Origin: a virus | Virus record (IMG/VR): IMGVR_UViG_3300045988_050620 | Coordinates: 1 to 39,387 of that record | Direction: 5' to 3' (one strand) | Length of the DNA stretch: 39,387 nucleotides | Shown here: positions 1 to 39,387 of the stretch, one piece after another | Layout: every line of letters starts with the position of its first letter | Position numbering within the stretch: position 1 is the stretch's first letter | Notes under the pieces: model-generated | The model's input: only the letters and a program-made list of their open reading frames with translations | Databases searched by the model: none | Told to the model about the DNA's origin: nothing | Program-made: the position numbers and the translations under genes

Positions 1-26
1 GGGTTCGACTCCCGTCTAGTCCACTA
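1..26 (+). repeat. attL core: tRNA/tmRNA 3' end (T-arm GGGTTCGACTCCC, then acceptor strand CTAGTCC and discriminator A)
   Basis: Identical 26-mer at 39362..39387. The GGTTCGAnTCC T-loop signature is present. The integrase gene lies next to it. Confidence 0.85.
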
Positions 27-32
27 TTTAAG

Positions 33-90
33 AAAATCCAGTGTTTATGCGGATTCGGAAGAAAACGTTGAGAACACTGGATTTTTTGTG
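33..90 (+). terminator. Hairpin plus T-run downstream of the tRNA-like end
   Basis: AAAATCCAGTGTT (33..45) pairs perfectly with AACACTGGATTTT (73..85) and is followed by TTTTTTG. The loop is long (27 nt). Confidence 0.45.
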
Positions 91-150
91 GCTTTTTATA
101 TTTCCAAATGAGAAACAAGAAGTCTTATTTTGAAAGCAAAAAACAAAGTG

Positions 151-173
151 GATGACATGAAAGATGACACGAA
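151..173 (+). promoter_or_regulatory. Tandem GATGACAYGAAA repeats, candidate integrase arm-type sites (left arm)
   Basis: GATGACATGAAA followed by GATGACACGAA. Nearly the same tandem pair, in the same orientation, is at 39295..39318. Confidence 0.5.
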
Positions 174-1181
174 TCAAAGAAGATGGTTTTCAAAATATCC
201 GTTTGCCTGATCGGAATATTTTTTTGAAAAATCCGATCTGGTACCTCGGTATACCTGATTCAGAACCGTGTTGGTTTTCCAACCTCCACGCTCCATGATG
301 TATGCTTCTGGTACACCCATTGCGTGCATGATTGTGGCTGCATAGTGACGCAGATCATGGAAACGAAAATGTGGCAATCCAAGTTTTTTTATCGTGCGTC
401 CGAAATCATGCGTAATCATATCCGGGTTAAGATTGCAGATTTTGCCGGAAACAGGAAGTTCTTTAATGACTTTATCTGGATATTCAACATAACGATCAGA
501 TGTACTATTTTTGGCAACTGATTTTAGTACCCATTTATAATTTTGATTCTTTACCATTGTTTGATGAACATGCACCGTATTTCCTTGTATGTCATCTGCA
601 TATAATCCACACACTTCTGATCTTCGTAATGTTCCAATAGATGCAAGAAGAATTGCAACGTATAGATCATAGTTTGCTGTTTTGGTATAGGAAAGCAATG
701 CTTGCAGTTCTTCGTCCTTTGGAATATAGTATTGTAAGATTTCTTTTTGGGGCATAGTAACACGAAATGATGCATCCGGTATTTGCAGGCGTATGACCGC
801 ACAGAGTAGGCTGTATGCGTTTCGAACTGTCTTTGGCGAATGTTTCCCCGCAAATTCATTTATAAAGCCAACAACTGTGTTCTGGTCAATTTCTGATACA
901 TCCATATCTTTGATTGGATCGTAATATTTTTCCATCTGCCGGTAACCGCGCAGGGTGGACGGAGAGAGCACATTTGATTTCGAGTCTATGTATTTGGTAA
1001 GTGCATCCCCGAAAGCGATTTTGTCTGGCTTGGCGCGTTCTTCGGCATAATTCAGTGCCAACCGTTCAGCCTCGCGCTTGGTTGCCGCGGTAAATGACTT
1101 GTAGTGTTTCTTCCCCTGTTCATCCTCACCAAGGAAGAGTCGTGCTCTCCAAGATCCGGATGGTAATTTCCTTGCATTCAT
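174..1181 (-). CDS. int: Tyrosine integrase (phage integrase family)
   Basis: Catalytic landmarks RRSEVCGL (Arg), HDLRH (His-x-x-Arg), GGW and VYRG (Tyr). AGGAGG RBS upstream. Adjacent to attL. Confidence 0.93.
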   Translation of the reverse strand: MNARKLPSGSWRARLFLGEDEQGKKHYKSFTAATKREAERLALNYAEERAKPDKIAFGDALTKYIDSKSNVLSPSTLRGYRQMEKYYDPIKDMDVSEIDQNTVVGFINEFAGKHSPKTVRNAYSLLCAVIRLQIPDASFRVTMPQKEILQYYIPKDEELQALLSYTKTANYDLYVAILLASIGTLRRSEVCGLYADDIQGNTVHVHQTMVKNQNYKWVLKSVAKNSTSDRYVEYPDKVIKELPVSGKICNLNPDMITHDFGRTIKKLGLPHFRFHDLRHYAATIMHAMGVPEAYIMERGGWKTNTVLNQVYRGTRSDFSKKYSDQANGYFENHLL

Positions 1182-1205
1182 GTGTCATTCCTCCTAAAAA
1201 TAGGC

Positions 1206-1238
1206 GCAAAAATAGCGCGGTAGTTGATTTATCGCGCT
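1206..1238 (-). terminator. Hairpin plus T-run (read on the minus strand) between the membrane-protein gene and int
   Basis: AGCGCG (1214..1219) pairs with CGCGCT (1233..1238). On the minus strand it is followed by ATTTTTG. It sits just upstream of the int RBS. Confidence 0.35.
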
Positions 1239-1289
1239 CCGAATGATACAATATGCTTGTTCACGGCGTGTATCTTCGGAGCACGTTTG

Positions 1290-1325
1290 CCGCTCTGGTG
1301 TTCCAGCACCGGGGCGGTTTTTATT
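1290..1325. terminator. Imperfect GC-rich hairpin flanked by A/T runs directly after the stop of 1326..2432
   Basis: CCGCTCTGGTG / CACCGGGGCGG (9 of 11 pairs), with TTTTTATTTT on the plus strand side. Confidence 0.35.
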
Positions 1326-2432
1326 TTATTGTTCTAAATCAAATTTGAAATCCGAAAGGTCTACATCATAATTTTCGCTATATCCTTCGAGGATAAGTTG
1401 CATTTTTTGTGGCTTTATCTTGCCGAATGTGATAATTCCAGAAGATGTCGCATTTGGTTTCAGGTCATCAGATAATTGCGGATAATCATCAGAATATGTT
1501 CCGTATTCTTCATCATATTGCTTTTTGTTCTGTATAATTTTAGCTGATGAAGAATATATACTGGCATCATATTTAGAATTATTAGTCACATCTACATAAA
1601 TTCTTGTTTCTGTATCTGCAAACTCCACCTTTTTTACCTGTACTTTTATTCCGTGCTTGTCAATACTCTTATTATCAAATTTCCAAGTAGTATTAGCTTT
1701 CCCAAAAGAATCAATATAGGTAGTTTTTTTTGCATCTGCAGCAATTAAATATGCCCATGATGTATCAACTCCCATTACGGTTTGACCCGAATATGATCCG
1801 GTAATTTTGGCATCGACACTTATAAAACTATCTTCTTTAAATTCCTTTTTAGAAATGTCTTTAGATACTTTTAGAAGGACGCTGTTGTTATAATCTGTAT
1901 CAGTGTAAACCTGGTACACATAGTAATCATCACCTTCGTCACATGTCTGACTTACAATTCCATAGAACACTATGTATTTTCCAGCGTATGAATCCGGATC
2001 TGATACAACAGAGTTTATATTCTTTACATATTCTCTTGAATCTTTTGGAGCAATGTCCTCGGATACAGTAGAGGTAGAATCAGACATTACGATTCCAAAA
2101 AGTATGGCGATAACGGAAAAGATAAGACCGATAATAGGGGCTACCTTTTTGGCCTGCTTTTTACACATGCCGATGATTGAAAGTATCAGTCCGACAATTC
2201 CAAGTACACAACCGACTCCGCCGGCAAAGATCGCAAAGATCGTTGCAAGGATTGCAAAAACCAAGCCTATAACACCAATAGTATTCTTTTTAGGCACGGT
2301 ATTAGGATGGGATTGCATAGATGGTTGAGGCTGCTGATTTTGCATACCTTCGTTTGATTGGAACAATGGTGCTCCGCAATTTGGGCAAAATTTAGAATTT
2401 CCCCCTTCAGTTCCACAGTTTTTACATATCAT
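1326..2432 (-). CDS. Zn-ribbon / transmembrane / extracellular beta-rich domain protein (lysogeny-module accessory gene)
   Basis: N-terminal CKNCG..CPNCG zinc ribbon, a Q/P linker, 2-3 hydrophobic helices, then about 250 aa of soluble domain. AT-richer than its neighbours. Confidence 0.85.
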   Translation of the reverse strand: MICKNCGTEGGNSKFCPNCGAPLFQSNEGMQNQQPQPSMQSHPNTVPKKNTIGVIGLVFAILATIFAIFAGGVGCVLGIVGLILSIIGMCKKQAKKVAPIIGLIFSVIAILFGIVMSDSTSTVSEDIAPKDSREYVKNINSVVSDPDSYAGKYIVFYGIVSQTCDEGDDYYVYQVYTDTDYNNSVLLKVSKDISKKEFKEDSFISVDAKITGSYSGQTVMGVDTSWAYLIAADAKKTTYIDSFGKANTTWKFDNKSIDKHGIKVQVKKVEFADTETRIYVDVTNNSKYDASIYSSSAKIIQNKKQYDEEYGTYSDDYPQLSDDLKPNATSSGIITFGKIKPQKMQLILEGYSENYDVDLSDFKFDLEQ

Positions 2433-2450
2433 AAAATCACTCCTTTGTTT

Positions 2451-2918
2451 TTATTTATATAATTCAAGCACACCAAGTGGCTCGAAATATATCAAATAGT
2501 TGTTCTGTTTAGCATATAAACCATACTTTTCGTGAAAATAATTTAAGCATTCTTGCAAAAATTCTTCTGTTACCTCCAGATGTTCTGCAATTTCATATCT
2601 GCTTCGGCATCCGTTTTTATATGAATCCACTAAATCTGATAGGGAAATCATTTCATTGTATGCCCAAACTCGTGCTCGCCGTTCTTGCTTTCGGTTTTCT
2701 GCTTCTTTCTGATCTGTAATATTTCCTACGGTAGTGAAATGGTGTCCGAGTTCTTCGGCAAGGATACAGGCCTTTTCTGAATCAGCACATATATCTTGAT
2801 TAAGTGCTATGGTTCCATCACAATACAAACCTTTGAAACGATCACTTGTGAATGGATAGTCTACAATGTCAACATCTATATCAGAAGCGGTCTGGCATAA
2901 TTTTTCAAATTTATTCAT
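2451..2918 (-). CDS. ImmA/IrrE-like metallopeptidase (variant motif EELGHH)
   Basis: About 155 aa, directly downstream of the XRE repressor. It has a LAEELGHHF motif where ImmA has HExxH. Confidence 0.75.
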   Translation of the reverse strand: MNKFEKLCQTASDIDVDIVDYPFTSDRFKGLYCDGTIALNQDICADSEKACILAEELGHHFTTVGNITDQKEAENRKQERRARVWAYNEMISLSDLVDSYKNGCRSRYEIAEHLEVTEEFLQECLNYFHEKYGLYAKQNNYLIYFEPLGVLELYK

Positions 2919-2969
2919 TATAATTCACCTCCACCGCATTCTAAGCTATGTATTGTCCCATAAAAAGGA

Positions 2970-3284
2970 CTATTTTCTTTTGGATTTAACAAATTCAGCA
3001 AATGCTTTGATTTCGTCAAGTTCTTCTGGGGTGTACTCATCGCCATCAAAATGTGCAGCAATGGTAGTTAGTTTTTCTGGTTCGTCCCATCCCATAAGTT
3101 CTTGTGGAGTGGTTTTTAAGGCCTTAGCAAAATCTCTTATTTTAGATTCAGATATATCTACATCACCTTTTTCAATTTTTGCAATAGATGAGCGATCCTT
3201 ATATCCAGTAAGCTCTGCTAATGTATCTTGGGACATTTTAAGAGCTAAACGTTTTTCTTTAATATTTTTATATAGGTCAAGCAT
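2970..3284 (-). CDS. XRE-family HTH repressor (CI-like)
   Basis: MLDLYKNIKEKRLALKMSQDTLAELTGYKDRSSIAKIEKG is a classic XRE HTH. AAGGAGG lies 7 nt upstream of the ATG at 3284. The longer 2970..3506 ORF is an artefactual extension. Confidence 0.9.
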   Translation of the reverse strand: MLDLYKNIKEKRLALKMSQDTLAELTGYKDRSSIAKIEKGDVDISESKIRDFAKALKTTPQELMGWDEPEKLTTIAAHFDGDEYTPEELDEIKAFAEFVKSKRK

Positions 3285-3317
3285 AAGCAAAACCTCCTTG
3301 TGATATTGTGTAAGTAA

Positions 3318-3346
3318 ATAATAGCACGTTGCGTAAAATAATTCAA
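3318..3346 (-). promoter_or_regulatory. Leftward promoter for the repressor operon
   Basis: On the minus strand: TTGAAT, 17 nt spacer, TATTAT. Confidence 0.55.
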
Positions 3347-3364
3347 CAAAATTATTAAAAACTG

Positions 3365-3393
3365 TTGACACAAATTCACAACAATGATATAGT
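3365..3393 (+). promoter_or_regulatory. Rightward early promoter
   Basis: TTGACA (3365..3370), 17 nt spacer, TATAGT (3388..3393). Confidence 0.65.
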
Positions 3394-3406
3394 GAATATA
3401 GTTCAC
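3392..3406. promoter_or_regulatory. Palindromic operator GTGAATATAGTTCAC overlapping the -10 of the rightward promoter
   Basis: Perfect 5-bp arms GTGAA/TTCAC. There is a second copy at 3631..3645 and a degenerate copy (10/15) at 3365..3379 over the -35. Confidence 0.6.
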
Positions 3407-3426
3407 GGAGAGGAGGCGATAAAACA

Positions 3427-3627
3427 GTGGCAAATGTTGAACTACTTAGAAAAAAAATAAGTGAATCTGGGATGACTGTGTCAGCTATTGCTGATAAATC
3501 TGGCATTTTAAGGGAAACACTTTATAACAGAATGAAAAGTGGAAACTTTTATGCATCAGAAATTGTATCCCTAACTAAGGTGCTTCGTCTTAGCAGAAAA
3601 GAAAGAGACGATATTTTTTTACCTTGA
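3427..3627 (+). CDS. Cro-like small HTH protein
   Basis: 66 aa. GTG start 10 nt after GGAGAGGAGG. HTH segment MTVSAIADKSGILRETLYNRM. First gene of the rightward operon. Confidence 0.8.
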   Translation: MANVELLRKKISESGMTVSAIADKSGILRETLYNRMKSGNFYASEIVSLTKVLRLSRKERDDIFLP

Positions 3628-3630
3628 TAT

Positions 3631-3645
3631 GTGAATATAATTCAC
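3631..3645. promoter_or_regulatory. Second operator copy GTGAATATAATTCAC
   Basis: 14/15 identical to 3392..3406. Lies between the Cro-like gene and the next HTH gene. Confidence 0.5.
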
Positions 3646-3687
3646 ATAAGACAAATCAACATAAAAGTAATGGAAGGGAGCGTGAGT

Positions 3688-3942
3688 ATGTCATTAGAAA
3701 GTAACATAGCAGGATTTATTAAGAAAAGAGGAGTTAACTTATCTGCTATGGCAAGAGATACTGGAATTGCGTATATGTCGCTTTATGACAGCCTTTTTAA
3801 TGACAGACGGAAAAGACCGTTGAAGGCGAGCGAGTTTCTAGTAATATGCGAATTCCTTGGTGCTTCACCTGCAGATTTTGTGGAAAAGAAAGAACCAATT
3901 ACATCTACACTTTCTGCACCACGGGCAATGATCTCTGATTGA
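3688..3942 (+). CDS. Small HTH protein (XRE-like)
   Basis: ATG at 3688 after GGAAGGGAG. VNLSAMARDTGIAYMSLYDSL is the HTH, followed by a LGASPADF tail. Confidence 0.75.
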   Translation: MSLESNIAGFIKKRGVNLSAMARDTGIAYMSLYDSLFNDRRKRPLKASEFLVICEFLGASPADFVEKKEPITSTLSAPRAMISD

Positions 3943-4081
3943 TCTAAAGCTTGTACAAAAGCATCAAAATTTTGCATTTAGTGAGATCTCCTTTCGTAAT
4001 ACTCGGACGCGGCAACGTCCTGTAAGGAGATTATAACACGAAGAACATAGGAGAGAAAGTAACAGAAGGGAGTGTGAGAAA

Positions 4082-4330
4082 ATGCCGAAAACGAATCTTG
4101 CGCAGAGCGCCACAAAGAAGAAAATGGCCTACGTTCGCGGAATGATGGCGGGCGGACAGGCGCAACAAAGTAAAGATCCGGCAGACCTTGCACCGAAGTA
4201 TGGTGTCACGGAGAAAACGATACAAAACTGGATCAGAAAGCCGGAAAGAATGAATGTCGAGAACTTTTTCCGTCTGGCTGATGATCTTGGATTGAAGATC
4301 ACAGTTGAGTTTCGGAACATCCCGGAATAG
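4082..4330 (+). CDS. Small HTH-containing protein (function unknown; excisionase or regulator possible)
   Basis: RBS GAAGGGAG. The segment LAPKYGVTEKTIQNWIRKP looks like an HTH. Confidence 0.7.
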   Translation: MPKTNLAQSATKKKMAYVRGMMAGGQAQQSKDPADLAPKYGVTEKTIQNWIRKPERMNVENFFRLADDLGLKITVEFRNIPE

Positions 4331-4339
4331 GAGCAGGAC

Positions 4340-4546
4340 ATGAAAGAAAGAACATTTAAAATCGGAATTGTAGTTATGGCGCTTGGCGCAATGGCTATGA
4401 ACTCGAAAGGAGTTGGCTGGATAATTGCCGCAGGAATGGTAATTGCTGGCGCGGTGATCGCACATGTGGCATACACACTCGAGAGAGTGGAAAAAGAGCG
4501 GAAAGAAACAGAGCGCCGTATACAGCGGTTTCGAAAATCTGCGTGA
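4340..4546 (+). CDS. Small membrane protein (two hydrophobic helices, basic C-terminus)
   Basis: RBS AGGAGCAGG. The protein contains IGIVVMALGAMAM and GWIIAAGMVIAGAVIAHVA. Confidence 0.7.
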   Translation: MKERTFKIGIVVMALGAMAMNSKGVGWIIAAGMVIAGAVIAHVAYTLERVEKERKETERRIQRFRKSA

Positions 4547-4556
4547 AAGGAGAAAA

Positions 4557-4706
4557 ATGCACATTAGTGGAATAAGACCTGTAAAACCGGACAAGCAGAT
4601 TCTTAATCCAACGTACCCGCGTAGGGATAAGAAAAATGAAGGGAATTTTAAGGATTTGCTGGATCTGGAAATAAAAAAGATGGAATCATCCAACCGTGCT
4701 AAGTGA
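4557..4706 (+). CDS. Hypothetical 49-aa protein
   Basis: AAAGGAG lies 5-6 nt upstream of the ATG at 4557. The gene is packed between its neighbours. Confidence 0.5.
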   Translation: MHISGIRPVKPDKQILNPTYPRRDKKNEGNFKDLLDLEIKKMESSNRAK

Positions 4707-4797
4707 AATGATTCCATACATTGGGGGTCGTTTCCGTAGGGAAACAACAAGAAACATTAAAAAATGCCTTTTCCTTATTTTACAGGAAAAATATCAA

Positions 4798-4992
4798 ATG
4801 TGCAACAATAATATGCCTGATAATTATGATTTTTTTAAACAGCACGAAGCAGAGCAGGAAAGCAAATTGGAAGAACGCCCGCTCTGTGATTGCTGCGAAG
4901 AACCAATACAAGATGATTTTTATTATGACATCGGCGGCGAGATTTACTGTGAAAATTGTATGGTGTCTTGCTTCCGGAAAACCTTTGAATGA
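4798..4992 (+). CDS. Small Cys-rich (CxCC...CxxC) protein
   Basis: CDCCEEP...YCENC zinc-binding-like pattern. The start (4798 or 4813) is uncertain and the RBS is weak. Confidence 0.55.
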   Translation: MCNNNMPDNYDFFKQHEAEQESKLEERPLCDCCEEPIQDDFYYDIGGEIYCENCMVSCFRKTFE

Positions 4993-5859
4993 ATGGAGGA
5001 CAAAATGAAAGATATTAACTTAGTTGTTGAGCAAAATTTGGGAAATATCGGTACAAATTTTGAGGAAATCAAGGCAGAACTGAAAGCTGGGCTTGAAGAA
5101 TATAAAAACATGGTATTCACAGAAGATACAAAGGCAGAAGCCAAAAAGACGGTTGCAAGCCTTAGAAAACTGAAGAAGTCGGTAAATGATAAGAAACTGG
5201 AAGTCAAGAAGTCTTTTATGGCGCCATATACCAGTTTTGAAGCACAGGTGAAAGAGCTGGATAAATTGATTGATGAGCCAATTGCTTTTATAAATGAACA
5301 GGTGGAAGAGTTTGAGCACAAACGTGTGAAAGCCAAAAGAGCACTGATCAGTGAGATTTATACCGGAATCGTAAAAGAACATGGCGTGGCGGATGAATAT
5401 CTGCCATTGGAGCGTATCTATGACAGCAGATGGGAAAATGCCACAACCTCACAGAAAGCTATTACAGAAGCTATTACAGCGCGTGTGGAACATGTGGAAA
5501 AAGATCTTGGCACTATCCGGCTGATGAATTCTGAATTTGAGGATAAAGGCTTGGCGAAGTACAAGGAAACGCTGGAATTATCAGATGCCATTGAAACCAT
5601 GAACCAATATCAGAAGCAGAAAGAAGAGATTATTCGCAGAGAAAAAGAACGTGAGGAACGTATTAAGACAGAAAATGCGACTGCAACAGTGGAAGCGGTT
5701 CCGAATCCAGTAGATGAACTCAAAGCTTCAACAGAAGAATTCGTTGAACCGAAATCGGTTACGGACACTGTGAAATATGAAGTGATTGCTGACCCATTCC
5801 AGATCGCACAACTTGAATCTGCTATGCGTGAGTATGGCATTAAATTCCGGAGGGTATAA
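4993..5859 (+). CDS. DUF1351-like phage protein (usual partner of single-strand annealing proteins)
   Basis: Coiled-coil, K/E-rich, 288 aa, directly upstream of Erf. An alternative start at ATG 5005 has a better GGAGG spacing. Confidence 0.8.
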   Translation: MEDKMKDINLVVEQNLGNIGTNFEEIKAELKAGLEEYKNMVFTEDTKAEAKKTVASLRKLKKSVNDKKLEVKKSFMAPYTSFEAQVKELDKLIDEPIAFINEQVEEFEHKRVKAKRALISEIYTGIVKEHGVADEYLPLERIYDSRWENATTSQKAITEAITARVEHVEKDLGTIRLMNSEFEDKGLAKYKETLELSDAIETMNQYQKQKEEIIRREKEREERIKTENATATVEAVPNPVDELKASTEEFVEPKSVTDTVKYEVIADPFQIAQLESAMREYGIKFRRV

Positions 5860-5861
5860 AA

Positions 5862-6530
5862 ATGGCAGAAGCGGCAAGAAAGAAAATTAACATTTACGAA
5901 GCCATTTCTCGATGTATGGAAGAGATCGGGGCAGTCGGCAAGGATGCAGTGAATAAGCAGCAGGGATTTAAGTACAGAGGAATTGATGCGGTTATGAATG
6001 CAATCAATCCGGCACTGGTAAAGAACCATGTGTTTATTGTACCGGAAGTGCTGGACCAGCAGAGACAGGAAAGAACTACAAATAAAGGAACGGTATTGAT
6101 CTATTCGATCTGCCGGATCAAATACACGTTTTATGCAGAAGACGGTTCCTGCATTGAAGCTGTGACTGTTGGAGAGGGAATGGATTCCGGAGACAAGGCA
6201 ACAAATAAGGCAATGGCTATTGCATTTAAGTATGCATGCTTTCAAGTATTTTGTATCCCGACAGAAGAAATGAAGGACCCGGACGAAGAAACACAGGACC
6301 CGGTGAAACCACAGTTCAATCCGGCAACACCAGAACAGTTGAGAAAACTGAATGAATTTATTATGGCTTATGCCGGAATGTGCAAAGATACCAAAGAATC
6401 CGATGTTACCGACTTATTAAAGAAAAAATACCACTATAACGGTACAAGTGATATTTCTTCCGAGTTGGCAGACAAGCTAATTGCACAGGTAGAGATGTGG
6501 TACAAGAAAAAGAAAGAAGCTGATGCCTAA
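5862..6530 (+). CDS. erf: ERF-family single-strand annealing recombinase
   Basis: GFKYRGIDAVMNAINPAL and GEGMDSGDKATNKAMAIAFKYA are typical of the Erf family. Confidence 0.85.
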   Translation: MAEAARKKINIYEAISRCMEEIGAVGKDAVNKQQGFKYRGIDAVMNAINPALVKNHVFIVPEVLDQQRQERTTNKGTVLIYSICRIKYTFYAEDGSCIEAVTVGEGMDSGDKATNKAMAIAFKYACFQVFCIPTEEMKDPDEETQDPVKPQFNPATPEQLRKLNEFIMAYAGMCKDTKESDVTDLLKKKYHYNGTSDISSELADKLIAQVEMWYKKKKEADA

Positions 6531-7063
6531 TGGAAACTACAGGTAAACTGACCGGAGCCAGCCGGACATTTGATGGAAATAGTATCATCCTAACTTTCGA
6601 GGTTGATGCTTCAGCATCCGGACAGATTGAAAGCATGAAAAAAGATGATCTGCTTCGGATAAAGGCGGTTAAGTATCGCCAGAAACGTAGCCTTGATGCC
6701 AATGCATACGCATGGGTGCTTATGACCAAGATTGCTAACCATCCGGATATTTCTTCCAGTAAAGAAGAGGTATATGAGGATATGCTGCAGAAATACGGAA
6801 CCTTTTATGAGGATGAGGGAGGATATATCACTATTACAGTCAAAAAGACGGTAGATATGACAAAGGTGTCTGGCCATTGGAAACATATTAAAGATAACGG
6901 TAATTTTGCAGCCTATCTGATGATCAAAGGTTCCAGCGAATACAACACCGCAGAAATGGCACATTTTATTGACCGGATCGTGGAAGAAGCGCAGGAGCTT
7001 GGAATTGAGACAGCTACACCGGATGAATTGGAACGCATGAAGCAGGAATGGGGTGCAGCATGA
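6530..7063 (+). CDS. NinB/Orf-like recombination mediator (putative)
   Basis: KRSLDANAYAWVLMTKIA parallels lambda NinB RSLDQNRKLWACLGDVS. The C-terminal MAHFIDRIVEEAQELGIE parallels NinB FAELLELIQAFG. Confidence 0.6.
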   Translation: METTGKLTGASRTFDGNSIILTFEVDASASGQIESMKKDDLLRIKAVKYRQKRSLDANAYAWVLMTKIANHPDISSSKEEVYEDMLQKYGTFYEDEGGYITITVKKTVDMTKVSGHWKHIKDNGNFAAYLMIKGSSEYNTAEMAHFIDRIVEEAQELGIETATPDELERMKQEWGAA

Positions 7064-7347
7064 AAAGGCTCTGGAGCGTATTTACAGATGATATGGACCA
7101 CTGCTATTTTACTGGAACAGCTCCGGTGGAGAGACACCATATCTGGGGCGGTTCCAACCGGAAGAATAGCGAGAAGTATGGTTTTGTGATCCCACTCCGG
7201 CCGGATCTGCATCCGAATGGAGCACAGGCAGGGAAGAACGCTGCGGAAATAGACTTGAAACTTAAGCAAATGGCGCAGAAATATTTCGAAGAACACTGCG
7301 GAACCAGAGAGGACTTCCGGAGAATCTTTGGAAAATCGGTATTGTGA
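7060..7347 (+). CDS. Small HNH-like (His-Asn-His pattern) protein, putative nuclease
   Basis: The ATGA overlap with the upstream stop suggests translational coupling. The protein contains ERHHIWGGSNRKNSEKYGFVIPLRPDLH. Confidence 0.55.
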   Translation: MKRLWSVFTDDMDHCYFTGTAPVERHHIWGGSNRKNSEKYGFVIPLRPDLHPNGAQAGKNAAEIDLKLKQMAQKYFEEHCGTREDFRRIFGKSVL

Positions 7348-7356
7348 GGTGATTGA

Positions 7357-7671
7357 GTGATACAAATTAAAAATATTCCCTACGGGCATGAGAACGCTGT
7401 ACAGCGTCCATCCAACCCGATAGAGGATCGGAGATTGAGAAGCAAAATCGAAAAGGCAAATCGTGATGCTGATTGCATTATAAATGTTGGGAATGGTTAT
7501 TATCGCCCGATTCCCGGAGACCTGACTGATGAATCGGAGCTTAACGAATATCTTGCCAAGGAGTTATCCAGAGCGAGAAAAATATTATCTAAACGGCTGG
7601 CAATGCGCCAGACGTTCGAAAGGTGGCGAGAAATTGGAATACTTACTGGTAATACCCGGGAGACTGGATAA
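7357..7671 (+). CDS. Hypothetical protein
   Basis: GTG start after GAGGTGA. No recognisable domain. Its 3' end overlaps the next gene. Confidence 0.55.
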   Translation: MIQIKNIPYGHENAVQRPSNPIEDRRLRSKIEKANRDADCIINVGNGYYRPIPGDLTDESELNEYLAKELSRARKILSKRLAMRQTFERWREIGILTGNTRETG

Positions 7672-8017
7672 TCTGAATGATTACATATCCGCAGAACGCA
7701 CAAACCGGTACAAGGGAGCAAAGATGAAATCCAAGAATGAAGCAATTGTGAACTGTGCCATTTTGCAATGCATGAGGGGCGTGAGGATAGAAAAACCGGT
7801 GCACATGAAATACCGATGGTACGAGAAGAATAAGCGCCGCGATAAGGACAATATTTCTTCTTACGGGCGTAAGGTGATACAAGATTCTCTGGTATATTCC
7901 CACGTGCTTAAAAATGATGGATGGAAAGAAATAACAGGATTCTCGGATGAATTTTTTGTAGATGCTGATAATCCCCGAATTGAAGTTCTGATCCGGGAGG
8001 TAGGGGATGATGGATAA
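7634..8017 (+). CDS. rusA: RusA-like Holliday junction resolvase
   Basis: IPGRLDNLNDY...RRDKDNISSYGRKVIQDSLVYSHVLKNDGW matches the RusA layout (conserved D-x-D-N and DD/ND). The start is uncertain: TTG 7634 follows AAGGTGG, while the ORF is open from 7529. Confidence 0.7.
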   Translation: MEYLLVIPGRLDNLNDYISAERTNRYKGAKMKSKNEAIVNCAILQCMRGVRIEKPVHMKYRWYEKNKRRDKDNISSYGRKVIQDSLVYSHVLKNDGWKEITGFSDEFFVDADNPRIEVLIREVGDDG

Positions 8018-8738
8018 AAGCAGTTTTGTCATGTATACGAAATATCTCCGGAATATTAAGAAACTTACGTTGGAGCAAAGAGGACTGCTATTTACAGCAA
8101 TATTAAGCTATGCATCCGATCAGGAAATACCAGAGTTGGACGCTGCTACTGATATGGCATTCAGTTTTATCCAAGAACAGATGGACCGAGATCATGAGGT
8201 ATATTTGGAGAAGTGCAGGAAACGTAGTGAAGCCGGTAAGCTTGGCGGCAGACCGAAAGCAAATGCTTCTGGCGAAAACCAAGTAAAAGCAAAAAAAGCA
8301 AATGGTTTTTCTGAAAAGCAAAATAACCCTGATACTGATAATGAACCTGATAGTGATAATGATACTGATAAAAAAATAAATACTTTGGCGGATGCCAAAG
8401 CAATGTTTGAACGTCTGTGGAAACTGTATCCGAACAAAAAAGGCAAAGGACAGGTATCGGATACCCAAAAGAAGCGGCTACTCGCAATCGGGGAAGATAG
8501 GCTTGTTAAAGCGATTGATCGCTACAGTCTTGAATTGCAGAAGGACGCCGACTGGAGGAAAGCACAGTACGGGAGCACATTTTTTAACAGTGGCTATGTG
8601 GATTATTTGGATGAAAACTATGTACCGGGGAAGGAACAGAAGCCTGCGGGTGCAAAAAATCAATTCAATGATTTCGAACAGCGTGAATGTGATTATGCGG
8701 ATTTGGAAAGAACATTGCTCAATACACCGATCCGGTAG
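8007..8738 (+). CDS. Replication initiation/organiser protein (DnaD-like C-terminal region)
   Basis: The N-terminal FVMYTKYLRNIKKLTLEQRGLLFTAIL and the C-terminal FERLWKLYPNKKGKG...FFNSGYVDYL are typical of phage DnaD-like replication proteins. An acidic repeat linker lies in the middle. Confidence 0.65.
   Translation: MMDKSSFVMYTKYLRNIKKLTLEQRGLLFTAILSYASDQEIPELDAATDMAFSFIQEQMDRDHEVYLEKCRKRSEAGKLGGRPKANASGENQVKAKKANGFSEKQNNPDTDNEPDSDNDTDKKINTLADAKAMFERLWKLYPNKKGKGQVSDTQKKRLLAIGEDRLVKAIDRYSLELQKDADWRKAQYGSTFFNSGYVDYLDENYVPGKEQKPAGAKNQFNDFEQRECDYADLERTLLNTPIR
8328..8375 (+). repeat. Tandem 18-bp repeats (CCTGATAsTGATAATGAw x2 plus a partial copy) followed by an A-run, inside the replication gene
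   Basis: CCTGATACTGATAATGAA, then CCTGATAGTGATAATGAT, then ACTGATAAAAAAATAAATA. Confidence 0.45.
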
Positions 8739-8854
8739 GTTGAAACACCGCCCGTAAGGGAAAAGAAACTTTGCAAGTGCGGAATTATAGTTATCACAGG
8801 CCATGATCTTAACTTGCCAACATCGGGGCGGCAATCGCCCCACCATCCAGAGAG

Positions 8855-9109
8855 GTGAGAGAAATACATAGAACCAGCAAAGAAAAGCGCCTTTTGCGCG
8901 AAAACATAAAACTGATCGGAGAAATCAACAGTTTTGAGGATTCTAAACCAGAACATATGAATACAGAAGCCTACAAGAAATTTAAGCGGCCAGCCACATA
9001 TTATGGCAGCGGAAGAATCTGTGATTATGGCAGCAAGGACAAACCTTGTGATCCGGGATGCAGATTCTGGAATACCTGCATAAAAGGGCGGCACAGAGAG
9101 GAGAAGTAA
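8855..9109 (+). CDS. Hypothetical Cys-containing protein
   Basis: The stop overlaps the next start (TAATG coupling). The start codon is uncertain (GTG 8855). Confidence 0.45.
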   Translation: MREIHRTSKEKRLLRENIKLIGEINSFEDSKPEHMNTEAYKKFKRPATYYGSGRICDYGSKDKPCDPGCRFWNTCIKGRHREEK

Positions 9110-9657
9110 TGCACGGAGTAAAGAGTTGTCCGGAGGCTCGCTTGAAGGCCATTGGAGATAGAGTGTTTTGCGAAACATTCAAGTCCTTGCAGTTGTTGGG
9201 TTTTACAGTACTTTACTACGACTTCGGCATGGAAACAGATGCGCTTACAGATTTTAACAACCGGATGCATGAGAAGAACGCGGAATTGCTTGACAGTGCG
9301 GATCGCTATGATGCTGCTGTTGAGAAAATTGACAAGCGATGGAACTGCATCTTAAGCCGGAAGATTATGGAGTTTCCATACCGGCAAAGAGTAAAGATGA
9401 TGGGCGGACTGCCAAAGGGAAAAGTTGGATTGCAGTCGTTCAATATGGCGAATATGCAATCATATAGCGCGATTGAATCATTCCTGGTACTGACCTTTTC
9501 AGTGCTTATGGAAAAGAATAAGCGCTTTGGAAAAACACAAATGGACTTGTTTTGGGCGAATCTTAAGGCAAATTCAGAGAATTACGCTAAGGGAATGACG
9601 GATCAGTTCATTGTTGAGTATTTTCAAGATCAGTTGAATTTGCAGTTGAATGGATAG
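9109..9657 (+). CDS. Hypothetical protein
   Basis: ATG follows GAGAGGAGAAG. 182 aa with no recognisable domain. Confidence 0.75.
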   Translation: MHGVKSCPEARLKAIGDRVFCETFKSLQLLGFTVLYYDFGMETDALTDFNNRMHEKNAELLDSADRYDAAVEKIDKRWNCILSRKIMEFPYRQRVKMMGGLPKGKVGLQSFNMANMQSYSAIESFLVLTFSVLMEKNKRFGKTQMDLFWANLKANSENYAKGMTDQFIVEYFQDQLNLQLNG

Positions 9658-9667
9658 GAGGAACAGC

Positions 9668-9931
9668 ATGGGAGACGTAGTTAAGCACATATCGAAAGAT
9701 GATTTGTGTCCGTTTTGTAAAAAGCGAAAGGCAACATTGCTGTGTGATATGCCACATAGCACCGTTGTTACACATGCAAGATGTAGTGGATTTAAAAGCT
9801 ATATCATGACATGTGACAAGAAAATCTGCACAGAATGCACCACAAGGGTGAATGGGTTTGATTTCTGCCCAGATTGCATGAAAGTAATTAAGTCAGCCCC
9901 ACAAGGTGTGAAAGAAAGCGAGAGATGCTAA
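9668..9931 (+). CDS. Cys-rich zinc-finger-like protein
   Basis: RBS GGATAGGAGG. The protein has CPFC...CDKKICTEC...CPDC. Confidence 0.7.
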   Translation: MGDVVKHISKDDLCPFCKKRKATLLCDMPHSTVVTHARCSGFKSYIMTCDKKICTECTTRVNGFDFCPDCMKVIKSAPQGVKESERC

Positions 9932-10524
9932 TGTACATGAACGTGATTAAAAGTCTTTGTTCGCTTCCAGCTACAGACGGAAATTTTACATCAGTGCTGA
10001 AAACAGCAACATCGAATCAAATTCGTTTAGCAATCGAGACGATGGAGCACAACGGTGGCAAGAATAAAGGCAGAATTAAAGCCTGTGAAAGAGAACTGGA
10101 ATATAGAAGACTTACGAAAAAAGATAAGCATGGAAAGTATGTCTCTAAGGAGTATTTAAGCATTCTTTGTAATACATTTTCATCGGAGCATAGATTCAGA
10201 GCCATTCTGAACAAGCTTGGGGAATACGAAGATGCTGAACGGCAGGGATTGATTTTACAGTTACCATGCAAGGAAGTGAACGGAATGAATAACAAGTGGA
10301 TTCCGGTAACGGAGAGACTGCCGGAAGATGGAATTGATGTTCTTGTCTGGTTCGAATATTTCAGATATGGAGATTATAATAGGCTGTTTCGAAAAATTGG
10401 AATATCTTACACGTACAATGGCGAATGGTCTGGATTTGTAAATGGACAAAGTGGGTGGAGACAATTAAAAGTAATTGCTTGGATGCCACTGCCAGAGCCG
10501 TACGAGGAAAGAGAGGATGCGTAG
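9925..10524 (+). CDS. DUF551-domain protein
   Basis: The C-terminal KWIPVTERLPEDGIDVLVW...VIAWMPLPEPY is the DUF551 signature. Confidence 0.8.
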   Translation: MLMYMNVIKSLCSLPATDGNFTSVLKTATSNQIRLAIETMEHNGGKNKGRIKACERELEYRRLTKKDKHGKYVSKEYLSILCNTFSSEHRFRAILNKLGEYEDAERQGLILQLPCKEVNGMNNKWIPVTERLPEDGIDVLVWFEYFRYGDYNRLFRKIGISYTYNGEWSGFVNGQSGWRQLKVIAWMPLPEPYEEREDA

Positions 10525-10526
10525 AA

Positions 10527-10652
10527 ATGGGAGTTTTGCTTGCATTATCAACCTTATTTATATGGGGTCGGCTGGTTAATATTGATTGCGACCTAAAAGA
10601 TATCAGCGAAGAACTGAAAAAGATGAACGAAAGGAGAAATGATGGAAGATAG
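10527..10652 (+). CDS. Possible 41-aa membrane peptide
   Basis: ATG lies 2 nt after the upstream stop. It has a hydrophobic N-terminus (GVLLALSTLFIW). Short, so uncertain. Confidence 0.35.
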   Translation: MGVLLALSTLFIWGRLVNIDCDLKDISEELKKMNERRNDGR

Positions 10653-11106
10653 ATACTTATTCCGCGGAAAGCGGATCGATAACGGAGAATGGGTGCAAGG
10701 GCATCTCATAACTGATGAGCAGGACGAGAAGAAGTGTTTTATTGCTTATATTTTCGGAACAGACGAGGATGGGCAACCGCATGATATTGATTCCGCGTTA
10801 ATAGAGCCATCAACCATCTGCCAGTGCACCGGACTTAAGGACAAGAATGGCAAGCTGATTTGGGAGAATGATATTGTAAAAGACTTATTTAGTGATGTTT
10901 GCGCGCAAATCAAATACGGCAGTTACCAGAACTGCTTTGATAGCACCAAAACTGAACACGTTGGATTTTATGTAGGCTGGTCAGACAAGTACACTGGAAG
11001 ATACAGAAAAGATTTAGGTTATTGGATAAATATGGTTGATGCAGAAGTTATCGGCAATACGTTTGACAACCCGGAGTTGTTGGAGGGGGGTGAAGAGGAT
11101 GCCTAA
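10639..11106 (+). CDS. YopX-family protein
   Basis: FRGKRIDNGEWVQGHL...ICQCTGLKDKNGKLIWENDIV is the canonical YopX pattern. Confidence 0.88.
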   Translation: MMEDRYLFRGKRIDNGEWVQGHLITDEQDEKKCFIAYIFGTDEDGQPHDIDSALIEPSTICQCTGLKDKNGKLIWENDIVKDLFSDVCAQIKYGSYQNCFDSTKTEHVGFYVGWSDKYTGRYRKDLGYWINMVDAEVIGNTFDNPELLEGGEEDA

Positions 11107-11290
11107 ATGGAATGCAAGTGTAGGATTACAACTTTCGATTGACTATGAAGATATAGAGGCAGACACAGAAGCAGAAGCTATCCAAATCGCGAAAGACAGA
11201 GCATTGGAAGATATTGATTATAACAACTGTGAGTGCGATACTTCCAATCCAATCGTATATTGCTGTTACAAGGAGGATTCGGATGAGTAG
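11099..11290 (+). CDS. Small acidic hypothetical protein
   Basis: ATGCCTAA overlap with the YopX stop. 63 aa, D/E-rich. Confidence 0.6.
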   Translation: MPKWNASVGLQLSIDYEDIEADTEAEAIQIAKDRALEDIDYNNCECDTSNPIVYCCYKEDSDE

Positions 11291-11996
11291 AGAATTACCA
11301 ATTTTATTCAACACCGAAATGGTTCGGGCGATTCTGGACGGAAGAAAGAGCTGCACAAGAAGAATCATTAAACCACAGCCACAAAGCAGATTATGCTATA
11401 CATTCGCAGGGAGTAACTGTGGCACATGGGGATATCCAAGTAAAACAGCGCATGAAAGTTGGGGAGATGAATACAGACTTCCAGATGGTATCACGGACGA
11501 AGAATTACAAAGAAGATGGAAACCGCCATATCGCGTAGATGATATTCTTTATGTCCGGGAAACATGGTACAAGGACAAATACAGATATATGTACCGTGCA
11601 AATTATTCCGATAGCGAAAAATTTTATCGCGATGGGAAAGAGGTAAAAATAAAGTGGCACCCATCCATCCATATGCCTAAAGAAGCAGCACGAATCTGGT
11701 TAAAGGTAACGGATGTGAGGGTGGAGCGGTTGCAGGAGATGAAGCCGGTTGATGTGATAAAAGAGGGAGCTTATCCTGATTGTTGGGATTGTCTTAATAC
11801 ATACGGAGAAAGCGGTTCGCAGTGCTGTTATGGGACAGAAGAACAGTGCAGTCAATGTGATGAAGTGATGATGGAATGGGAAAAACTTTGGAACTCCACC
11901 ATCAAAAAATCTGGCCTTGACCGTTACGGCTGGGATGCATCACCGTGGGTGTGGGTGATTGAATTTGAACGATGCGAGAAGCCGGAAGGAGTGTGA
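11283..11996 (+). CDS. ASCH/PUA-like phage protein (putative)
   Basis: N-terminal ILFNTEMVRAILDGRKSCTRRI motif. The start overlaps the upstream stop. Confidence 0.7.
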   Translation: MSRELPILFNTEMVRAILDGRKSCTRRIIKPQPQSRLCYTFAGSNCGTWGYPSKTAHESWGDEYRLPDGITDEELQRRWKPPYRVDDILYVRETWYKDKYRYMYRANYSDSEKFYRDGKEVKIKWHPSIHMPKEAARIWLKVTDVRVERLQEMKPVDVIKEGAYPDCWDCLNTYGESGSQCCYGTEEQCSQCDEVMMEWEKLWNSTIKKSGLDRYGWDASPWVWVIEFERCEKPEGV

Positions 11997-11999
11997 GGT

Positions 12000-12293
12000 A
12001 TGACTGAACTTGAATGGAAAGAAGTCGAACCAGAGCAGGAAGACTGGAAGAAACAAATTGATGTAGTTGCCTATTACGGAGATCTCGTCATAGGAAGCAT
12101 TGTATATTGTGGTGAAGAAATTGGATGGCAGTCTGTCATTGATGGGCACATGGATTTTTTACAGGCAGAATCTCTGGAAGATGCGAAAGAAGAAATGATT
12201 GATGCGTTAGATAATCATTTCACAGACCAAATCAATTATTACAAAGAATTGCAGGAAAGCCTTGACGAATTAAGGGGGAATGAAAATGCCTAA
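12000..12293 (+). CDS. Acidic hypothetical protein
   Basis: 97 aa, strongly D/E-rich, tightly packed between neighbours. Confidence 0.7.
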   Translation: MTELEWKEVEPEQEDWKKQIDVVAYYGDLVIGSIVYCGEEIGWQSVIDGHMDFLQAESLEDAKEEMIDALDNHFTDQINYYKELQESLDELRGNENA

Positions 12294-12573
12294 AGCAGTA
12301 TTGGTAATGGATATGCCGGAACAGGTATGCCAGAAATGTGCATTGTGCTATGAGACAGAGAATGATGACGAATATCTGTGCTGTGCGGTAGGAAAACTTT
12401 TACCAGATGGAGAGAAGCCGGAGTGGTGTCCGCTCCGAGAATTGCCGGAGAGGAAAGAAACTCATACGGTGTTAGAGCTACATTCTAACGGTCGATGGAC
12501 AGAAGGCATGAAGGCTGGCTTTAATGCCTGCTTGGATGAAATTTTAAAAACAGATGGAATGAGAAAGGAGTAA
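12280..12573 (+). CDS. Cys-rich hypothetical protein
   Basis: CQKCALC...CCAVG...WCP pattern. ATG 12286 has better spacing from AAGGGGG. Confidence 0.7.
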   Translation: MKMPKAVLVMDMPEQVCQKCALCYETENDDEYLCCAVGKLLPDGEKPEWCPLRELPERKETHTVLELHSNGRWTEGMKAGFNACLDEILKTDGMRKE

Positions 12574-12711
12574 TGACAGAAGCCTTGGTAGACCAAGGTT
12601 GACCGCCTAAAGGTGAAGAAAGGCGAGAACAAAAGGAATTTAATTAGCGGTGTCGTATGGCACTATTGGGAGCCGTAATTCCTTATCCACGGACACAGAG
12701 CAATCTGTTAA

Positions 12712-13458
12712 GTGGTTGTCATGAAAAGATTAAAAGTATGTTGGGTAAGTGCAGGAATATCAAGCTTTATGGCTGGATATTTAGCAGGGAATGTTGATGA
12801 ATGGATTTACATTGACATTGCAGACCAACACGAGGACAGTATCAGATTCATCAAAGATTGTGAGAAAGCAATCGGAAAGGAAATACAGATACTGAAATCA
12901 AGCGAGTACAGATGCGTAGAGGATTGCGTGAGGACGTTCGGAGGATTTAGAAATCCGGCAAACGGGTTTGCGCCTTGCACGAACTGGCTCAAAAAGAGAG
13001 TGAGAAAAGAGTGGGAAGAGCAGCATAAGGATTGTGAATTGACCTACGTCTGGGGATTCGACCTTAAGGAAAAGAACCGAGCAGAGAGGACGATTGAAGC
13101 GAATCCGCAAGCGGCACATGAATTTCCACTGATTGACAGAAACCTTTCAAAACAAGAGGTACATGGATTGTTTGAGCGGACTTTTGATTTTGCCCGACCT
13201 TTGATGTATGACCTTGGATATCCGAACAACAACTGCATCGGATGCGTCAAGGGCGGTATGGGATATTGGAATCGAATCAGAAAAGATTTCCCAGAGGTAT
13301 TCGAAAGTCGGGCGAAGTTGGAAAGAGAAGTCGGGCACTCCATGTTGAAAGACAAAAACGGACCGGTATATCTGGATGAATTAGACCCGAACAGGGGAGA
13401 TATGAATACAGAGATTATGCCGGATTGTGGAATTATGTGTTATTTGAGTTTGAAATGA
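12712..13458 (+). CDS. PP-loop / PAPS-reductase-like (adenine nucleotide alpha-hydrolase) protein
   Basis: N-terminal VCWVSAGISS (PP-loop-like), CTNWLKKR, and C-terminal NNCIGCVKGG cysteine pair. The likely start is ATG 12721. No good SD. Confidence 0.75.
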   Translation: MVVMKRLKVCWVSAGISSFMAGYLAGNVDEWIYIDIADQHEDSIRFIKDCEKAIGKEIQILKSSEYRCVEDCVRTFGGFRNPANGFAPCTNWLKKRVRKEWEEQHKDCELTYVWGFDLKEKNRAERTIEANPQAAHEFPLIDRNLSKQEVHGLFERTFDFARPLMYDLGYPNNNCIGCVKGGMGYWNRIRKDFPEVFESRAKLEREVGHSMLKDKNGPVYLDELDPNRGDMNTEIMPDCGIMCYLSLK

Positions 13459-13473
13459 AAGAAGGAGTGAAAT

Positions 13474-13689
13474 ATGGTTAGACTAGATGGAACTAAAAGT
13501 GCAAAAGTAATCCAGGTAATTGAGACAAAAGCAAAAAGAGGACTTGGAACAGAAAAAGACCCAGTACGTGATGTTGTTCAGTACTGGGATCTTGAAGGAA
13601 ATTTTCTTGCTGAAATGGATACACAACTTTGTCTTTCTGCGATTGAACACGAGGCAAAGGCGGTAGAAGGATCTATTTTGGCTCCATAG
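13474..13689 (+). CDS. Hypothetical 71-aa protein
   Basis: RBS AAGGAGTG. Converges on the next gene and overlaps it by 17 nt. Confidence 0.65.
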   Translation: MVRLDGTKSAKVIQVIETKAKRGLGTEKDPVRDVVQYWDLEGNFLAEMDTQLCLSAIEHEAKAVEGSILAP

Positions 13690-14374
13690 TTGCTGCATCT
13701 TCTGTAATCAGAATCATGCTAATGAAGTAAACGGTTGCTTGGATGAATGATTTCATATCACTCACATCTCGGTCTTCTTGCTTCCGGATATAGTGAGCTT
13801 CGTCATTGCCTATCCAAGCAGACCGAGTAGCTAATGTTTTTATATTAGGAGAATCAATAAAGTTTTTGATACAAGCTGCAAGTGGCATAGATTTGATTTT
13901 TTCTTCGGCATCCGGATTTTCATGTATTGCAAAATCTTTTATTAGGAATTCAAGGGATTTCCTGTAACCAAGACCTGCAATTTCATCAAGACCGGATGCT
14001 TCAGCAGCAAGAGCTTGATTATATATTTTGTCAAATAGAGGTGAAAGTTCAATGATATTTTTGTCAAAAACTGTTTTAGCAAATTTTATTGGCTCAACAT
14101 AACGAAATATAGCTGAGTTATAGATAATAGCATTGTTGTATAAAGATGCATTTGAAATCCAATAGTGAGCAAAAAATGGAGAAACACAGTCTCTACAAAA
14201 ATAAACAACACTAGCGCATGTAACTGAATCATCTAACTTATAAACACATGCAAAAAGTGGAATAGGAGCAAAAGATTTGTGGCACAAAGGACATTCGGTG
14301 ATATCTTTATCATCAACTTTGATTGTACAATTTTTTGAATCAATCATATTTTTGGCATCTATAGAACGTAACAT
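13673..14374 (-). CDS. Zn-ribbon-like N-terminus plus DUF4145-like C-terminal domain protein (reverse-oriented accessory gene)
   Basis: ATG 14374 lies 7 nt after AAAAGGAGGG. CPLC...CRDC in the N-terminus. The C-terminal YNQALAAEASGLDEIAGLGYRKSLEFLIKD...TRSAWIGNDEAHY fits the DUF4145 pattern. AT-rich. Confidence 0.8.
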   Translation of the reverse strand: MLRSIDAKNMIDSKNCTIKVDDKDITECPLCHKSFAPIPLFACVYKLDDSVTCASVVYFCRDCVSPFFAHYWISNASLYNNAIIYNSAIFRYVEPIKFAKTVFDKNIIELSPLFDKIYNQALAAEASGLDEIAGLGYRKSLEFLIKDFAIHENPDAEEKIKSMPLAACIKNFIDSPNIKTLATRSAWIGNDEAHYIRKQEDRDVSDMKSFIQATVYFISMILITEDAATMEPK

Positions 14375-14396
14375 AAAAACCCTCCTTTTTGACAAT

Positions 14397-14425
14397 ATTT
14401 TACAACAGTCATAAGAAAATAACAA
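14397..14425 (-). promoter_or_regulatory. Putative own promoter of the DUF4145 gene
   Basis: On the minus strand: TTGTTA, 17 nt spacer, TAAAAT. It lies about 20 nt upstream of the RBS. Confidence 0.45.
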
Positions 14426-14486
14426 TAAAAAGAAAGGAGCCGGAACCTATCCGGATAAAAGGCGCGCCAGGTTCCTTTCGGAGAAA

Positions 14487-14765
14487 ATGAAGAATAGTGA
14501 ATTAAAAGAATATGTAAACAGTTTTCCGGATGATGCACCAGTAAGTATCGTATGTGCAAATCCAAAAAAGAGAAAGGTATACGAGCCAAAAACAGTCATA
14601 ATAATGACAGATGAAGAATTTACTTATCCGGCATTTGTAATTGAAATTAAAAATGAGAGAAATATGACGGACGAAGAAAGAGCAATGTGCGAAGAATGTG
14701 AGCGAGATGCGGATGATCTGGAAGGACAGATGCAGATCGAGGACTTCCTGGAGGTGATGCCATGA
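14487..14765 (+). CDS. Hypothetical protein with an acidic C-terminus
   Basis: RBS GGAGAA. The stop overlaps the methyltransferase start (ATGA). Confidence 0.7.
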   Translation: MKNSELKEYVNSFPDDAPVSIVCANPKKRKVYEPKTVIIMTDEEFTYPAFVIEIKNERNMTDEERAMCEECERDADDLEGQMQIEDFLEVMP

Positions 14766-16360
14766 TTAACGGAGAATTGATAGTAGACAACTTCGCCGGT
14801 GGCGGTGGAGCTTCTACCGGGATAGAACTGGCAACCGGATATAGTGTGGATATTGCGATCAACCACGATCCAGAAGCCGTCCGGATGCATAAAGTAAACC
14901 ACCCGAACACAAAGCACTACTGCGAAAACGTTTGGGCGGTCGACCCGGTAAAAGCCTGCAAGGGACATCCTGTAGCACTTGCATGGTTCTCACCGGACTG
15001 CAAGCACTTTTCAAAGGCGAAAGGCGGAAAGCCAAAGGATAAAAACATTCGTGGTCTTGCATGGGTAGCCTGCCGGTGGGCGGGACTGGTGAGACCGAGA
15101 GTGATCATGTTGGAAAACGTAGAAGAATTTAAAACATGGGGACCATTAAACAGACGGCATCATCCTATTAAGCATAAACAAGGGAAGACATTTGAGCGGT
15201 TTGTGCAGCAACTTCGGGAGCTTGGCTATGAAGTAGAGTTCCGTGAGCTGATTGCTGCGGATTACGGAGCGCCAACCATGCGGAAAAGATTTTTTATGAT
15301 CGCTAGATGTGATGGCAAACCTATTGTCTGGCCGGAACCAACACACGCCCCTGCGGATAGCGAAGCGGTAAAAGCTGGACTGTTAAAGCCATATGTTGGA
15401 GCGTACACACAGATTGATTTCAGCCGGCCATGTCCGAGCATTTTTGACACATCGGAAGAAATAAAAGAAAAGTACGGCATCCGGGCGGTTCGTCCGCTAG
15501 CAAAGAAAACAATGGATCGGATTGCAAGGGGATTAAAAAAGTTCGTCCTTGATAATCCAGAACCATTTATAATCCAGTGCAACCACGGCGGTGAGCGCAG
15601 ACCGAACGACATCCGAGAGCCGATGCCTACAATCACCGGAAAGCATGGTTACGGGATTGTGGAGCCATACATGGTACAGATCGGGCAGACCGGGTTCGCA
15701 AAGGATCGGAGTAAGGATGTAAGGGAGCCCCTTACAACGATTGTGAGCAAGAATGAACATTGCCTTATCAGCCCAACTCTGATTCAATATCATTCCGAGA
15801 CGGCGCAGGGAGAAGTCAGAGGACAGACAATTAAAGATCCGATTATGACCGTGGATGGTTCGAACCGGTACGGATTGGTTACATCGTTTTTAAGTAAATT
15901 TTATAAGAGCGGCACCGGGCAGGATATGAGAGAACCATTACATACCATTACTACATCACCGGGGCATTTTGGGGAAGTCAGAGCGTTTTTGATTAAATAC
16001 TACGGCGATGCCACAGGACAGGATATAGAGCAACCACTTGATACGGTTACGACCAAAGACAGATTCGGACTTGTGACAATCGAGGGTGCGGATTACCAGA
16101 TCGTAGATATCGGGCTGAGAATGTTAGAACCGAAAGAGTTGTACGGATGCCAGGGATTTCCGGATGATTATATAATCGACCATGATTATACAGGGAAAAA
16201 GTATCCGAGAAGCGAACAGGTGCGCAGATGTGGCAATGCGGTGTGTCCGCCAATTCCTGCCGCGCTGGTAAAAGCAAATTTACCAGAGTTGTGCGTAGCA
16301 AAGCGCACAGGAAACATGAGGATTGCGCAGGAACAGACCGGACAGCTCCGGTTTGCGTAG
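14762..16360 (+). CDS. DNA (cytosine-5) methyltransferase, orphan, with an expanded repeat-containing variable region
   Basis: Motif I DNFAGGGG, motif IV FSPDCKHFS, motif VI MLENV, motif VIII APTMRKRFF, motif IX LEPKELYGCQGFPDDY, motif X CGNAVCPP. No restriction endonuclease gene is nearby. Confidence 0.92.
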   Translation: MINGELIVDNFAGGGGASTGIELATGYSVDIAINHDPEAVRMHKVNHPNTKHYCENVWAVDPVKACKGHPVALAWFSPDCKHFSKAKGGKPKDKNIRGLAWVACRWAGLVRPRVIMLENVEEFKTWGPLNRRHHPIKHKQGKTFERFVQQLRELGYEVEFRELIAADYGAPTMRKRFFMIARCDGKPIVWPEPTHAPADSEAVKAGLLKPYVGAYTQIDFSRPCPSIFDTSEEIKEKYGIRAVRPLAKKTMDRIARGLKKFVLDNPEPFIIQCNHGGERRPNDIREPMPTITGKHGYGIVEPYMVQIGQTGFAKDRSKDVREPLTTIVSKNEHCLISPTLIQYHSETAQGEVRGQTIKDPIMTVDGSNRYGLVTSFLSKFYKSGTGQDMREPLHTITTSPGHFGEVRAFLIKYYGDATGQDIEQPLDTVTTKDRFGLVTIEGADYQIVDIGLRMLEPKELYGCQGFPDDYIIDHDYTGKKYPRSEQVRRCGNAVCPPIPAALVKANLPELCVAKRTGNMRIAQEQTGQLRFA

Positions 16361-16370
16361 GAGATTAAAT

Positions 16371-16475
16371 ATGCCGAAACCGTTAAAAGATTATACTGGC
16401 CGGTGCGGTTCGTGCAGCCACTTTTCTTTAAAAAATAAGAGCCGGACACTGCAATGCCCAGCTCATGAGTGCTAA
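16371..16475 (+). CDS. Possible 34-aa CxxC...CxxxxC peptide
   Basis: AGGAG lies 7 nt upstream of the ATG. Sequence MPKPLKDYTGRCGSCSHFSLKNKSRTLQCPAHEC. Too short to be sure. Confidence 0.4.
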   Translation: MPKPLKDYTGRCGSCSHFSLKNKSRTLQCPAHEC

Positions 16476-16541
16476 GACTCTCAACCTATTGTCATTATAG
16501 CACTCGCGCACACCGTAGTAAAGACTAATTGGAGGGCTATT

Positions 16542-17540
16542 ATGACAAAGGGAGAATTTACAAACAACTTAATATACGACATGGCTGGTTATCTGGATGC
16601 CGAGGGGACAGAGAGATTAAAGATGGCACTTGCGTATCGCATGAAAGGTTTTCATTTGGCGCCGGATGAAACATTACCGGCTACGGATGTAAGGGACAAT
16701 GAGTGGATTCTTGGACGATATCACGTTGATCTGATCGCAGTCGGCAGGAAAGAGAAAACGATTGAAATGTACCTGTACACATTAAAGAAATTCTTTAATG
16801 AAACCGGACTTCATTATGCCGTTATGACCGGACAGGACGTAATGGATTATATTGCCATAAGGCAGTATCGGGACAAGATCTCGAAGTCATACGCCGGAAA
16901 TATTCAGAAATGTTTATCCGCATTTGTCAAGTGGGCGTACCGGAAACACCATATCGACAAGGACATATACTGGGATATTGACAAGATCAAAATCCCGCAG
17001 AAGCGCAAGAAACGGCTTTCAGACTATGAGGTATCTAAGTGTAAAAATACGCTGAAAACCTTGCGCGAAAAGGCATTGTTGGAACTGATGCTTAGTGCCG
17101 GTCCTCGTGTGGGAGAGATCTGTAACTTAAAAATCGAGAATCTGGATTTTGAACGTGGCGAAATTCAGATTTACGGAGAAAAGAACAGTAAATGGCGTAC
17201 TTGCTTTATGACACCGGATTGCAGGGTTGCTTTAGAGCAGTATATAAACGACAGAGCGGAAGGTTATGTATTTTTAAATAGCCGGAATGTGGAAACGGGA
17301 AAACCATTATGCAAAGCAACAATCGAAGAAATCGCAAAAGAGATCGCAGCACGTGCCGGATGCCGGAATGTGGCTACGGTGCACGTATACCGAAAAACAT
17401 TTGCAAGCCGGGAGTATCAACGAACGAAAGATATTTTATATGTATCGCACAGACTGGGGCATGCAAACACAGCAGTCACGGAAAAATATTACATCTGTGA
17501 CGACATTTTAGCAGATCGTAAGATGGCAAACGTTGCTTAG
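16542..17540 (+). CDS. Second tyrosine recombinase (XerC/D-like, SAM-like N-terminal domain)
   Basis: GPRVGEICNL (Arg), HVYRKTFAS (His-x-x-Arg), LGHANTAVTEKYY (His...Tyr). RBS TTGGAGGG. Confidence 0.9.
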   Translation: MTKGEFTNNLIYDMAGYLDAEGTERLKMALAYRMKGFHLAPDETLPATDVRDNEWILGRYHVDLIAVGRKEKTIEMYLYTLKKFFNETGLHYAVMTGQDVMDYIAIRQYRDKISKSYAGNIQKCLSAFVKWAYRKHHIDKDIYWDIDKIKIPQKRKKRLSDYEVSKCKNTLKTLREKALLELMLSAGPRVGEICNLKIENLDFERGEIQIYGEKNSKWRTCFMTPDCRVALEQYINDRAEGYVFLNSRNVETGKPLCKATIEEIAKEIAARAGCRNVATVHVYRKTFASREYQRTKDILYVSHRLGHANTAVTEKYYICDDILADRKMANVA

Positions 17541-17562
17541 TTATGTAAAGGGGGAATGTTTA

Positions 17563-17799
17563 GTGGACGAAAAAGAAATATACGAGATCTGCCAGAGTGT
17601 AGATGCATTTATTGCGGACTATCTGGCAGAATCCATTGTTAAGGGGACAAGCTATGATCTTATGGAAGCACACCACGGCATTCTTCCAATATCTCGAAAT
17701 TGTTTCTACCGCCGCCGCAGGATCGTACAGCGGATCATTAAGCAGAGGTTAGGGCGGATCGAAGAGGAACAGAGCGGCCAGATGCGGATGGTGTGGTAA
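17563..17799 (+). CDS. Small putative transcription regulator (C-terminal HTH like ArpU/RinA/sigma region 4)
   Basis: GTG follows AAAGGGGGA. The C-terminal ILPISRNCFYRRRRIVQRIIKQ resembles the ...ISRSTYYR... tails of phage late activators. It sits upstream of terS. Confidence 0.5.
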   Translation: MDEKEIYEICQSVDAFIADYLAESIVKGTSYDLMEAHHGILPISRNCFYRRRRIVQRIIKQRLGRIEEEQSGQMRMVW

Positions 17800-17809
17800 A
17801 AATTTCCAT

Positions 17810-17838
17810 TTGACATAATCGAACACATGTTTTATCAT
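17810..17838 (+). promoter_or_regulatory. Sigma-70-type promoter with an embedded SOS (Cheo)-box-like site
   Basis: TTGACA, 17 nt spacer, TATCAT. The spacer holds CGAACACATGTTTT (17820..17833), compared with the consensus CGAAC-N4-GTTCG. Confidence 0.65.
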
Positions 17839-17860
17839 TAAGCATATAAGGAGGTAGCAA

Positions 17861-18115
17861 ATGGGAGAAAAGCCAAACAACGAGCTTACGGATAAAGAAA
17901 GAGAAATGTATGAGTATATTGTGAAGCACATGGAAGAAAATTTAATTTCTCCATCTTTTCAAGAAATCTGTAAAGGAGTAAACACAAAATCAAAGTCATG
18001 TGTGCATTATAGGCTTAAAAAGTTAATGGAAAAAGGCTATATAACTCTGCGAGAAGGGGAACCAAGAACAATTCGCCCAATTGGGTATAAATTAGTAAAA
18101 GAAAGCGAGGAGTAA
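17861..18115 (+). CDS. LexA N-terminal DNA-binding domain homologue lacking the S24 peptidase domain
   Basis: LTDKEREMYEYIVKHMEENLISPSFQEICKGVNTKSKSCVHYRLKKLMEKGYITLREGEPRTIRP aligns by eye with the Bacillus LexA winged helix (LS.RQ...PS.REI...S.S.VH.HL..LE.KG.I.R...PRAI). The protein is only 84 aa. Confidence 0.8.
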   Translation: MGEKPNNELTDKEREMYEYIVKHMEENLISPSFQEICKGVNTKSKSCVHYRLKKLMEKGYITLREGEPRTIRPIGYKLVKESEE

Positions 18116-18118
18116 AGA

Positions 18119-18469
18119 ATGTATACAAAGTTGTTGTCAGTAATTGCCATTATAGAAATAATGTGGGGAACAATATTTTCGGTATTATGTGTACTGAAAA
18201 TGACATTAGCTGATATTAAAATATCAGGTAAACTGGGAGGAATTGGAGGAGGACAAGAAGCCAATCTTGCACAAAGACACTATGCGCGATGCGGAATTTT
18301 GTACATAGTTTTTGGAAGCCTGCTGCAAATATATATGGTGTTTGCTGGAGACATAACAAGGGCTTCATTTTGGATAGCCACTGCAATTGCGGTTATTATA
18401 CCTTCTGTATTCGCGGTATGGAGCACAAGAAGATATTTGAATCAACTGAAGAATGATATTAAACATTAA
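18119..18469 (+). CDS. Membrane protein with 3 transmembrane helices, co-transcribed with the LexA-like gene
   Basis: 3-nt gap and a GAGGAG RBS. There are three hydrophobic helices. A terminator follows. Confidence 0.8.
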   Translation: MYTKLLSVIAIIEIMWGTIFSVLCVLKMTLADIKISGKLGGIGGGQEANLAQRHYARCGILYIVFGSLLQIYMVFAGDITRASFWIATAIAVIIPSVFAVWSTRRYLNQLKNDIKH

Positions 18470-18480
18470 GATACTTTGAG

Positions 18481-18509
18481 AAGAGAGGAAAAACAACCTC
18501 TCTTTTTTC
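18481..18509 (+). terminator. Rho-independent terminator
   Basis: AAGAGAGG, loop AAAAACAA, CCTCTCTT, then TTTTCA. Confidence 0.8.
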
Positions 18510-18515
18510 ATGCCC

Positions 18516-18553
18516 TAAATTGGTACAAATCCTCTGAAAACCTGCTTTATAAT
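18516..18553 (+). promoter_or_regulatory. Late-promoter-like motif copy 1 (upstream of terS)
   Basis: TAAATTGGTACAAAT, 17 nt spacer, TATAAT. Confidence 0.65.
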
Positions 18554-18602
18554 TATGGTATGAGGTTAGAAATGTACCATTTGGCAGAGAAGAGGTGAGA
18601 TA

Positions 18603-19448
18603 GTGGAGAATTATGAGAGAGCAGAACAGGACTACATGGGCGGTATGAAGTACAAAGATATAGCAGAGAAGTACGGAACCACTATCAACACTGTTAAGAG
18701 CTGGAAGAAACGGTATGGGTGGAATCGGAAAGAGGGTGCGCCCAAAAGTAAAAAGGTGTGCACACAAAAAGGCAAGGGTGCACCCAAGGCGGTAGCGCCT
18801 ATAGATGATGGTACAAAAGAAACATTACAGAATAATGAACTCACACCGGAACAGCAGATGTTTTGCATATATTACAGCCGGACATTTAATGCAACCCAAA
18901 GCTATTTGAATGCCTATGGGTGCAGCTATGAAGTGGCGAATGCGAAAGGACCTCTATTGGTAGTGAAAGATAGTATTCACCGAGAAATAGAACGTTTGAA
19001 AGAAATCAAGCGCCAGCAGATAGTTGCTGGAACTGACGATATTGTGGAACTACAGATGCGTATTGCTTTTGCAGATATTGGAAACTATATGTCATTCGGG
19101 CAGAAAGAGATTGAGGATCCAGAGACAGGTATTGAATATATGATTAGCACTGTTGATCTGAAAGAATCAACGAACACAGATACACAGATTATCCAAGAGG
19201 TTAAGCGTGGAAAAGATGGTGTATCTATCAAGCTGGCAGACAGACAAAAGGCAATTGATTGGCTTACGATGTTCTTCGAGATGAATCCGACGGATAAGCA
19301 CCGGAAAGAATTTGATAAGCACAAGCTTGATCTGGAACTGCTTAAGCTGGAGATGCAAGCTAAAGAGAGTGCAGACGATACACCAGAGCAGGACAACTTC
19401 TTGGATGCGCTGAATGAATCAGCAAAGGAAGCGTGGTCAGATGATTGA
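18603..19448 (+). CDS. terS: Terminase small subunit
   Basis: N-terminal HTH YKDIAEKYGTTINTVKSWKKRYGW, then LTPEQQMFCIYY..NATQSYLNAY (Terminase_2-like). Directly upstream of terL. Confidence 0.88.
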   Translation: MENYERAEQDYMGGMKYKDIAEKYGTTINTVKSWKKRYGWNRKEGAPKSKKVCTQKGKGAPKAVAPIDDGTKETLQNNELTPEQQMFCIYYSRTFNATQSYLNAYGCSYEVANAKGPLLVVKDSIHREIERLKEIKRQQIVAGTDDIVELQMRIAFADIGNYMSFGQKEIEDPETGIEYMISTVDLKESTNTDTQIIQEVKRGKDGVSIKLADRQKAIDWLTMFFEMNPTDKHRKEFDKHKLDLELLKLEMQAKESADDTPEQDNFLDALNESAKEAWSDD

Positions 19449-20784
19449 TTGGACAGATTTTGACCGGCGGGTGCACAAGCTAAAAGAAAATGTGATGAAA
19501 AATGCCATCCGAATGAAGCAGAAGTATAAGCAGAACGGATTTACGTTTAAGCCATTTTCGAAGAAACAAAAGCAAGTTCTTACTTGGTGGTGCGAAGATT
19601 CACCGGTTAAAGATAAGGATGGAATCATAGCAGATGGTGCAATCCGAAGCGGTAAGACATTGTGCATGTCGTTAAGTTTTGTTCTGTGGGCGATGAGTAC
19701 ATTTAATATGCAGAACCTTGGCATGGCAGGAAAGACAATCGGATCATTTCGGCGAAATGTTCTGTTCTGGTTGAAACTCATGTTGAAGAGCCGGGGATAC
19801 AAGGTCGCAGACCATCGTTCTGACAATATGGTAGAGATATCCAAGGGCGATACAGTCAACTTTTTTTATATCTTCGGCGGTAAGGATGAACGGTCGCAGG
19901 ATCTGATTCAGGGTATCACGCTTGCCGGGATGTTCTTCGATGAAGTTGCGCTGATGCCGGAGTCATTTGTCAATCAGGCAACTGGACGATGCTCTGTAGA
20001 TGGTTCTAAGTTTTGGTTTAACTGTAACCCGGATTCTCCTAGCCATTGGTTCAAACTGAATTGGATTGATAAGGCTGATGAAAAGAAGCTGATCTATCTT
20101 CATTTTACGATGGATGATAACTTGTCTCTGTCGGAGAGAATCAAGGAAAGATATAGGGCAATGTATAGCGGCGTGTTCTATGATCGCTTCATCCTTGGCT
20201 TATGGGTGATTGCAGAAGGATTGGTCTATGGTATGTTCGACAAGGAAAGGAACATCTTTCATGGAGAGTATGCGTATAGCTCACAGTCGTCTTATTACCT
20301 ATCCATCGATTACGGAACTATGAACCCATTCGCGGTAGGCCTGATGGAACTGCAGAATAGCGGAAGGGTGCGGATGCTCCGGGAAGATCATTACTCAGGC
20401 AGAGAAACCGGAGTGACCATAGATAATGAAGCATATTACAAGATGATCCAGGAGGTGGCGGGGGATTTCCCAATCACATCCATTGTCATTGATCCGTCAG
20501 CTGCAGCTATGAAAGCGACAATCCGGAAGTATGGAGAGTTTACCTGCACAGACGGCAACAATGATGTGCTGAATGGGATTCAAGAGGTAACGAAGTATTT
20601 GAATCTCGGTATGCTCCAGATACATGAGAGTTGCACCGAGACGCAGAAAGAGTTTGGCGCGTATGCATGGGATGAAAAGGTAGTAGGAGAGGATCGAGTG
20701 ATTAAGGAATACGATCACCACATGGATCTTATCAGATATTTTATTTATACAGTAGCGCGCAGATATAACAGAGGACTTATATAA
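19441..20784 (+). CDS. terL: Terminase large subunit
   Basis: Walker A GAIRSGKT and Walker B MFFDEV, with a C-terminal nuclease region. ATG 19441 overlaps the terS stop and has an AAGGAAG RBS. Confidence 0.93.
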   Translation: MIDWTDFDRRVHKLKENVMKNAIRMKQKYKQNGFTFKPFSKKQKQVLTWWCEDSPVKDKDGIIADGAIRSGKTLCMSLSFVLWAMSTFNMQNLGMAGKTIGSFRRNVLFWLKLMLKSRGYKVADHRSDNMVEISKGDTVNFFYIFGGKDERSQDLIQGITLAGMFFDEVALMPESFVNQATGRCSVDGSKFWFNCNPDSPSHWFKLNWIDKADEKKLIYLHFTMDDNLSLSERIKERYRAMYSGVFYDRFILGLWVIAEGLVYGMFDKERNIFHGEYAYSSQSSYYLSIDYGTMNPFAVGLMELQNSGRVRMLREDHYSGRETGVTIDNEAYYKMIQEVAGDFPITSIVIDPSAAAMKATIRKYGEFTCTDGNNDVLNGIQEVTKYLNLGMLQIHESCTETQKEFGAYAWDEKVVGEDRVIKEYDHHMDLIRYFIYTVARRYNRGLI

Positions 20785-20795
20785 GGCGGTGAAAT

Positions 20796-22247
20796 ATGGG
20801 ATTATTAGCAGCAATTAAAGGATTAGTGAGTAGAATGTTCCAATCAGAGATGCAGGACCAGTTCCATGTGACTGGTATTACATCCGGTGATATGCAGAAA
20901 GCAATACAGAATTGGATGCTGATCTATAAAGGAGAGCCGGATTGGGTAGACCCAGAAGAGGGTATCAGGACAATTAAATTTGCAAAGTTTGTGTGTGAGG
21001 AAATCGCACGCCTTGCTACGCTTGCTATAGATGTGACGTTTGATGGAACAAGGAAAGAGTATATGACACAGTTCTGGGAGAAATCTGTACATGATCATAT
21101 CCGGGAGTGGACGGGCACCATGTGTGAATGTGGAACGGTCATTCTTAAACCGAATGGTGTTGGTGTGGACATTGTAACGCCAGACCGATTTGAGATCACA
21201 GAGCTAGATGGAAACCACAATATAACCGGTATTGTATTCCAAGATGATTACCAGGAGGGCAAAGAGCATTACACTAAGCTGGAATATCACAGATTCTTTA
21301 ATGTAAAGGTACGTATGACAGATGAAGAGAAGTATACAGATAAAACGTTTTATTCCATCTCGAATAGAGCATTTGTGTCGGAAAATTCCGGGGAACTTGG
21401 AAAACCTGTTGATCTGACCATGACAAAGTGGTCTGCTTTGCAGCCGGATGTGCATATAACAAAGAAGAGCGGAGACCAGATTGACTCGATGCTGTTTGGA
21501 CTGTTCCGGATGCCATCTACAAATGATGTGGATCCAAAAAGCCCGCTTGGATTATCAGCATTTGCAGATGCTATTGAGGAGTTAAAAGATTTGGATATAG
21601 CATACAGCCGGAATGCAGAAGAAATCTTCGACAGTAGGCGATTGGTAATGGTGGACGATCGGTTGGTACAGAAGCCGGCATACAGGGATGAAAAGGGTGT
21701 GACTGTAAGACCAAAAGTGAAGCTGCCTAAGTTTTTTAGAGCAATGTCCGGGATGGACGCGGAAGAAACATACCACGAAGTCAACCCTCAGCTCAATACA
21801 GATGTAAGAAAAAGTGGAATCAATCAGCAGCTATCCCTTACCGGAGTAAAGTGTGGATTCTCAAACGGTTATTTTGTTATAGATGAAAAAACAGGAATGA
21901 TAACAGCAACACAGGTGGAGTCAGATGATAGACGAACTATTCAGCTCATTAAAGACGTACGGGATGCAATGCAGGACTGCCTTGATGATTTGTTCTATGC
22001 GCAATCTGTATTTGCGGATTTGTACGGTCTTGCACCGGTTGGTGATTATGAGCCACAGTATGACTTCGGGGACATTACATACAATGAGGAAGAGGACAGA
22101 ATGAGAAACCTCACACTCGCCAACTCCGGATATATTCCAAAGTGGCAGTATTTGGTCAGATTCGAAGGGTATTCAGAGGAAGATGCAAAGGCGGCTGTTG
22201 CAGAAGCAAGCGGATCACAAGAAAAAGGATTATTCAACGAGGAATAG
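20796..22247 (+). CDS. Portal protein (SPP1 gp6-like)
   Basis: 483 aa, immediately after terL, with an acidic C-terminus. Confidence 0.88.
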   Translation: MGLLAAIKGLVSRMFQSEMQDQFHVTGITSGDMQKAIQNWMLIYKGEPDWVDPEEGIRTIKFAKFVCEEIARLATLAIDVTFDGTRKEYMTQFWEKSVHDHIREWTGTMCECGTVILKPNGVGVDIVTPDRFEITELDGNHNITGIVFQDDYQEGKEHYTKLEYHRFFNVKVRMTDEEKYTDKTFYSISNRAFVSENSGELGKPVDLTMTKWSALQPDVHITKKSGDQIDSMLFGLFRMPSTNDVDPKSPLGLSAFADAIEELKDLDIAYSRNAEEIFDSRRLVMVDDRLVQKPAYRDEKGVTVRPKVKLPKFFRAMSGMDAEETYHEVNPQLNTDVRKSGINQQLSLTGVKCGFSNGYFVIDEKTGMITATQVESDDRRTIQLIKDVRDAMQDCLDDLFYAQSVFADLYGLAPVGDYEPQYDFGDITYNEEEDRMRNLTLANSGYIPKWQYLVRFEGYSEEDAKAAVAEASGSQEKGLFNEE

Positions 22248-22249
22248 AC

Positions 22250-22657
22250 ATGCAGTATAACCAAACTGTGGGATGCGCAGATATCCACATAGACACCAAA
22301 AGAATAGATAATAATATACGGAATGCACAGAAACTGTTGAATATGCAGGTGGTTGCAGACTGTGACGAGTACATACCAATGGCGCAGGGAGCCTTGCGTG
22401 GATCGGCAAATTATCCAGATGGAATATATGGCGGACAGGTGGCATGGAATACCACATATGCACATTACCAGTATATGGGCGAATTGTATCTGACAGAAGA
22501 CGGTCGATCTTTTGCGAATAAAGGCGAGAGAAAATACCCTACAGGGATGCCACTTCAACATACTCCTGGAACTACAGACCATTGGTTCGAGCGGGCGAAG
22601 GAAACACACGGAAAACAATGGCTTGAACTGGTAAAACGAGAGGCAGGAAAAGGATAG
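22250..22657 (+). CDS. Minor capsid / head-associated protein
   Basis: ATG 22250 lies 2 nt after the portal stop. 135 aa with YAHYQYMGE...TDHWFERAK. Confidence 0.7.
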   Translation: MQYNQTVGCADIHIDTKRIDNNIRNAQKLLNMQVVADCDEYIPMAQGALRGSANYPDGIYGGQVAWNTTYAHYQYMGELYLTEDGRSFANKGERKYPTGMPLQHTPGTTDHWFERAKETHGKQWLELVKREAGKG

Positions 22658-23899
22658 ATGCTTACACCAGATTACTTTTATGGAAAATCTGACAAGTTAA
22701 TAGAGATGTACCAGGAGTTGGAAGATTGGATACTACATGACATTGCCATGCGTTTGGTGGAATCCGAGAGCCTATCCGGAACCGCAGACCGCGAACTGTG
22801 GAAACTTCAGCAGATGGGATTGCACCGGCAGGAGATTGTAAAACGCATTTCGGAGTTGACAGGCAAGAGCCGGAATGAAGTGCGCCGGTTGTTGCGAGAG
22901 AGTGTGCTCACTTCATTTTCGGACGATAAGGGTGTACTTGAAGGGCTGGCAGATGTACAACCGCCGTTGCAGAATAACATGGTGATTGCTGCAATGAATG
23001 CTGAACTGATGAAGACATTCGGAGAGTTGAGCAATCTTACAAACACAACCATAGACCAATCGCAACGGGATCTGCTGAACCTTCTGAACGAAGTAGATTT
23101 TCGTGTGGCGAGTGGGTTGCAGTCCTACAGTAGTGCTATATGCGAGGTATTGGATCGGTATGCAGAAAACGGTATGCGTGTGGATTATCCAACCGGTTCC
23201 TGGAGATCGTTGGAAGCAGCTGTTCGCTGTTGCATAGTGACTTCGATGAATCAGACAGCCGCACAGGTTACAAATAAGTATATTGTGGAAGCTGGGGCAG
23301 AATATGTTCTGGTGTCCGCGCATATGGGTGCACGGCATGACAAGAATAACCCTACAGGATTGCAGTCTCACGATTGGTGGCAAGGAAAAATATACAAGAT
23401 TCGTGGTTCTGATACGGATACACCGAATCTTCTCGAATCTACCGGATATGATATAGATCCGCAGACCGGAGAGGGACATGTGGTTAATCCTCTGGGATTG
23501 CATGGATATAATTGCCGGCACTCACACAAACCGTGGGATAAGTCTTTGCGAAATCCATATGTGGATGCAGACGGAAACCCCAAAATTGATGTGCATGAGA
23601 GCCAGCAGCTATATGATCTTCAGCAACAGCAAAGGGCAATGGAGCGCGCTATCCGAAAAACAAAACGGCAGTTACTTGTGAAAGAACAGGAGCTGAAAGC
23701 GTTTCCTGATGATGAGAACATCCGTGGAGATTATGATAAGCTGGCATACAGACTCCGGATGCAGAACCGGAAGTATGGAGAATTCTGTGCAGAGAATGAC
23801 TTGCAACGGCAGAGCGACCGCTTAAAGGTTGCCGGATTTAAAAAGTCGCAGGCAGCCAAGGCAAACGGCAGAGCCACGGCATATGCAAACACACTTTAA
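22658..23899 (+). CDS. Head morphogenesis protein (SPP1 gp7 / Mu F-like minor capsid protein)
   Basis: 413 aa, after the portal. The N-terminal LIEMYQELEDWILHDIAMRL matches the minor capsid protein 2 type. Confidence 0.8.
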   Translation: MLTPDYFYGKSDKLIEMYQELEDWILHDIAMRLVESESLSGTADRELWKLQQMGLHRQEIVKRISELTGKSRNEVRRLLRESVLTSFSDDKGVLEGLADVQPPLQNNMVIAAMNAELMKTFGELSNLTNTTIDQSQRDLLNLLNEVDFRVASGLQSYSSAICEVLDRYAENGMRVDYPTGSWRSLEAAVRCCIVTSMNQTAAQVTNKYIVEAGAEYVLVSAHMGARHDKNNPTGLQSHDWWQGKIYKIRGSDTDTPNLLESTGYDIDPQTGEGHVVNPLGLHGYNCRHSHKPWDKSLRNPYVDADGNPKIDVHESQQLYDLQQQQRAMERAIRKTKRQLLVKEQELKAFPDDENIRGDYDKLAYRLRMQNRKYGEFCAENDLQRQSDRLKVAGFKKSQAAKANGRATAYANTL

Positions 23900-23934
23900 A
23901 TTGGTACAAATATTCGGAGGAAATGTAGTAATAT
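23897..23934 (+). promoter_or_regulatory. Late-promoter-like motif copy 2
   Basis: TAAATTGGTACAAAT, 17 nt spacer, TAATAT. It overlaps the upstream stop codon. Confidence 0.55.
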
Positions 23935-23990
23935 AATATTGCAGATGTTTTCTAACCATTTGTGAACCTCCTTTTTATTCATAATCGTGG

Positions 23991-24019
23991 AAAGTGCCTT
24001 GAAATATAGGCACTTTTTT
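23991..24019 (+). terminator. Rho-independent terminator about 55-60 nt downstream of motif copy 2's -10
   Basis: AAAGTGCCT, loop TGAAATAT, AGGCACTTT, then TTTG. Confidence 0.75.
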
Positions 24020-24027
24020 GTATGCTC

Positions 24028-24065
24028 AAAATTGGTACAAATCTTTAATAATTCCATGATAAAAT
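24028..24065 (+). promoter_or_regulatory. Late-promoter-like motif copy 3
   Basis: AAAATTGGTACAAAT, 17 nt spacer, TAAAAT (preceded by TGA, i.e. extended -10-like). Confidence 0.6.
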
Positions 24066-24145
24066 TGTATTAACAAGTGAAAAGCACCGGACGGAGCGCA
24101 GGAATCCGTTCGCTACCCTACAAAAATTATAGGATTGTCGATATG

Positions 24146-24184
24146 GCACGTCCTGTTTGGGGCGTGCTTTTTTATTTGTTTTTT
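24146..24184 (+). terminator. Strong rho-independent terminator inside the leader upstream of the scaffold gene
   Basis: GCACGTCC, loop TGTTTG, GGGCGTGC (8 bp including one G-U pair), then TTTTTTATTTGTTTTTT. Confidence 0.8.
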
Positions 24185-24262
24185 GCCAGCTATGGAGTAA
24201 ATAGCAACTCACTTGTGCCGGACTGACCGGAGCAACAACTTGGAAAGAGAGAGGTAAGAGAC

Positions 24263-24874
24263 ATGGTAAAGATTATCAGCGAGTTGGAAAAAATTGGGTT
24301 TGAGATCACGGACGAACAGAAGGAATCTATCAAGAAGAGTATTGGTGAGGAATTGTATTCCAAGCAGGAACTTGATAAGAAGATCTCGAAAGTTGAAACC
24401 GAGCGTGACAACTACAAAAAGCGCGCAGATACCGCGGAGGACACCTTGAAAGGGTTCGAGGGCAAAGATTTTGACGAAATCACGAAAGATCGTGACGAGT
24501 GGAAAAGAAAAGCGGAACAGGCAGAAAAAGATTTCAATGCCAAAATTGCCGAGCGCGATAAAAACGATTTGTTGGAAAAGGCTTTCAAGGATATTAAATT
24601 TTCTTCTGAATCTGCAAAGAAAGCTGTTATGGCAGACATTGCAGCAAGCGTGACGGTGAAGGACGGGAAACTGATCGGTTTTAATGATTTGCTGGATGAA
24701 GCAAAAAAGAATGATGCAGGCGCATTTATTGACGAGCAGAGCCGGCAGAGCGATCAGAATCAGGCAACATTTACTACACCGATGGGAAGTGGTACTCATA
24801 CCGAGCCGATTACTGGTGATCCGAATAAGATGGATTTTGCTACGTACAAGAAGTGGCGTGAGCAGAATCAGTAA
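24263..24874 (+). CDS. Scaffolding protein (GP20-like)
   Basis: K/E-rich coiled coil, 203 aa, directly upstream of the major capsid gene. Confidence 0.85.
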   Translation: MVKIISELEKIGFEITDEQKESIKKSIGEELYSKQELDKKISKVETERDNYKKRADTAEDTLKGFEGKDFDEITKDRDEWKRKAEQAEKDFNAKIAERDKNDLLEKAFKDIKFSSESAKKAVMADIAASVTVKDGKLIGFNDLLDEAKKNDAGAFIDEQSRQSDQNQATFTTPMGSGTHTEPITGDPNKMDFATYKKWREQNQ

Positions 24875-24893
24875 TTTTTTGAGGAGGAATATT

Positions 24894-25985
24894 ATGGCAA
24901 ACAAAATTTTAACACCGCAGATTATTGCAAATGAAGCATTGATGGTACTGCAGAGCAACCTTACAATGGCGAATCTTGTACATAGAGATTATTCCGGCGA
25001 GTTTGTAAAGGTTGGGGATACCATCACTGTACGAAAACCGGCTACGTTTGTGGCTAAGAACTTTACGGGACAGACAGAAGCGCAGGACATTACAGAGGGT
25101 TCTGTAACCGTTAAGATGGACCGATTCAGAGATATCACGGTCAATGTTGGGTCTAAAGAAATGACATTAGACATTAAAAACTTCTCTGAGCAGGTGATAA
25201 CACCAGCAATGCAGGCTATGGCACAACAGATTGATGCGGATCTTCTGGCAGTAGGCATTTCTAAGGCTGGAAAGAAAGCAACTGTATCTAAGACACCGGC
25301 CATTACGGATATCGCAGGCGTAGGTAAAGCACTGGATCAGGCAAAAGCCCCACGTACAGACAGACGATTAGTCCTTCCGCCGACTATTCTGTACCAGTAC
25401 AACACACTGGACAATTTTGCAAAACAGTGCTACAAGGGCGATTCTATTGCCTTGAAAGAGTCTGAAATTGGCAAGGTTTACACCTGCGAAACTTTCATGT
25501 CGCAGAACTGCCCGGAAAATCAGAATAATAAGGCAGGAACAGCTACTTCATACAAAGTAGCAGGAACCAAGGATGCCACTCAGTTCACAGTATCTTCTGG
25601 AAAGGCAGAAACCGCAACCATTAACAAGGGAGATCAGCTGATTGTTAACGGATATCTGTATACTGTTACCGACAATGTGACACTTTCCGGTGGTGCTGGA
25701 ACTGTAAAAGTGGATCAGAACATTCCGGAAACTGTAGCTGAAACAGACGCGTTTGTCGTAAGCAAGGCACACGCTCTTGGATTCCACAGAAATGGTCTTG
25801 CACTTGTAACACGTAACCTTGAACTGCCGATGGGCAACAAGAACGCTTACATTGCATCTGCCGATGGCTTGGGTGTTCGTGTTGTATTCGATTACGACTC
25901 TGACCATAAGCAGGACAAAATCTCTTTTGATATCATTTACGGCATCAAGGAACTCAACGAGAACCTGCTTGTTGACTTTTCATAA
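24894..25985 (+). CDS. Major capsid protein
   Basis: GAGGAGG lies 6 nt upstream of ATG 24894. 363 aa, in the position after the scaffold. The part of the ORF upstream of 24894 overlaps the scaffold gene and is not coding. Confidence 0.88.
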   Translation: MANKILTPQIIANEALMVLQSNLTMANLVHRDYSGEFVKVGDTITVRKPATFVAKNFTGQTEAQDITEGSVTVKMDRFRDITVNVGSKEMTLDIKNFSEQVITPAMQAMAQQIDADLLAVGISKAGKKATVSKTPAITDIAGVGKALDQAKAPRTDRRLVLPPTILYQYNTLDNFAKQCYKGDSIALKESEIGKVYTCETFMSQNCPENQNNKAGTATSYKVAGTKDATQFTVSSGKAETATINKGDQLIVNGYLYTVTDNVTLSGGAGTVKVDQNIPETVAETDAFVVSKAHALGFHRNGLALVTRNLELPMGNKNAYIASADGLGVRVVFDYDSDHKQDKISFDIIYGIKELNENLLVDFS

Positions 25986-26001
25986 GGAAAGGGGATTTCT
26001 G

Positions 26002-26409
26002 ATGGGATATACCACATATGACTTCTACAAAGAAAAATACTATGGGGATTCTATCGAGGAATCCCTTTTCCCCAAGTGGGAAAACCGAGCCACCGATAAG
26101 CTAAATCAGCTGACCTACGGGCGTATTGATGCTGCTGCAAAGGAAGAGTTTGACGAGCGCATCCAGAAAGCCACCTGTGCACTGGCAGATCTGCTCTATA
26201 AGATCGACTACAAGACGGCTCATGCGAATGATCCACAGGAGGGCAATGTAAAGTCCATGTCTTCGGGCGGTCAGTCGATCAGCTTTGGGACAAATGAAAC
26301 TTTGGTGGATAAGGTGCTGAATGACAAGGTGGCACAAAACCGGTTGTGTTACGACACGGTATGCGAATACCTGTCCGGCACCGGATTGCTTTATGCGGGG
26401 GTGGAATGA
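26002..26409 (+). CDS. Head-tail connector (gp6-like) protein
   Basis: The N-terminal YTTYDFYKEKYYGDSI is typical of phage head-tail connector proteins. 135 aa. Confidence 0.75.
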   Translation: MGYTTYDFYKEKYYGDSIEESLFPKWENRATDKLNQLTYGRIDAAAKEEFDERIQKATCALADLLYKIDYKTAHANDPQEGNVKSMSSGGQSISFGTNETLVDKVLNDKVAQNRLCYDTVCEYLSGTGLLYAGVE

Positions 26410-26543
26410 TGCTTTTAAAGAGATTATTTTGCAAGCACAAAATGATGCCGTATGCGTACATGGACGTTCGCACCCACGGCAACCATTACGTCCGGAAACA
26501 TATCTGGAAATGTACGAAATGCGGGAAGGAGAGTTGCCACTGA
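26406..26543 (+). CDS. Possible 45-aa Cys/His-containing protein
   Basis: ATGA overlap at the start and TGATG overlap at the stop suggest translational coupling on both sides. Confidence 0.45.
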   Translation: MMLLKRLFCKHKMMPYAYMDVRTHGNHYVRKHIWKCTKCGKESCH

Positions 26544-26974
26544 TGGGGCTTGGATTGTTTTACAACGACAAAGTTACGCTGTTTAACTACTTCTGTGATC
26601 CGGACACCGAGGAAGAAAAGTGCTATTTGACCTTATTGGAGAATGTGAACCTTGTGGAAACCAAGGGCGCGAATGTAACCAAGAGCGGCATGGATAGCGC
26701 GGATGCAGTAAAGCTTTTTGTTGACTTGGGGAAGATACCTAAACCATACATGGAGCCGAAAGCGTGGGATGCTCTTCCGGACGATGAAAAGCCAAACTAT
26801 ATCACGTTCCACCCGACAGATGATTTTTTCATCAAGGGCGATCATATGGACTTGGAGATTCCTGATTCCGGCATTTACGAATGGGCGCACGACAATCTGG
26901 ATTCTGTATACAAGGTGACAACAGTTGATAAATATGAGGATGTGATGCCGCATTTTGAGGTTGGAGGTGCGTGA
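26543..26974 (+). CDS. Head-tail joining / head closure protein (putative)
   Basis: GAAGGAGAG RBS. 143 aa, in the connector block. Confidence 0.65.
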   Translation: MGLGLFYNDKVTLFNYFCDPDTEEEKCYLTLLENVNLVETKGANVTKSGMDSADAVKLFVDLGKIPKPYMEPKAWDALPDDEKPNYITFHPTDDFFIKGDHMDLEIPDSGIYEWAHDNLDSVYKVTTVDKYEDVMPHFEVGGA

Positions 26975-27429
26975 TGGGAGAAGTAGAAAAACTTACCATA
27001 AAAGACGCGGAAAGTGCGCAGAATGCGGTGCTGGATCTGATTTTGCAGTATCCGAACTTTCCCAAGACGTTTAAGGCAAGCAATAAAAACGTGAAGTGGA
27101 ACAGTATCAGTGTTGATACTTCCATCGGAATTTACCCACTGTCCGGTGCGCGGTACATAAAGAAATATGTGAGTGGCAGCTATACAGCACAGATGCCATT
27201 TCAGATCGTATACCGCAGTTCCCCGACAAGCAACAAAACATCCATTGAGGCACAGATGGTTCTGGAGAATTTGAGCAAATGGCTGGAAGATACCGGGATT
27301 GAATTTGCTGATCCACACATGACATTACAGGAAATCGCACGTACATCTGTAGTCTTGCCAATTATGCAGGATGAAAAACAGATGGGATATGGCGTAAATA
27401 TGCAACTTGTATATTTTTACAAAAAATAA
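26974..27429 (+). CDS. Tail completion / minor structural protein (putative)
   Basis: GGAGGTG lies 5 nt upstream of the ATG. 151 aa, immediately before the major tail gene. Confidence 0.7.
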   Translation: MGEVEKLTIKDAESAQNAVLDLILQYPNFPKTFKASNKNVKWNSISVDTSIGIYPLSGARYIKKYVSGSYTAQMPFQIVYRSSPTSNKTSIEAQMVLENLSKWLEDTGIEFADPHMTLQEIARTSVVLPIMQDEKQMGYGVNMQLVYFYKK

Positions 27430-27444
27430 CAGGAGGAAATACAC

Positions 27445-27960
27445 ATGGCATTAGATCGTACCAACATGGTGTCCTTATTGGACATCGGAGCACTTACTGG
27501 CTCTACAGAGAAACTTGCCGAGATGGGCGATGGCTATACGGAACTGACAGAGGACTGGGGACCAAACACCGAATCTAAGCAGTACGTAAACATGAAGAAT
27601 GCGTCCAATACAGTAAAGGGATATGCGTTTTCTATGACACCATCCCGCGAATATCTGTCTGATGATATGCAGACCGCAATTGACACGATGTTCAAGACAT
27701 TCCCGACGGGGGATAAATGTAATACATATTATTACAGATATTACAAGACTGACATTAAATCCGGCACAGGTGATTGCATTCGCCTTCCGGTTACAGTTTG
27801 CCCATCAAGTACTGGTGGATCAGGTGGAGATACCCTTACATCATCTATCCAGATTAATGGTAATGGAGAAGTGGAACAGGGAACAATCACAATCGGTGCT
27901 GGCGGCACATTTACCTGGAAGAAAAAGGAAGATGCTGCGAGTGCAGGATCAAAGGAATAG
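27445..27960 (+). CDS. Major tail protein
   Basis: AGGAGGAAA RBS. 171 aa. Position before the chaperones and tape measure. No sheath gene is present. Confidence 0.8.
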   Translation: MALDRTNMVSLLDIGALTGSTEKLAEMGDGYTELTEDWGPNTESKQYVNMKNASNTVKGYAFSMTPSREYLSDDMQTAIDTMFKTFPTGDKCNTYYYRYYKTDIKSGTGDCIRLPVTVCPSSTGGSGGDTLTSSIQINGNGEVEQGTITIGAGGTFTWKKKEDAASAGSKE

Positions 27961-28035
27961 GTGTTAATCAACAATTAGCATATCCGGGGCACGTACCTCT
28001 CTTTCGCGCCCCGGATTAAGAGAGGATGGTAATTT

Positions 28036-28608
28036 ATGGCAGATATTAAAAATATTTCTTTTGATAATGGAATTAAGAAAATCGAAGTGAATGACGTGGA
28101 CGGGAACCATATCACAACACTTTTAATCAATACGGCGGATGCTGCCACGGTAAAGAGATTTGTGAAGCTGGCCAATAATCTGGAAGATGTAGTCAATTCC
28201 GGCGAGGATAAGATTGCAGTCTACAAAGAAAAATACAAAGAATACGAACATAAAGAGTTTGATGATCTTCCGGACGATGTGAAAACGAATATTATCGTGG
28301 ATGCATCGGACATGCACATTGGTATCCTGGAAGGAATGATTCGGGAAATTGATGCACTGTTTGGAAAAGATACCATTAAAAATGTTTTCCATGAGTGCTA
28401 TGAACTGAATGAGAATTTCGTGCCGGATGAAGATGCTCTGGTAGATTTCGTGAACACTGTAATGCCGGTGATGAACGAATTATTTAAGACGAGAACAGAA
28501 GCAATCCACAGGAAGTATTCTCCGAACCGTAAAGCACGGAGAAACAGACACAACAAGGGCAAAAACCAGTTAATTCAGGAACATAAGGACGCAAAGAAGA
28601 ATGAATAA
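28036..28608 (+). CDS. Tail assembly chaperone (gpG-position)
   Basis: Position between the major tail and tape measure genes. Acidic body with a basic tail. Confidence 0.7.
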   Translation: MADIKNISFDNGIKKIEVNDVDGNHITTLLINTADAATVKRFVKLANNLEDVVNSGEDKIAVYKEKYKEYEHKEFDDLPDDVKTNIIVDASDMHIGILEGMIREIDALFGKDTIKNVFHECYELNENFVPDEDALVDFVNTVMPVMNELFKTRTEAIHRKYSPNRKARRNRHNKGKNQLIQEHKDAKKNE

Positions 28609-29218
28609 TGTTTTTCTCGATGATCTGCCGGAAGAGTGGCACGGGTACAAAGTGAATACAGATTTTACGATTGGCATCCAGATGCTGCAGGCGAAATATG
28701 ATCGCGCACTGACGGATTACGAGAAAAGCGATATGTTCGTGTGGCTCATGTTTGCTGATGAAGATGAGAACGGGGAAGAGTATCTGCGTGAACATCCTCA
28801 GGGCGAGGCGCTTGGCGAATGTGTAGAGTGGTTCCTCTCCGGTTGGTTTCACGACAATCCGGATCCGGACGGCGATAAGACGCGCGTGGTTGATTATGAT
28901 ATCGATCAGTGGCGCATCTATGCTGATTTCCGGCAGATCTACGGTATAGATCTTGCCACCACGGATATGCACTGGTGGATGTTCTGCGGTCTGCTTTGGA
29001 ATATGCCGTACAAGCTATCCAGTTTTTTGCAGGTGGTGTCAAAGCGGCAGGAGAAGCCGGTGAGCGGTTCGACACCGGAATATCGCAAGGCATTGGCAAA
29101 GGCACAGAAGATATATGCTCTGGATCAGCTGGAGCAGAAGAAAGAATACACAGAGGACGAGAAGAATGCCATCGATGAATATGACCGAATGATGGCAGAA
29201 ATACGCGGCAGAAAGTAG
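28601..29218 (+). CDS. Gp15-like tail assembly protein (gpT-position)
   Basis: DIDQWRIYADFRQIYGIDL...MHWWMFCGLL resembles the phage Gp15 family. ATGAATAA overlap with the upstream gene. Confidence 0.75.
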   Translation: MNNVFLDDLPEEWHGYKVNTDFTIGIQMLQAKYDRALTDYEKSDMFVWLMFADEDENGEEYLREHPQGEALGECVEWFLSGWFHDNPDPDGDKTRVVDYDIDQWRIYADFRQIYGIDLATTDMHWWMFCGLLWNMPYKLSSFLQVVSKRQEKPVSGSTPEYRKALAKAQKIYALDQLEQKKEYTEDEKNAIDEYDRMMAEIRGRK

Positions 29219-29226
29219 GTGAGCGG

Positions 29227-32200
29227 GTGGCAGATTATGATGGCAGCATAAGAATAAACACACAAATTGATACGAAAAACGCATCCAGCCAGATGCTACG
29301 TTTGGAGAACCAAATTTCCAAAACTGCCAAGAAAGCGGCAGATCTTACCGAAAAAATGCGGCAGATGGAAAGTCAGAAGATTCCCACAGAGGAATATAAG
29401 AATATTACAGATGCGTTACATAGATCCACAGCTGAATTTGACAAGTTATTACAGCGGCAGCAGGAAATGATTGCGCGTGGAAAAACATCTGGTGCAGCGT
29501 GGGATTCGCTTGATCGTAAAATCGAAGAGGTTGGCGCCGATATTCGAGCCGCTGAAAAATACCAGTCAAAAATGGCAAAAGAAGGTACTGCATATCTGGA
29601 TAAAGGGGCTATCCGTGCAACTGACGAATATAAAAAGTTGTCCTCTCAGCTTAAAGATACTAATGAACAAATGCAAGTTCTTGCGCGCCGACACGAAGAA
29701 TTGGCCGCGAAAGAGAATAAGGTTTCCGGCAGCGCCAAGAGTGCAGGAAAGAGCACAGGGAGCTGGCTTGACAATTTTTCAGGGAAAACCAGAAAAGCAA
29801 GCGGTTTGGTAAGTGCCTTCGCGTCCAGAATTAGAGGAATTGCGCTTTCCTTGTTTGTATTTAACTGGATAACGCAAGGCTGGAATGCAATGATTTCTGC
29901 CGTAAAAGACGGTACCCAGAATATGGCAAGGTATTCCAGTGATGTGAATGCAAAAATGTCGGCTCTTGTTAGTGCGGTAGCAACTCTCAAAAATGCATTC
30001 GGGGCATTAGCCGCTCCGATTATAAGTGCAGTCGGGCCGGCGCTTACCTACCTTATAAATATGCTTACAGCCGCAATCAATAAGGTAAACCAGTTTATAT
30101 CAGCACTGACAGGAAAAAAGACTTGGACGAAAGCCACTACCCAAACGAAGAATTATGCAGCTGGACTTGATGCGGCCGCCTCGAAAGCAGATAAGGCTAC
30201 GAAGGCGGCGAAAAAATTAAAAGGGCAGCTACAATCGTTTAATGAGCTGAATGTAATAGATTCCAATAAAGATTCCGGCTCTGGCGGCTCCGGTGGTTCT
30301 GGTGGCTCCGGTGGCGGTGGTGGAGTAGGCGATCTGTATGAAGAGGTACCAATTGACCAGAATATTGCTGATCTTGCGGACAAAATCAGAGAAGCAATTA
30401 AATCCGGAGATTGGGAAGGCCTTGGAAAGACTATAAGGCAGGAAATCACAGATACCATAGGGAAAATCCCGTGGGATGAAATATATAAGAAAGCTGAAAA
30501 TTTCGGAACTGGTTTTGCAAGTTTCTTGAACGGCCTGTTTTCCGAGGACAAAAAAGGAAACAGCGTATTTACAGCCACAGCAGATGTTATAGCCGGAGCA
30601 CTGAATACAGCTATTTTTGCATCACTTGGATTTACAAATAAATTTGATTTCAAGACATTCGGAAATAATGTGGCGCATGGATTCAATGAATTTTTCCGGA
30701 AATTTAAGTGGAAGCATTGTGCAGAAGCAATAAACGGATGGGTTGATGGATTCTGGAATTTTGTGATTGGGTTTTTTAGTGGGTTAAGTTGGGAGGATGT
30801 TTTCAATGGCTTAAAAACATTCCTTACATCGTTATCACCAGAGACATTAGCAACTATAATTGGATTTTGGTCATTAAAGCATGCCGGAAATATTCTTTAT
30901 AAAGTGTTAAAATCCAGTTTTACAGACAACCTAGACACCAAACTTGGTGGTGCAATAAGAAAAAAATTATCAAAAATATCACTCGGAAATGGAATTGCCG
31001 GCACTCTTGCAACAGGTTTTTTGATAGCTGCAACAGTTTATGTAACAACTAAATTTTCGGATGATTACAAAGAGTGGAAAAACAATATTGATAAATATGG
31101 GTTTGATGCTGGGCGTAAAAAAACAGCGAGAGACAATAAGGCAAATCCATATAATAATGGAAATGCTGTAACAGATAAAGAAATAAGAGATTATGAAGAA
31201 CGCGCACGAAAACGCGCATTGAACAATTCCGCTAATCCTTATAATGCTAACAGTAGATATTCTAAGTCCAAGAATAAAATTTTAAATCCTGTTGAAGCCA
31301 ATCCTTATAATTCTAACGGTAAAAAGGTAAAGCAAACTGTTGAAATTGAGGCAAAAATTAAAACAAAGGTATCTGATCTTTGGAATGGGATAAAGAAAAA
31401 ATGGGATTCTACCAAAGATAAAGCAGTTGAATTTAAAGCCAATGTGAAGAATGACGCAAAAAACTGGTGGGATGATACAAAAAAATGGTGGGGACAGAAA
31501 GCAGATAAGGTAAAGGAGTTTTCTACAAATGTAAAAAATGATTCGGCAACATGGTGGAAAAACACCAAGATGTGGTGGGGGAAAAAAGTAGGAAAGGTAA
31601 AAGAGTTTTACACGGACGTAAAGAATGAATCGGCAACATGGTGGAAAAACGTAAAAAATTGGTGGTCAAGTACAACTGCCGGGAAAGAAGTGCGAAAATT
31701 TGAAGCAAATGTGAAAAAGTCTGGTGGAACCTGGTGGAAAGATGTAAAAGACGCATGGAATGCTTCTACTGCTGGTAAAACCCTTAAAATTGGGATTTCT
31801 TTTGCAAAAGATGCTATTAAGAGCCTATGGAACAATGTAAGTAACTTTTTCTCTGGGAAAACAGTTAATGTCAAAACGAAAGCAGCAGCCAAGAAAGCTG
31901 GCGGTGGAATCTATACCGGTGGTATGTGGCATAACATAGCACATTATGCAGTAGGAACCGAGAACGCACCAGCAGGACAGCTTTTTATCGCGCGTGAAGC
32001 AGGACCGGAGCTTGTCGGAACAATTGCAGGACATACGTCCGTTATGAACAATGACCAGATTGTGGCATCTGTATCGGATGGAGTTGCGCGTGCGGTACGA
32101 TCCGTAATGGCAACCGGAAACCAGAATGTAAATGTTGTGTTTAAAGTGGAAGGAGATCCGAATGGAATCTTCCACGTAACACAGCAGAAAGCAAATGAAT

Positions 32201-32238
32201 ACTACCGGGCAACCGGAAACCCAGCATTTTTATTTTAG
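29227..32238 (+). CDS. Tape measure protein
   Basis: 1003 aa with coiled-coil, hydrophobic segments, a Gly/Ser run and Trp-rich tandem repeats. The position is canonical. Confidence 0.92.
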   Translation: MADYDGSIRINTQIDTKNASSQMLRLENQISKTAKKAADLTEKMRQMESQKIPTEEYKNITDALHRSTAEFDKLLQRQQEMIARGKTSGAAWDSLDRKIEEVGADIRAAEKYQSKMAKEGTAYLDKGAIRATDEYKKLSSQLKDTNEQMQVLARRHEELAAKENKVSGSAKSAGKSTGSWLDNFSGKTRKASGLVSAFASRIRGIALSLFVFNWITQGWNAMISAVKDGTQNMARYSSDVNAKMSALVSAVATLKNAFGALAAPIISAVGPALTYLINMLTAAINKVNQFISALTGKKTWTKATTQTKNYAAGLDAAASKADKATKAAKKLKGQLQSFNELNVIDSNKDSGSGGSGGSGGSGGGGGVGDLYEEVPIDQNIADLADKIREAIKSGDWEGLGKTIRQEITDTIGKIPWDEIYKKAENFGTGFASFLNGLFSEDKKGNSVFTATADVIAGALNTAIFASLGFTNKFDFKTFGNNVAHGFNEFFRKFKWKHCAEAINGWVDGFWNFVIGFFSGLSWEDVFNGLKTFLTSLSPETLATIIGFWSLKHAGNILYKVLKSSFTDNLDTKLGGAIRKKLSKISLGNGIAGTLATGFLIAATVYVTTKFSDDYKEWKNNIDKYGFDAGRKKTARDNKANPYNNGNAVTDKEIRDYEERARKRALNNSANPYNANSRYSKSKNKILNPVEANPYNSNGKKVKQTVEIEAKIKTKVSDLWNGIKKKWDSTKDKAVEFKANVKNDAKNWWDDTKKWWGQKADKVKEFSTNVKNDSATWWKNTKMWWGKKVGKVKEFYTDVKNESATWWKNVKNWWSSTTAGKEVRKFEANVKKSGGTWWKDVKDAWNASTAGKTLKIGISFAKDAIKSLWNNVSNFFSGKTVNVKTKAAAKKAGGGIYTGGMWHNIAHYAVGTENAPAGQLFIAREAGPELVGTIAGHTSVMNNDQIVASVSDGVARAVRSVMATGNQNVNVVFKVEGDPNGIFHVTQQKANEYYRATGNPAFLF
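31429..31780 (+). repeat. Four tandem coding repeats of about 29 aa (..KEFxxNVKNDxxxWWKNxKxWW..) inside the tape measure
   Basis: The repeats are visible in the protein: NVKNDAKNWWDDTKKWWGQK / NVKNDSATWWKNTKMWWGKK / DVKNESATWWKNVKNWWSST / NVKKSGGTWWKDVKDAWNAS. Confidence 0.7.
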
Positions 32239-32250
32239 GAGGTGGATTGA

Positions 32251-32670
32251 ATGGGATACGGCGGTTATTTAATCAAAGTCGGAAATTACACAGTTCCATT
32301 TGACTGTATACTGGCCAGCACATTTCAGTCCCACTTACTGGGGCAGGACAAAGATTCGTACAACGATGACAATGGGAAGTTACACAGGACAGCATTAAAG
32401 AACCAGGTGCTTAAGGCAGAGTGGCAGACTCCGGCCATGAACGAAAAGAAGTTTAATGCATTTATGAGTAACATAAATAAACAATATGTGGAGCAACGGC
32501 GCGAAAAGAAATGTCTTGTGACAGCATGGTGTCCGGAACTGGTGCGGTATGTGACTATGCATTGCTATGTTCCGGATATTACTCCGATAGTAGCATATGC
32601 AGATGAAAAAACGATTGAATATGACGGCTGGAGAATTGCTTTTATCGGATATGGCGGTGAGATTTTATGA
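32251..32670 (+). CDS. Distal tail protein-position gene (small Dit-like, putative)
   Basis: GGAGGTGG RBS. 139 aa, directly after the tape measure gene. Confidence 0.6.
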   Translation: MGYGGYLIKVGNYTVPFDCILASTFQSHLLGQDKDSYNDDNGKLHRTALKNQVLKAEWQTPAMNEKKFNAFMSNINKQYVEQRREKKCLVTAWCPELVRYVTMHCYVPDITPIVAYADEKTIEYDGWRIAFIGYGGEIL

Positions 32671-34919
32671 TAGGTAGCAAAAACAAGAAACTTTATTATG
32701 AAAGCTCGATTGATAAGCAACTTAATATAGAAGTAATCGGAACGAAACATGTGATTGACAACTCCATGAGAGAACAGGACACATTCACGCTGACCGAGAC
32801 TCTGAATGACGGTACGGAACTGAAATTTGGCTCATGCCTGCCGAATCAGATTTCTTTTACCGGACGCGAGGTACCAATTGCCACAAAAGGCATGAAGCTA
32901 CGTGTGACGGAAACTCTGGAAGGAAATGAGGACGATCCGTTTGAATATGGTACATATACGGTACAGTCTGATACCCCGACAGCAGACCGGACGAAGCGCC
33001 AGATTGTTGCCTATGATGCCATGTATGACATAATCAATGCTGATGTAAAAAGCTGGTATGACGGTTTATCTTTTCCAATGACTTTGAAAGCATTTCGTGA
33101 CAGCTTTTTCGCACACCTTGGAATTGAGCAGAAAGAGACAAACCTTGTAAATGATTCCATGACAATAAACAAAACGCTGGTAACTACACAGTCCGATGAT
33201 TCCAGCGTAACGGCAGAAGCTACGATAAGCGGCAAGACAATAATTGAAGCGATTTGTGAGATCAACGGGGCATTTGGAAATATCGGGAGAGACGGTAGAT
33301 TTGAGTATGTGATTTTAAGGGCGATTACATCTGCACTGTATCCGGCAGAAGATCTGTACCCGCGTGATGATCTCTTTCCTTCGGATGCGAACACCGAAAG
33401 CATGAACGGGCACTATATCACATTTGACTATGAAGCGTTCCAGAGCCAAGCAATAACACAGTTGGAGATCCGGGCAGATGATTCTACTGCCGGGGCTATT
33501 GTGGGAACATCTGGAAACAATTATGTTATTTCCGGCAACTTCCTTATAAGCGACAAGACCGGGGCTGAAATGAAGCAGATTGCGAATAATCTGCTGCCGG
33601 TAATTGCACAGGCAGAATACACACCGATTAAAAGTTGTACATGCGTTGGTAATCCGTGCCTAGAGTTGGGAGATCCGATTCGTTTCAACACTTCCAGGGA
33701 GATTGTAGAAACATACATCTTACAGCGCACCCTTACAGGAGTGCAAAGCAAACGCGATTCCATTGTTTCAGCAGGAACAGAAACCCACGCCATGAAAAAT
33801 CCAACTACACGGGAGACGGTGGAAGCATTAAAAAGACGTACCCATATTTTGGAGGAAAATGCAGACCATCTTCAATCCACGTATGAGGATTTAGAAAAAA
33901 ATACCTCTACGAGATTCGAACAGACGGATGAACTGATTGCTACAGAGGCAAAGCGTGCTACAGATGCAGAGGGCGAATTGGAGTCTTCGTTTAAAGAAGC
34001 CGCCGATTCTATCCAGATGGAAGTGAGCAGAAAGGTCGGAGAAGATGAAATCCGAAGCAAATTCGCCATGAGCCCCGAGAATGTGGATATCGAATCCGGA
34101 CAAGTAAACTTTAAGTCAAACACGCTAACCATTGATTCCACCAATTTTCAGCTTGATGAATATGGAAAAGCGACAATTGTGGATTCGCTGAATTTTAATT
34201 CAACGGCGCTTGGTGATGATATTGCAATTATCGGGCTTGACGGAAAAGGTAGACCTATGTTGCAAAACATATTCATTGACCTAGACACTGTAACGGATTC
34301 AAACTCGGAATCCTTGGCAACCGAAAGTTATGTTGACGATTCGCTGAGTGACTACGCAACCAAAAGCGAATTGCCAAGTGGGTATTTTACAGACGTAGAC
34401 TATACACTTAATGATAAATCTACAACCAAGTATTCGCCTAGACACTTTAATAAAGTGGCTGATTTTGGTTCAAGGGAAAGTATCTTGGATATCGAGGGTC
34501 TTTTGATTTCTATTCCGAGTTCCGATAAAAGGCTGAAAAATAATATACAATCATTAAGGGATATTAAAAGCGTTTATATGGCAATGCGCCCAGTTGAGTA
34601 TACATGGAAATCCGGATACATCACGCAGCACACAGGCTTACAGTTTGGTTTAATTGCGCAGGATTTAGAGAAGATTTTGCAGGATGCCGGATTGTCCGAT
34701 AGCGGACTTGTACTAAAAGAAGATGCCGAAGAGGATGAAAAAGCAATTCACGGAGATTCAAAGACATGGAAAATTGACAAGGAAAATCTCCATGCAATGC
34801 ACATACAGATGATCCAGATGCAGCAGAAAGAAATCGAACTTTTGCAGCAGAAAAACGAAGATCTGGAACGCAGATTATCAGCGCTAGAAAGGAGTGTGAA
34901 CCATGCAGAAAATTTATAG
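32667..34919 (+). CDS. Tail-associated (Tal-like) structural protein with a C-terminal S74 intramolecular chaperone domain
   Basis: 750 aa. The C-terminal SDKRLKNNIQSL...YTWK...GLIAQDLEKI...coiled coil is the auto-cleaving chaperone signature (about 34500..34919). Confidence 0.85.
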   Translation: MIGSKNKKLYYESSIDKQLNIEVIGTKHVIDNSMREQDTFTLTETLNDGTELKFGSCLPNQISFTGREVPIATKGMKLRVTETLEGNEDDPFEYGTYTVQSDTPTADRTKRQIVAYDAMYDIINADVKSWYDGLSFPMTLKAFRDSFFAHLGIEQKETNLVNDSMTINKTLVTTQSDDSSVTAEATISGKTIIEAICEINGAFGNIGRDGRFEYVILRAITSALYPAEDLYPRDDLFPSDANTESMNGHYITFDYEAFQSQAITQLEIRADDSTAGAIVGTSGNNYVISGNFLISDKTGAEMKQIANNLLPVIAQAEYTPIKSCTCVGNPCLELGDPIRFNTSREIVETYILQRTLTGVQSKRDSIVSAGTETHAMKNPTTRETVEALKRRTHILEENADHLQSTYEDLEKNTSTRFEQTDELIATEAKRATDAEGELESSFKEAADSIQMEVSRKVGEDEIRSKFAMSPENVDIESGQVNFKSNTLTIDSTNFQLDEYGKATIVDSLNFNSTALGDDIAIIGLDGKGRPMLQNIFIDLDTVTDSNSESLATESYVDDSLSDYATKSELPSGYFTDVDYTLNDKSTTKYSPRHFNKVADFGSRESILDIEGLLISIPSSDKRLKNNIQSLRDIKSVYMAMRPVEYTWKSGYITQHTGLQFGLIAQDLEKILQDAGLSDSGLVLKEDAEEDEKAIHGDSKTWKIDKENLHAMHIQMIQMQQKEIELLQQKNEDLERRLSALERSVNHAENL

Positions 34920-35634
34920 CAGGACGTATTGGGAGAACTTACCGAGTGAAAAAACCTCCATAAATGAGAAACGGCTAAACAACGCCGAAAAAGGGATTGA
35001 CGATCTGGATGATCGTATAGTTGCTATGGACGCGGCAAAAGTCGATCTTGTCAAGGCGAATAATCTTGTAGAAGAAATTACTTACGAGGAAGCAACCGGT
35101 ATATTGACCATTACTAAAATGAATGGCTCTAAAGATATAATTGATACTAAACTTGAAAAGCTGGCTGTGAATTTTAGCTATAACCCGCAGACACAGCAAC
35201 TTGTGATAACGCTAGATGATGGTACAACGCAGAATGTAGATTTATCCGCGCTAATCACGCAGTATGAGTTCTTGGATTCCGATACGATCGCATTTGCAAT
35301 CGGCAGTGACGGCAAGGTGTCCGCAATCGTGAAAGAGGGAAGTATCCAAGAAAAGCATCTGCGCCCGGATTATCTTGCAGATATTAAAGTGGAATCTGCC
35401 AAGGCTGTAGCATCTGCCAAAAGTGCAAAAGAGTCCGAAACCAACGCGGCAAAATCTGCCACAGATTCCAAAAATAGCGTAGACCGAGCGCAGGGAATCG
35501 AAAACGAGATTAACAAGAAACTCACAATGACAGAATTTGATGTGAATGAGGATGGGGAGTTGATTTACACGGACAATTCTGCTTATAACTTTGTCGTTGA
35601 CAATGACGGAAATTTAAATTGGGAGGTGGCTTAG
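34903..35634 (+). CDS. Tail fibre / baseplate-distal structural protein
   Basis: 243 aa. The N-terminal WENLPSEKTSINEKRLNNAEKGIDDLDDRI is common in Firmicutes phage fibre proteins, followed by an A/K/S-rich coiled segment. Confidence 0.7.
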   Translation: MQKIYSRTYWENLPSEKTSINEKRLNNAEKGIDDLDDRIVAMDAAKVDLVKANNLVEEITYEEATGILTITKMNGSKDIIDTKLEKLAVNFSYNPQTQQLVITLDDGTTQNVDLSALITQYEFLDSDTIAFAIGSDGKVSAIVKEGSIQEKHLRPDYLADIKVESAKAVASAKSAKESETNAAKSATDSKNSVDRAQGIENEINKKLTMTEFDVNEDGELIYTDNSAYNFVVDNDGNLNWEVA

Positions 35635-35635
35635 A

Positions 35636-36409
35636 ATGGCTATAGCAGGAAGAGTAGCAATTGTACCAAAGGGCGATTGGAGCGCAAATGCTACATATAA
35701 GAGATTGGATGCAGTGACTTATAACAATACATTGTATTTTGCGAAAAAGGAAGTTCCGGCAGGAACAGCGACGAGCAATACAGAATATTGGTCTAAGTCT
35801 ATCGTGGGTGGTGCTAGTGCGATTGCAACAACAGAGGATGCCGGAGTTGTAAAGCCGGACGGAAAGAGCATGAGCGTAGATGAGAGTGGAACGCTTAGCA
35901 TTAACTTGGATGGAACCACAATTACATTAGATGAAGCGAAAAACGTCATAAAGTTGGCAGATACCTTAAAGGATGCCATCAATGGAGCGTTTCCGGCGGC
36001 GAATGTGGCGAATAATCAGATCACCACAGTGGAAGGCTTCGCACTTGATGCGCGGCAGGCGAACCCGAATATTGATGGAACACTTGCAAAGCAGATAAGT
36101 GATTTAAACAATGATTTAAATGATCACCTATATGGTTTTCGCTGGAGAAAATTTATCAATACTTGGACATCTGCATCGCAAATTGATTCCGGTTGTGGTA
36201 TCTATAATATTGGTGAAATATCATCAGATTATTGGAGCTCTATTTGTAAAAATGAGAAATTGCAAAATGTTGGCGATTACGTACTGATTATATTCCAATG
36301 GAATGGAACAGAATCAGCCCTTCGTTTTTCCGTTGGGCTTTTAATAAGTTGTCGAATGAGTAATTTAATTTATGTAACCGTCTGGAATGGAGAATTTAAT
36401 TTAACATAG
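35636..36409 (+). CDS. Tail fibre / receptor-binding protein (currently carrying tip variant 1)
   Basis: 257 aa. The N-terminal GDWSANATYKRLDAVTYNNTLYFAKK is fibre-like. It is the last structural gene. Confidence 0.8.
   Translation: MAIAGRVAIVPKGDWSANATYKRLDAVTYNNTLYFAKKEVPAGTATSNTEYWSKSIVGGASAIATTEDAGVVKPDGKSMSVDESGTLSINLDGTTITLDEAKNVIKLADTLKDAINGAFPAANVANNQITTVEGFALDARQANPNIDGTLAKQISDLNNDLNDHLYGFRWRKFINTWTSASQIDSGCGIYNIGEISSDYWSSICKNEKLQNVGDYVLIIFQWNGTESALRFSVGLLISCRMSNLIYVTVWNGEFNLT
36106..36117 (+). repeat. Left inverted repeat AAACAATGATTT inside the fibre CDS
   Basis: The exact reverse complement is at 36712..36723. The extended match is 15/17 (36104..36120 versus 36709..36725). Confidence 0.7.
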
Positions 36410-36449
36410 AAACATCATATTATGATGAAATAATTTGCATGGACTAAAA

Positions 36450-36722
36450 TTAACTGATTTTGTGCCATGAGCTCCATCCATTGGCAAGATCCACATATCC
36501 GTTGTAAAATTTGAGGTAAATTCCATCCAAAGCTGTTGTAATAAATATAAGAAATCTCCACTTATTTTCACTTCCATATACAATAAACAATAAACCATAG
36601 TCACAATTATCAGGCAAATTTTTGGTAGTATTGTTTGTTAAATATATGCCCGGTTGATTTTGTAGATCTAAAGCATCTACTAATAGTAGATTCGTATTAA
36701 ACAAAGACTTCAAATCATTGTT
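36450..36722 (-). other. Silent alternative fibre C-terminal cassette (tip variant 2): no start codon, no RBS
   Basis: The minus-strand frame is open from the codon after TGA (36725..36723) to TAA (36452..36450). It begins N-N-D-L exactly as fibre residues 158..161 and resembles the expressed tip. Confidence 0.7.
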
Positions 36723-36723
36723 T
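36712..36723 (-). repeat. Right inverted repeat (AAACAATGATTT on the minus strand)
   Basis: See 36106..36117. Confidence 0.7.
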
Positions 36724-36728
36724 CATGG

Positions 36729-36766
36729 AAATATGGTACAAACACAGCCCGAACGGGCGTTATACT
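36729..36766 (+). promoter_or_regulatory. Late-promoter-like motif copy 4 (variant)
   Basis: AAATATGGTACAAAC, 17 nt spacer, TATACT. The spacer contains CGAACGGGCGTT. Confidence 0.5.
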
Positions 36767-36843
36767 GATGTTTAATCAAAATTATCGAACAAATATTCGA
36801 ATGAACTTATAAACCATTTTTATTAAAGAAAGGAATTAAAAAC

Positions 36844-37242
36844 ATGGATAAAATTATTTTAAAAGATCAGACCAGCTTCGAGGTTGCCGATGGTGCAAGC
36901 CTTGGAAACATCCAGATCAAAGCCGAGAACTTTGAAGCCATTAAAACGATTACGGATGCATTTACTGCGGACAACCTTGCGGAAGTGACATTTAAGCACA
37001 ATAATGAGGCATCCGGAAAGTACACAGATCTGAAGTGTGATGGGTTTACATACGCACCGAATACGGACGAGGCAGGTAAGGAAGATGGAACCTACACGGT
37101 AACTATCAGGCTGCGAACCAAAACCGAAATTGAAAAGCGCCTTGATGCGCTGGAAACAGGACAGGTAACATTGCAACAGGGACATGAGTCCAACGCTGGA
37201 GCAATCGAAGATCTGGCCGGAATGATCGGAGGTGAAGAATAA
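36844..37242 (+). CDS. Hypothetical phage protein (XkdW-position)
   Basis: 132 aa with a weak AAAGGAA SD-like element upstream. Lies after the fibre genes. Confidence 0.75.
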   Translation: MDKIILKDQTSFEVADGASLGNIQIKAENFEAIKTITDAFTADNLAEVTFKHNNEASGKYTDLKCDGFTYAPNTDEAGKEDGTYTVTIRLRTKTEIEKRLDALETGQVTLQQGHESNAGAIEDLAGMIGGEE

Positions 37243-37376
37243 TGGCATGTAGCAATCTTATTAAATTCTATGTCCGCCGGATTACGGTTGATAAAAAAAT
37301 GACGATTGATGATGTTCCAGAACGCTGGCGTGAACAGGTGCGGGCAGAAATTGAAAAGGCAGAGCAGGCAGTGTAG
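37242..37376 (+). CDS. Small XkdX/CD1375-like protein (44 aa)
   Basis: TAATG coupling with the upstream gene. MACSNLIKFYVRRITVDKKMTIDDVPERWREQVRAEI matches the ..KMT.D.VPE....V.. pattern of small tail-module proteins. Confidence 0.6.
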   Translation: MACSNLIKFYVRRITVDKKMTIDDVPERWREQVRAEIEKAEQAV

Positions 37377-37377
37377 T

Positions 37378-37399
37378 GGCATCTTCGGATGCCTTCTAT
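37378..37399 (+). terminator. Hairpin GGCATC-TTCG-GATGCC plus a T-rich tail
   Basis: 6-bp GC-rich stem with a UUCG tetraloop, followed by TTCTATT. Confidence 0.45.
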
Positions 37400-37432
37400 T
37401 GACTTGTGTGATAACTATTTTTATCATATAAT
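37399..37432 (+). promoter_or_regulatory. Sigma-70-type promoter of the membrane-protein cassette
   Basis: TTGACT, 17 nt spacer, TATCAT (alternatively TTGTGT, 17 nt spacer, TATAAT). Confidence 0.6.
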
Positions 37433-37456
37433 AAAAGAAAAAGGAGAAAATAAATT

Positions 37457-38110
37457 ATGGAAACTTTTTTATATGTACTAGGCAATAATGAGGTTGTTTC
37501 AGAAATTTTGATTATATTTATAATGTCATTGACCCTTTTGGTGTCTGTTATTTCCACTTACAAATCAAAGCAAAAAATTGATTTGAAAACGATGAAAAAT
37601 GAAGCGGATGAGATTGATAAAGCCATTCAGAACATTAGTATATTATATAGAAATACATCCGACGGAAGAGAGAATAAGCCTAATGAAAAAAATATATTAA
37701 ACATGATGATGGATAATGTAAGTGAATTAAGAGAGTATTATGTTATAAGTAAGCAACAAGCAAGAAAATCTTTTTCAGCAGCACTTTTTATATGCTTTTT
37801 TGGAATTTTTATTTATGTGTTAGGAATAATTACATATATTATATTTGATAAGAACATATCTATTATTTCTGTAATAGGGGGAACTGTAGTAGAGGTTATT
37901 GCAGGTTTATTCTTTTGGTTATATAGAGAAGCAACTAAGCAGTTAGGAATATATCATCAAAGACTCGGGTCTACAGAGAAATATTTAACTGTTATACAAA
38001 TTATTAAAGAGATGCCAAAGGAAGAACAAGCGGAATTATTTAAAGGATTAACAAAAGCAATACTGACTGATAATAGAGAAATTATCTCTCATGAAAACGA
38101 AAAAGGATGA
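37457..38110 (+). CDS. Membrane protein: N-terminal TM, coiled linker, then a 2TM hairpin module (SLATT / TRADD-N-associated 2TM-like, putative)
   Basis: 217 aa, markedly AT-rich. The segment ELREYYVISKQQARKSFSAALFICFFGIFIYVLG...VIGGTVVEVIAGLFFWLYREATKQL shows the 2TM hairpin. It has its own promoter and terminator. Confidence 0.8.
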   Translation: METFLYVLGNNEVVSEILIIFIMSLTLLVSVISTYKSKQKIDLKTMKNEADEIDKAIQNISILYRNTSDGRENKPNEKNILNMMMDNVSELREYYVISKQQARKSFSAALFICFFGIFIYVLGIITYIIFDKNISIISVIGGTVVEVIAGLFFWLYREATKQLGIYHQRLGSTEKYLTVIQIIKEMPKEEQAELFKGLTKAILTDNREIISHENEKG

Positions 38111-38128
38111 AATTGCGGGGATTTCAAG

Positions 38129-38153
38129 CAGGCCATAACAGGCCTGTTTTTTT
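38129..38153 (+). terminator. Rho-independent terminator
   Basis: CAGGCC, loop ATAACA, GGCCTG, then TTTTTTT. Confidence 0.8.
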
Positions 38154-38160
38154 AATGCCT

Positions 38161-38198
38161 TAAATTGGTACAAATAGTGCACGAATAGGCATTATACT
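38161..38198 (+). promoter_or_regulatory. Late-promoter-like motif copy 5 (upstream of the lysis genes)
   Basis: TAAATTGGTACAAAT, 17 nt spacer, TATACT. Confidence 0.65.
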
Positions 38199-38227
38199 TT
38201 ATTCATAAAGATTAAGGAGTGCACCGA

Positions 38228-38521
38228 ATGATCAAATTCATATCAGACAACTGGCAGTTAATAACTGCTTTTGCAGGCGCAATTCTATTCCTGTATAGAC
38301 AGGTAATTGCCACTCGCAAGGGTGTCAGGGCGTTGCTCCGTGCCGACCTCATACGCCTGTACAATAAATACCATGATGATCTCGGATATTGCCCGGTATA
38401 TGTTAAGCAGTCCTTAGAGGATGAATACCAGCAATATCACGCGCTTCATGGGAACGGAGTAGGAACGCAACTATATAACGCATTGATGGCTCTACCAACA
38501 GAGCCACAGGAAGGAGACTAA
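38228..38521 (+). CDS. Lysis-cassette protein with a single N-terminal TM (holin-like or holin accessory)
   Basis: AAGGAG lies 8 nt upstream of ATG 38228. LITAFAGAILFLY is the TM. First gene of the lysis operon. Confidence 0.7.
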   Translation: MIKFISDNWQLITAFAGAILFLYRQVIATRKGVRALLRADLIRLYNKYHDDLGYCPVYVKQSLEDEYQQYHALHGNGVGTQLYNALMALPTEPQEGD

Positions 38522-38522
38522 T

Positions 38523-38750
38523 ATGCCAAAAAATTGTGTATTCAAAGTATCAGTAAACACGCAGAAATGGGCAAAGGCCGCAGCAGTCAGAGCAGTGAAG
38601 ACTATGGCGCAGACAGCTATTGCTGTTATCGGAACAAGTGCAGTCGTGTCTGCAGTAGACTGGAAGATGGTAGTATCAGCATCGATTGTTGCAGGCTTGG
38701 TATCGCTACTCACCAGTGTAGCCGGCATCCCGGAAGTTAAGGAGGAATAG
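38523..38750 (+). CDS. Holin (r1t-type)
   Basis: AAVRAVKTMAQTAIAVIG...VDWKMVVSASIVAGLVSLLTSVAGIPE matches the r1t holin pattern. 75 aa, directly before the endolysin. Confidence 0.85.
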   Translation: MPKNCVFKVSVNTQKWAKAAAVRAVKTMAQTAIAVIGTSAVVSAVDWKMVVSASIVAGLVSLLTSVAGIPEVKEE

Positions 38751-38751
38751 C

Positions 38752-39291
38752 ATGGCAATTACAAAAGCAATCAAAGCAATTGCAAAGCAGTTGTTTGCGA
38801 ATCCGAAAAACTATGGAAATAAGAGAAGTTTAAAATCCATCAAGTACATCGTTATCCATTACACTGCCAATGACGGCGATACAGATGAAGCAAATGCGAA
38901 ATACTTCCATAATAATGTGGTCAAAGCCAGCGCACATTATTTCGTCGATGATGATTCTTACACGAAGTCGGTGCCGCTTAAAAACATTGCTTGGTCCGTT
39001 GGTGGGAAAAAATATCCGAACTGTGGGAAGACAGGCGGTGGAAAAAAGTATGGACTTTGCACAAATGCCAACTCAATCAACATCGAGTTGTGCGATACTG
39101 TAAAGGACGGAAAAGCTGGAGCGTCAGCAGTAACGATTCGGAATGCTGTTACACTCACGAAAAAACTGATGAAGAAATATAACATCGATAAGGCACACGT
39201 TGTCCGGCACTTTGATGTAACTGGAAAAGCTTGTCCGGCATACTGGGTAGATGATAAGAAGTGGAAGAAAGAATTTTTGGACAAGCTATAG
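38752..39291 (+). CDS. Endolysin, N-acetylmuramoyl-L-alanine amidase (Amidase_2/PGRP fold)
   Basis: IVIHYTAN...AHYFVDD...NSINIELC...VVRHFDVTGKACP. No separate cell-wall-binding domain is visible. Confidence 0.9.
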   Translation: MAITKAIKAIAKQLFANPKNYGNKRSLKSIKYIVIHYTANDGDTDEANAKYFHNNVVKASAHYFVDDDSYTKSVPLKNIAWSVGGKKYPNCGKTGGGKKYGLCTNANSINIELCDTVKDGKAGASAVTIRNAVTLTKKLMKKYNIDKAHVVRHFDVTGKACPAYWVDDKKWKKEFLDKL

Positions 39292-39294
39292 TTA

Positions 39295-39318
39295 GATGAC
39301 ACGAAAGATGACACGAAA
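39295..39318 (+). promoter_or_regulatory. Tandem GATGACACGAAA x2, candidate integrase arm-type sites (right arm)
   Basis: Same orientation and sequence as 151..173. It lies 43 nt from the attR core. Confidence 0.5.
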
Positions 39319-39361
39319 ATTAATAATCCCATAAATAAGCCGTTCTATAACTTTTGTATGA

Positions 39362-39387
39362 GGGTTCGACTCCCGTCTAGTCCACTA
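39362..39387 (+). repeat. attR core, a copy of the tRNA/tmRNA 3' end
   Basis: Identical to 1..26. Confidence 0.85.

Follow-up and report, generated by a model that had tools for sequence, protein, structure and literature searches.

The window, meaning the whole stretch of 39,387 nucleotides that was analysed, comes from a temperate siphophage of gut Lachnospiraceae. A candidate late activator gene (17563..17799; 78-residue core, possibly extended from a TTG start at 17533) lies at the end of the early region, upstream of terS and of P1, the first of five predicted promoters (P1 to P5). This gene, the promoters and the terminators described here are all on the plus strand. A second tyrosine recombinase is encoded nearby (16542..17540). 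The early/accessory transcription unit is closed by a terminator-like hairpin with a T-tract (18482..18508; AGAGAGG-N8-CCTCTCT-TTTTT), which directly precedes P1. P1 (18516..18553) comprises the box TAAATTGGTACAAAT at 18516-18530, a 17-nt spacer and the -10 hexamer TATAAT at 18548-18553, and terS, terL, portal and minor capsid genes lie downstream. The succession of hairpin and P1 is also found in relatives, in which P1 is kept upstream of terS.

P2 (23897..23934) consists of TAAATTGGTACAAAT at 23897-23911 and the -10 hexamer TAATAT at 23929-23934; its box starts on the TAA that ends the minor capsid gene 22658..23899, an overlap already recognised in a preliminary description of this DNA. A terminator-like hairpin with a T-tract, kept in relatives, separates P2 from P3 (23992..24019; AAGTGCCT-N8-AGGCACTT-TTTT). 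P3 (24028..24065) has the box AAAATTGGTACAAAT at 24028-24042 and the -10 hexamer TAAAAT at 24060-24065, and is followed by a conserved leader of ~190 nt and then by the scaffold and capsid genes. Within this leader, ahead of the scaffold ATG at 24263, is an intrinsic-terminator-like hairpin with a 10-pair stem, six G-C pairs and a T-tract (24145..24175), which scarcely varies among relatives. P4 (36729..36766) carries the variant box AAATATGGTACAAAC at 36729-36743 and the -10 hexamer TATACT at 36761-36766, upstream of an ORF (36844..37242) encoding 132 residues with no family. A terminator (38126..38156) after the accessory gene 37457..38110 directly precedes P5 (38161..38198), in which TAAATTGGTACAAAT at 38161-38175 is paired with TATACT at 38193-38198. 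Downstream of P5 are 38219..38521, a holin gene (38523..38750) and an endolysin gene (38752..39291).

The element common to the five promoters is a phage-specific box, AAATTGGTACAAAT, which replaces the normal -35 element. Six exact matches to TGGTACAAA occur in the window, at 18521, 18809, 23902, 24033, 36734 and 38166, all on the plus strand; 0.31 matches are expected, and none of 100 shuffled sequences reached six. Five of the copies are intergenic and have TAnAnT exactly 17 nt past the 15-mer. The consensus is AAAtTGGYACAAAT-N17-TAWAAT, with a 14-nt box at about -44 to -30. The box is asymmetric and non-palindromic, and its T-to-C variant breaks a partial GTAC symmetry. The -10 hexamers are of the normal sigma-A type, and the sites have neither a -35 hexamer nor an extended -10. 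Because they lack a -35, a sigma-70 consensus scan misses all five, while it recovers the box-free sigma-70-type promoters at 17810 (TTGACA-17-TATCAT) and 37399 (TTGACT-17-TATCAT) that had been pointed out before. When both strands of the window were scored with a weight matrix built from relatives only, the five highest-scoring sites were exactly the intergenic copies, with P1 first and a sharp drop after the fifth.

The preliminary description had listed five intergenic plus-strand copies with their hexamers, and these were all found as described, as were the hairpin and T-tract ahead of copies 1, 3 and 5 with the flanks ATGCCC, ATGCTC and ATGCCT (ATGCYY) and the spacer bases CGAAyrGGCrT common to copies 4 and 5. 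It had missed the sixth exact copy. This copy, at 18809, lies inside terS, where it is read as the codons for DDGTK, and it is not accompanied by a -10 hexamer. In relatives the terS-internal copy does not track the promoter variant and is therefore a coding coincidence; it was rejected as a promoter site. Rfam searches of the window and of four loci from the other terS class detected no family.

Absence of the motif from relatives had been named beforehand as an argument against a promoter class; instead, relatives keep both the box and its spacing at equivalent genome positions, and the isolated Roseburia phage Jekyll is one of them, with candidate sites at about 20278, 28252, 28386 and 876 of its locus. 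Among 101 distinct TGGYACAA contexts from protein-anchored loci, 49 have TAnnnT at offset 27, one has it at offset 28 and none has it at offset 26; the contexts without TAnnnT resemble coding sequence. In each of five other phage records the box occurs two to four times, always on the terS strand, whereas a reversed-pattern control gave none. The copies precede terS, form a tandem pair before the scaffold gene, or lie near the lysis genes; Jekyll and Lachnospiraceae prophages show the same pattern of positions. The tandem arrangement of P2 and P3 is kept in the related records G003, G004 and G005 and in Jekyll, and G002 to G005 also have a box-type promoter close to their lysis end. A scan of IMG/VR for the 14-mer alone yielded mainly isolated chance matches and was uninformative, and it became specific once the -10 hexamer was added; >110 pattern matches and 313 gene matches were found in IMG/VR. 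A megablast search of the late region against GenBank phages gave no match, and when the literature was searched for the box sequence, only primers came up. Jekyll is mitomycin C-inducible in R. intestinalis L1-82 and therefore provides a tractable test system (bioRxiv 10.1101/575076); late promoters are not discussed in that paper.

This distribution bears on the idea that the repeats are duplication remnants, or recombination or packaging sites, with no role in transcription. The spacer bases common to copies 4 and 5 and the neighbouring recombinase gene would fit such an origin. Yet the flanks beyond the box and the -10 hexamer differ among the copies, the recombinase cluster is distributed independently of the box (nine box-type loci and eight others), and in many diverged phages the sites keep to one strand, fall between genes and are phased with the -10 hexamer, all of which makes this explanation extremely unlikely.

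Homologues of the small gene 17563..17799 were found upstream of terS at 22 of 22 box-type loci versus 0 of 33 other terS loci. A profile of its product likewise matched five of five box-type whole records and none of five others, and the latter contain zero to one box-like match each. The distance from the gene end to the box in relatives is 142-190 nt, or 750-2200 nt where cargo is inserted; in Jekyll the small gene spans 20001-20249 and the box is at 20278. The gene had been put forward earlier as a candidate regulator, and its strict co-occurrence with the box, together with the covariation reported below, upholds that proposal. The LexA-DBD gene 17861..18115, suggested at the same time as a second gene to be tested, does not travel with the box, being present at four box-type loci and two others, and it was rejected as the cognate factor. 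The second tyrosine recombinase was rejected in the same capacity on the distribution of its cluster.

The box and the small protein also covary. At TGG[T/C]ACAA, the promoter copies of any one genome agree on either T or C, and this base tracks residue 46 of the predicted recognition helix, with Asn accompanying T and with Arg, Thr or Ser accompanying C. The 39 distinct proteins associated with a T box contain RNC, KNC or RNG at this place, and the 12 distinct proteins associated with a C box contain RRS, RTH, RRH, KSN, KSH or RTG. The rule has no exception among these 51 distinct proteins, which represent only one or two independent evolutionary events; cellular prophages obey it as well. 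A more distant family member combines RSQ with GGGAC. Together, these sequence comparisons indicate that the box is read by the unannotated 78-residue protein encoded just upstream.

Co-occurrence by itself cannot separate an activator from a repressor. The small protein could be a repressor or other operator-binding protein, or the box an operator for another factor, with the promoters firing by a different route. Co-occurrence and covariation point to a cognate pair of protein and site and leave the sign of the effect aside, and repressors, too, bind at the -35 position, which the box overlaps. However, promoters with neither a -35 hexamer nor an extended -10 should be weak on their own and so would need no repression, and the exact phasing with the -10 hexamer argues for contact with the polymerase. 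The gene also occupies the position typical of late activators (PMC3753634). Repression is accordingly an improbable reading of the pair.

The AlphaFold2 model of the 78-residue protein consists of four helices (pLDDT 85), with a predicted helix-turn-helix of SYDLMEAHHG-ILPI-SRNCFYRRRR; proteins of the family are 72-80 residues long. Comparison of 30 family members with Pfam, PHROG and NCBIfam yielded only weak matches, at the C-terminal end of phrog_11237, a family with unassigned function, and in Pfam and NCBIfam searches of these 30 members at E values up to 10, no RinA, ArpU, Sigma70_r4 or DUF1492 match recurred. Sigma, RinA, ArpU and DUF1492 models matched none of the window ORFs scanned. 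Sigma70_r2 matched neither the protein nor those ORFs. Alignment with 80alpha RinA by hhalign was not significant (probability 0.35%). In the hhalign comparison with E. coli RpoE, VKGTSYDLMEAHH was aligned with residues 151-163, again short of significance (P 0.014, probability 3%). The best Foldseek match in the PDB was region 4 of the ECF sigma factor sigma-H, with a TM score of 0.54 and a non-significant E value of about 8; both resemblances to a sigma region 4 are no more than suggestive. Foldseek against BFVD returned nothing significant, the best match being an uncharacterised viral protein (E 0.07). A profile search of PDB sequences found no match at E values up to 10. For a distant relative of 143 residues, the single-sequence AlphaFold2 model was unusable (pLDDT 52.6) and a k-mer listing was uninformative.

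These comparisons bear on whether an alternative sigma factor, encoded by phage or host, instead recognises the box as its -35-type element. An invariant distance between box and -10 is typical of sigma recognition, the G-x-SYD-x-LEA motif is the segment aligned with the region-4 helix-turn-helix of RpoE, and two of the 30 family members give faint matches to ECF sigma models. However, a protein of 78 residues modelled as four helices would leave no room for region 2, neither Sigma70_r2 nor Sigma70_r4 was matched by the window ORFs scanned, and the -10 hexamer is of the housekeeping TATAAT type. A host sigma factor, moreover, would leave the covariation of a box base with a phage protein unexplained. 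An alternative sigma factor is thus unlikely. The proposal in the preliminary description of a dedicated late promoter class in need of a phage factor is supported by conservation, co-occurrence and covariation, while its alternative-sigma option finds no support, the protein having four helices and no region 2 and the scanned window ORFs matching no sigma model. Sigma-54 recognition (TGGCAC-N5-TTGC, with GG and GC 10 bp apart) was considered and rejected: the C variant of the box does contain TGGCAC, but this is followed by AAATCCaCTG with no TTGC at -12, and neither the T variant nor the TATAAT at N17 fits.

The terminators downstream of P2 and P3 deserve separate consideration. No terminator lies between the -10 hexamer and the first gene at P1, P4 or P5, whereas P2 and P3 are each followed by an intrinsic terminator within ~80-100 nt, ahead of any gene (~80 nt into the predicted P2 transcript). 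The earlier statement that the copies stand ahead of late operons therefore needs qualification for copies 2 and 3, where terminators intervene before the scaffold gene. Given these terminators, the output of P2 and P3 may be short RNAs or may require read-through, which the activator model leaves unexplained. The arrangement resembles lambda pR' followed by tR', and relatives show almost no change in the P3 leader; both would suit a box that serves as the loading site of a Q-like antiterminator, with constitutive promoters and a small protein that renders the polymerase terminator-resistant. Against this stand the three promoters with no terminator before their first gene and the location of the box at the -35 position itself rather than in the spacer. 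Constitutive firing is, in addition, unlikely at sites that lack a -35 hexamer, and antitermination is hence quite improbable.

From these results we infer that the five sites are transcription starts, that the small protein binds there and that its effect is activation. The 78-residue protein probably activates late genes, and does so by binding where the -35 element of host sigma-A promoters would lie. It would be made at the end of the early operon, bind the box via its C-terminal helix-turn-helix, and recruit or reposition the host RNA polymerase. Packaging and head genes (P1), the genes from scaffold to tail (P2/P3), one accessory gene (P4) and the lysis genes (P5) would then be switched on jointly.

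A more specific form of this activation is possible, though we hold it only tentatively. The protein may be a free-standing surrogate of sigma region 4 that docks in place of, or on, region 4 of sigma-A and confers a new -35 specificity, with residues 46/47 reading one base of the box. Asn would read T; Arg, Thr or Ser would read C; and Ser-Gln would read G. The invariant 17-nt spacing would follow from the protein substituting for region 4. If so, the protein would amount to a minimal module for promoter specificity, reprogrammable and widespread in human-gut phages.

The late switches of phages infecting the abundant gut Lachnospiraceae (Roseburia, Lachnobacterium, Acetatifactor, Waltera) have so far been uncharacterised. 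The consensus and its cognate protein would make it possible to annotate late operons and the boundaries of accessory genes ('morons') across hundreds of gut phage genomes. In Clostridia that are hard to manipulate genetically, they would serve as a compact orthogonal promoter/activator pair, and the natural T, C and G variants would provide a ready-made specificity swap.

In T4 middle promoters, a MotA box is combined with a sigma-70 -10 element, and sigma is appropriated by MotA and AsiA. The promoters described here share this architecture, and the architecture only, in that the place of the -35 element is taken by a phage box, set at a constant distance from a TAnnnT -10, and many non-palindromic copies of the box define a temporal class. 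They differ in that the box is centred near -37 rather than near -30; no MotA or AsiA match was detected by Pfam in the window ORFs scanned, and no co-activator was identified here. Lambda CII (pRE/pI/pAQ), Mu Mor/C and P2 Ogr are small activators that operate at several promoters lacking a -35 hexamer, and the predicted action of the 78-residue protein at or next to the -35 position of several promoters is similar. The sites of CII, Mor/C and Ogr, however, are direct repeats (TTGC-N6-TTGC) or dyads, unlike the single, asymmetric box found here, and no homology to these proteins was detected.

The Ltr superfamily, comprising RinA, ArpU, LtrA/Sigma70_r4, LtrB/DUF1492 and LtrC, provides the late activators of Gram-positive temperate phages; among these, phages whose packaging modules are homologous differ in the regulator/promoter module that they carry (Quiles-Puchalt et al. 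2013, PMC3753634). The candidate gene resembles the Ltr genes in where it lies, closing the early region immediately ahead of terS, and its small product is likewise predicted to serve a late promoter type of its own (PMC3753634); terS loci are also split by regulator/promoter module, here into box-type loci and others. In contrast, the 78-residue family has no RinA, ArpU, DUF1492 or Sigma70_r4 match, and its members are about half the size (72-80 residues). Three 7-nt direct repeats upstream of one terS promoter in the Ltr system are replaced by a single 14-nt box with fixed spacing at the -35 position, at four or five dispersed, terminator-insulated promoters. The kind of phage switch is thus familiar, whereas the regulator family and the consensus are new.

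The window, 39,387 bp long with 42% G+C, is a complete virus record of IMG/VR and carries direct terminal repeats; its predicted gene order is of the temperate siphophage type. The integrase, metalloprotease and repressor genes lie on the minus strand and those for a Cro-like regulator, ERF recombinase, RusA, YopX and a C5 methyltransferase on the plus strand. A second tyrosine recombinase (16542..17540) is followed by the small gene, an ORF without family (88/78 aa, 17533/17563..17799), a gene for a protein consisting of a LexA DNA-binding domain only (17861..18115), a 116-aa ORF, and then terS, terL, the portal, minor capsid protein, scaffold and tail genes. Before the holin and endolysin genes stands a two-transmembrane accessory gene (37457..38110), which has its own sigma-70-type promoter and a CyanoTRADDas_TM domain (E 4e-17), a type linked to effector modules of conflict systems.

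The box TGGTACAAA occurs six times in the window, always on the plus strand, versus 0.31 expected, and six occurrences were reached by 0 of 100 shuffles. The five intergenic copies (P1–P5, at 18516, 23897, 24028, 36729 and 38161) have the sequences reported in the preliminary description, and in each a TAnAnT hexamer starts exactly 17 nt past the 15-mer. Also borne out were the terminator with ATGCYY flank of the first, third and fifth copies, the spacer bases that the fourth and fifth have in common, and the lack of a box at the sigma-70-type promoters at 17810 and 37399. The sixth copy, at 18809 within terS, had been overlooked; it encodes Asp-Asp-Gly-Thr-Lys and has no -10 hexamer. In relatives its Gly codon does not change in step with the promoter variant that the phage carries, and the copy was therefore rejected as a promoter and regarded as a coding coincidence. 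A position weight matrix trained on relatives only ranked the five intergenic copies as the top five sites on both strands of the window, with a sharp fall in score thereafter.

Comparison of the regions upstream of terS homologues from 80 IMG/VR loci revealed two classes. In the box class a terminator is followed by ATGCC, TAAA[T/A]TGG[T/C]ACAAAT, 17 nt and TATAAT; in the other, a sigma-70-like promoter precedes a different conserved leader with a terminator at its end. The latter leader (L142-L198, ~120 nt upstream of terS) has the form TAGYGCC-N3-GAGCCRA...hairpin...YCGGCTC-T5, matches no Rfam family and may be an antitermination-type late switch. Spacing was counted over all distinct TGGYACAA contexts in loci fetched by protein similarity, a retrieval that therefore carries no bias toward a -10 hexamer. 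Among the 101 contexts, TAnnnT lies at an offset of 27 in 49, of 26 in none and of 28 in one; the rest are coding-sequence-like. The consensus is AAAtTGGYACAAAT-N17-TAtAAT, usually with a T-tract directly before it, and the constancy of the spacing suggests that polymerase is contacted in a fixed manner.

The box with its -10 hexamer recurs in five other near-complete records (G001-G005), in 2–4 copies each, all on the terS strand, and the reversed pattern gave zero matches there. Their locations match those in the window: upstream of terS, in tandem ahead of scaffold, and towards the lysis end. This layout is shared by Roseburia phage Jekyll (LR596902), an isolate that can be grown in culture, whose sites read TTGGCACAAAT-N17-TATAAT. 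The relatives were recovered from metagenomes of the human gut and from genomes of Lachnospiraceae (Roseburia, Lachnobacterium, Acetatifactor, Waltera). One close relative (L127, IMGVR_UViG_3300045988_000557), perhaps a defective variant, retains the P1 box and has lost the stretch that carries the -10 hexamer and some of the leader.

Clustering of every ORF within 4 kb upstream of terS gave one cluster, that of window ORF 17533..17799, with members at 22 of 22 box-type loci and at none of the 33 other-class loci. The small-protein profile matched all five box-type whole records, which served as positive control, and none of five other-class records (87-100% complete), where only 0-1 box-like matches occur. 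The tyrosine recombinase (9 box-type versus 8 other loci) and the LexA-DBD gene (4 versus 2) showed no association and were rejected as partners. Clustered at 50% identity, 1.8 billion proteins yield 66 representatives of the small-protein family, every member being named 'hypothetical' in its source; the family has no entry in Pfam or NCBIfam, and its only link, a weak one, is to the C-terminus of phrog_11237 (function unknown). AlphaFold2 yielded four helices (pLDDT 85), the last two of which form a predicted helix-turn-helix-like unit, SYDxLEAxxG-xLPI-SRNCFYRRRR.

Contigs 3300045988_113000, _122746 and _139489 (L371/L375, L334/L364 and L339/L378) each carry two small-gene paralogues ~4.5 kb apart, with a box closely after the downstream copy only. 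A Roseburia faecis JCM 17581 locus (L404, NZ_CP173697.1) has only a small-gene remnant (residues 32-78) and no box nearby, and is probably a decaying prophage.

The base at TGG[T/C]ACAA is identical in all promoter copies of one genome: T in the window (five copies), G005 (four) and G001 (two), and C in G003, G004 and Jekyll (four each) and G002 (two). This base follows the residues that open the predicted recognition helix, these being RNC, KNC or RNG with T (39 distinct proteins) and RRS, RTH, RRH, KSN, KSH or RTG with C (12 distinct proteins), with zero exceptions; the rule also holds in prophages of cellular genomes. The rule links helix residue 46 to the T/C/G base of the box, and distant family members keep the geometry with RSQ and TTTGGGACAAAT-N17-TAAAAT, KSN and GGCAC, and KTD and GGCAC. 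The T/C label needs two changes on the protein tree, and only one change is forced by well-supported branches, so that the covariation, while perfect, represents few independent events. The stronger argument is that all the promoter copies scattered over one genome change together, a pattern that calls for a shared reader acting in trans.

The preliminary description proposed a dedicated promoter class served by a phage activator or alternative sigma factor. Co-occurrence and covariation of box and small gene support the class and its need for a phage factor; the sigma gene was not found, models for sigma factors, RinA, ArpU and DUF1492 having no match among ~50 window ORFs of the early and regulatory regions. 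The box sites have housekeeping-type -10 hexamers, no TTGACA-like hexamer lies 16-18 nt from these, and a consensus promoter scan left the sites uncalled. The most economical reading is an activator acting at the -35 of weak promoters: the 78-aa protein would bind the box at the -35 position and activate promoters otherwise too weak for the sigma-A holoenzyme, both binding and sign of action being putative. That the protein is instead a surrogate for sigma region 4 is hinted at by hhalign with RpoE residues 151-163 (P 0.014), Foldseek with sigma-H region 4 (TM 0.54) and faint ECF matches in 2 of 30 family members; as all are below significance, it is offered only as the far-reaching case. At L416/L417, a distant member (helix RSQ, box GGGAC), a 153-aa gene with a faint Sigma70_r4 match stands between the small gene and terS, an arrangement that may represent a two-component form of the switch.

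Transcripts from P2 would meet a terminator after ~80 nt (23992-24019). The ~190-nt P3 leader (24066-24262), which reaches to the scaffold ATG, hardly varies among diverged relatives, Jekyll included, and is better conserved than the genes on either side. It holds a strong intrinsic terminator (24145-24175) ahead of scaffold; no such terminator follows P1, P4 or P5. The P2/P3 output may be short RNAs or regulated read-through, matters outside the scope of the activator model, and the leader regions may be structured RNAs or attenuators. The P1 leader (18554-18602, TATGGTATGAGGTTAGAAATRTACCATTTGGCAGAG) is kept in relatives, and its 6-7 bp inverted repeat ATGGTAT/ATACCAT would give a 5' hairpin on terS mRNA. 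At 36786-36799, ~20 nt downstream of the P4 -10, the sequence CGAACAAATATTCG is a near-perfect LexA (Cheo) box of the Gram-positive type, and a second, CGAACACATGTTTT, lies at 17820-17833 in the spacer of the LexA-DBD cassette's sigma-70-type promoter; the pattern as such is no commoner in the window than expected (44 matches versus 46).

The architecture of the box sites resembles that of T4 middle and lambda CII-dependent promoters, without homology. Among described systems, the Ltr late activators of Gram-positive phages (PMC3753634) come closest. The small gene had been placed where RinA/ArpU/LtrC-type activators sit; its position is indeed that of Ltr genes, but matches to the RinA, ArpU and DUF1492 models are lacking. 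Unlike Ltr, the small protein is half the size and lacks sequence membership, one box at -35 replaces three 7-nt direct repeats upstream, and several terminator-insulated promoters replace one. Shared with Ltr are the gene position, promoter specificity and module exchange among phages with homologous packaging genes.

Follow-up and report, generated by a model that had tools for sequence, protein, structure and literature searches.

A tail-fibre gene with two opposed C-terminal cassettes

We analysed a viral sequence of 39,387 nt from IMG/VR (IMGVR_UViG_3300045988_050620), a gut prophage, referred to here in its entirety as the window. Near its right end lies a plus-strand gene for a 257-aa tail fibre (35636-36409). 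The constant part of the fibre, which we call the shaft, comprises codons 1-161 (35636-36118). It matches a PHROG tail fibre family (E 9e-6), and hundreds of fibre proteins share 95-99% identity with it and have unrelated C-termini past the same junction. The shaft ends in a 12-bp crossover core, AAACAATGATTT (36106-36117), read in the fibre frame as N158-N159-D160-L161. The reverse complement of the core lies at 36712-36723, and a search of the whole window with up to one mismatch returned these two copies only. The extended match covers 15 of 17 positions (36104-36120 versus 36709-36725). The left crossover site (36104-36120, plus strand) has the form TTAAAC-AATGA-TTTAA; the right site (36709-36725, minus strand) is a hybrid of two sites found elsewhere, as described below.

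The 594 bp between the cores (36118-36711) make up the invertible segment. It begins with tip 1, the 96-aa C-terminal cassette that is now expressed (36119-36409 with its stop codon, plus strand). Read on the minus strand from the right core, the sequence gives a TGA, then N-N-D-L, then 86 codons open to a TAA at 36452-36450; this frame (36722-36450) contains tip 2, a silent, start-less 86-aa cassette (36450-36710 with its stop codon). The two tips meet tail to tail around a palindrome with 7-nt arms and a 1-nt centre (CATCATATTATGATG, 36413-36427), and the cassette carries no second gene besides them. Inverting 36118-36711 in silico keeps the frame and gives an uninterrupted 247-aa protein. 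The preliminary description of this DNA had reported the same repeats, codon phase, opposed frame and palindrome, and all of them were found as it had given them.

Beyond the right core, 43 nt (36724-36766) are an imported flank, equal on sequence comparison to the flank of the terminal site of a donor phage. This flank overlaps a degenerate relic of the right site ancestral to the window's own lineage (TTAAACATCAGTATAA, 36760-36775, minus strand, one mismatch to the pattern), which occupies the place of the canonical right site in relatives. The right boundary of the module is a conserved plus-strand gene of 132 aa (36844-37242), without a family match in Pfam and PHROG searches; all related loci examined have a 126-aa homologue behind their silent cassette. 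From a level of about 0.46, the G+C content falls to about 0.30 over the stretch from roughly 36100 to 36850, a feature absent from the preliminary description. Promoter and terminator scans around the cassette returned nothing above chance and the terminator scan did not call the palindrome. A search of the window for tRNA genes came back empty. A diversity-generating retroelement would combine a reverse transcriptase with template and variable repeats at the 3' end of the fibre; between 35500 and 37000, the tip region showed no long direct repeat.

We assessed how much weight the repeat could bear. Perfect inverted repeats of at least 12 bp with arms 50-1000 bp apart number three in the window, against 2.05 expected (mean of 200 first-order Markov simulations, 86% of which contained at least one). 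The 12-bp inverted repeat alone is no more than chance, as had been conceded at the outset, and the comparative evidence is decisive. The motifs said to be shared by the two tips were rejected as evidence: their resemblance, claimed in the preliminary description, falls short of significance both in BLASTP (E 0.049 across 51 residues) and in hhalign (probability 0.6%, E 0.1).

The inverted segment in other contigs

The preliminary description had named the search for a related genome in the alternate orientation as a test of its reading, and such a genome was found, the human-gut metagenome contig L354. When reverse-complemented, it matches the flipped window sequence 36106-36766 at 661 of 661 nt, versus 259 of 661 for the native order. 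It encodes a 219-aa fibre in which an in-frame shaft is followed by 86 residues identical to the silent tip 2. Direct sequence comparison revealed the same flipped right junction in a second contig, L352. Both orientations of the exact segment exist, and the crossovers map to the core. Since L354 could also derive from an ancestor that bore a recombinase, it is no proof that the recombinase-less cassette flips.

Other relatives of tip 2 form the C-termini of two 247-aa fibres (P0121 and P0122; 86-88% identity), and nearly all of its homologues lie at the C-terminus of proteins 99-643 aa long. Together with the identical fusion in L354, this bears out the earlier proposal that the minus-strand frame is a fibre tip. 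Tip 1 is 100% identical at the protein level to tips carried on a different shaft in contigs L353 and L190. No contig was found in which the window's own shaft is joined to tip 2 through an NNDL-type core, and the combination of this shaft with an NNDL-type core was found nowhere else in IMG/VR or the JGI metagenomes. Exact searches with the window's left junction gave 73 chance matches in IMG/VR, none with a shaft, and none in the JGI metagenomes.

A family of related loci in gut phages

In 69 of 80 related loci, the junction recurs in inverted orientation, followed by a start-less tip, and there are six mirrored pairs of tip types. In one pair of contigs (L032 and L033) the same phage was recovered in both states: the flanks are 100% and 99.9% identical, a 629-bp segment is inverted, and the breakpoints fall inside a 19-bp repeat. 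The tips group into 41 clusters, of which 10 occur both expressed and silent. The sites share outer arms (TTAAAC...TTTAA) and fall into at least two classes by their central 5 nt, GGCAG or AATGA, and both arms of a locus switch class together. The core is 12 bp long in window-type sites and about 15 bp in canonical ones.

Megablast of 34900-37300 against GenBank phages returned nothing and tblastn with the shaft gave only matches of 31-34% coverage to unrelated fibres, so the locus has no cultured relative there. When representative bacterial genomes were scanned once, the sole match, a weak one, was to an Oscillospiraceae MAG. The literature searched describes tyrosine-recombinase tip shufflons in Bifidobacterium and Eggerthella prophages only, and the loci collected here apparently represent a large, so far undescribed family of such shufflons in human-gut phages.

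A donor lineage with a linked recombinase

The window's two tips recur in contig L353 (624 of 626 nt), where they are located at the first two of four cores: A (plus, 479), B (minus, 1085), C (plus, 2723) and D (minus, 3325). A 330-aa Xer-like tyrosine recombinase is encoded at 1727-2719, between two invertible segments. In this donor lineage, four copies of the 12-bp core flank four tips and the recombinase, and the linkage between recombinase and sites is directly visible. All four donor sites have in common only the 12-bp core plus RAA, and their flanks can be told apart. Site B is CGTTTTTTCATT-core-GAAGTCTTTGTT and site D is CATATTTCCATG-core-GAATACCAATAT; the right site of the window is CATATTTCCATG-core-GAAGTCTTTGTT, combining the outer flank of D with the inner flank of B. 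The 58 nt at 36709-36766 equal L353 3322-3379 at 100% and are also matched in L352 and L354.

Identity between the window and the donors changes abruptly at the core, from 40-45 of 65 nt (62-69%) upstream to 391/391 and 624/626 nt (99.7-100%) downstream. The shaft relatives are homologous up to 36109 and again from 36760 onwards. Near-identical cassettes pass between phage lineages that have only 62-86% identity in the surrounding genes. Judged from these comparisons, the low-GC cassette (about 36110-36766) is a foreign module that was imported recently from a second phage lineage. The hybrid right site is what would be expected if recombination between direct repeats had removed the recombinase module, and we infer that the module was probably lost by such an excision; conversely, a module may insert at such a site.

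Candidate recombinases

In agreement with the preliminary description, the window encodes two tyrosine recombinases and no serine invertase (tblastn with Hin and Gin, best E 0.37); the same queries found no serine invertase in the flanks of 82 related loci. The first tyrosine recombinase, rec2 (16542-17540, plus strand), is Xer-like, with Pfam Phage_integrase and SAM-like domains and conserved catalytic R-H-R-H-Y residues. Along its whole length it shares 31% identity with the site-linked recombinases (E 2e-42 and 3e-41), and it gives the same NCBIfam ranking as they do (XerA/XerC/XerD). Located 19 kb from the cassette with no crossover site adjoining it, rec2 is the only candidate in the window for action on the sites, in trans and not as a cognate enzyme. 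It recurs at 99% identity in a relative without a silent cassette (L078/L157), and only 2 of 26 rec2-bearing IMG/VR contigs were seen with the window's fibre type, one of them lacking the silent cassette. The second, at the end of the element (174-1181, minus strand), is the prophage integrase. Its match to the shufflon recombinase is partial (22%, E 0.007) and its Xer-family score weak (46.9 bits), which makes it an unlikely invertase.

No recombinase lies beside the window's cassettes, and the window contains no homologue more than 31% identical to the site-linked enzyme. Elsewhere, a recombinase adjoins the cassettes in L353, L186/L196, L001, L183-185, L202, L208, L222 and L224. In L001, L183-185, L202, L208, L222 and L224 the recombinase stop codon is followed within about 10 nt by a site whose spacer class is that of the fibre junction, and in L186 a perfect 18-bp repeat, of the same type as the window's sites, adjoins a shufflon-type recombinase. 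Relatives of the shufflon recombinase occur in Clostridia phages. Phages with the window's shaft type have no recombinase within 6-10 kb of the fibre, and among the best 80 IMG/VR relatives of the shufflon recombinase none was on the listed fibre contigs, which were readable in part.

A probable inversion switch and its alternatives

On the sequence evidence, the locus is very probably a two-cassette inversion switch for the receptor-binding tip of the fibre, and a minimal member of the Rin-type shufflons. The asymmetric 12-bp core would act in frame at the shaft/tip junction (N-N-D-L) and, inverted, ahead of the start-less tip 2. Conservative site-specific recombination between the cores would invert 36118-36711 and replace the 96-aa tip with the 86-aa tip on one 161-aa shaft. 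The window holds no cognate recombinase, so the switch here would depend on supply in trans. The acting enzyme may be rec2 or that of a co-resident phage, or there may be none, in which case the switch is frozen.

In that last case, the cassette would have come in by recombination from a shufflon-bearing phage, have lost its recombinase and no longer invert, leaving tip 2 as a stored but inaccessible allele. We regard this as a serious possibility, if the lesser one: the closest homologue of the site-linked recombinase in the window is only 31% identical, the hybrid site implies that the recombinase module was lost, and the relative with a 99% identical rec2 has no silent cassette. However, neither core is damaged, and both have the sequence of the four cores in an active-looking donor shufflon. 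The reading frame of tip 2 is still open and matches an expressed copy at 100% identity, and thus has not decayed. Phages with the same shaft invert without a recombinase within 10 kb of the fibre, which indicates that action in trans is normal in this lineage. The mechanical ORF call on the minus strand (36450-36713, TTG start, 87 aa) could instead be taken for an independent small gene, but this is most improbable: the frame has neither a Shine-Dalgarno sequence nor a promoter-like site ahead of it (such sites are no more frequent in the region than chance allows), the TTG is the leucine codon of the conserved junction, and the homologues are C-terminal parts of longer proteins, with the identical sequence fused to a shaft in L354.

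We give equally little credence to a fortuitous repeat beside leftover tip debris, with tips swapped only by homologous recombination at the junction. Although chance alone would give the window a 12-bp inverted repeat within 1 kb and the conserved end of the shaft could be a homology arm, the same segment is exactly inverted in L354 with breakpoints inside the core, and the L032/L033 inversion pair contradicts this explanation as well. Inverted junction copies in 69 of 80 loci, the joint change of both arms between GGCAG and AATGA, and the dedicated recombinase of the donor lineage with a site near its stop codon also argue against it. A serine-invertase switch of the Gin/Cin/Hin type, as in the Mu G segment, would follow the same logic of exchanging fibre C-termini by inversion. 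It is the reading to which we attach the least probability: neither the window nor the flanks of the 82 loci encode a serine recombinase, the repeats are 12-19 bp and not 26-34 bp, and the donor-linked enzyme is a tyrosine recombinase. An enzyme encoded in the window is thus contradicted, and the invertase would have to be a host-encoded one acting in trans.

Comparison with known inversion systems

The preliminary description had likened the switch to the Mu G and P1 C segments and to plasmid shufflons. The comparison with tyrosine-recombinase shufflons stands and that with the serine-invertase segments does not, there being no serine invertase. Four well-known systems, Mu G/Gin, P1 C/Cin, e14 Pin and p15B Min, depend on a serine invertase with 26-bp sites and an enhancer that requires Fis, and co-invert a fibre-assembly gene; Min has multiple crossover sites and many isomers. 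As in these, inversion at our locus would keep the N-terminal part of the fibre constant and exchange its C-terminal, receptor-binding part. In contrast to them, the window has no serine recombinase, and its 12-bp core replaces sites of about 26 bp with a 2-bp central core. The shufflon of plasmid R64 (IncI1) relies on Rci, which reportedly gives inversions only, and on 19-bp sfx repeats in pilV, the adhesin of the conjugative pilus. It shares with our locus a tyrosine recombinase, short repeats and opposed C-terminal cassettes of one surface protein. The target here is a tail fibre, the core differs in sequence and length, no recombinase adjoins it in the window, and the hybrid site indicates that direct repeats recombine too.

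The closest counterpart is the Rin shufflon, known from Bifidobacterium (Bb423phi1, Bl157phi1) and Eggerthella lenta prophages, with 11-bp rix repeats and rin beside the cassettes (PMC6109161, PMC8778435). Both have a constant N-terminal part of a fibre or receptor-binding protein, followed at a short asymmetric repeat by start-less C-terminal cassettes. Both have an armless XerD-like tyrosine recombinase, which adjoins the cassettes in L353, L186 and L001; the likeness of the linked recombinases here to Rin is at the family level, from the assignment of the former to XerA/XerC/XerD. The window itself has the in-frame junction core and the opposed start-less cassette, and both isomers occur in nature. 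The family described here differs in its phages, in its low-GC setting and in its 12-bp core (versus the 11-bp rix) of another sequence. Its cassettes are paired head-to-head in invertible segments, its sites fall into two or more spacer classes with shared outer arms, the donor recombinase lies between two invertible segments and not at the end, and the window and most phages with the same shaft have no linked recombinase. In the tRNA-Met-integrated bifidophages 689b-1 and Bb423phi2, a segment of about 500 bp is inverted from one relative to another at an 8-bp repeat; it comprises a small gene and, opposed to it, the 3' end of another, no recombinase flanks it, and an invertase acting in trans was proposed (PMC6109161). 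Our locus resembles these in its very short repeat and the lack of a recombinase, but the gene functions are unknown there whereas a recognisable tail fibre is present here, with both states documented and a donor shufflon with its recombinase identified.

Implications for host range

The bacteria open to infection by a phage are determined by its tail-fibre tips, and a tip switch would be expected to alter the host range of the phage. A family of uncultured human-gut phages carries pre-made alternative tips, at 69 loci and of at least 41 types, which are exchanged through site-specific inversion; this extends the tip-shufflon principle to a different and much larger group than the Bifidobacterium and Eggerthella prophages. 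The window offers precise sites and a candidate enzyme. Annotators who meet start-less minus-strand ORFs after fibre genes, or contigs broken at the junction, should take them as indications of a switch and not dismiss them as junk.

More speculatively, and we hold this to be rather doubtful, the tip cassettes could be a shared library traded horizontally between unrelated gut-phage lineages, in which the arms are common and compatibility is encoded by the central 5 nt, GGCAG or AATGA, so that these determine which cassettes recombine with each other. If so, the conserved outer arms would let one recombinase family serve all cassettes, and phages without a recombinase could switch or acquire tips with that of a co-resident phage. 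Host range would then be a property of the prophage community and not of a single genome, and the hybrid B/D site would be direct evidence of module excision and insertion beside inversion.

Predicted structures

AlphaFold predicted tip 1 as a small beta-rich domain with pLDDT of 83-93 over most of its length; the fibre shafts were poorly modelled as monomers. Foldseek searches with these models gave weak matches only (E 4e-3 to 0.8): baseplate and fibre proteins of staphylococcal phages, and the R2 pyocin fibre.

Inverted repeat and reading frames of the segment

The repeat AAACAATGATTT lies at 36106-36117 within the 257-aa open reading frame of the fibre gene (35636-36409), in the codon phase AAC AAT GAT TTa that encodes N158 N159 D160 L161. 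Its reverse complement lies at 36712-36723; allowing ≤1 mismatch, the window contains no third copy. Along the minus strand, TGA stands before the right copy, which encodes N-N-D-L and leads into 86 further open codons ending with TAA at 36452-36450. Inverting 36118-36711 in silico gave an unbroken 247-aa protein. Read from the sequence, an asymmetric 12-bp core thus stands inverted at the junction of the shaft with the expressed tip (tip 1, 96 aa) and before the silent tip (tip 2, 86 aa), as the preliminary description had it. Its caution that such a repeat could arise by chance was also borne out: the window contains three perfect inverted repeats of ≥12 bp whose arms are separated by 50-1000 bp, and simulations gave an expectation of 2.05. 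Apart from the repeat at the fibre gene, two perfect 12-bp inverted repeats with arms <1 kb apart lie at 28622/28928 and 34413/35235, a number consistent with chance.

In a library of 1.8 billion representatives, the homologues of tip 2 nearly always form the C-terminus of proteins 99-643 aa long. AlphaFold predicted small beta-rich domains; pLDDT was 83-93 for the greater part of tip 1 and 73-87 for the tip 2 type, and monomer models of the shafts were poor. The best Foldseek matches, to phage phi812 baseplate proteins, 80alpha and P68 fibres and the R2 pyocin fibre, were weak (E 4e-3 to 0.8). The preliminary description had relied in addition on a likeness between the two tips. Homology between them could not be demonstrated and that argument falls, though the case does not need it.

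Both orientations of the segment

The preliminary description proposed to check the idea by looking for the opposite orientation in relatives, and that orientation was found. The reverse complement of L354, a 1461-nt contig from a human-gut metagenome, matches the flipped window over 36106-36766 at 661/661 nt, compared with 259/661 for the native order. Its 219-aa fibre ends in tip 2, identical over 86 aa to the window's silent tip, and tip 1 is a silent, start-less cassette adjoining the same 43-nt right flank. The IMG/VR contig L352 has the same flipped right junction up to its end, 55 nt into tip 1. These assemblies show that both isomers of an identical segment occur in nature. Contigs also end ≤~85 nt (12-85) past the core in seven of 36 loci of a second phage lineage (L199, L200, L201, L204, L206, L207 and L210). 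As circumstantial evidence, breaks at the core suggest assembly-graph forks from mixed orientations within samples.

We compared the window with 80 IMG/VR loci and two Logan contigs encoding the same shaft. Past a conserved junction, which in most cases reads D-L-N-G-S-L with GATTTAAACGGCAGTTTA as its coding sequence, their C-termini are unrelated. In 69 loci (68 relatives and the window), the junction recurs in inverted form downstream of the fibre stop. In nearly all 68 relatives the inverted copy is 240-630 nt from the stop and leads, on the minus strand, into a tip of 62-169 aa that is in frame but has no start; in three exceptional loci it lies 2-5 nt past the stop and the frame behind it spans just 7-8 codons. 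Perfect repeats in the relatives are mostly 15-21 nt long (mode 18-19), around an invariant TTAAACGGCAGTTTA. The flipped fusion predicted from the window matches real full-length proteins, P0121 (88% identity, 100% coverage over 247 aa) and P0122 (86%).

Clustering yielded 41 tip types. Ten of them occur in expressed as well as silent form, and six pairs of types are arranged as mirror images of each other. In one pair, the loci L032 and L033, the flanks agree at 100% over 716 nt and at 99.9% over 2138 nt, and the central 629 nt are 99.8% identical yet inverted, with both breakpoints within the 19-bp repeat; judged by this comparison, the two are the same phage. In other mirror pairs the inverted segment is 96-99.5% identical whereas the flanks are merely 74-86% identical, which argues that cassettes travel between phages as units.

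Origin of the cassette and of its right site

The sites fall into two classes named after their central five nucleotides, canonical GGCAG and the window's AATGA. Both copies in the window differ from the canonical site at all five central positions, and the outer TTAAAC...TTTAA is kept despite the changed centre. The N-N-D-L junction is unique among the 234 shaft homologues listed. G+C drops from ~0.46 to ~0.30 between roughly 36100 and 36850, which sets the two tips together with the two repeats apart as a single foreign block. Homology to the shaft relatives ends at 36109, inside the left site, and restarts at 36760; a degenerate relic of the lineage's former right site is still present at 36760-36775.

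The window's site class recurs in the second lineage, whose different, shorter shaft ends in ...IAQINNDL. Two contigs, L190 and L353, bear the window's tip 1; L353 also has tip 2, and L190 stops within it. From the core onwards they match the window at 391/391 and 624/626 nt, but just upstream at merely 40/65 and 45/65 nt, and this step coincides with the 12-bp core. By these alignments, the crossovers are limited to the core and the window's cassette is an import bearing another site class. The tip 2 type occurs behind both centres (window 36415-36714, AATGA; L001 4480-4779, GGCAG; 90% DNA identity), so tips occasionally cross between compatibility classes. In L190 (a 1.6-kb contig), a truncated fibre gene with tip 1 (330-1536; product P0235, 133 aa, starting within the shaft) directly follows the sporulation genes yabP and yqfD. 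L190 represents what is left of a prophage in a spore-forming Firmicute or, alternatively, a chimeric assembly, and gives a weak host hint.

L353 has four sites. Site A(+), at 479, follows the shaft and precedes tip 1; site B(-), at 1085, is preceded by inverted tip 2. Between site B and a tyrosine recombinase (1727-2719) lies a 149-aa gene. Site C(+), at 2723, is four bases past the recombinase stop codon and leads into tip 3, and site D(-), at 3325, is preceded by inverted tip 4 and followed by a flank and holin and amidase genes. All four share just AAACAATGATTT plus RAA, and thus the window's 12-bp core is a complete site and not a decayed one. Hybrid sites, on this comparison, exist: the window's right site is directly observed to combine the outer flank of D (CATATTTCCATG) with the inner side of B (GAAGTCTTTGTT). 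Sites B and D are directly repeated, and recombination between them would remove tips 3 and 4 together with the recombinase and the 149-aa gene, which would leave exactly the window's two-tip module without a recombinase. We infer such a history of deletion or insertion; the converse, insertion of the recombinase module, is equally compatible with the sites.

Recombinases

In the donor lineage, a tyrosine recombinase is, on the available contigs, physically linked to such sites. In L186/L196, a perfect inverted repeat of 18 bp (TAAACAATGATTTAAAAA) that belongs to the window's site class has its arms separated by 555 nt, and a 330-aa tyrosine recombinase lies 630 nt beyond it. In the eleven second-lineage loci whose contigs reach far enough, the recombinase found 0.6-1 kb past the invertible segment shares 68-100% identity with the L186 enzyme. 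Where site class could be scored (L202 and L208, AATGA; L222, L224, L001 and L183-185, GGCAG), a plus-oriented site of the fibre junction's spacer class follows the recombinase stop codon within ~10 nt. These enzymes pass or approach the NCBIfam XerA cut-off, with XerC/XerD ranking next, and consist of SAM-like core-binding and catalytic domains with no arm-binding domain. The closest relatives in cultured phages, "integrases" from Terrisporobacter and Clostridium phages, share 32-37% identity with them.

A larger shufflon at L001 4469-7388 (also in L183, L184, L222 and L224) comprises a fibre with one silent tip, followed by a 126-aa gene and the recombinase, which has a plus-oriented site at its stop codon, and then by another inverted tip; inversion at the outermost sites would flip the recombinase and the 126-aa gene too. 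L352 encodes a large serine recombinase at 1385-2858, read as ORFs of 340 and 192 aa and possibly frameshifted. A large serine recombinase seems to serve the second lineage as integrase, and the tyrosine recombinase serves the tip shufflon.

The window has no serine recombinase anywhere and no shufflon-type recombinase gene near its fibre. Of its two tyrosine recombinases, the Xer-like rec2 (16542-17540, plus strand) is 31% identical to the shufflon enzymes over its full length (E 2e-42 and 3e-41), shares their NCBIfam ranking, retains the catalytic R-H-R-H-Y residues and is closer to them than to the GenBank phage collection (best match ~26%); the terminal integrase (174-1181, minus strand) is far more distant. 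Against rec2, however, no crossover site adjoins it, a relative lacking a silent cassette carries a 99% identical copy, and most phages with the window's shaft type show no close homologue of it. Phages with this shaft show inversion yet have no recombinase within 10 kb of the fibre, which argues that action in trans is the rule in this lineage. The rec2 gene lies directly downstream of a 532-aa C-5 cytosine methyltransferase (14762-17540 together), at the replication/packaging module boundary, and no inverted repeats hinting at a second inverton were found around it.

Proposed mechanism and known systems

The recombinase would bind the conserved outer arms TTAAAC / TTTAA and swap strands across the central bases. 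Strand exchange across these bases would explain why partners always have the same centre and why two classes coexist. Inverted cores would give inversion and direct cores excision or insertion, and switching would alter receptor specificity. In the window prophage the enzyme would have to be supplied in trans; otherwise the switch would be frozen. The locus is very probably a member of this inversion system; for switching in the present host today, we consider the chances about even.

The Mu G/Gin, P1 C/Cin and p15B Min systems, whose enzymes are serine invertases, have their logic in common with the window locus. R64/Rci shares the enzyme class but differs in its target, a pilus adhesin. Of the systems described so far, the Rin shufflon of Bifidobacterium and Eggerthella prophages comes closest, with a tyrosine invertase, 11-bp rix sites, a constant Rc part and variable Rv cassettes (PMC6109161, PMC8778435). 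The state of the window most resembles a simpler ~500-bp inversion at an 8-bp repeat with no flanking recombinase (PMC6109161). We found no description of this phage family in the literature searched. It is of interest for its size and tip diversity, for the movement of cassettes from lineage to lineage, for its two spacer classes, for the evidence of recombinase-module excision and for the many members without a linked enzyme.

Neighbouring genes

Between the fibre module and the lysis genes, window 37457-38110 encodes a 217-aa membrane protein of very low GC (0.25-0.31) with a 'TRADD-N associated 2-TM' domain (PF20712, E 4e-17). The gene is missing from the same position in relatives and resembles a moron, perhaps with a role in defence or exclusion. 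In typical 55-58-kb relatives (L191-L194), the genes directly after the fibre module are those of an HTH repressor/Cro-like switch, Bro/ANT, SSB and replication, with neither a lysis cassette nor an integrase within 10 kb. The window differs in this respect, and the tail module is therefore common to phages of differing genome organisation.
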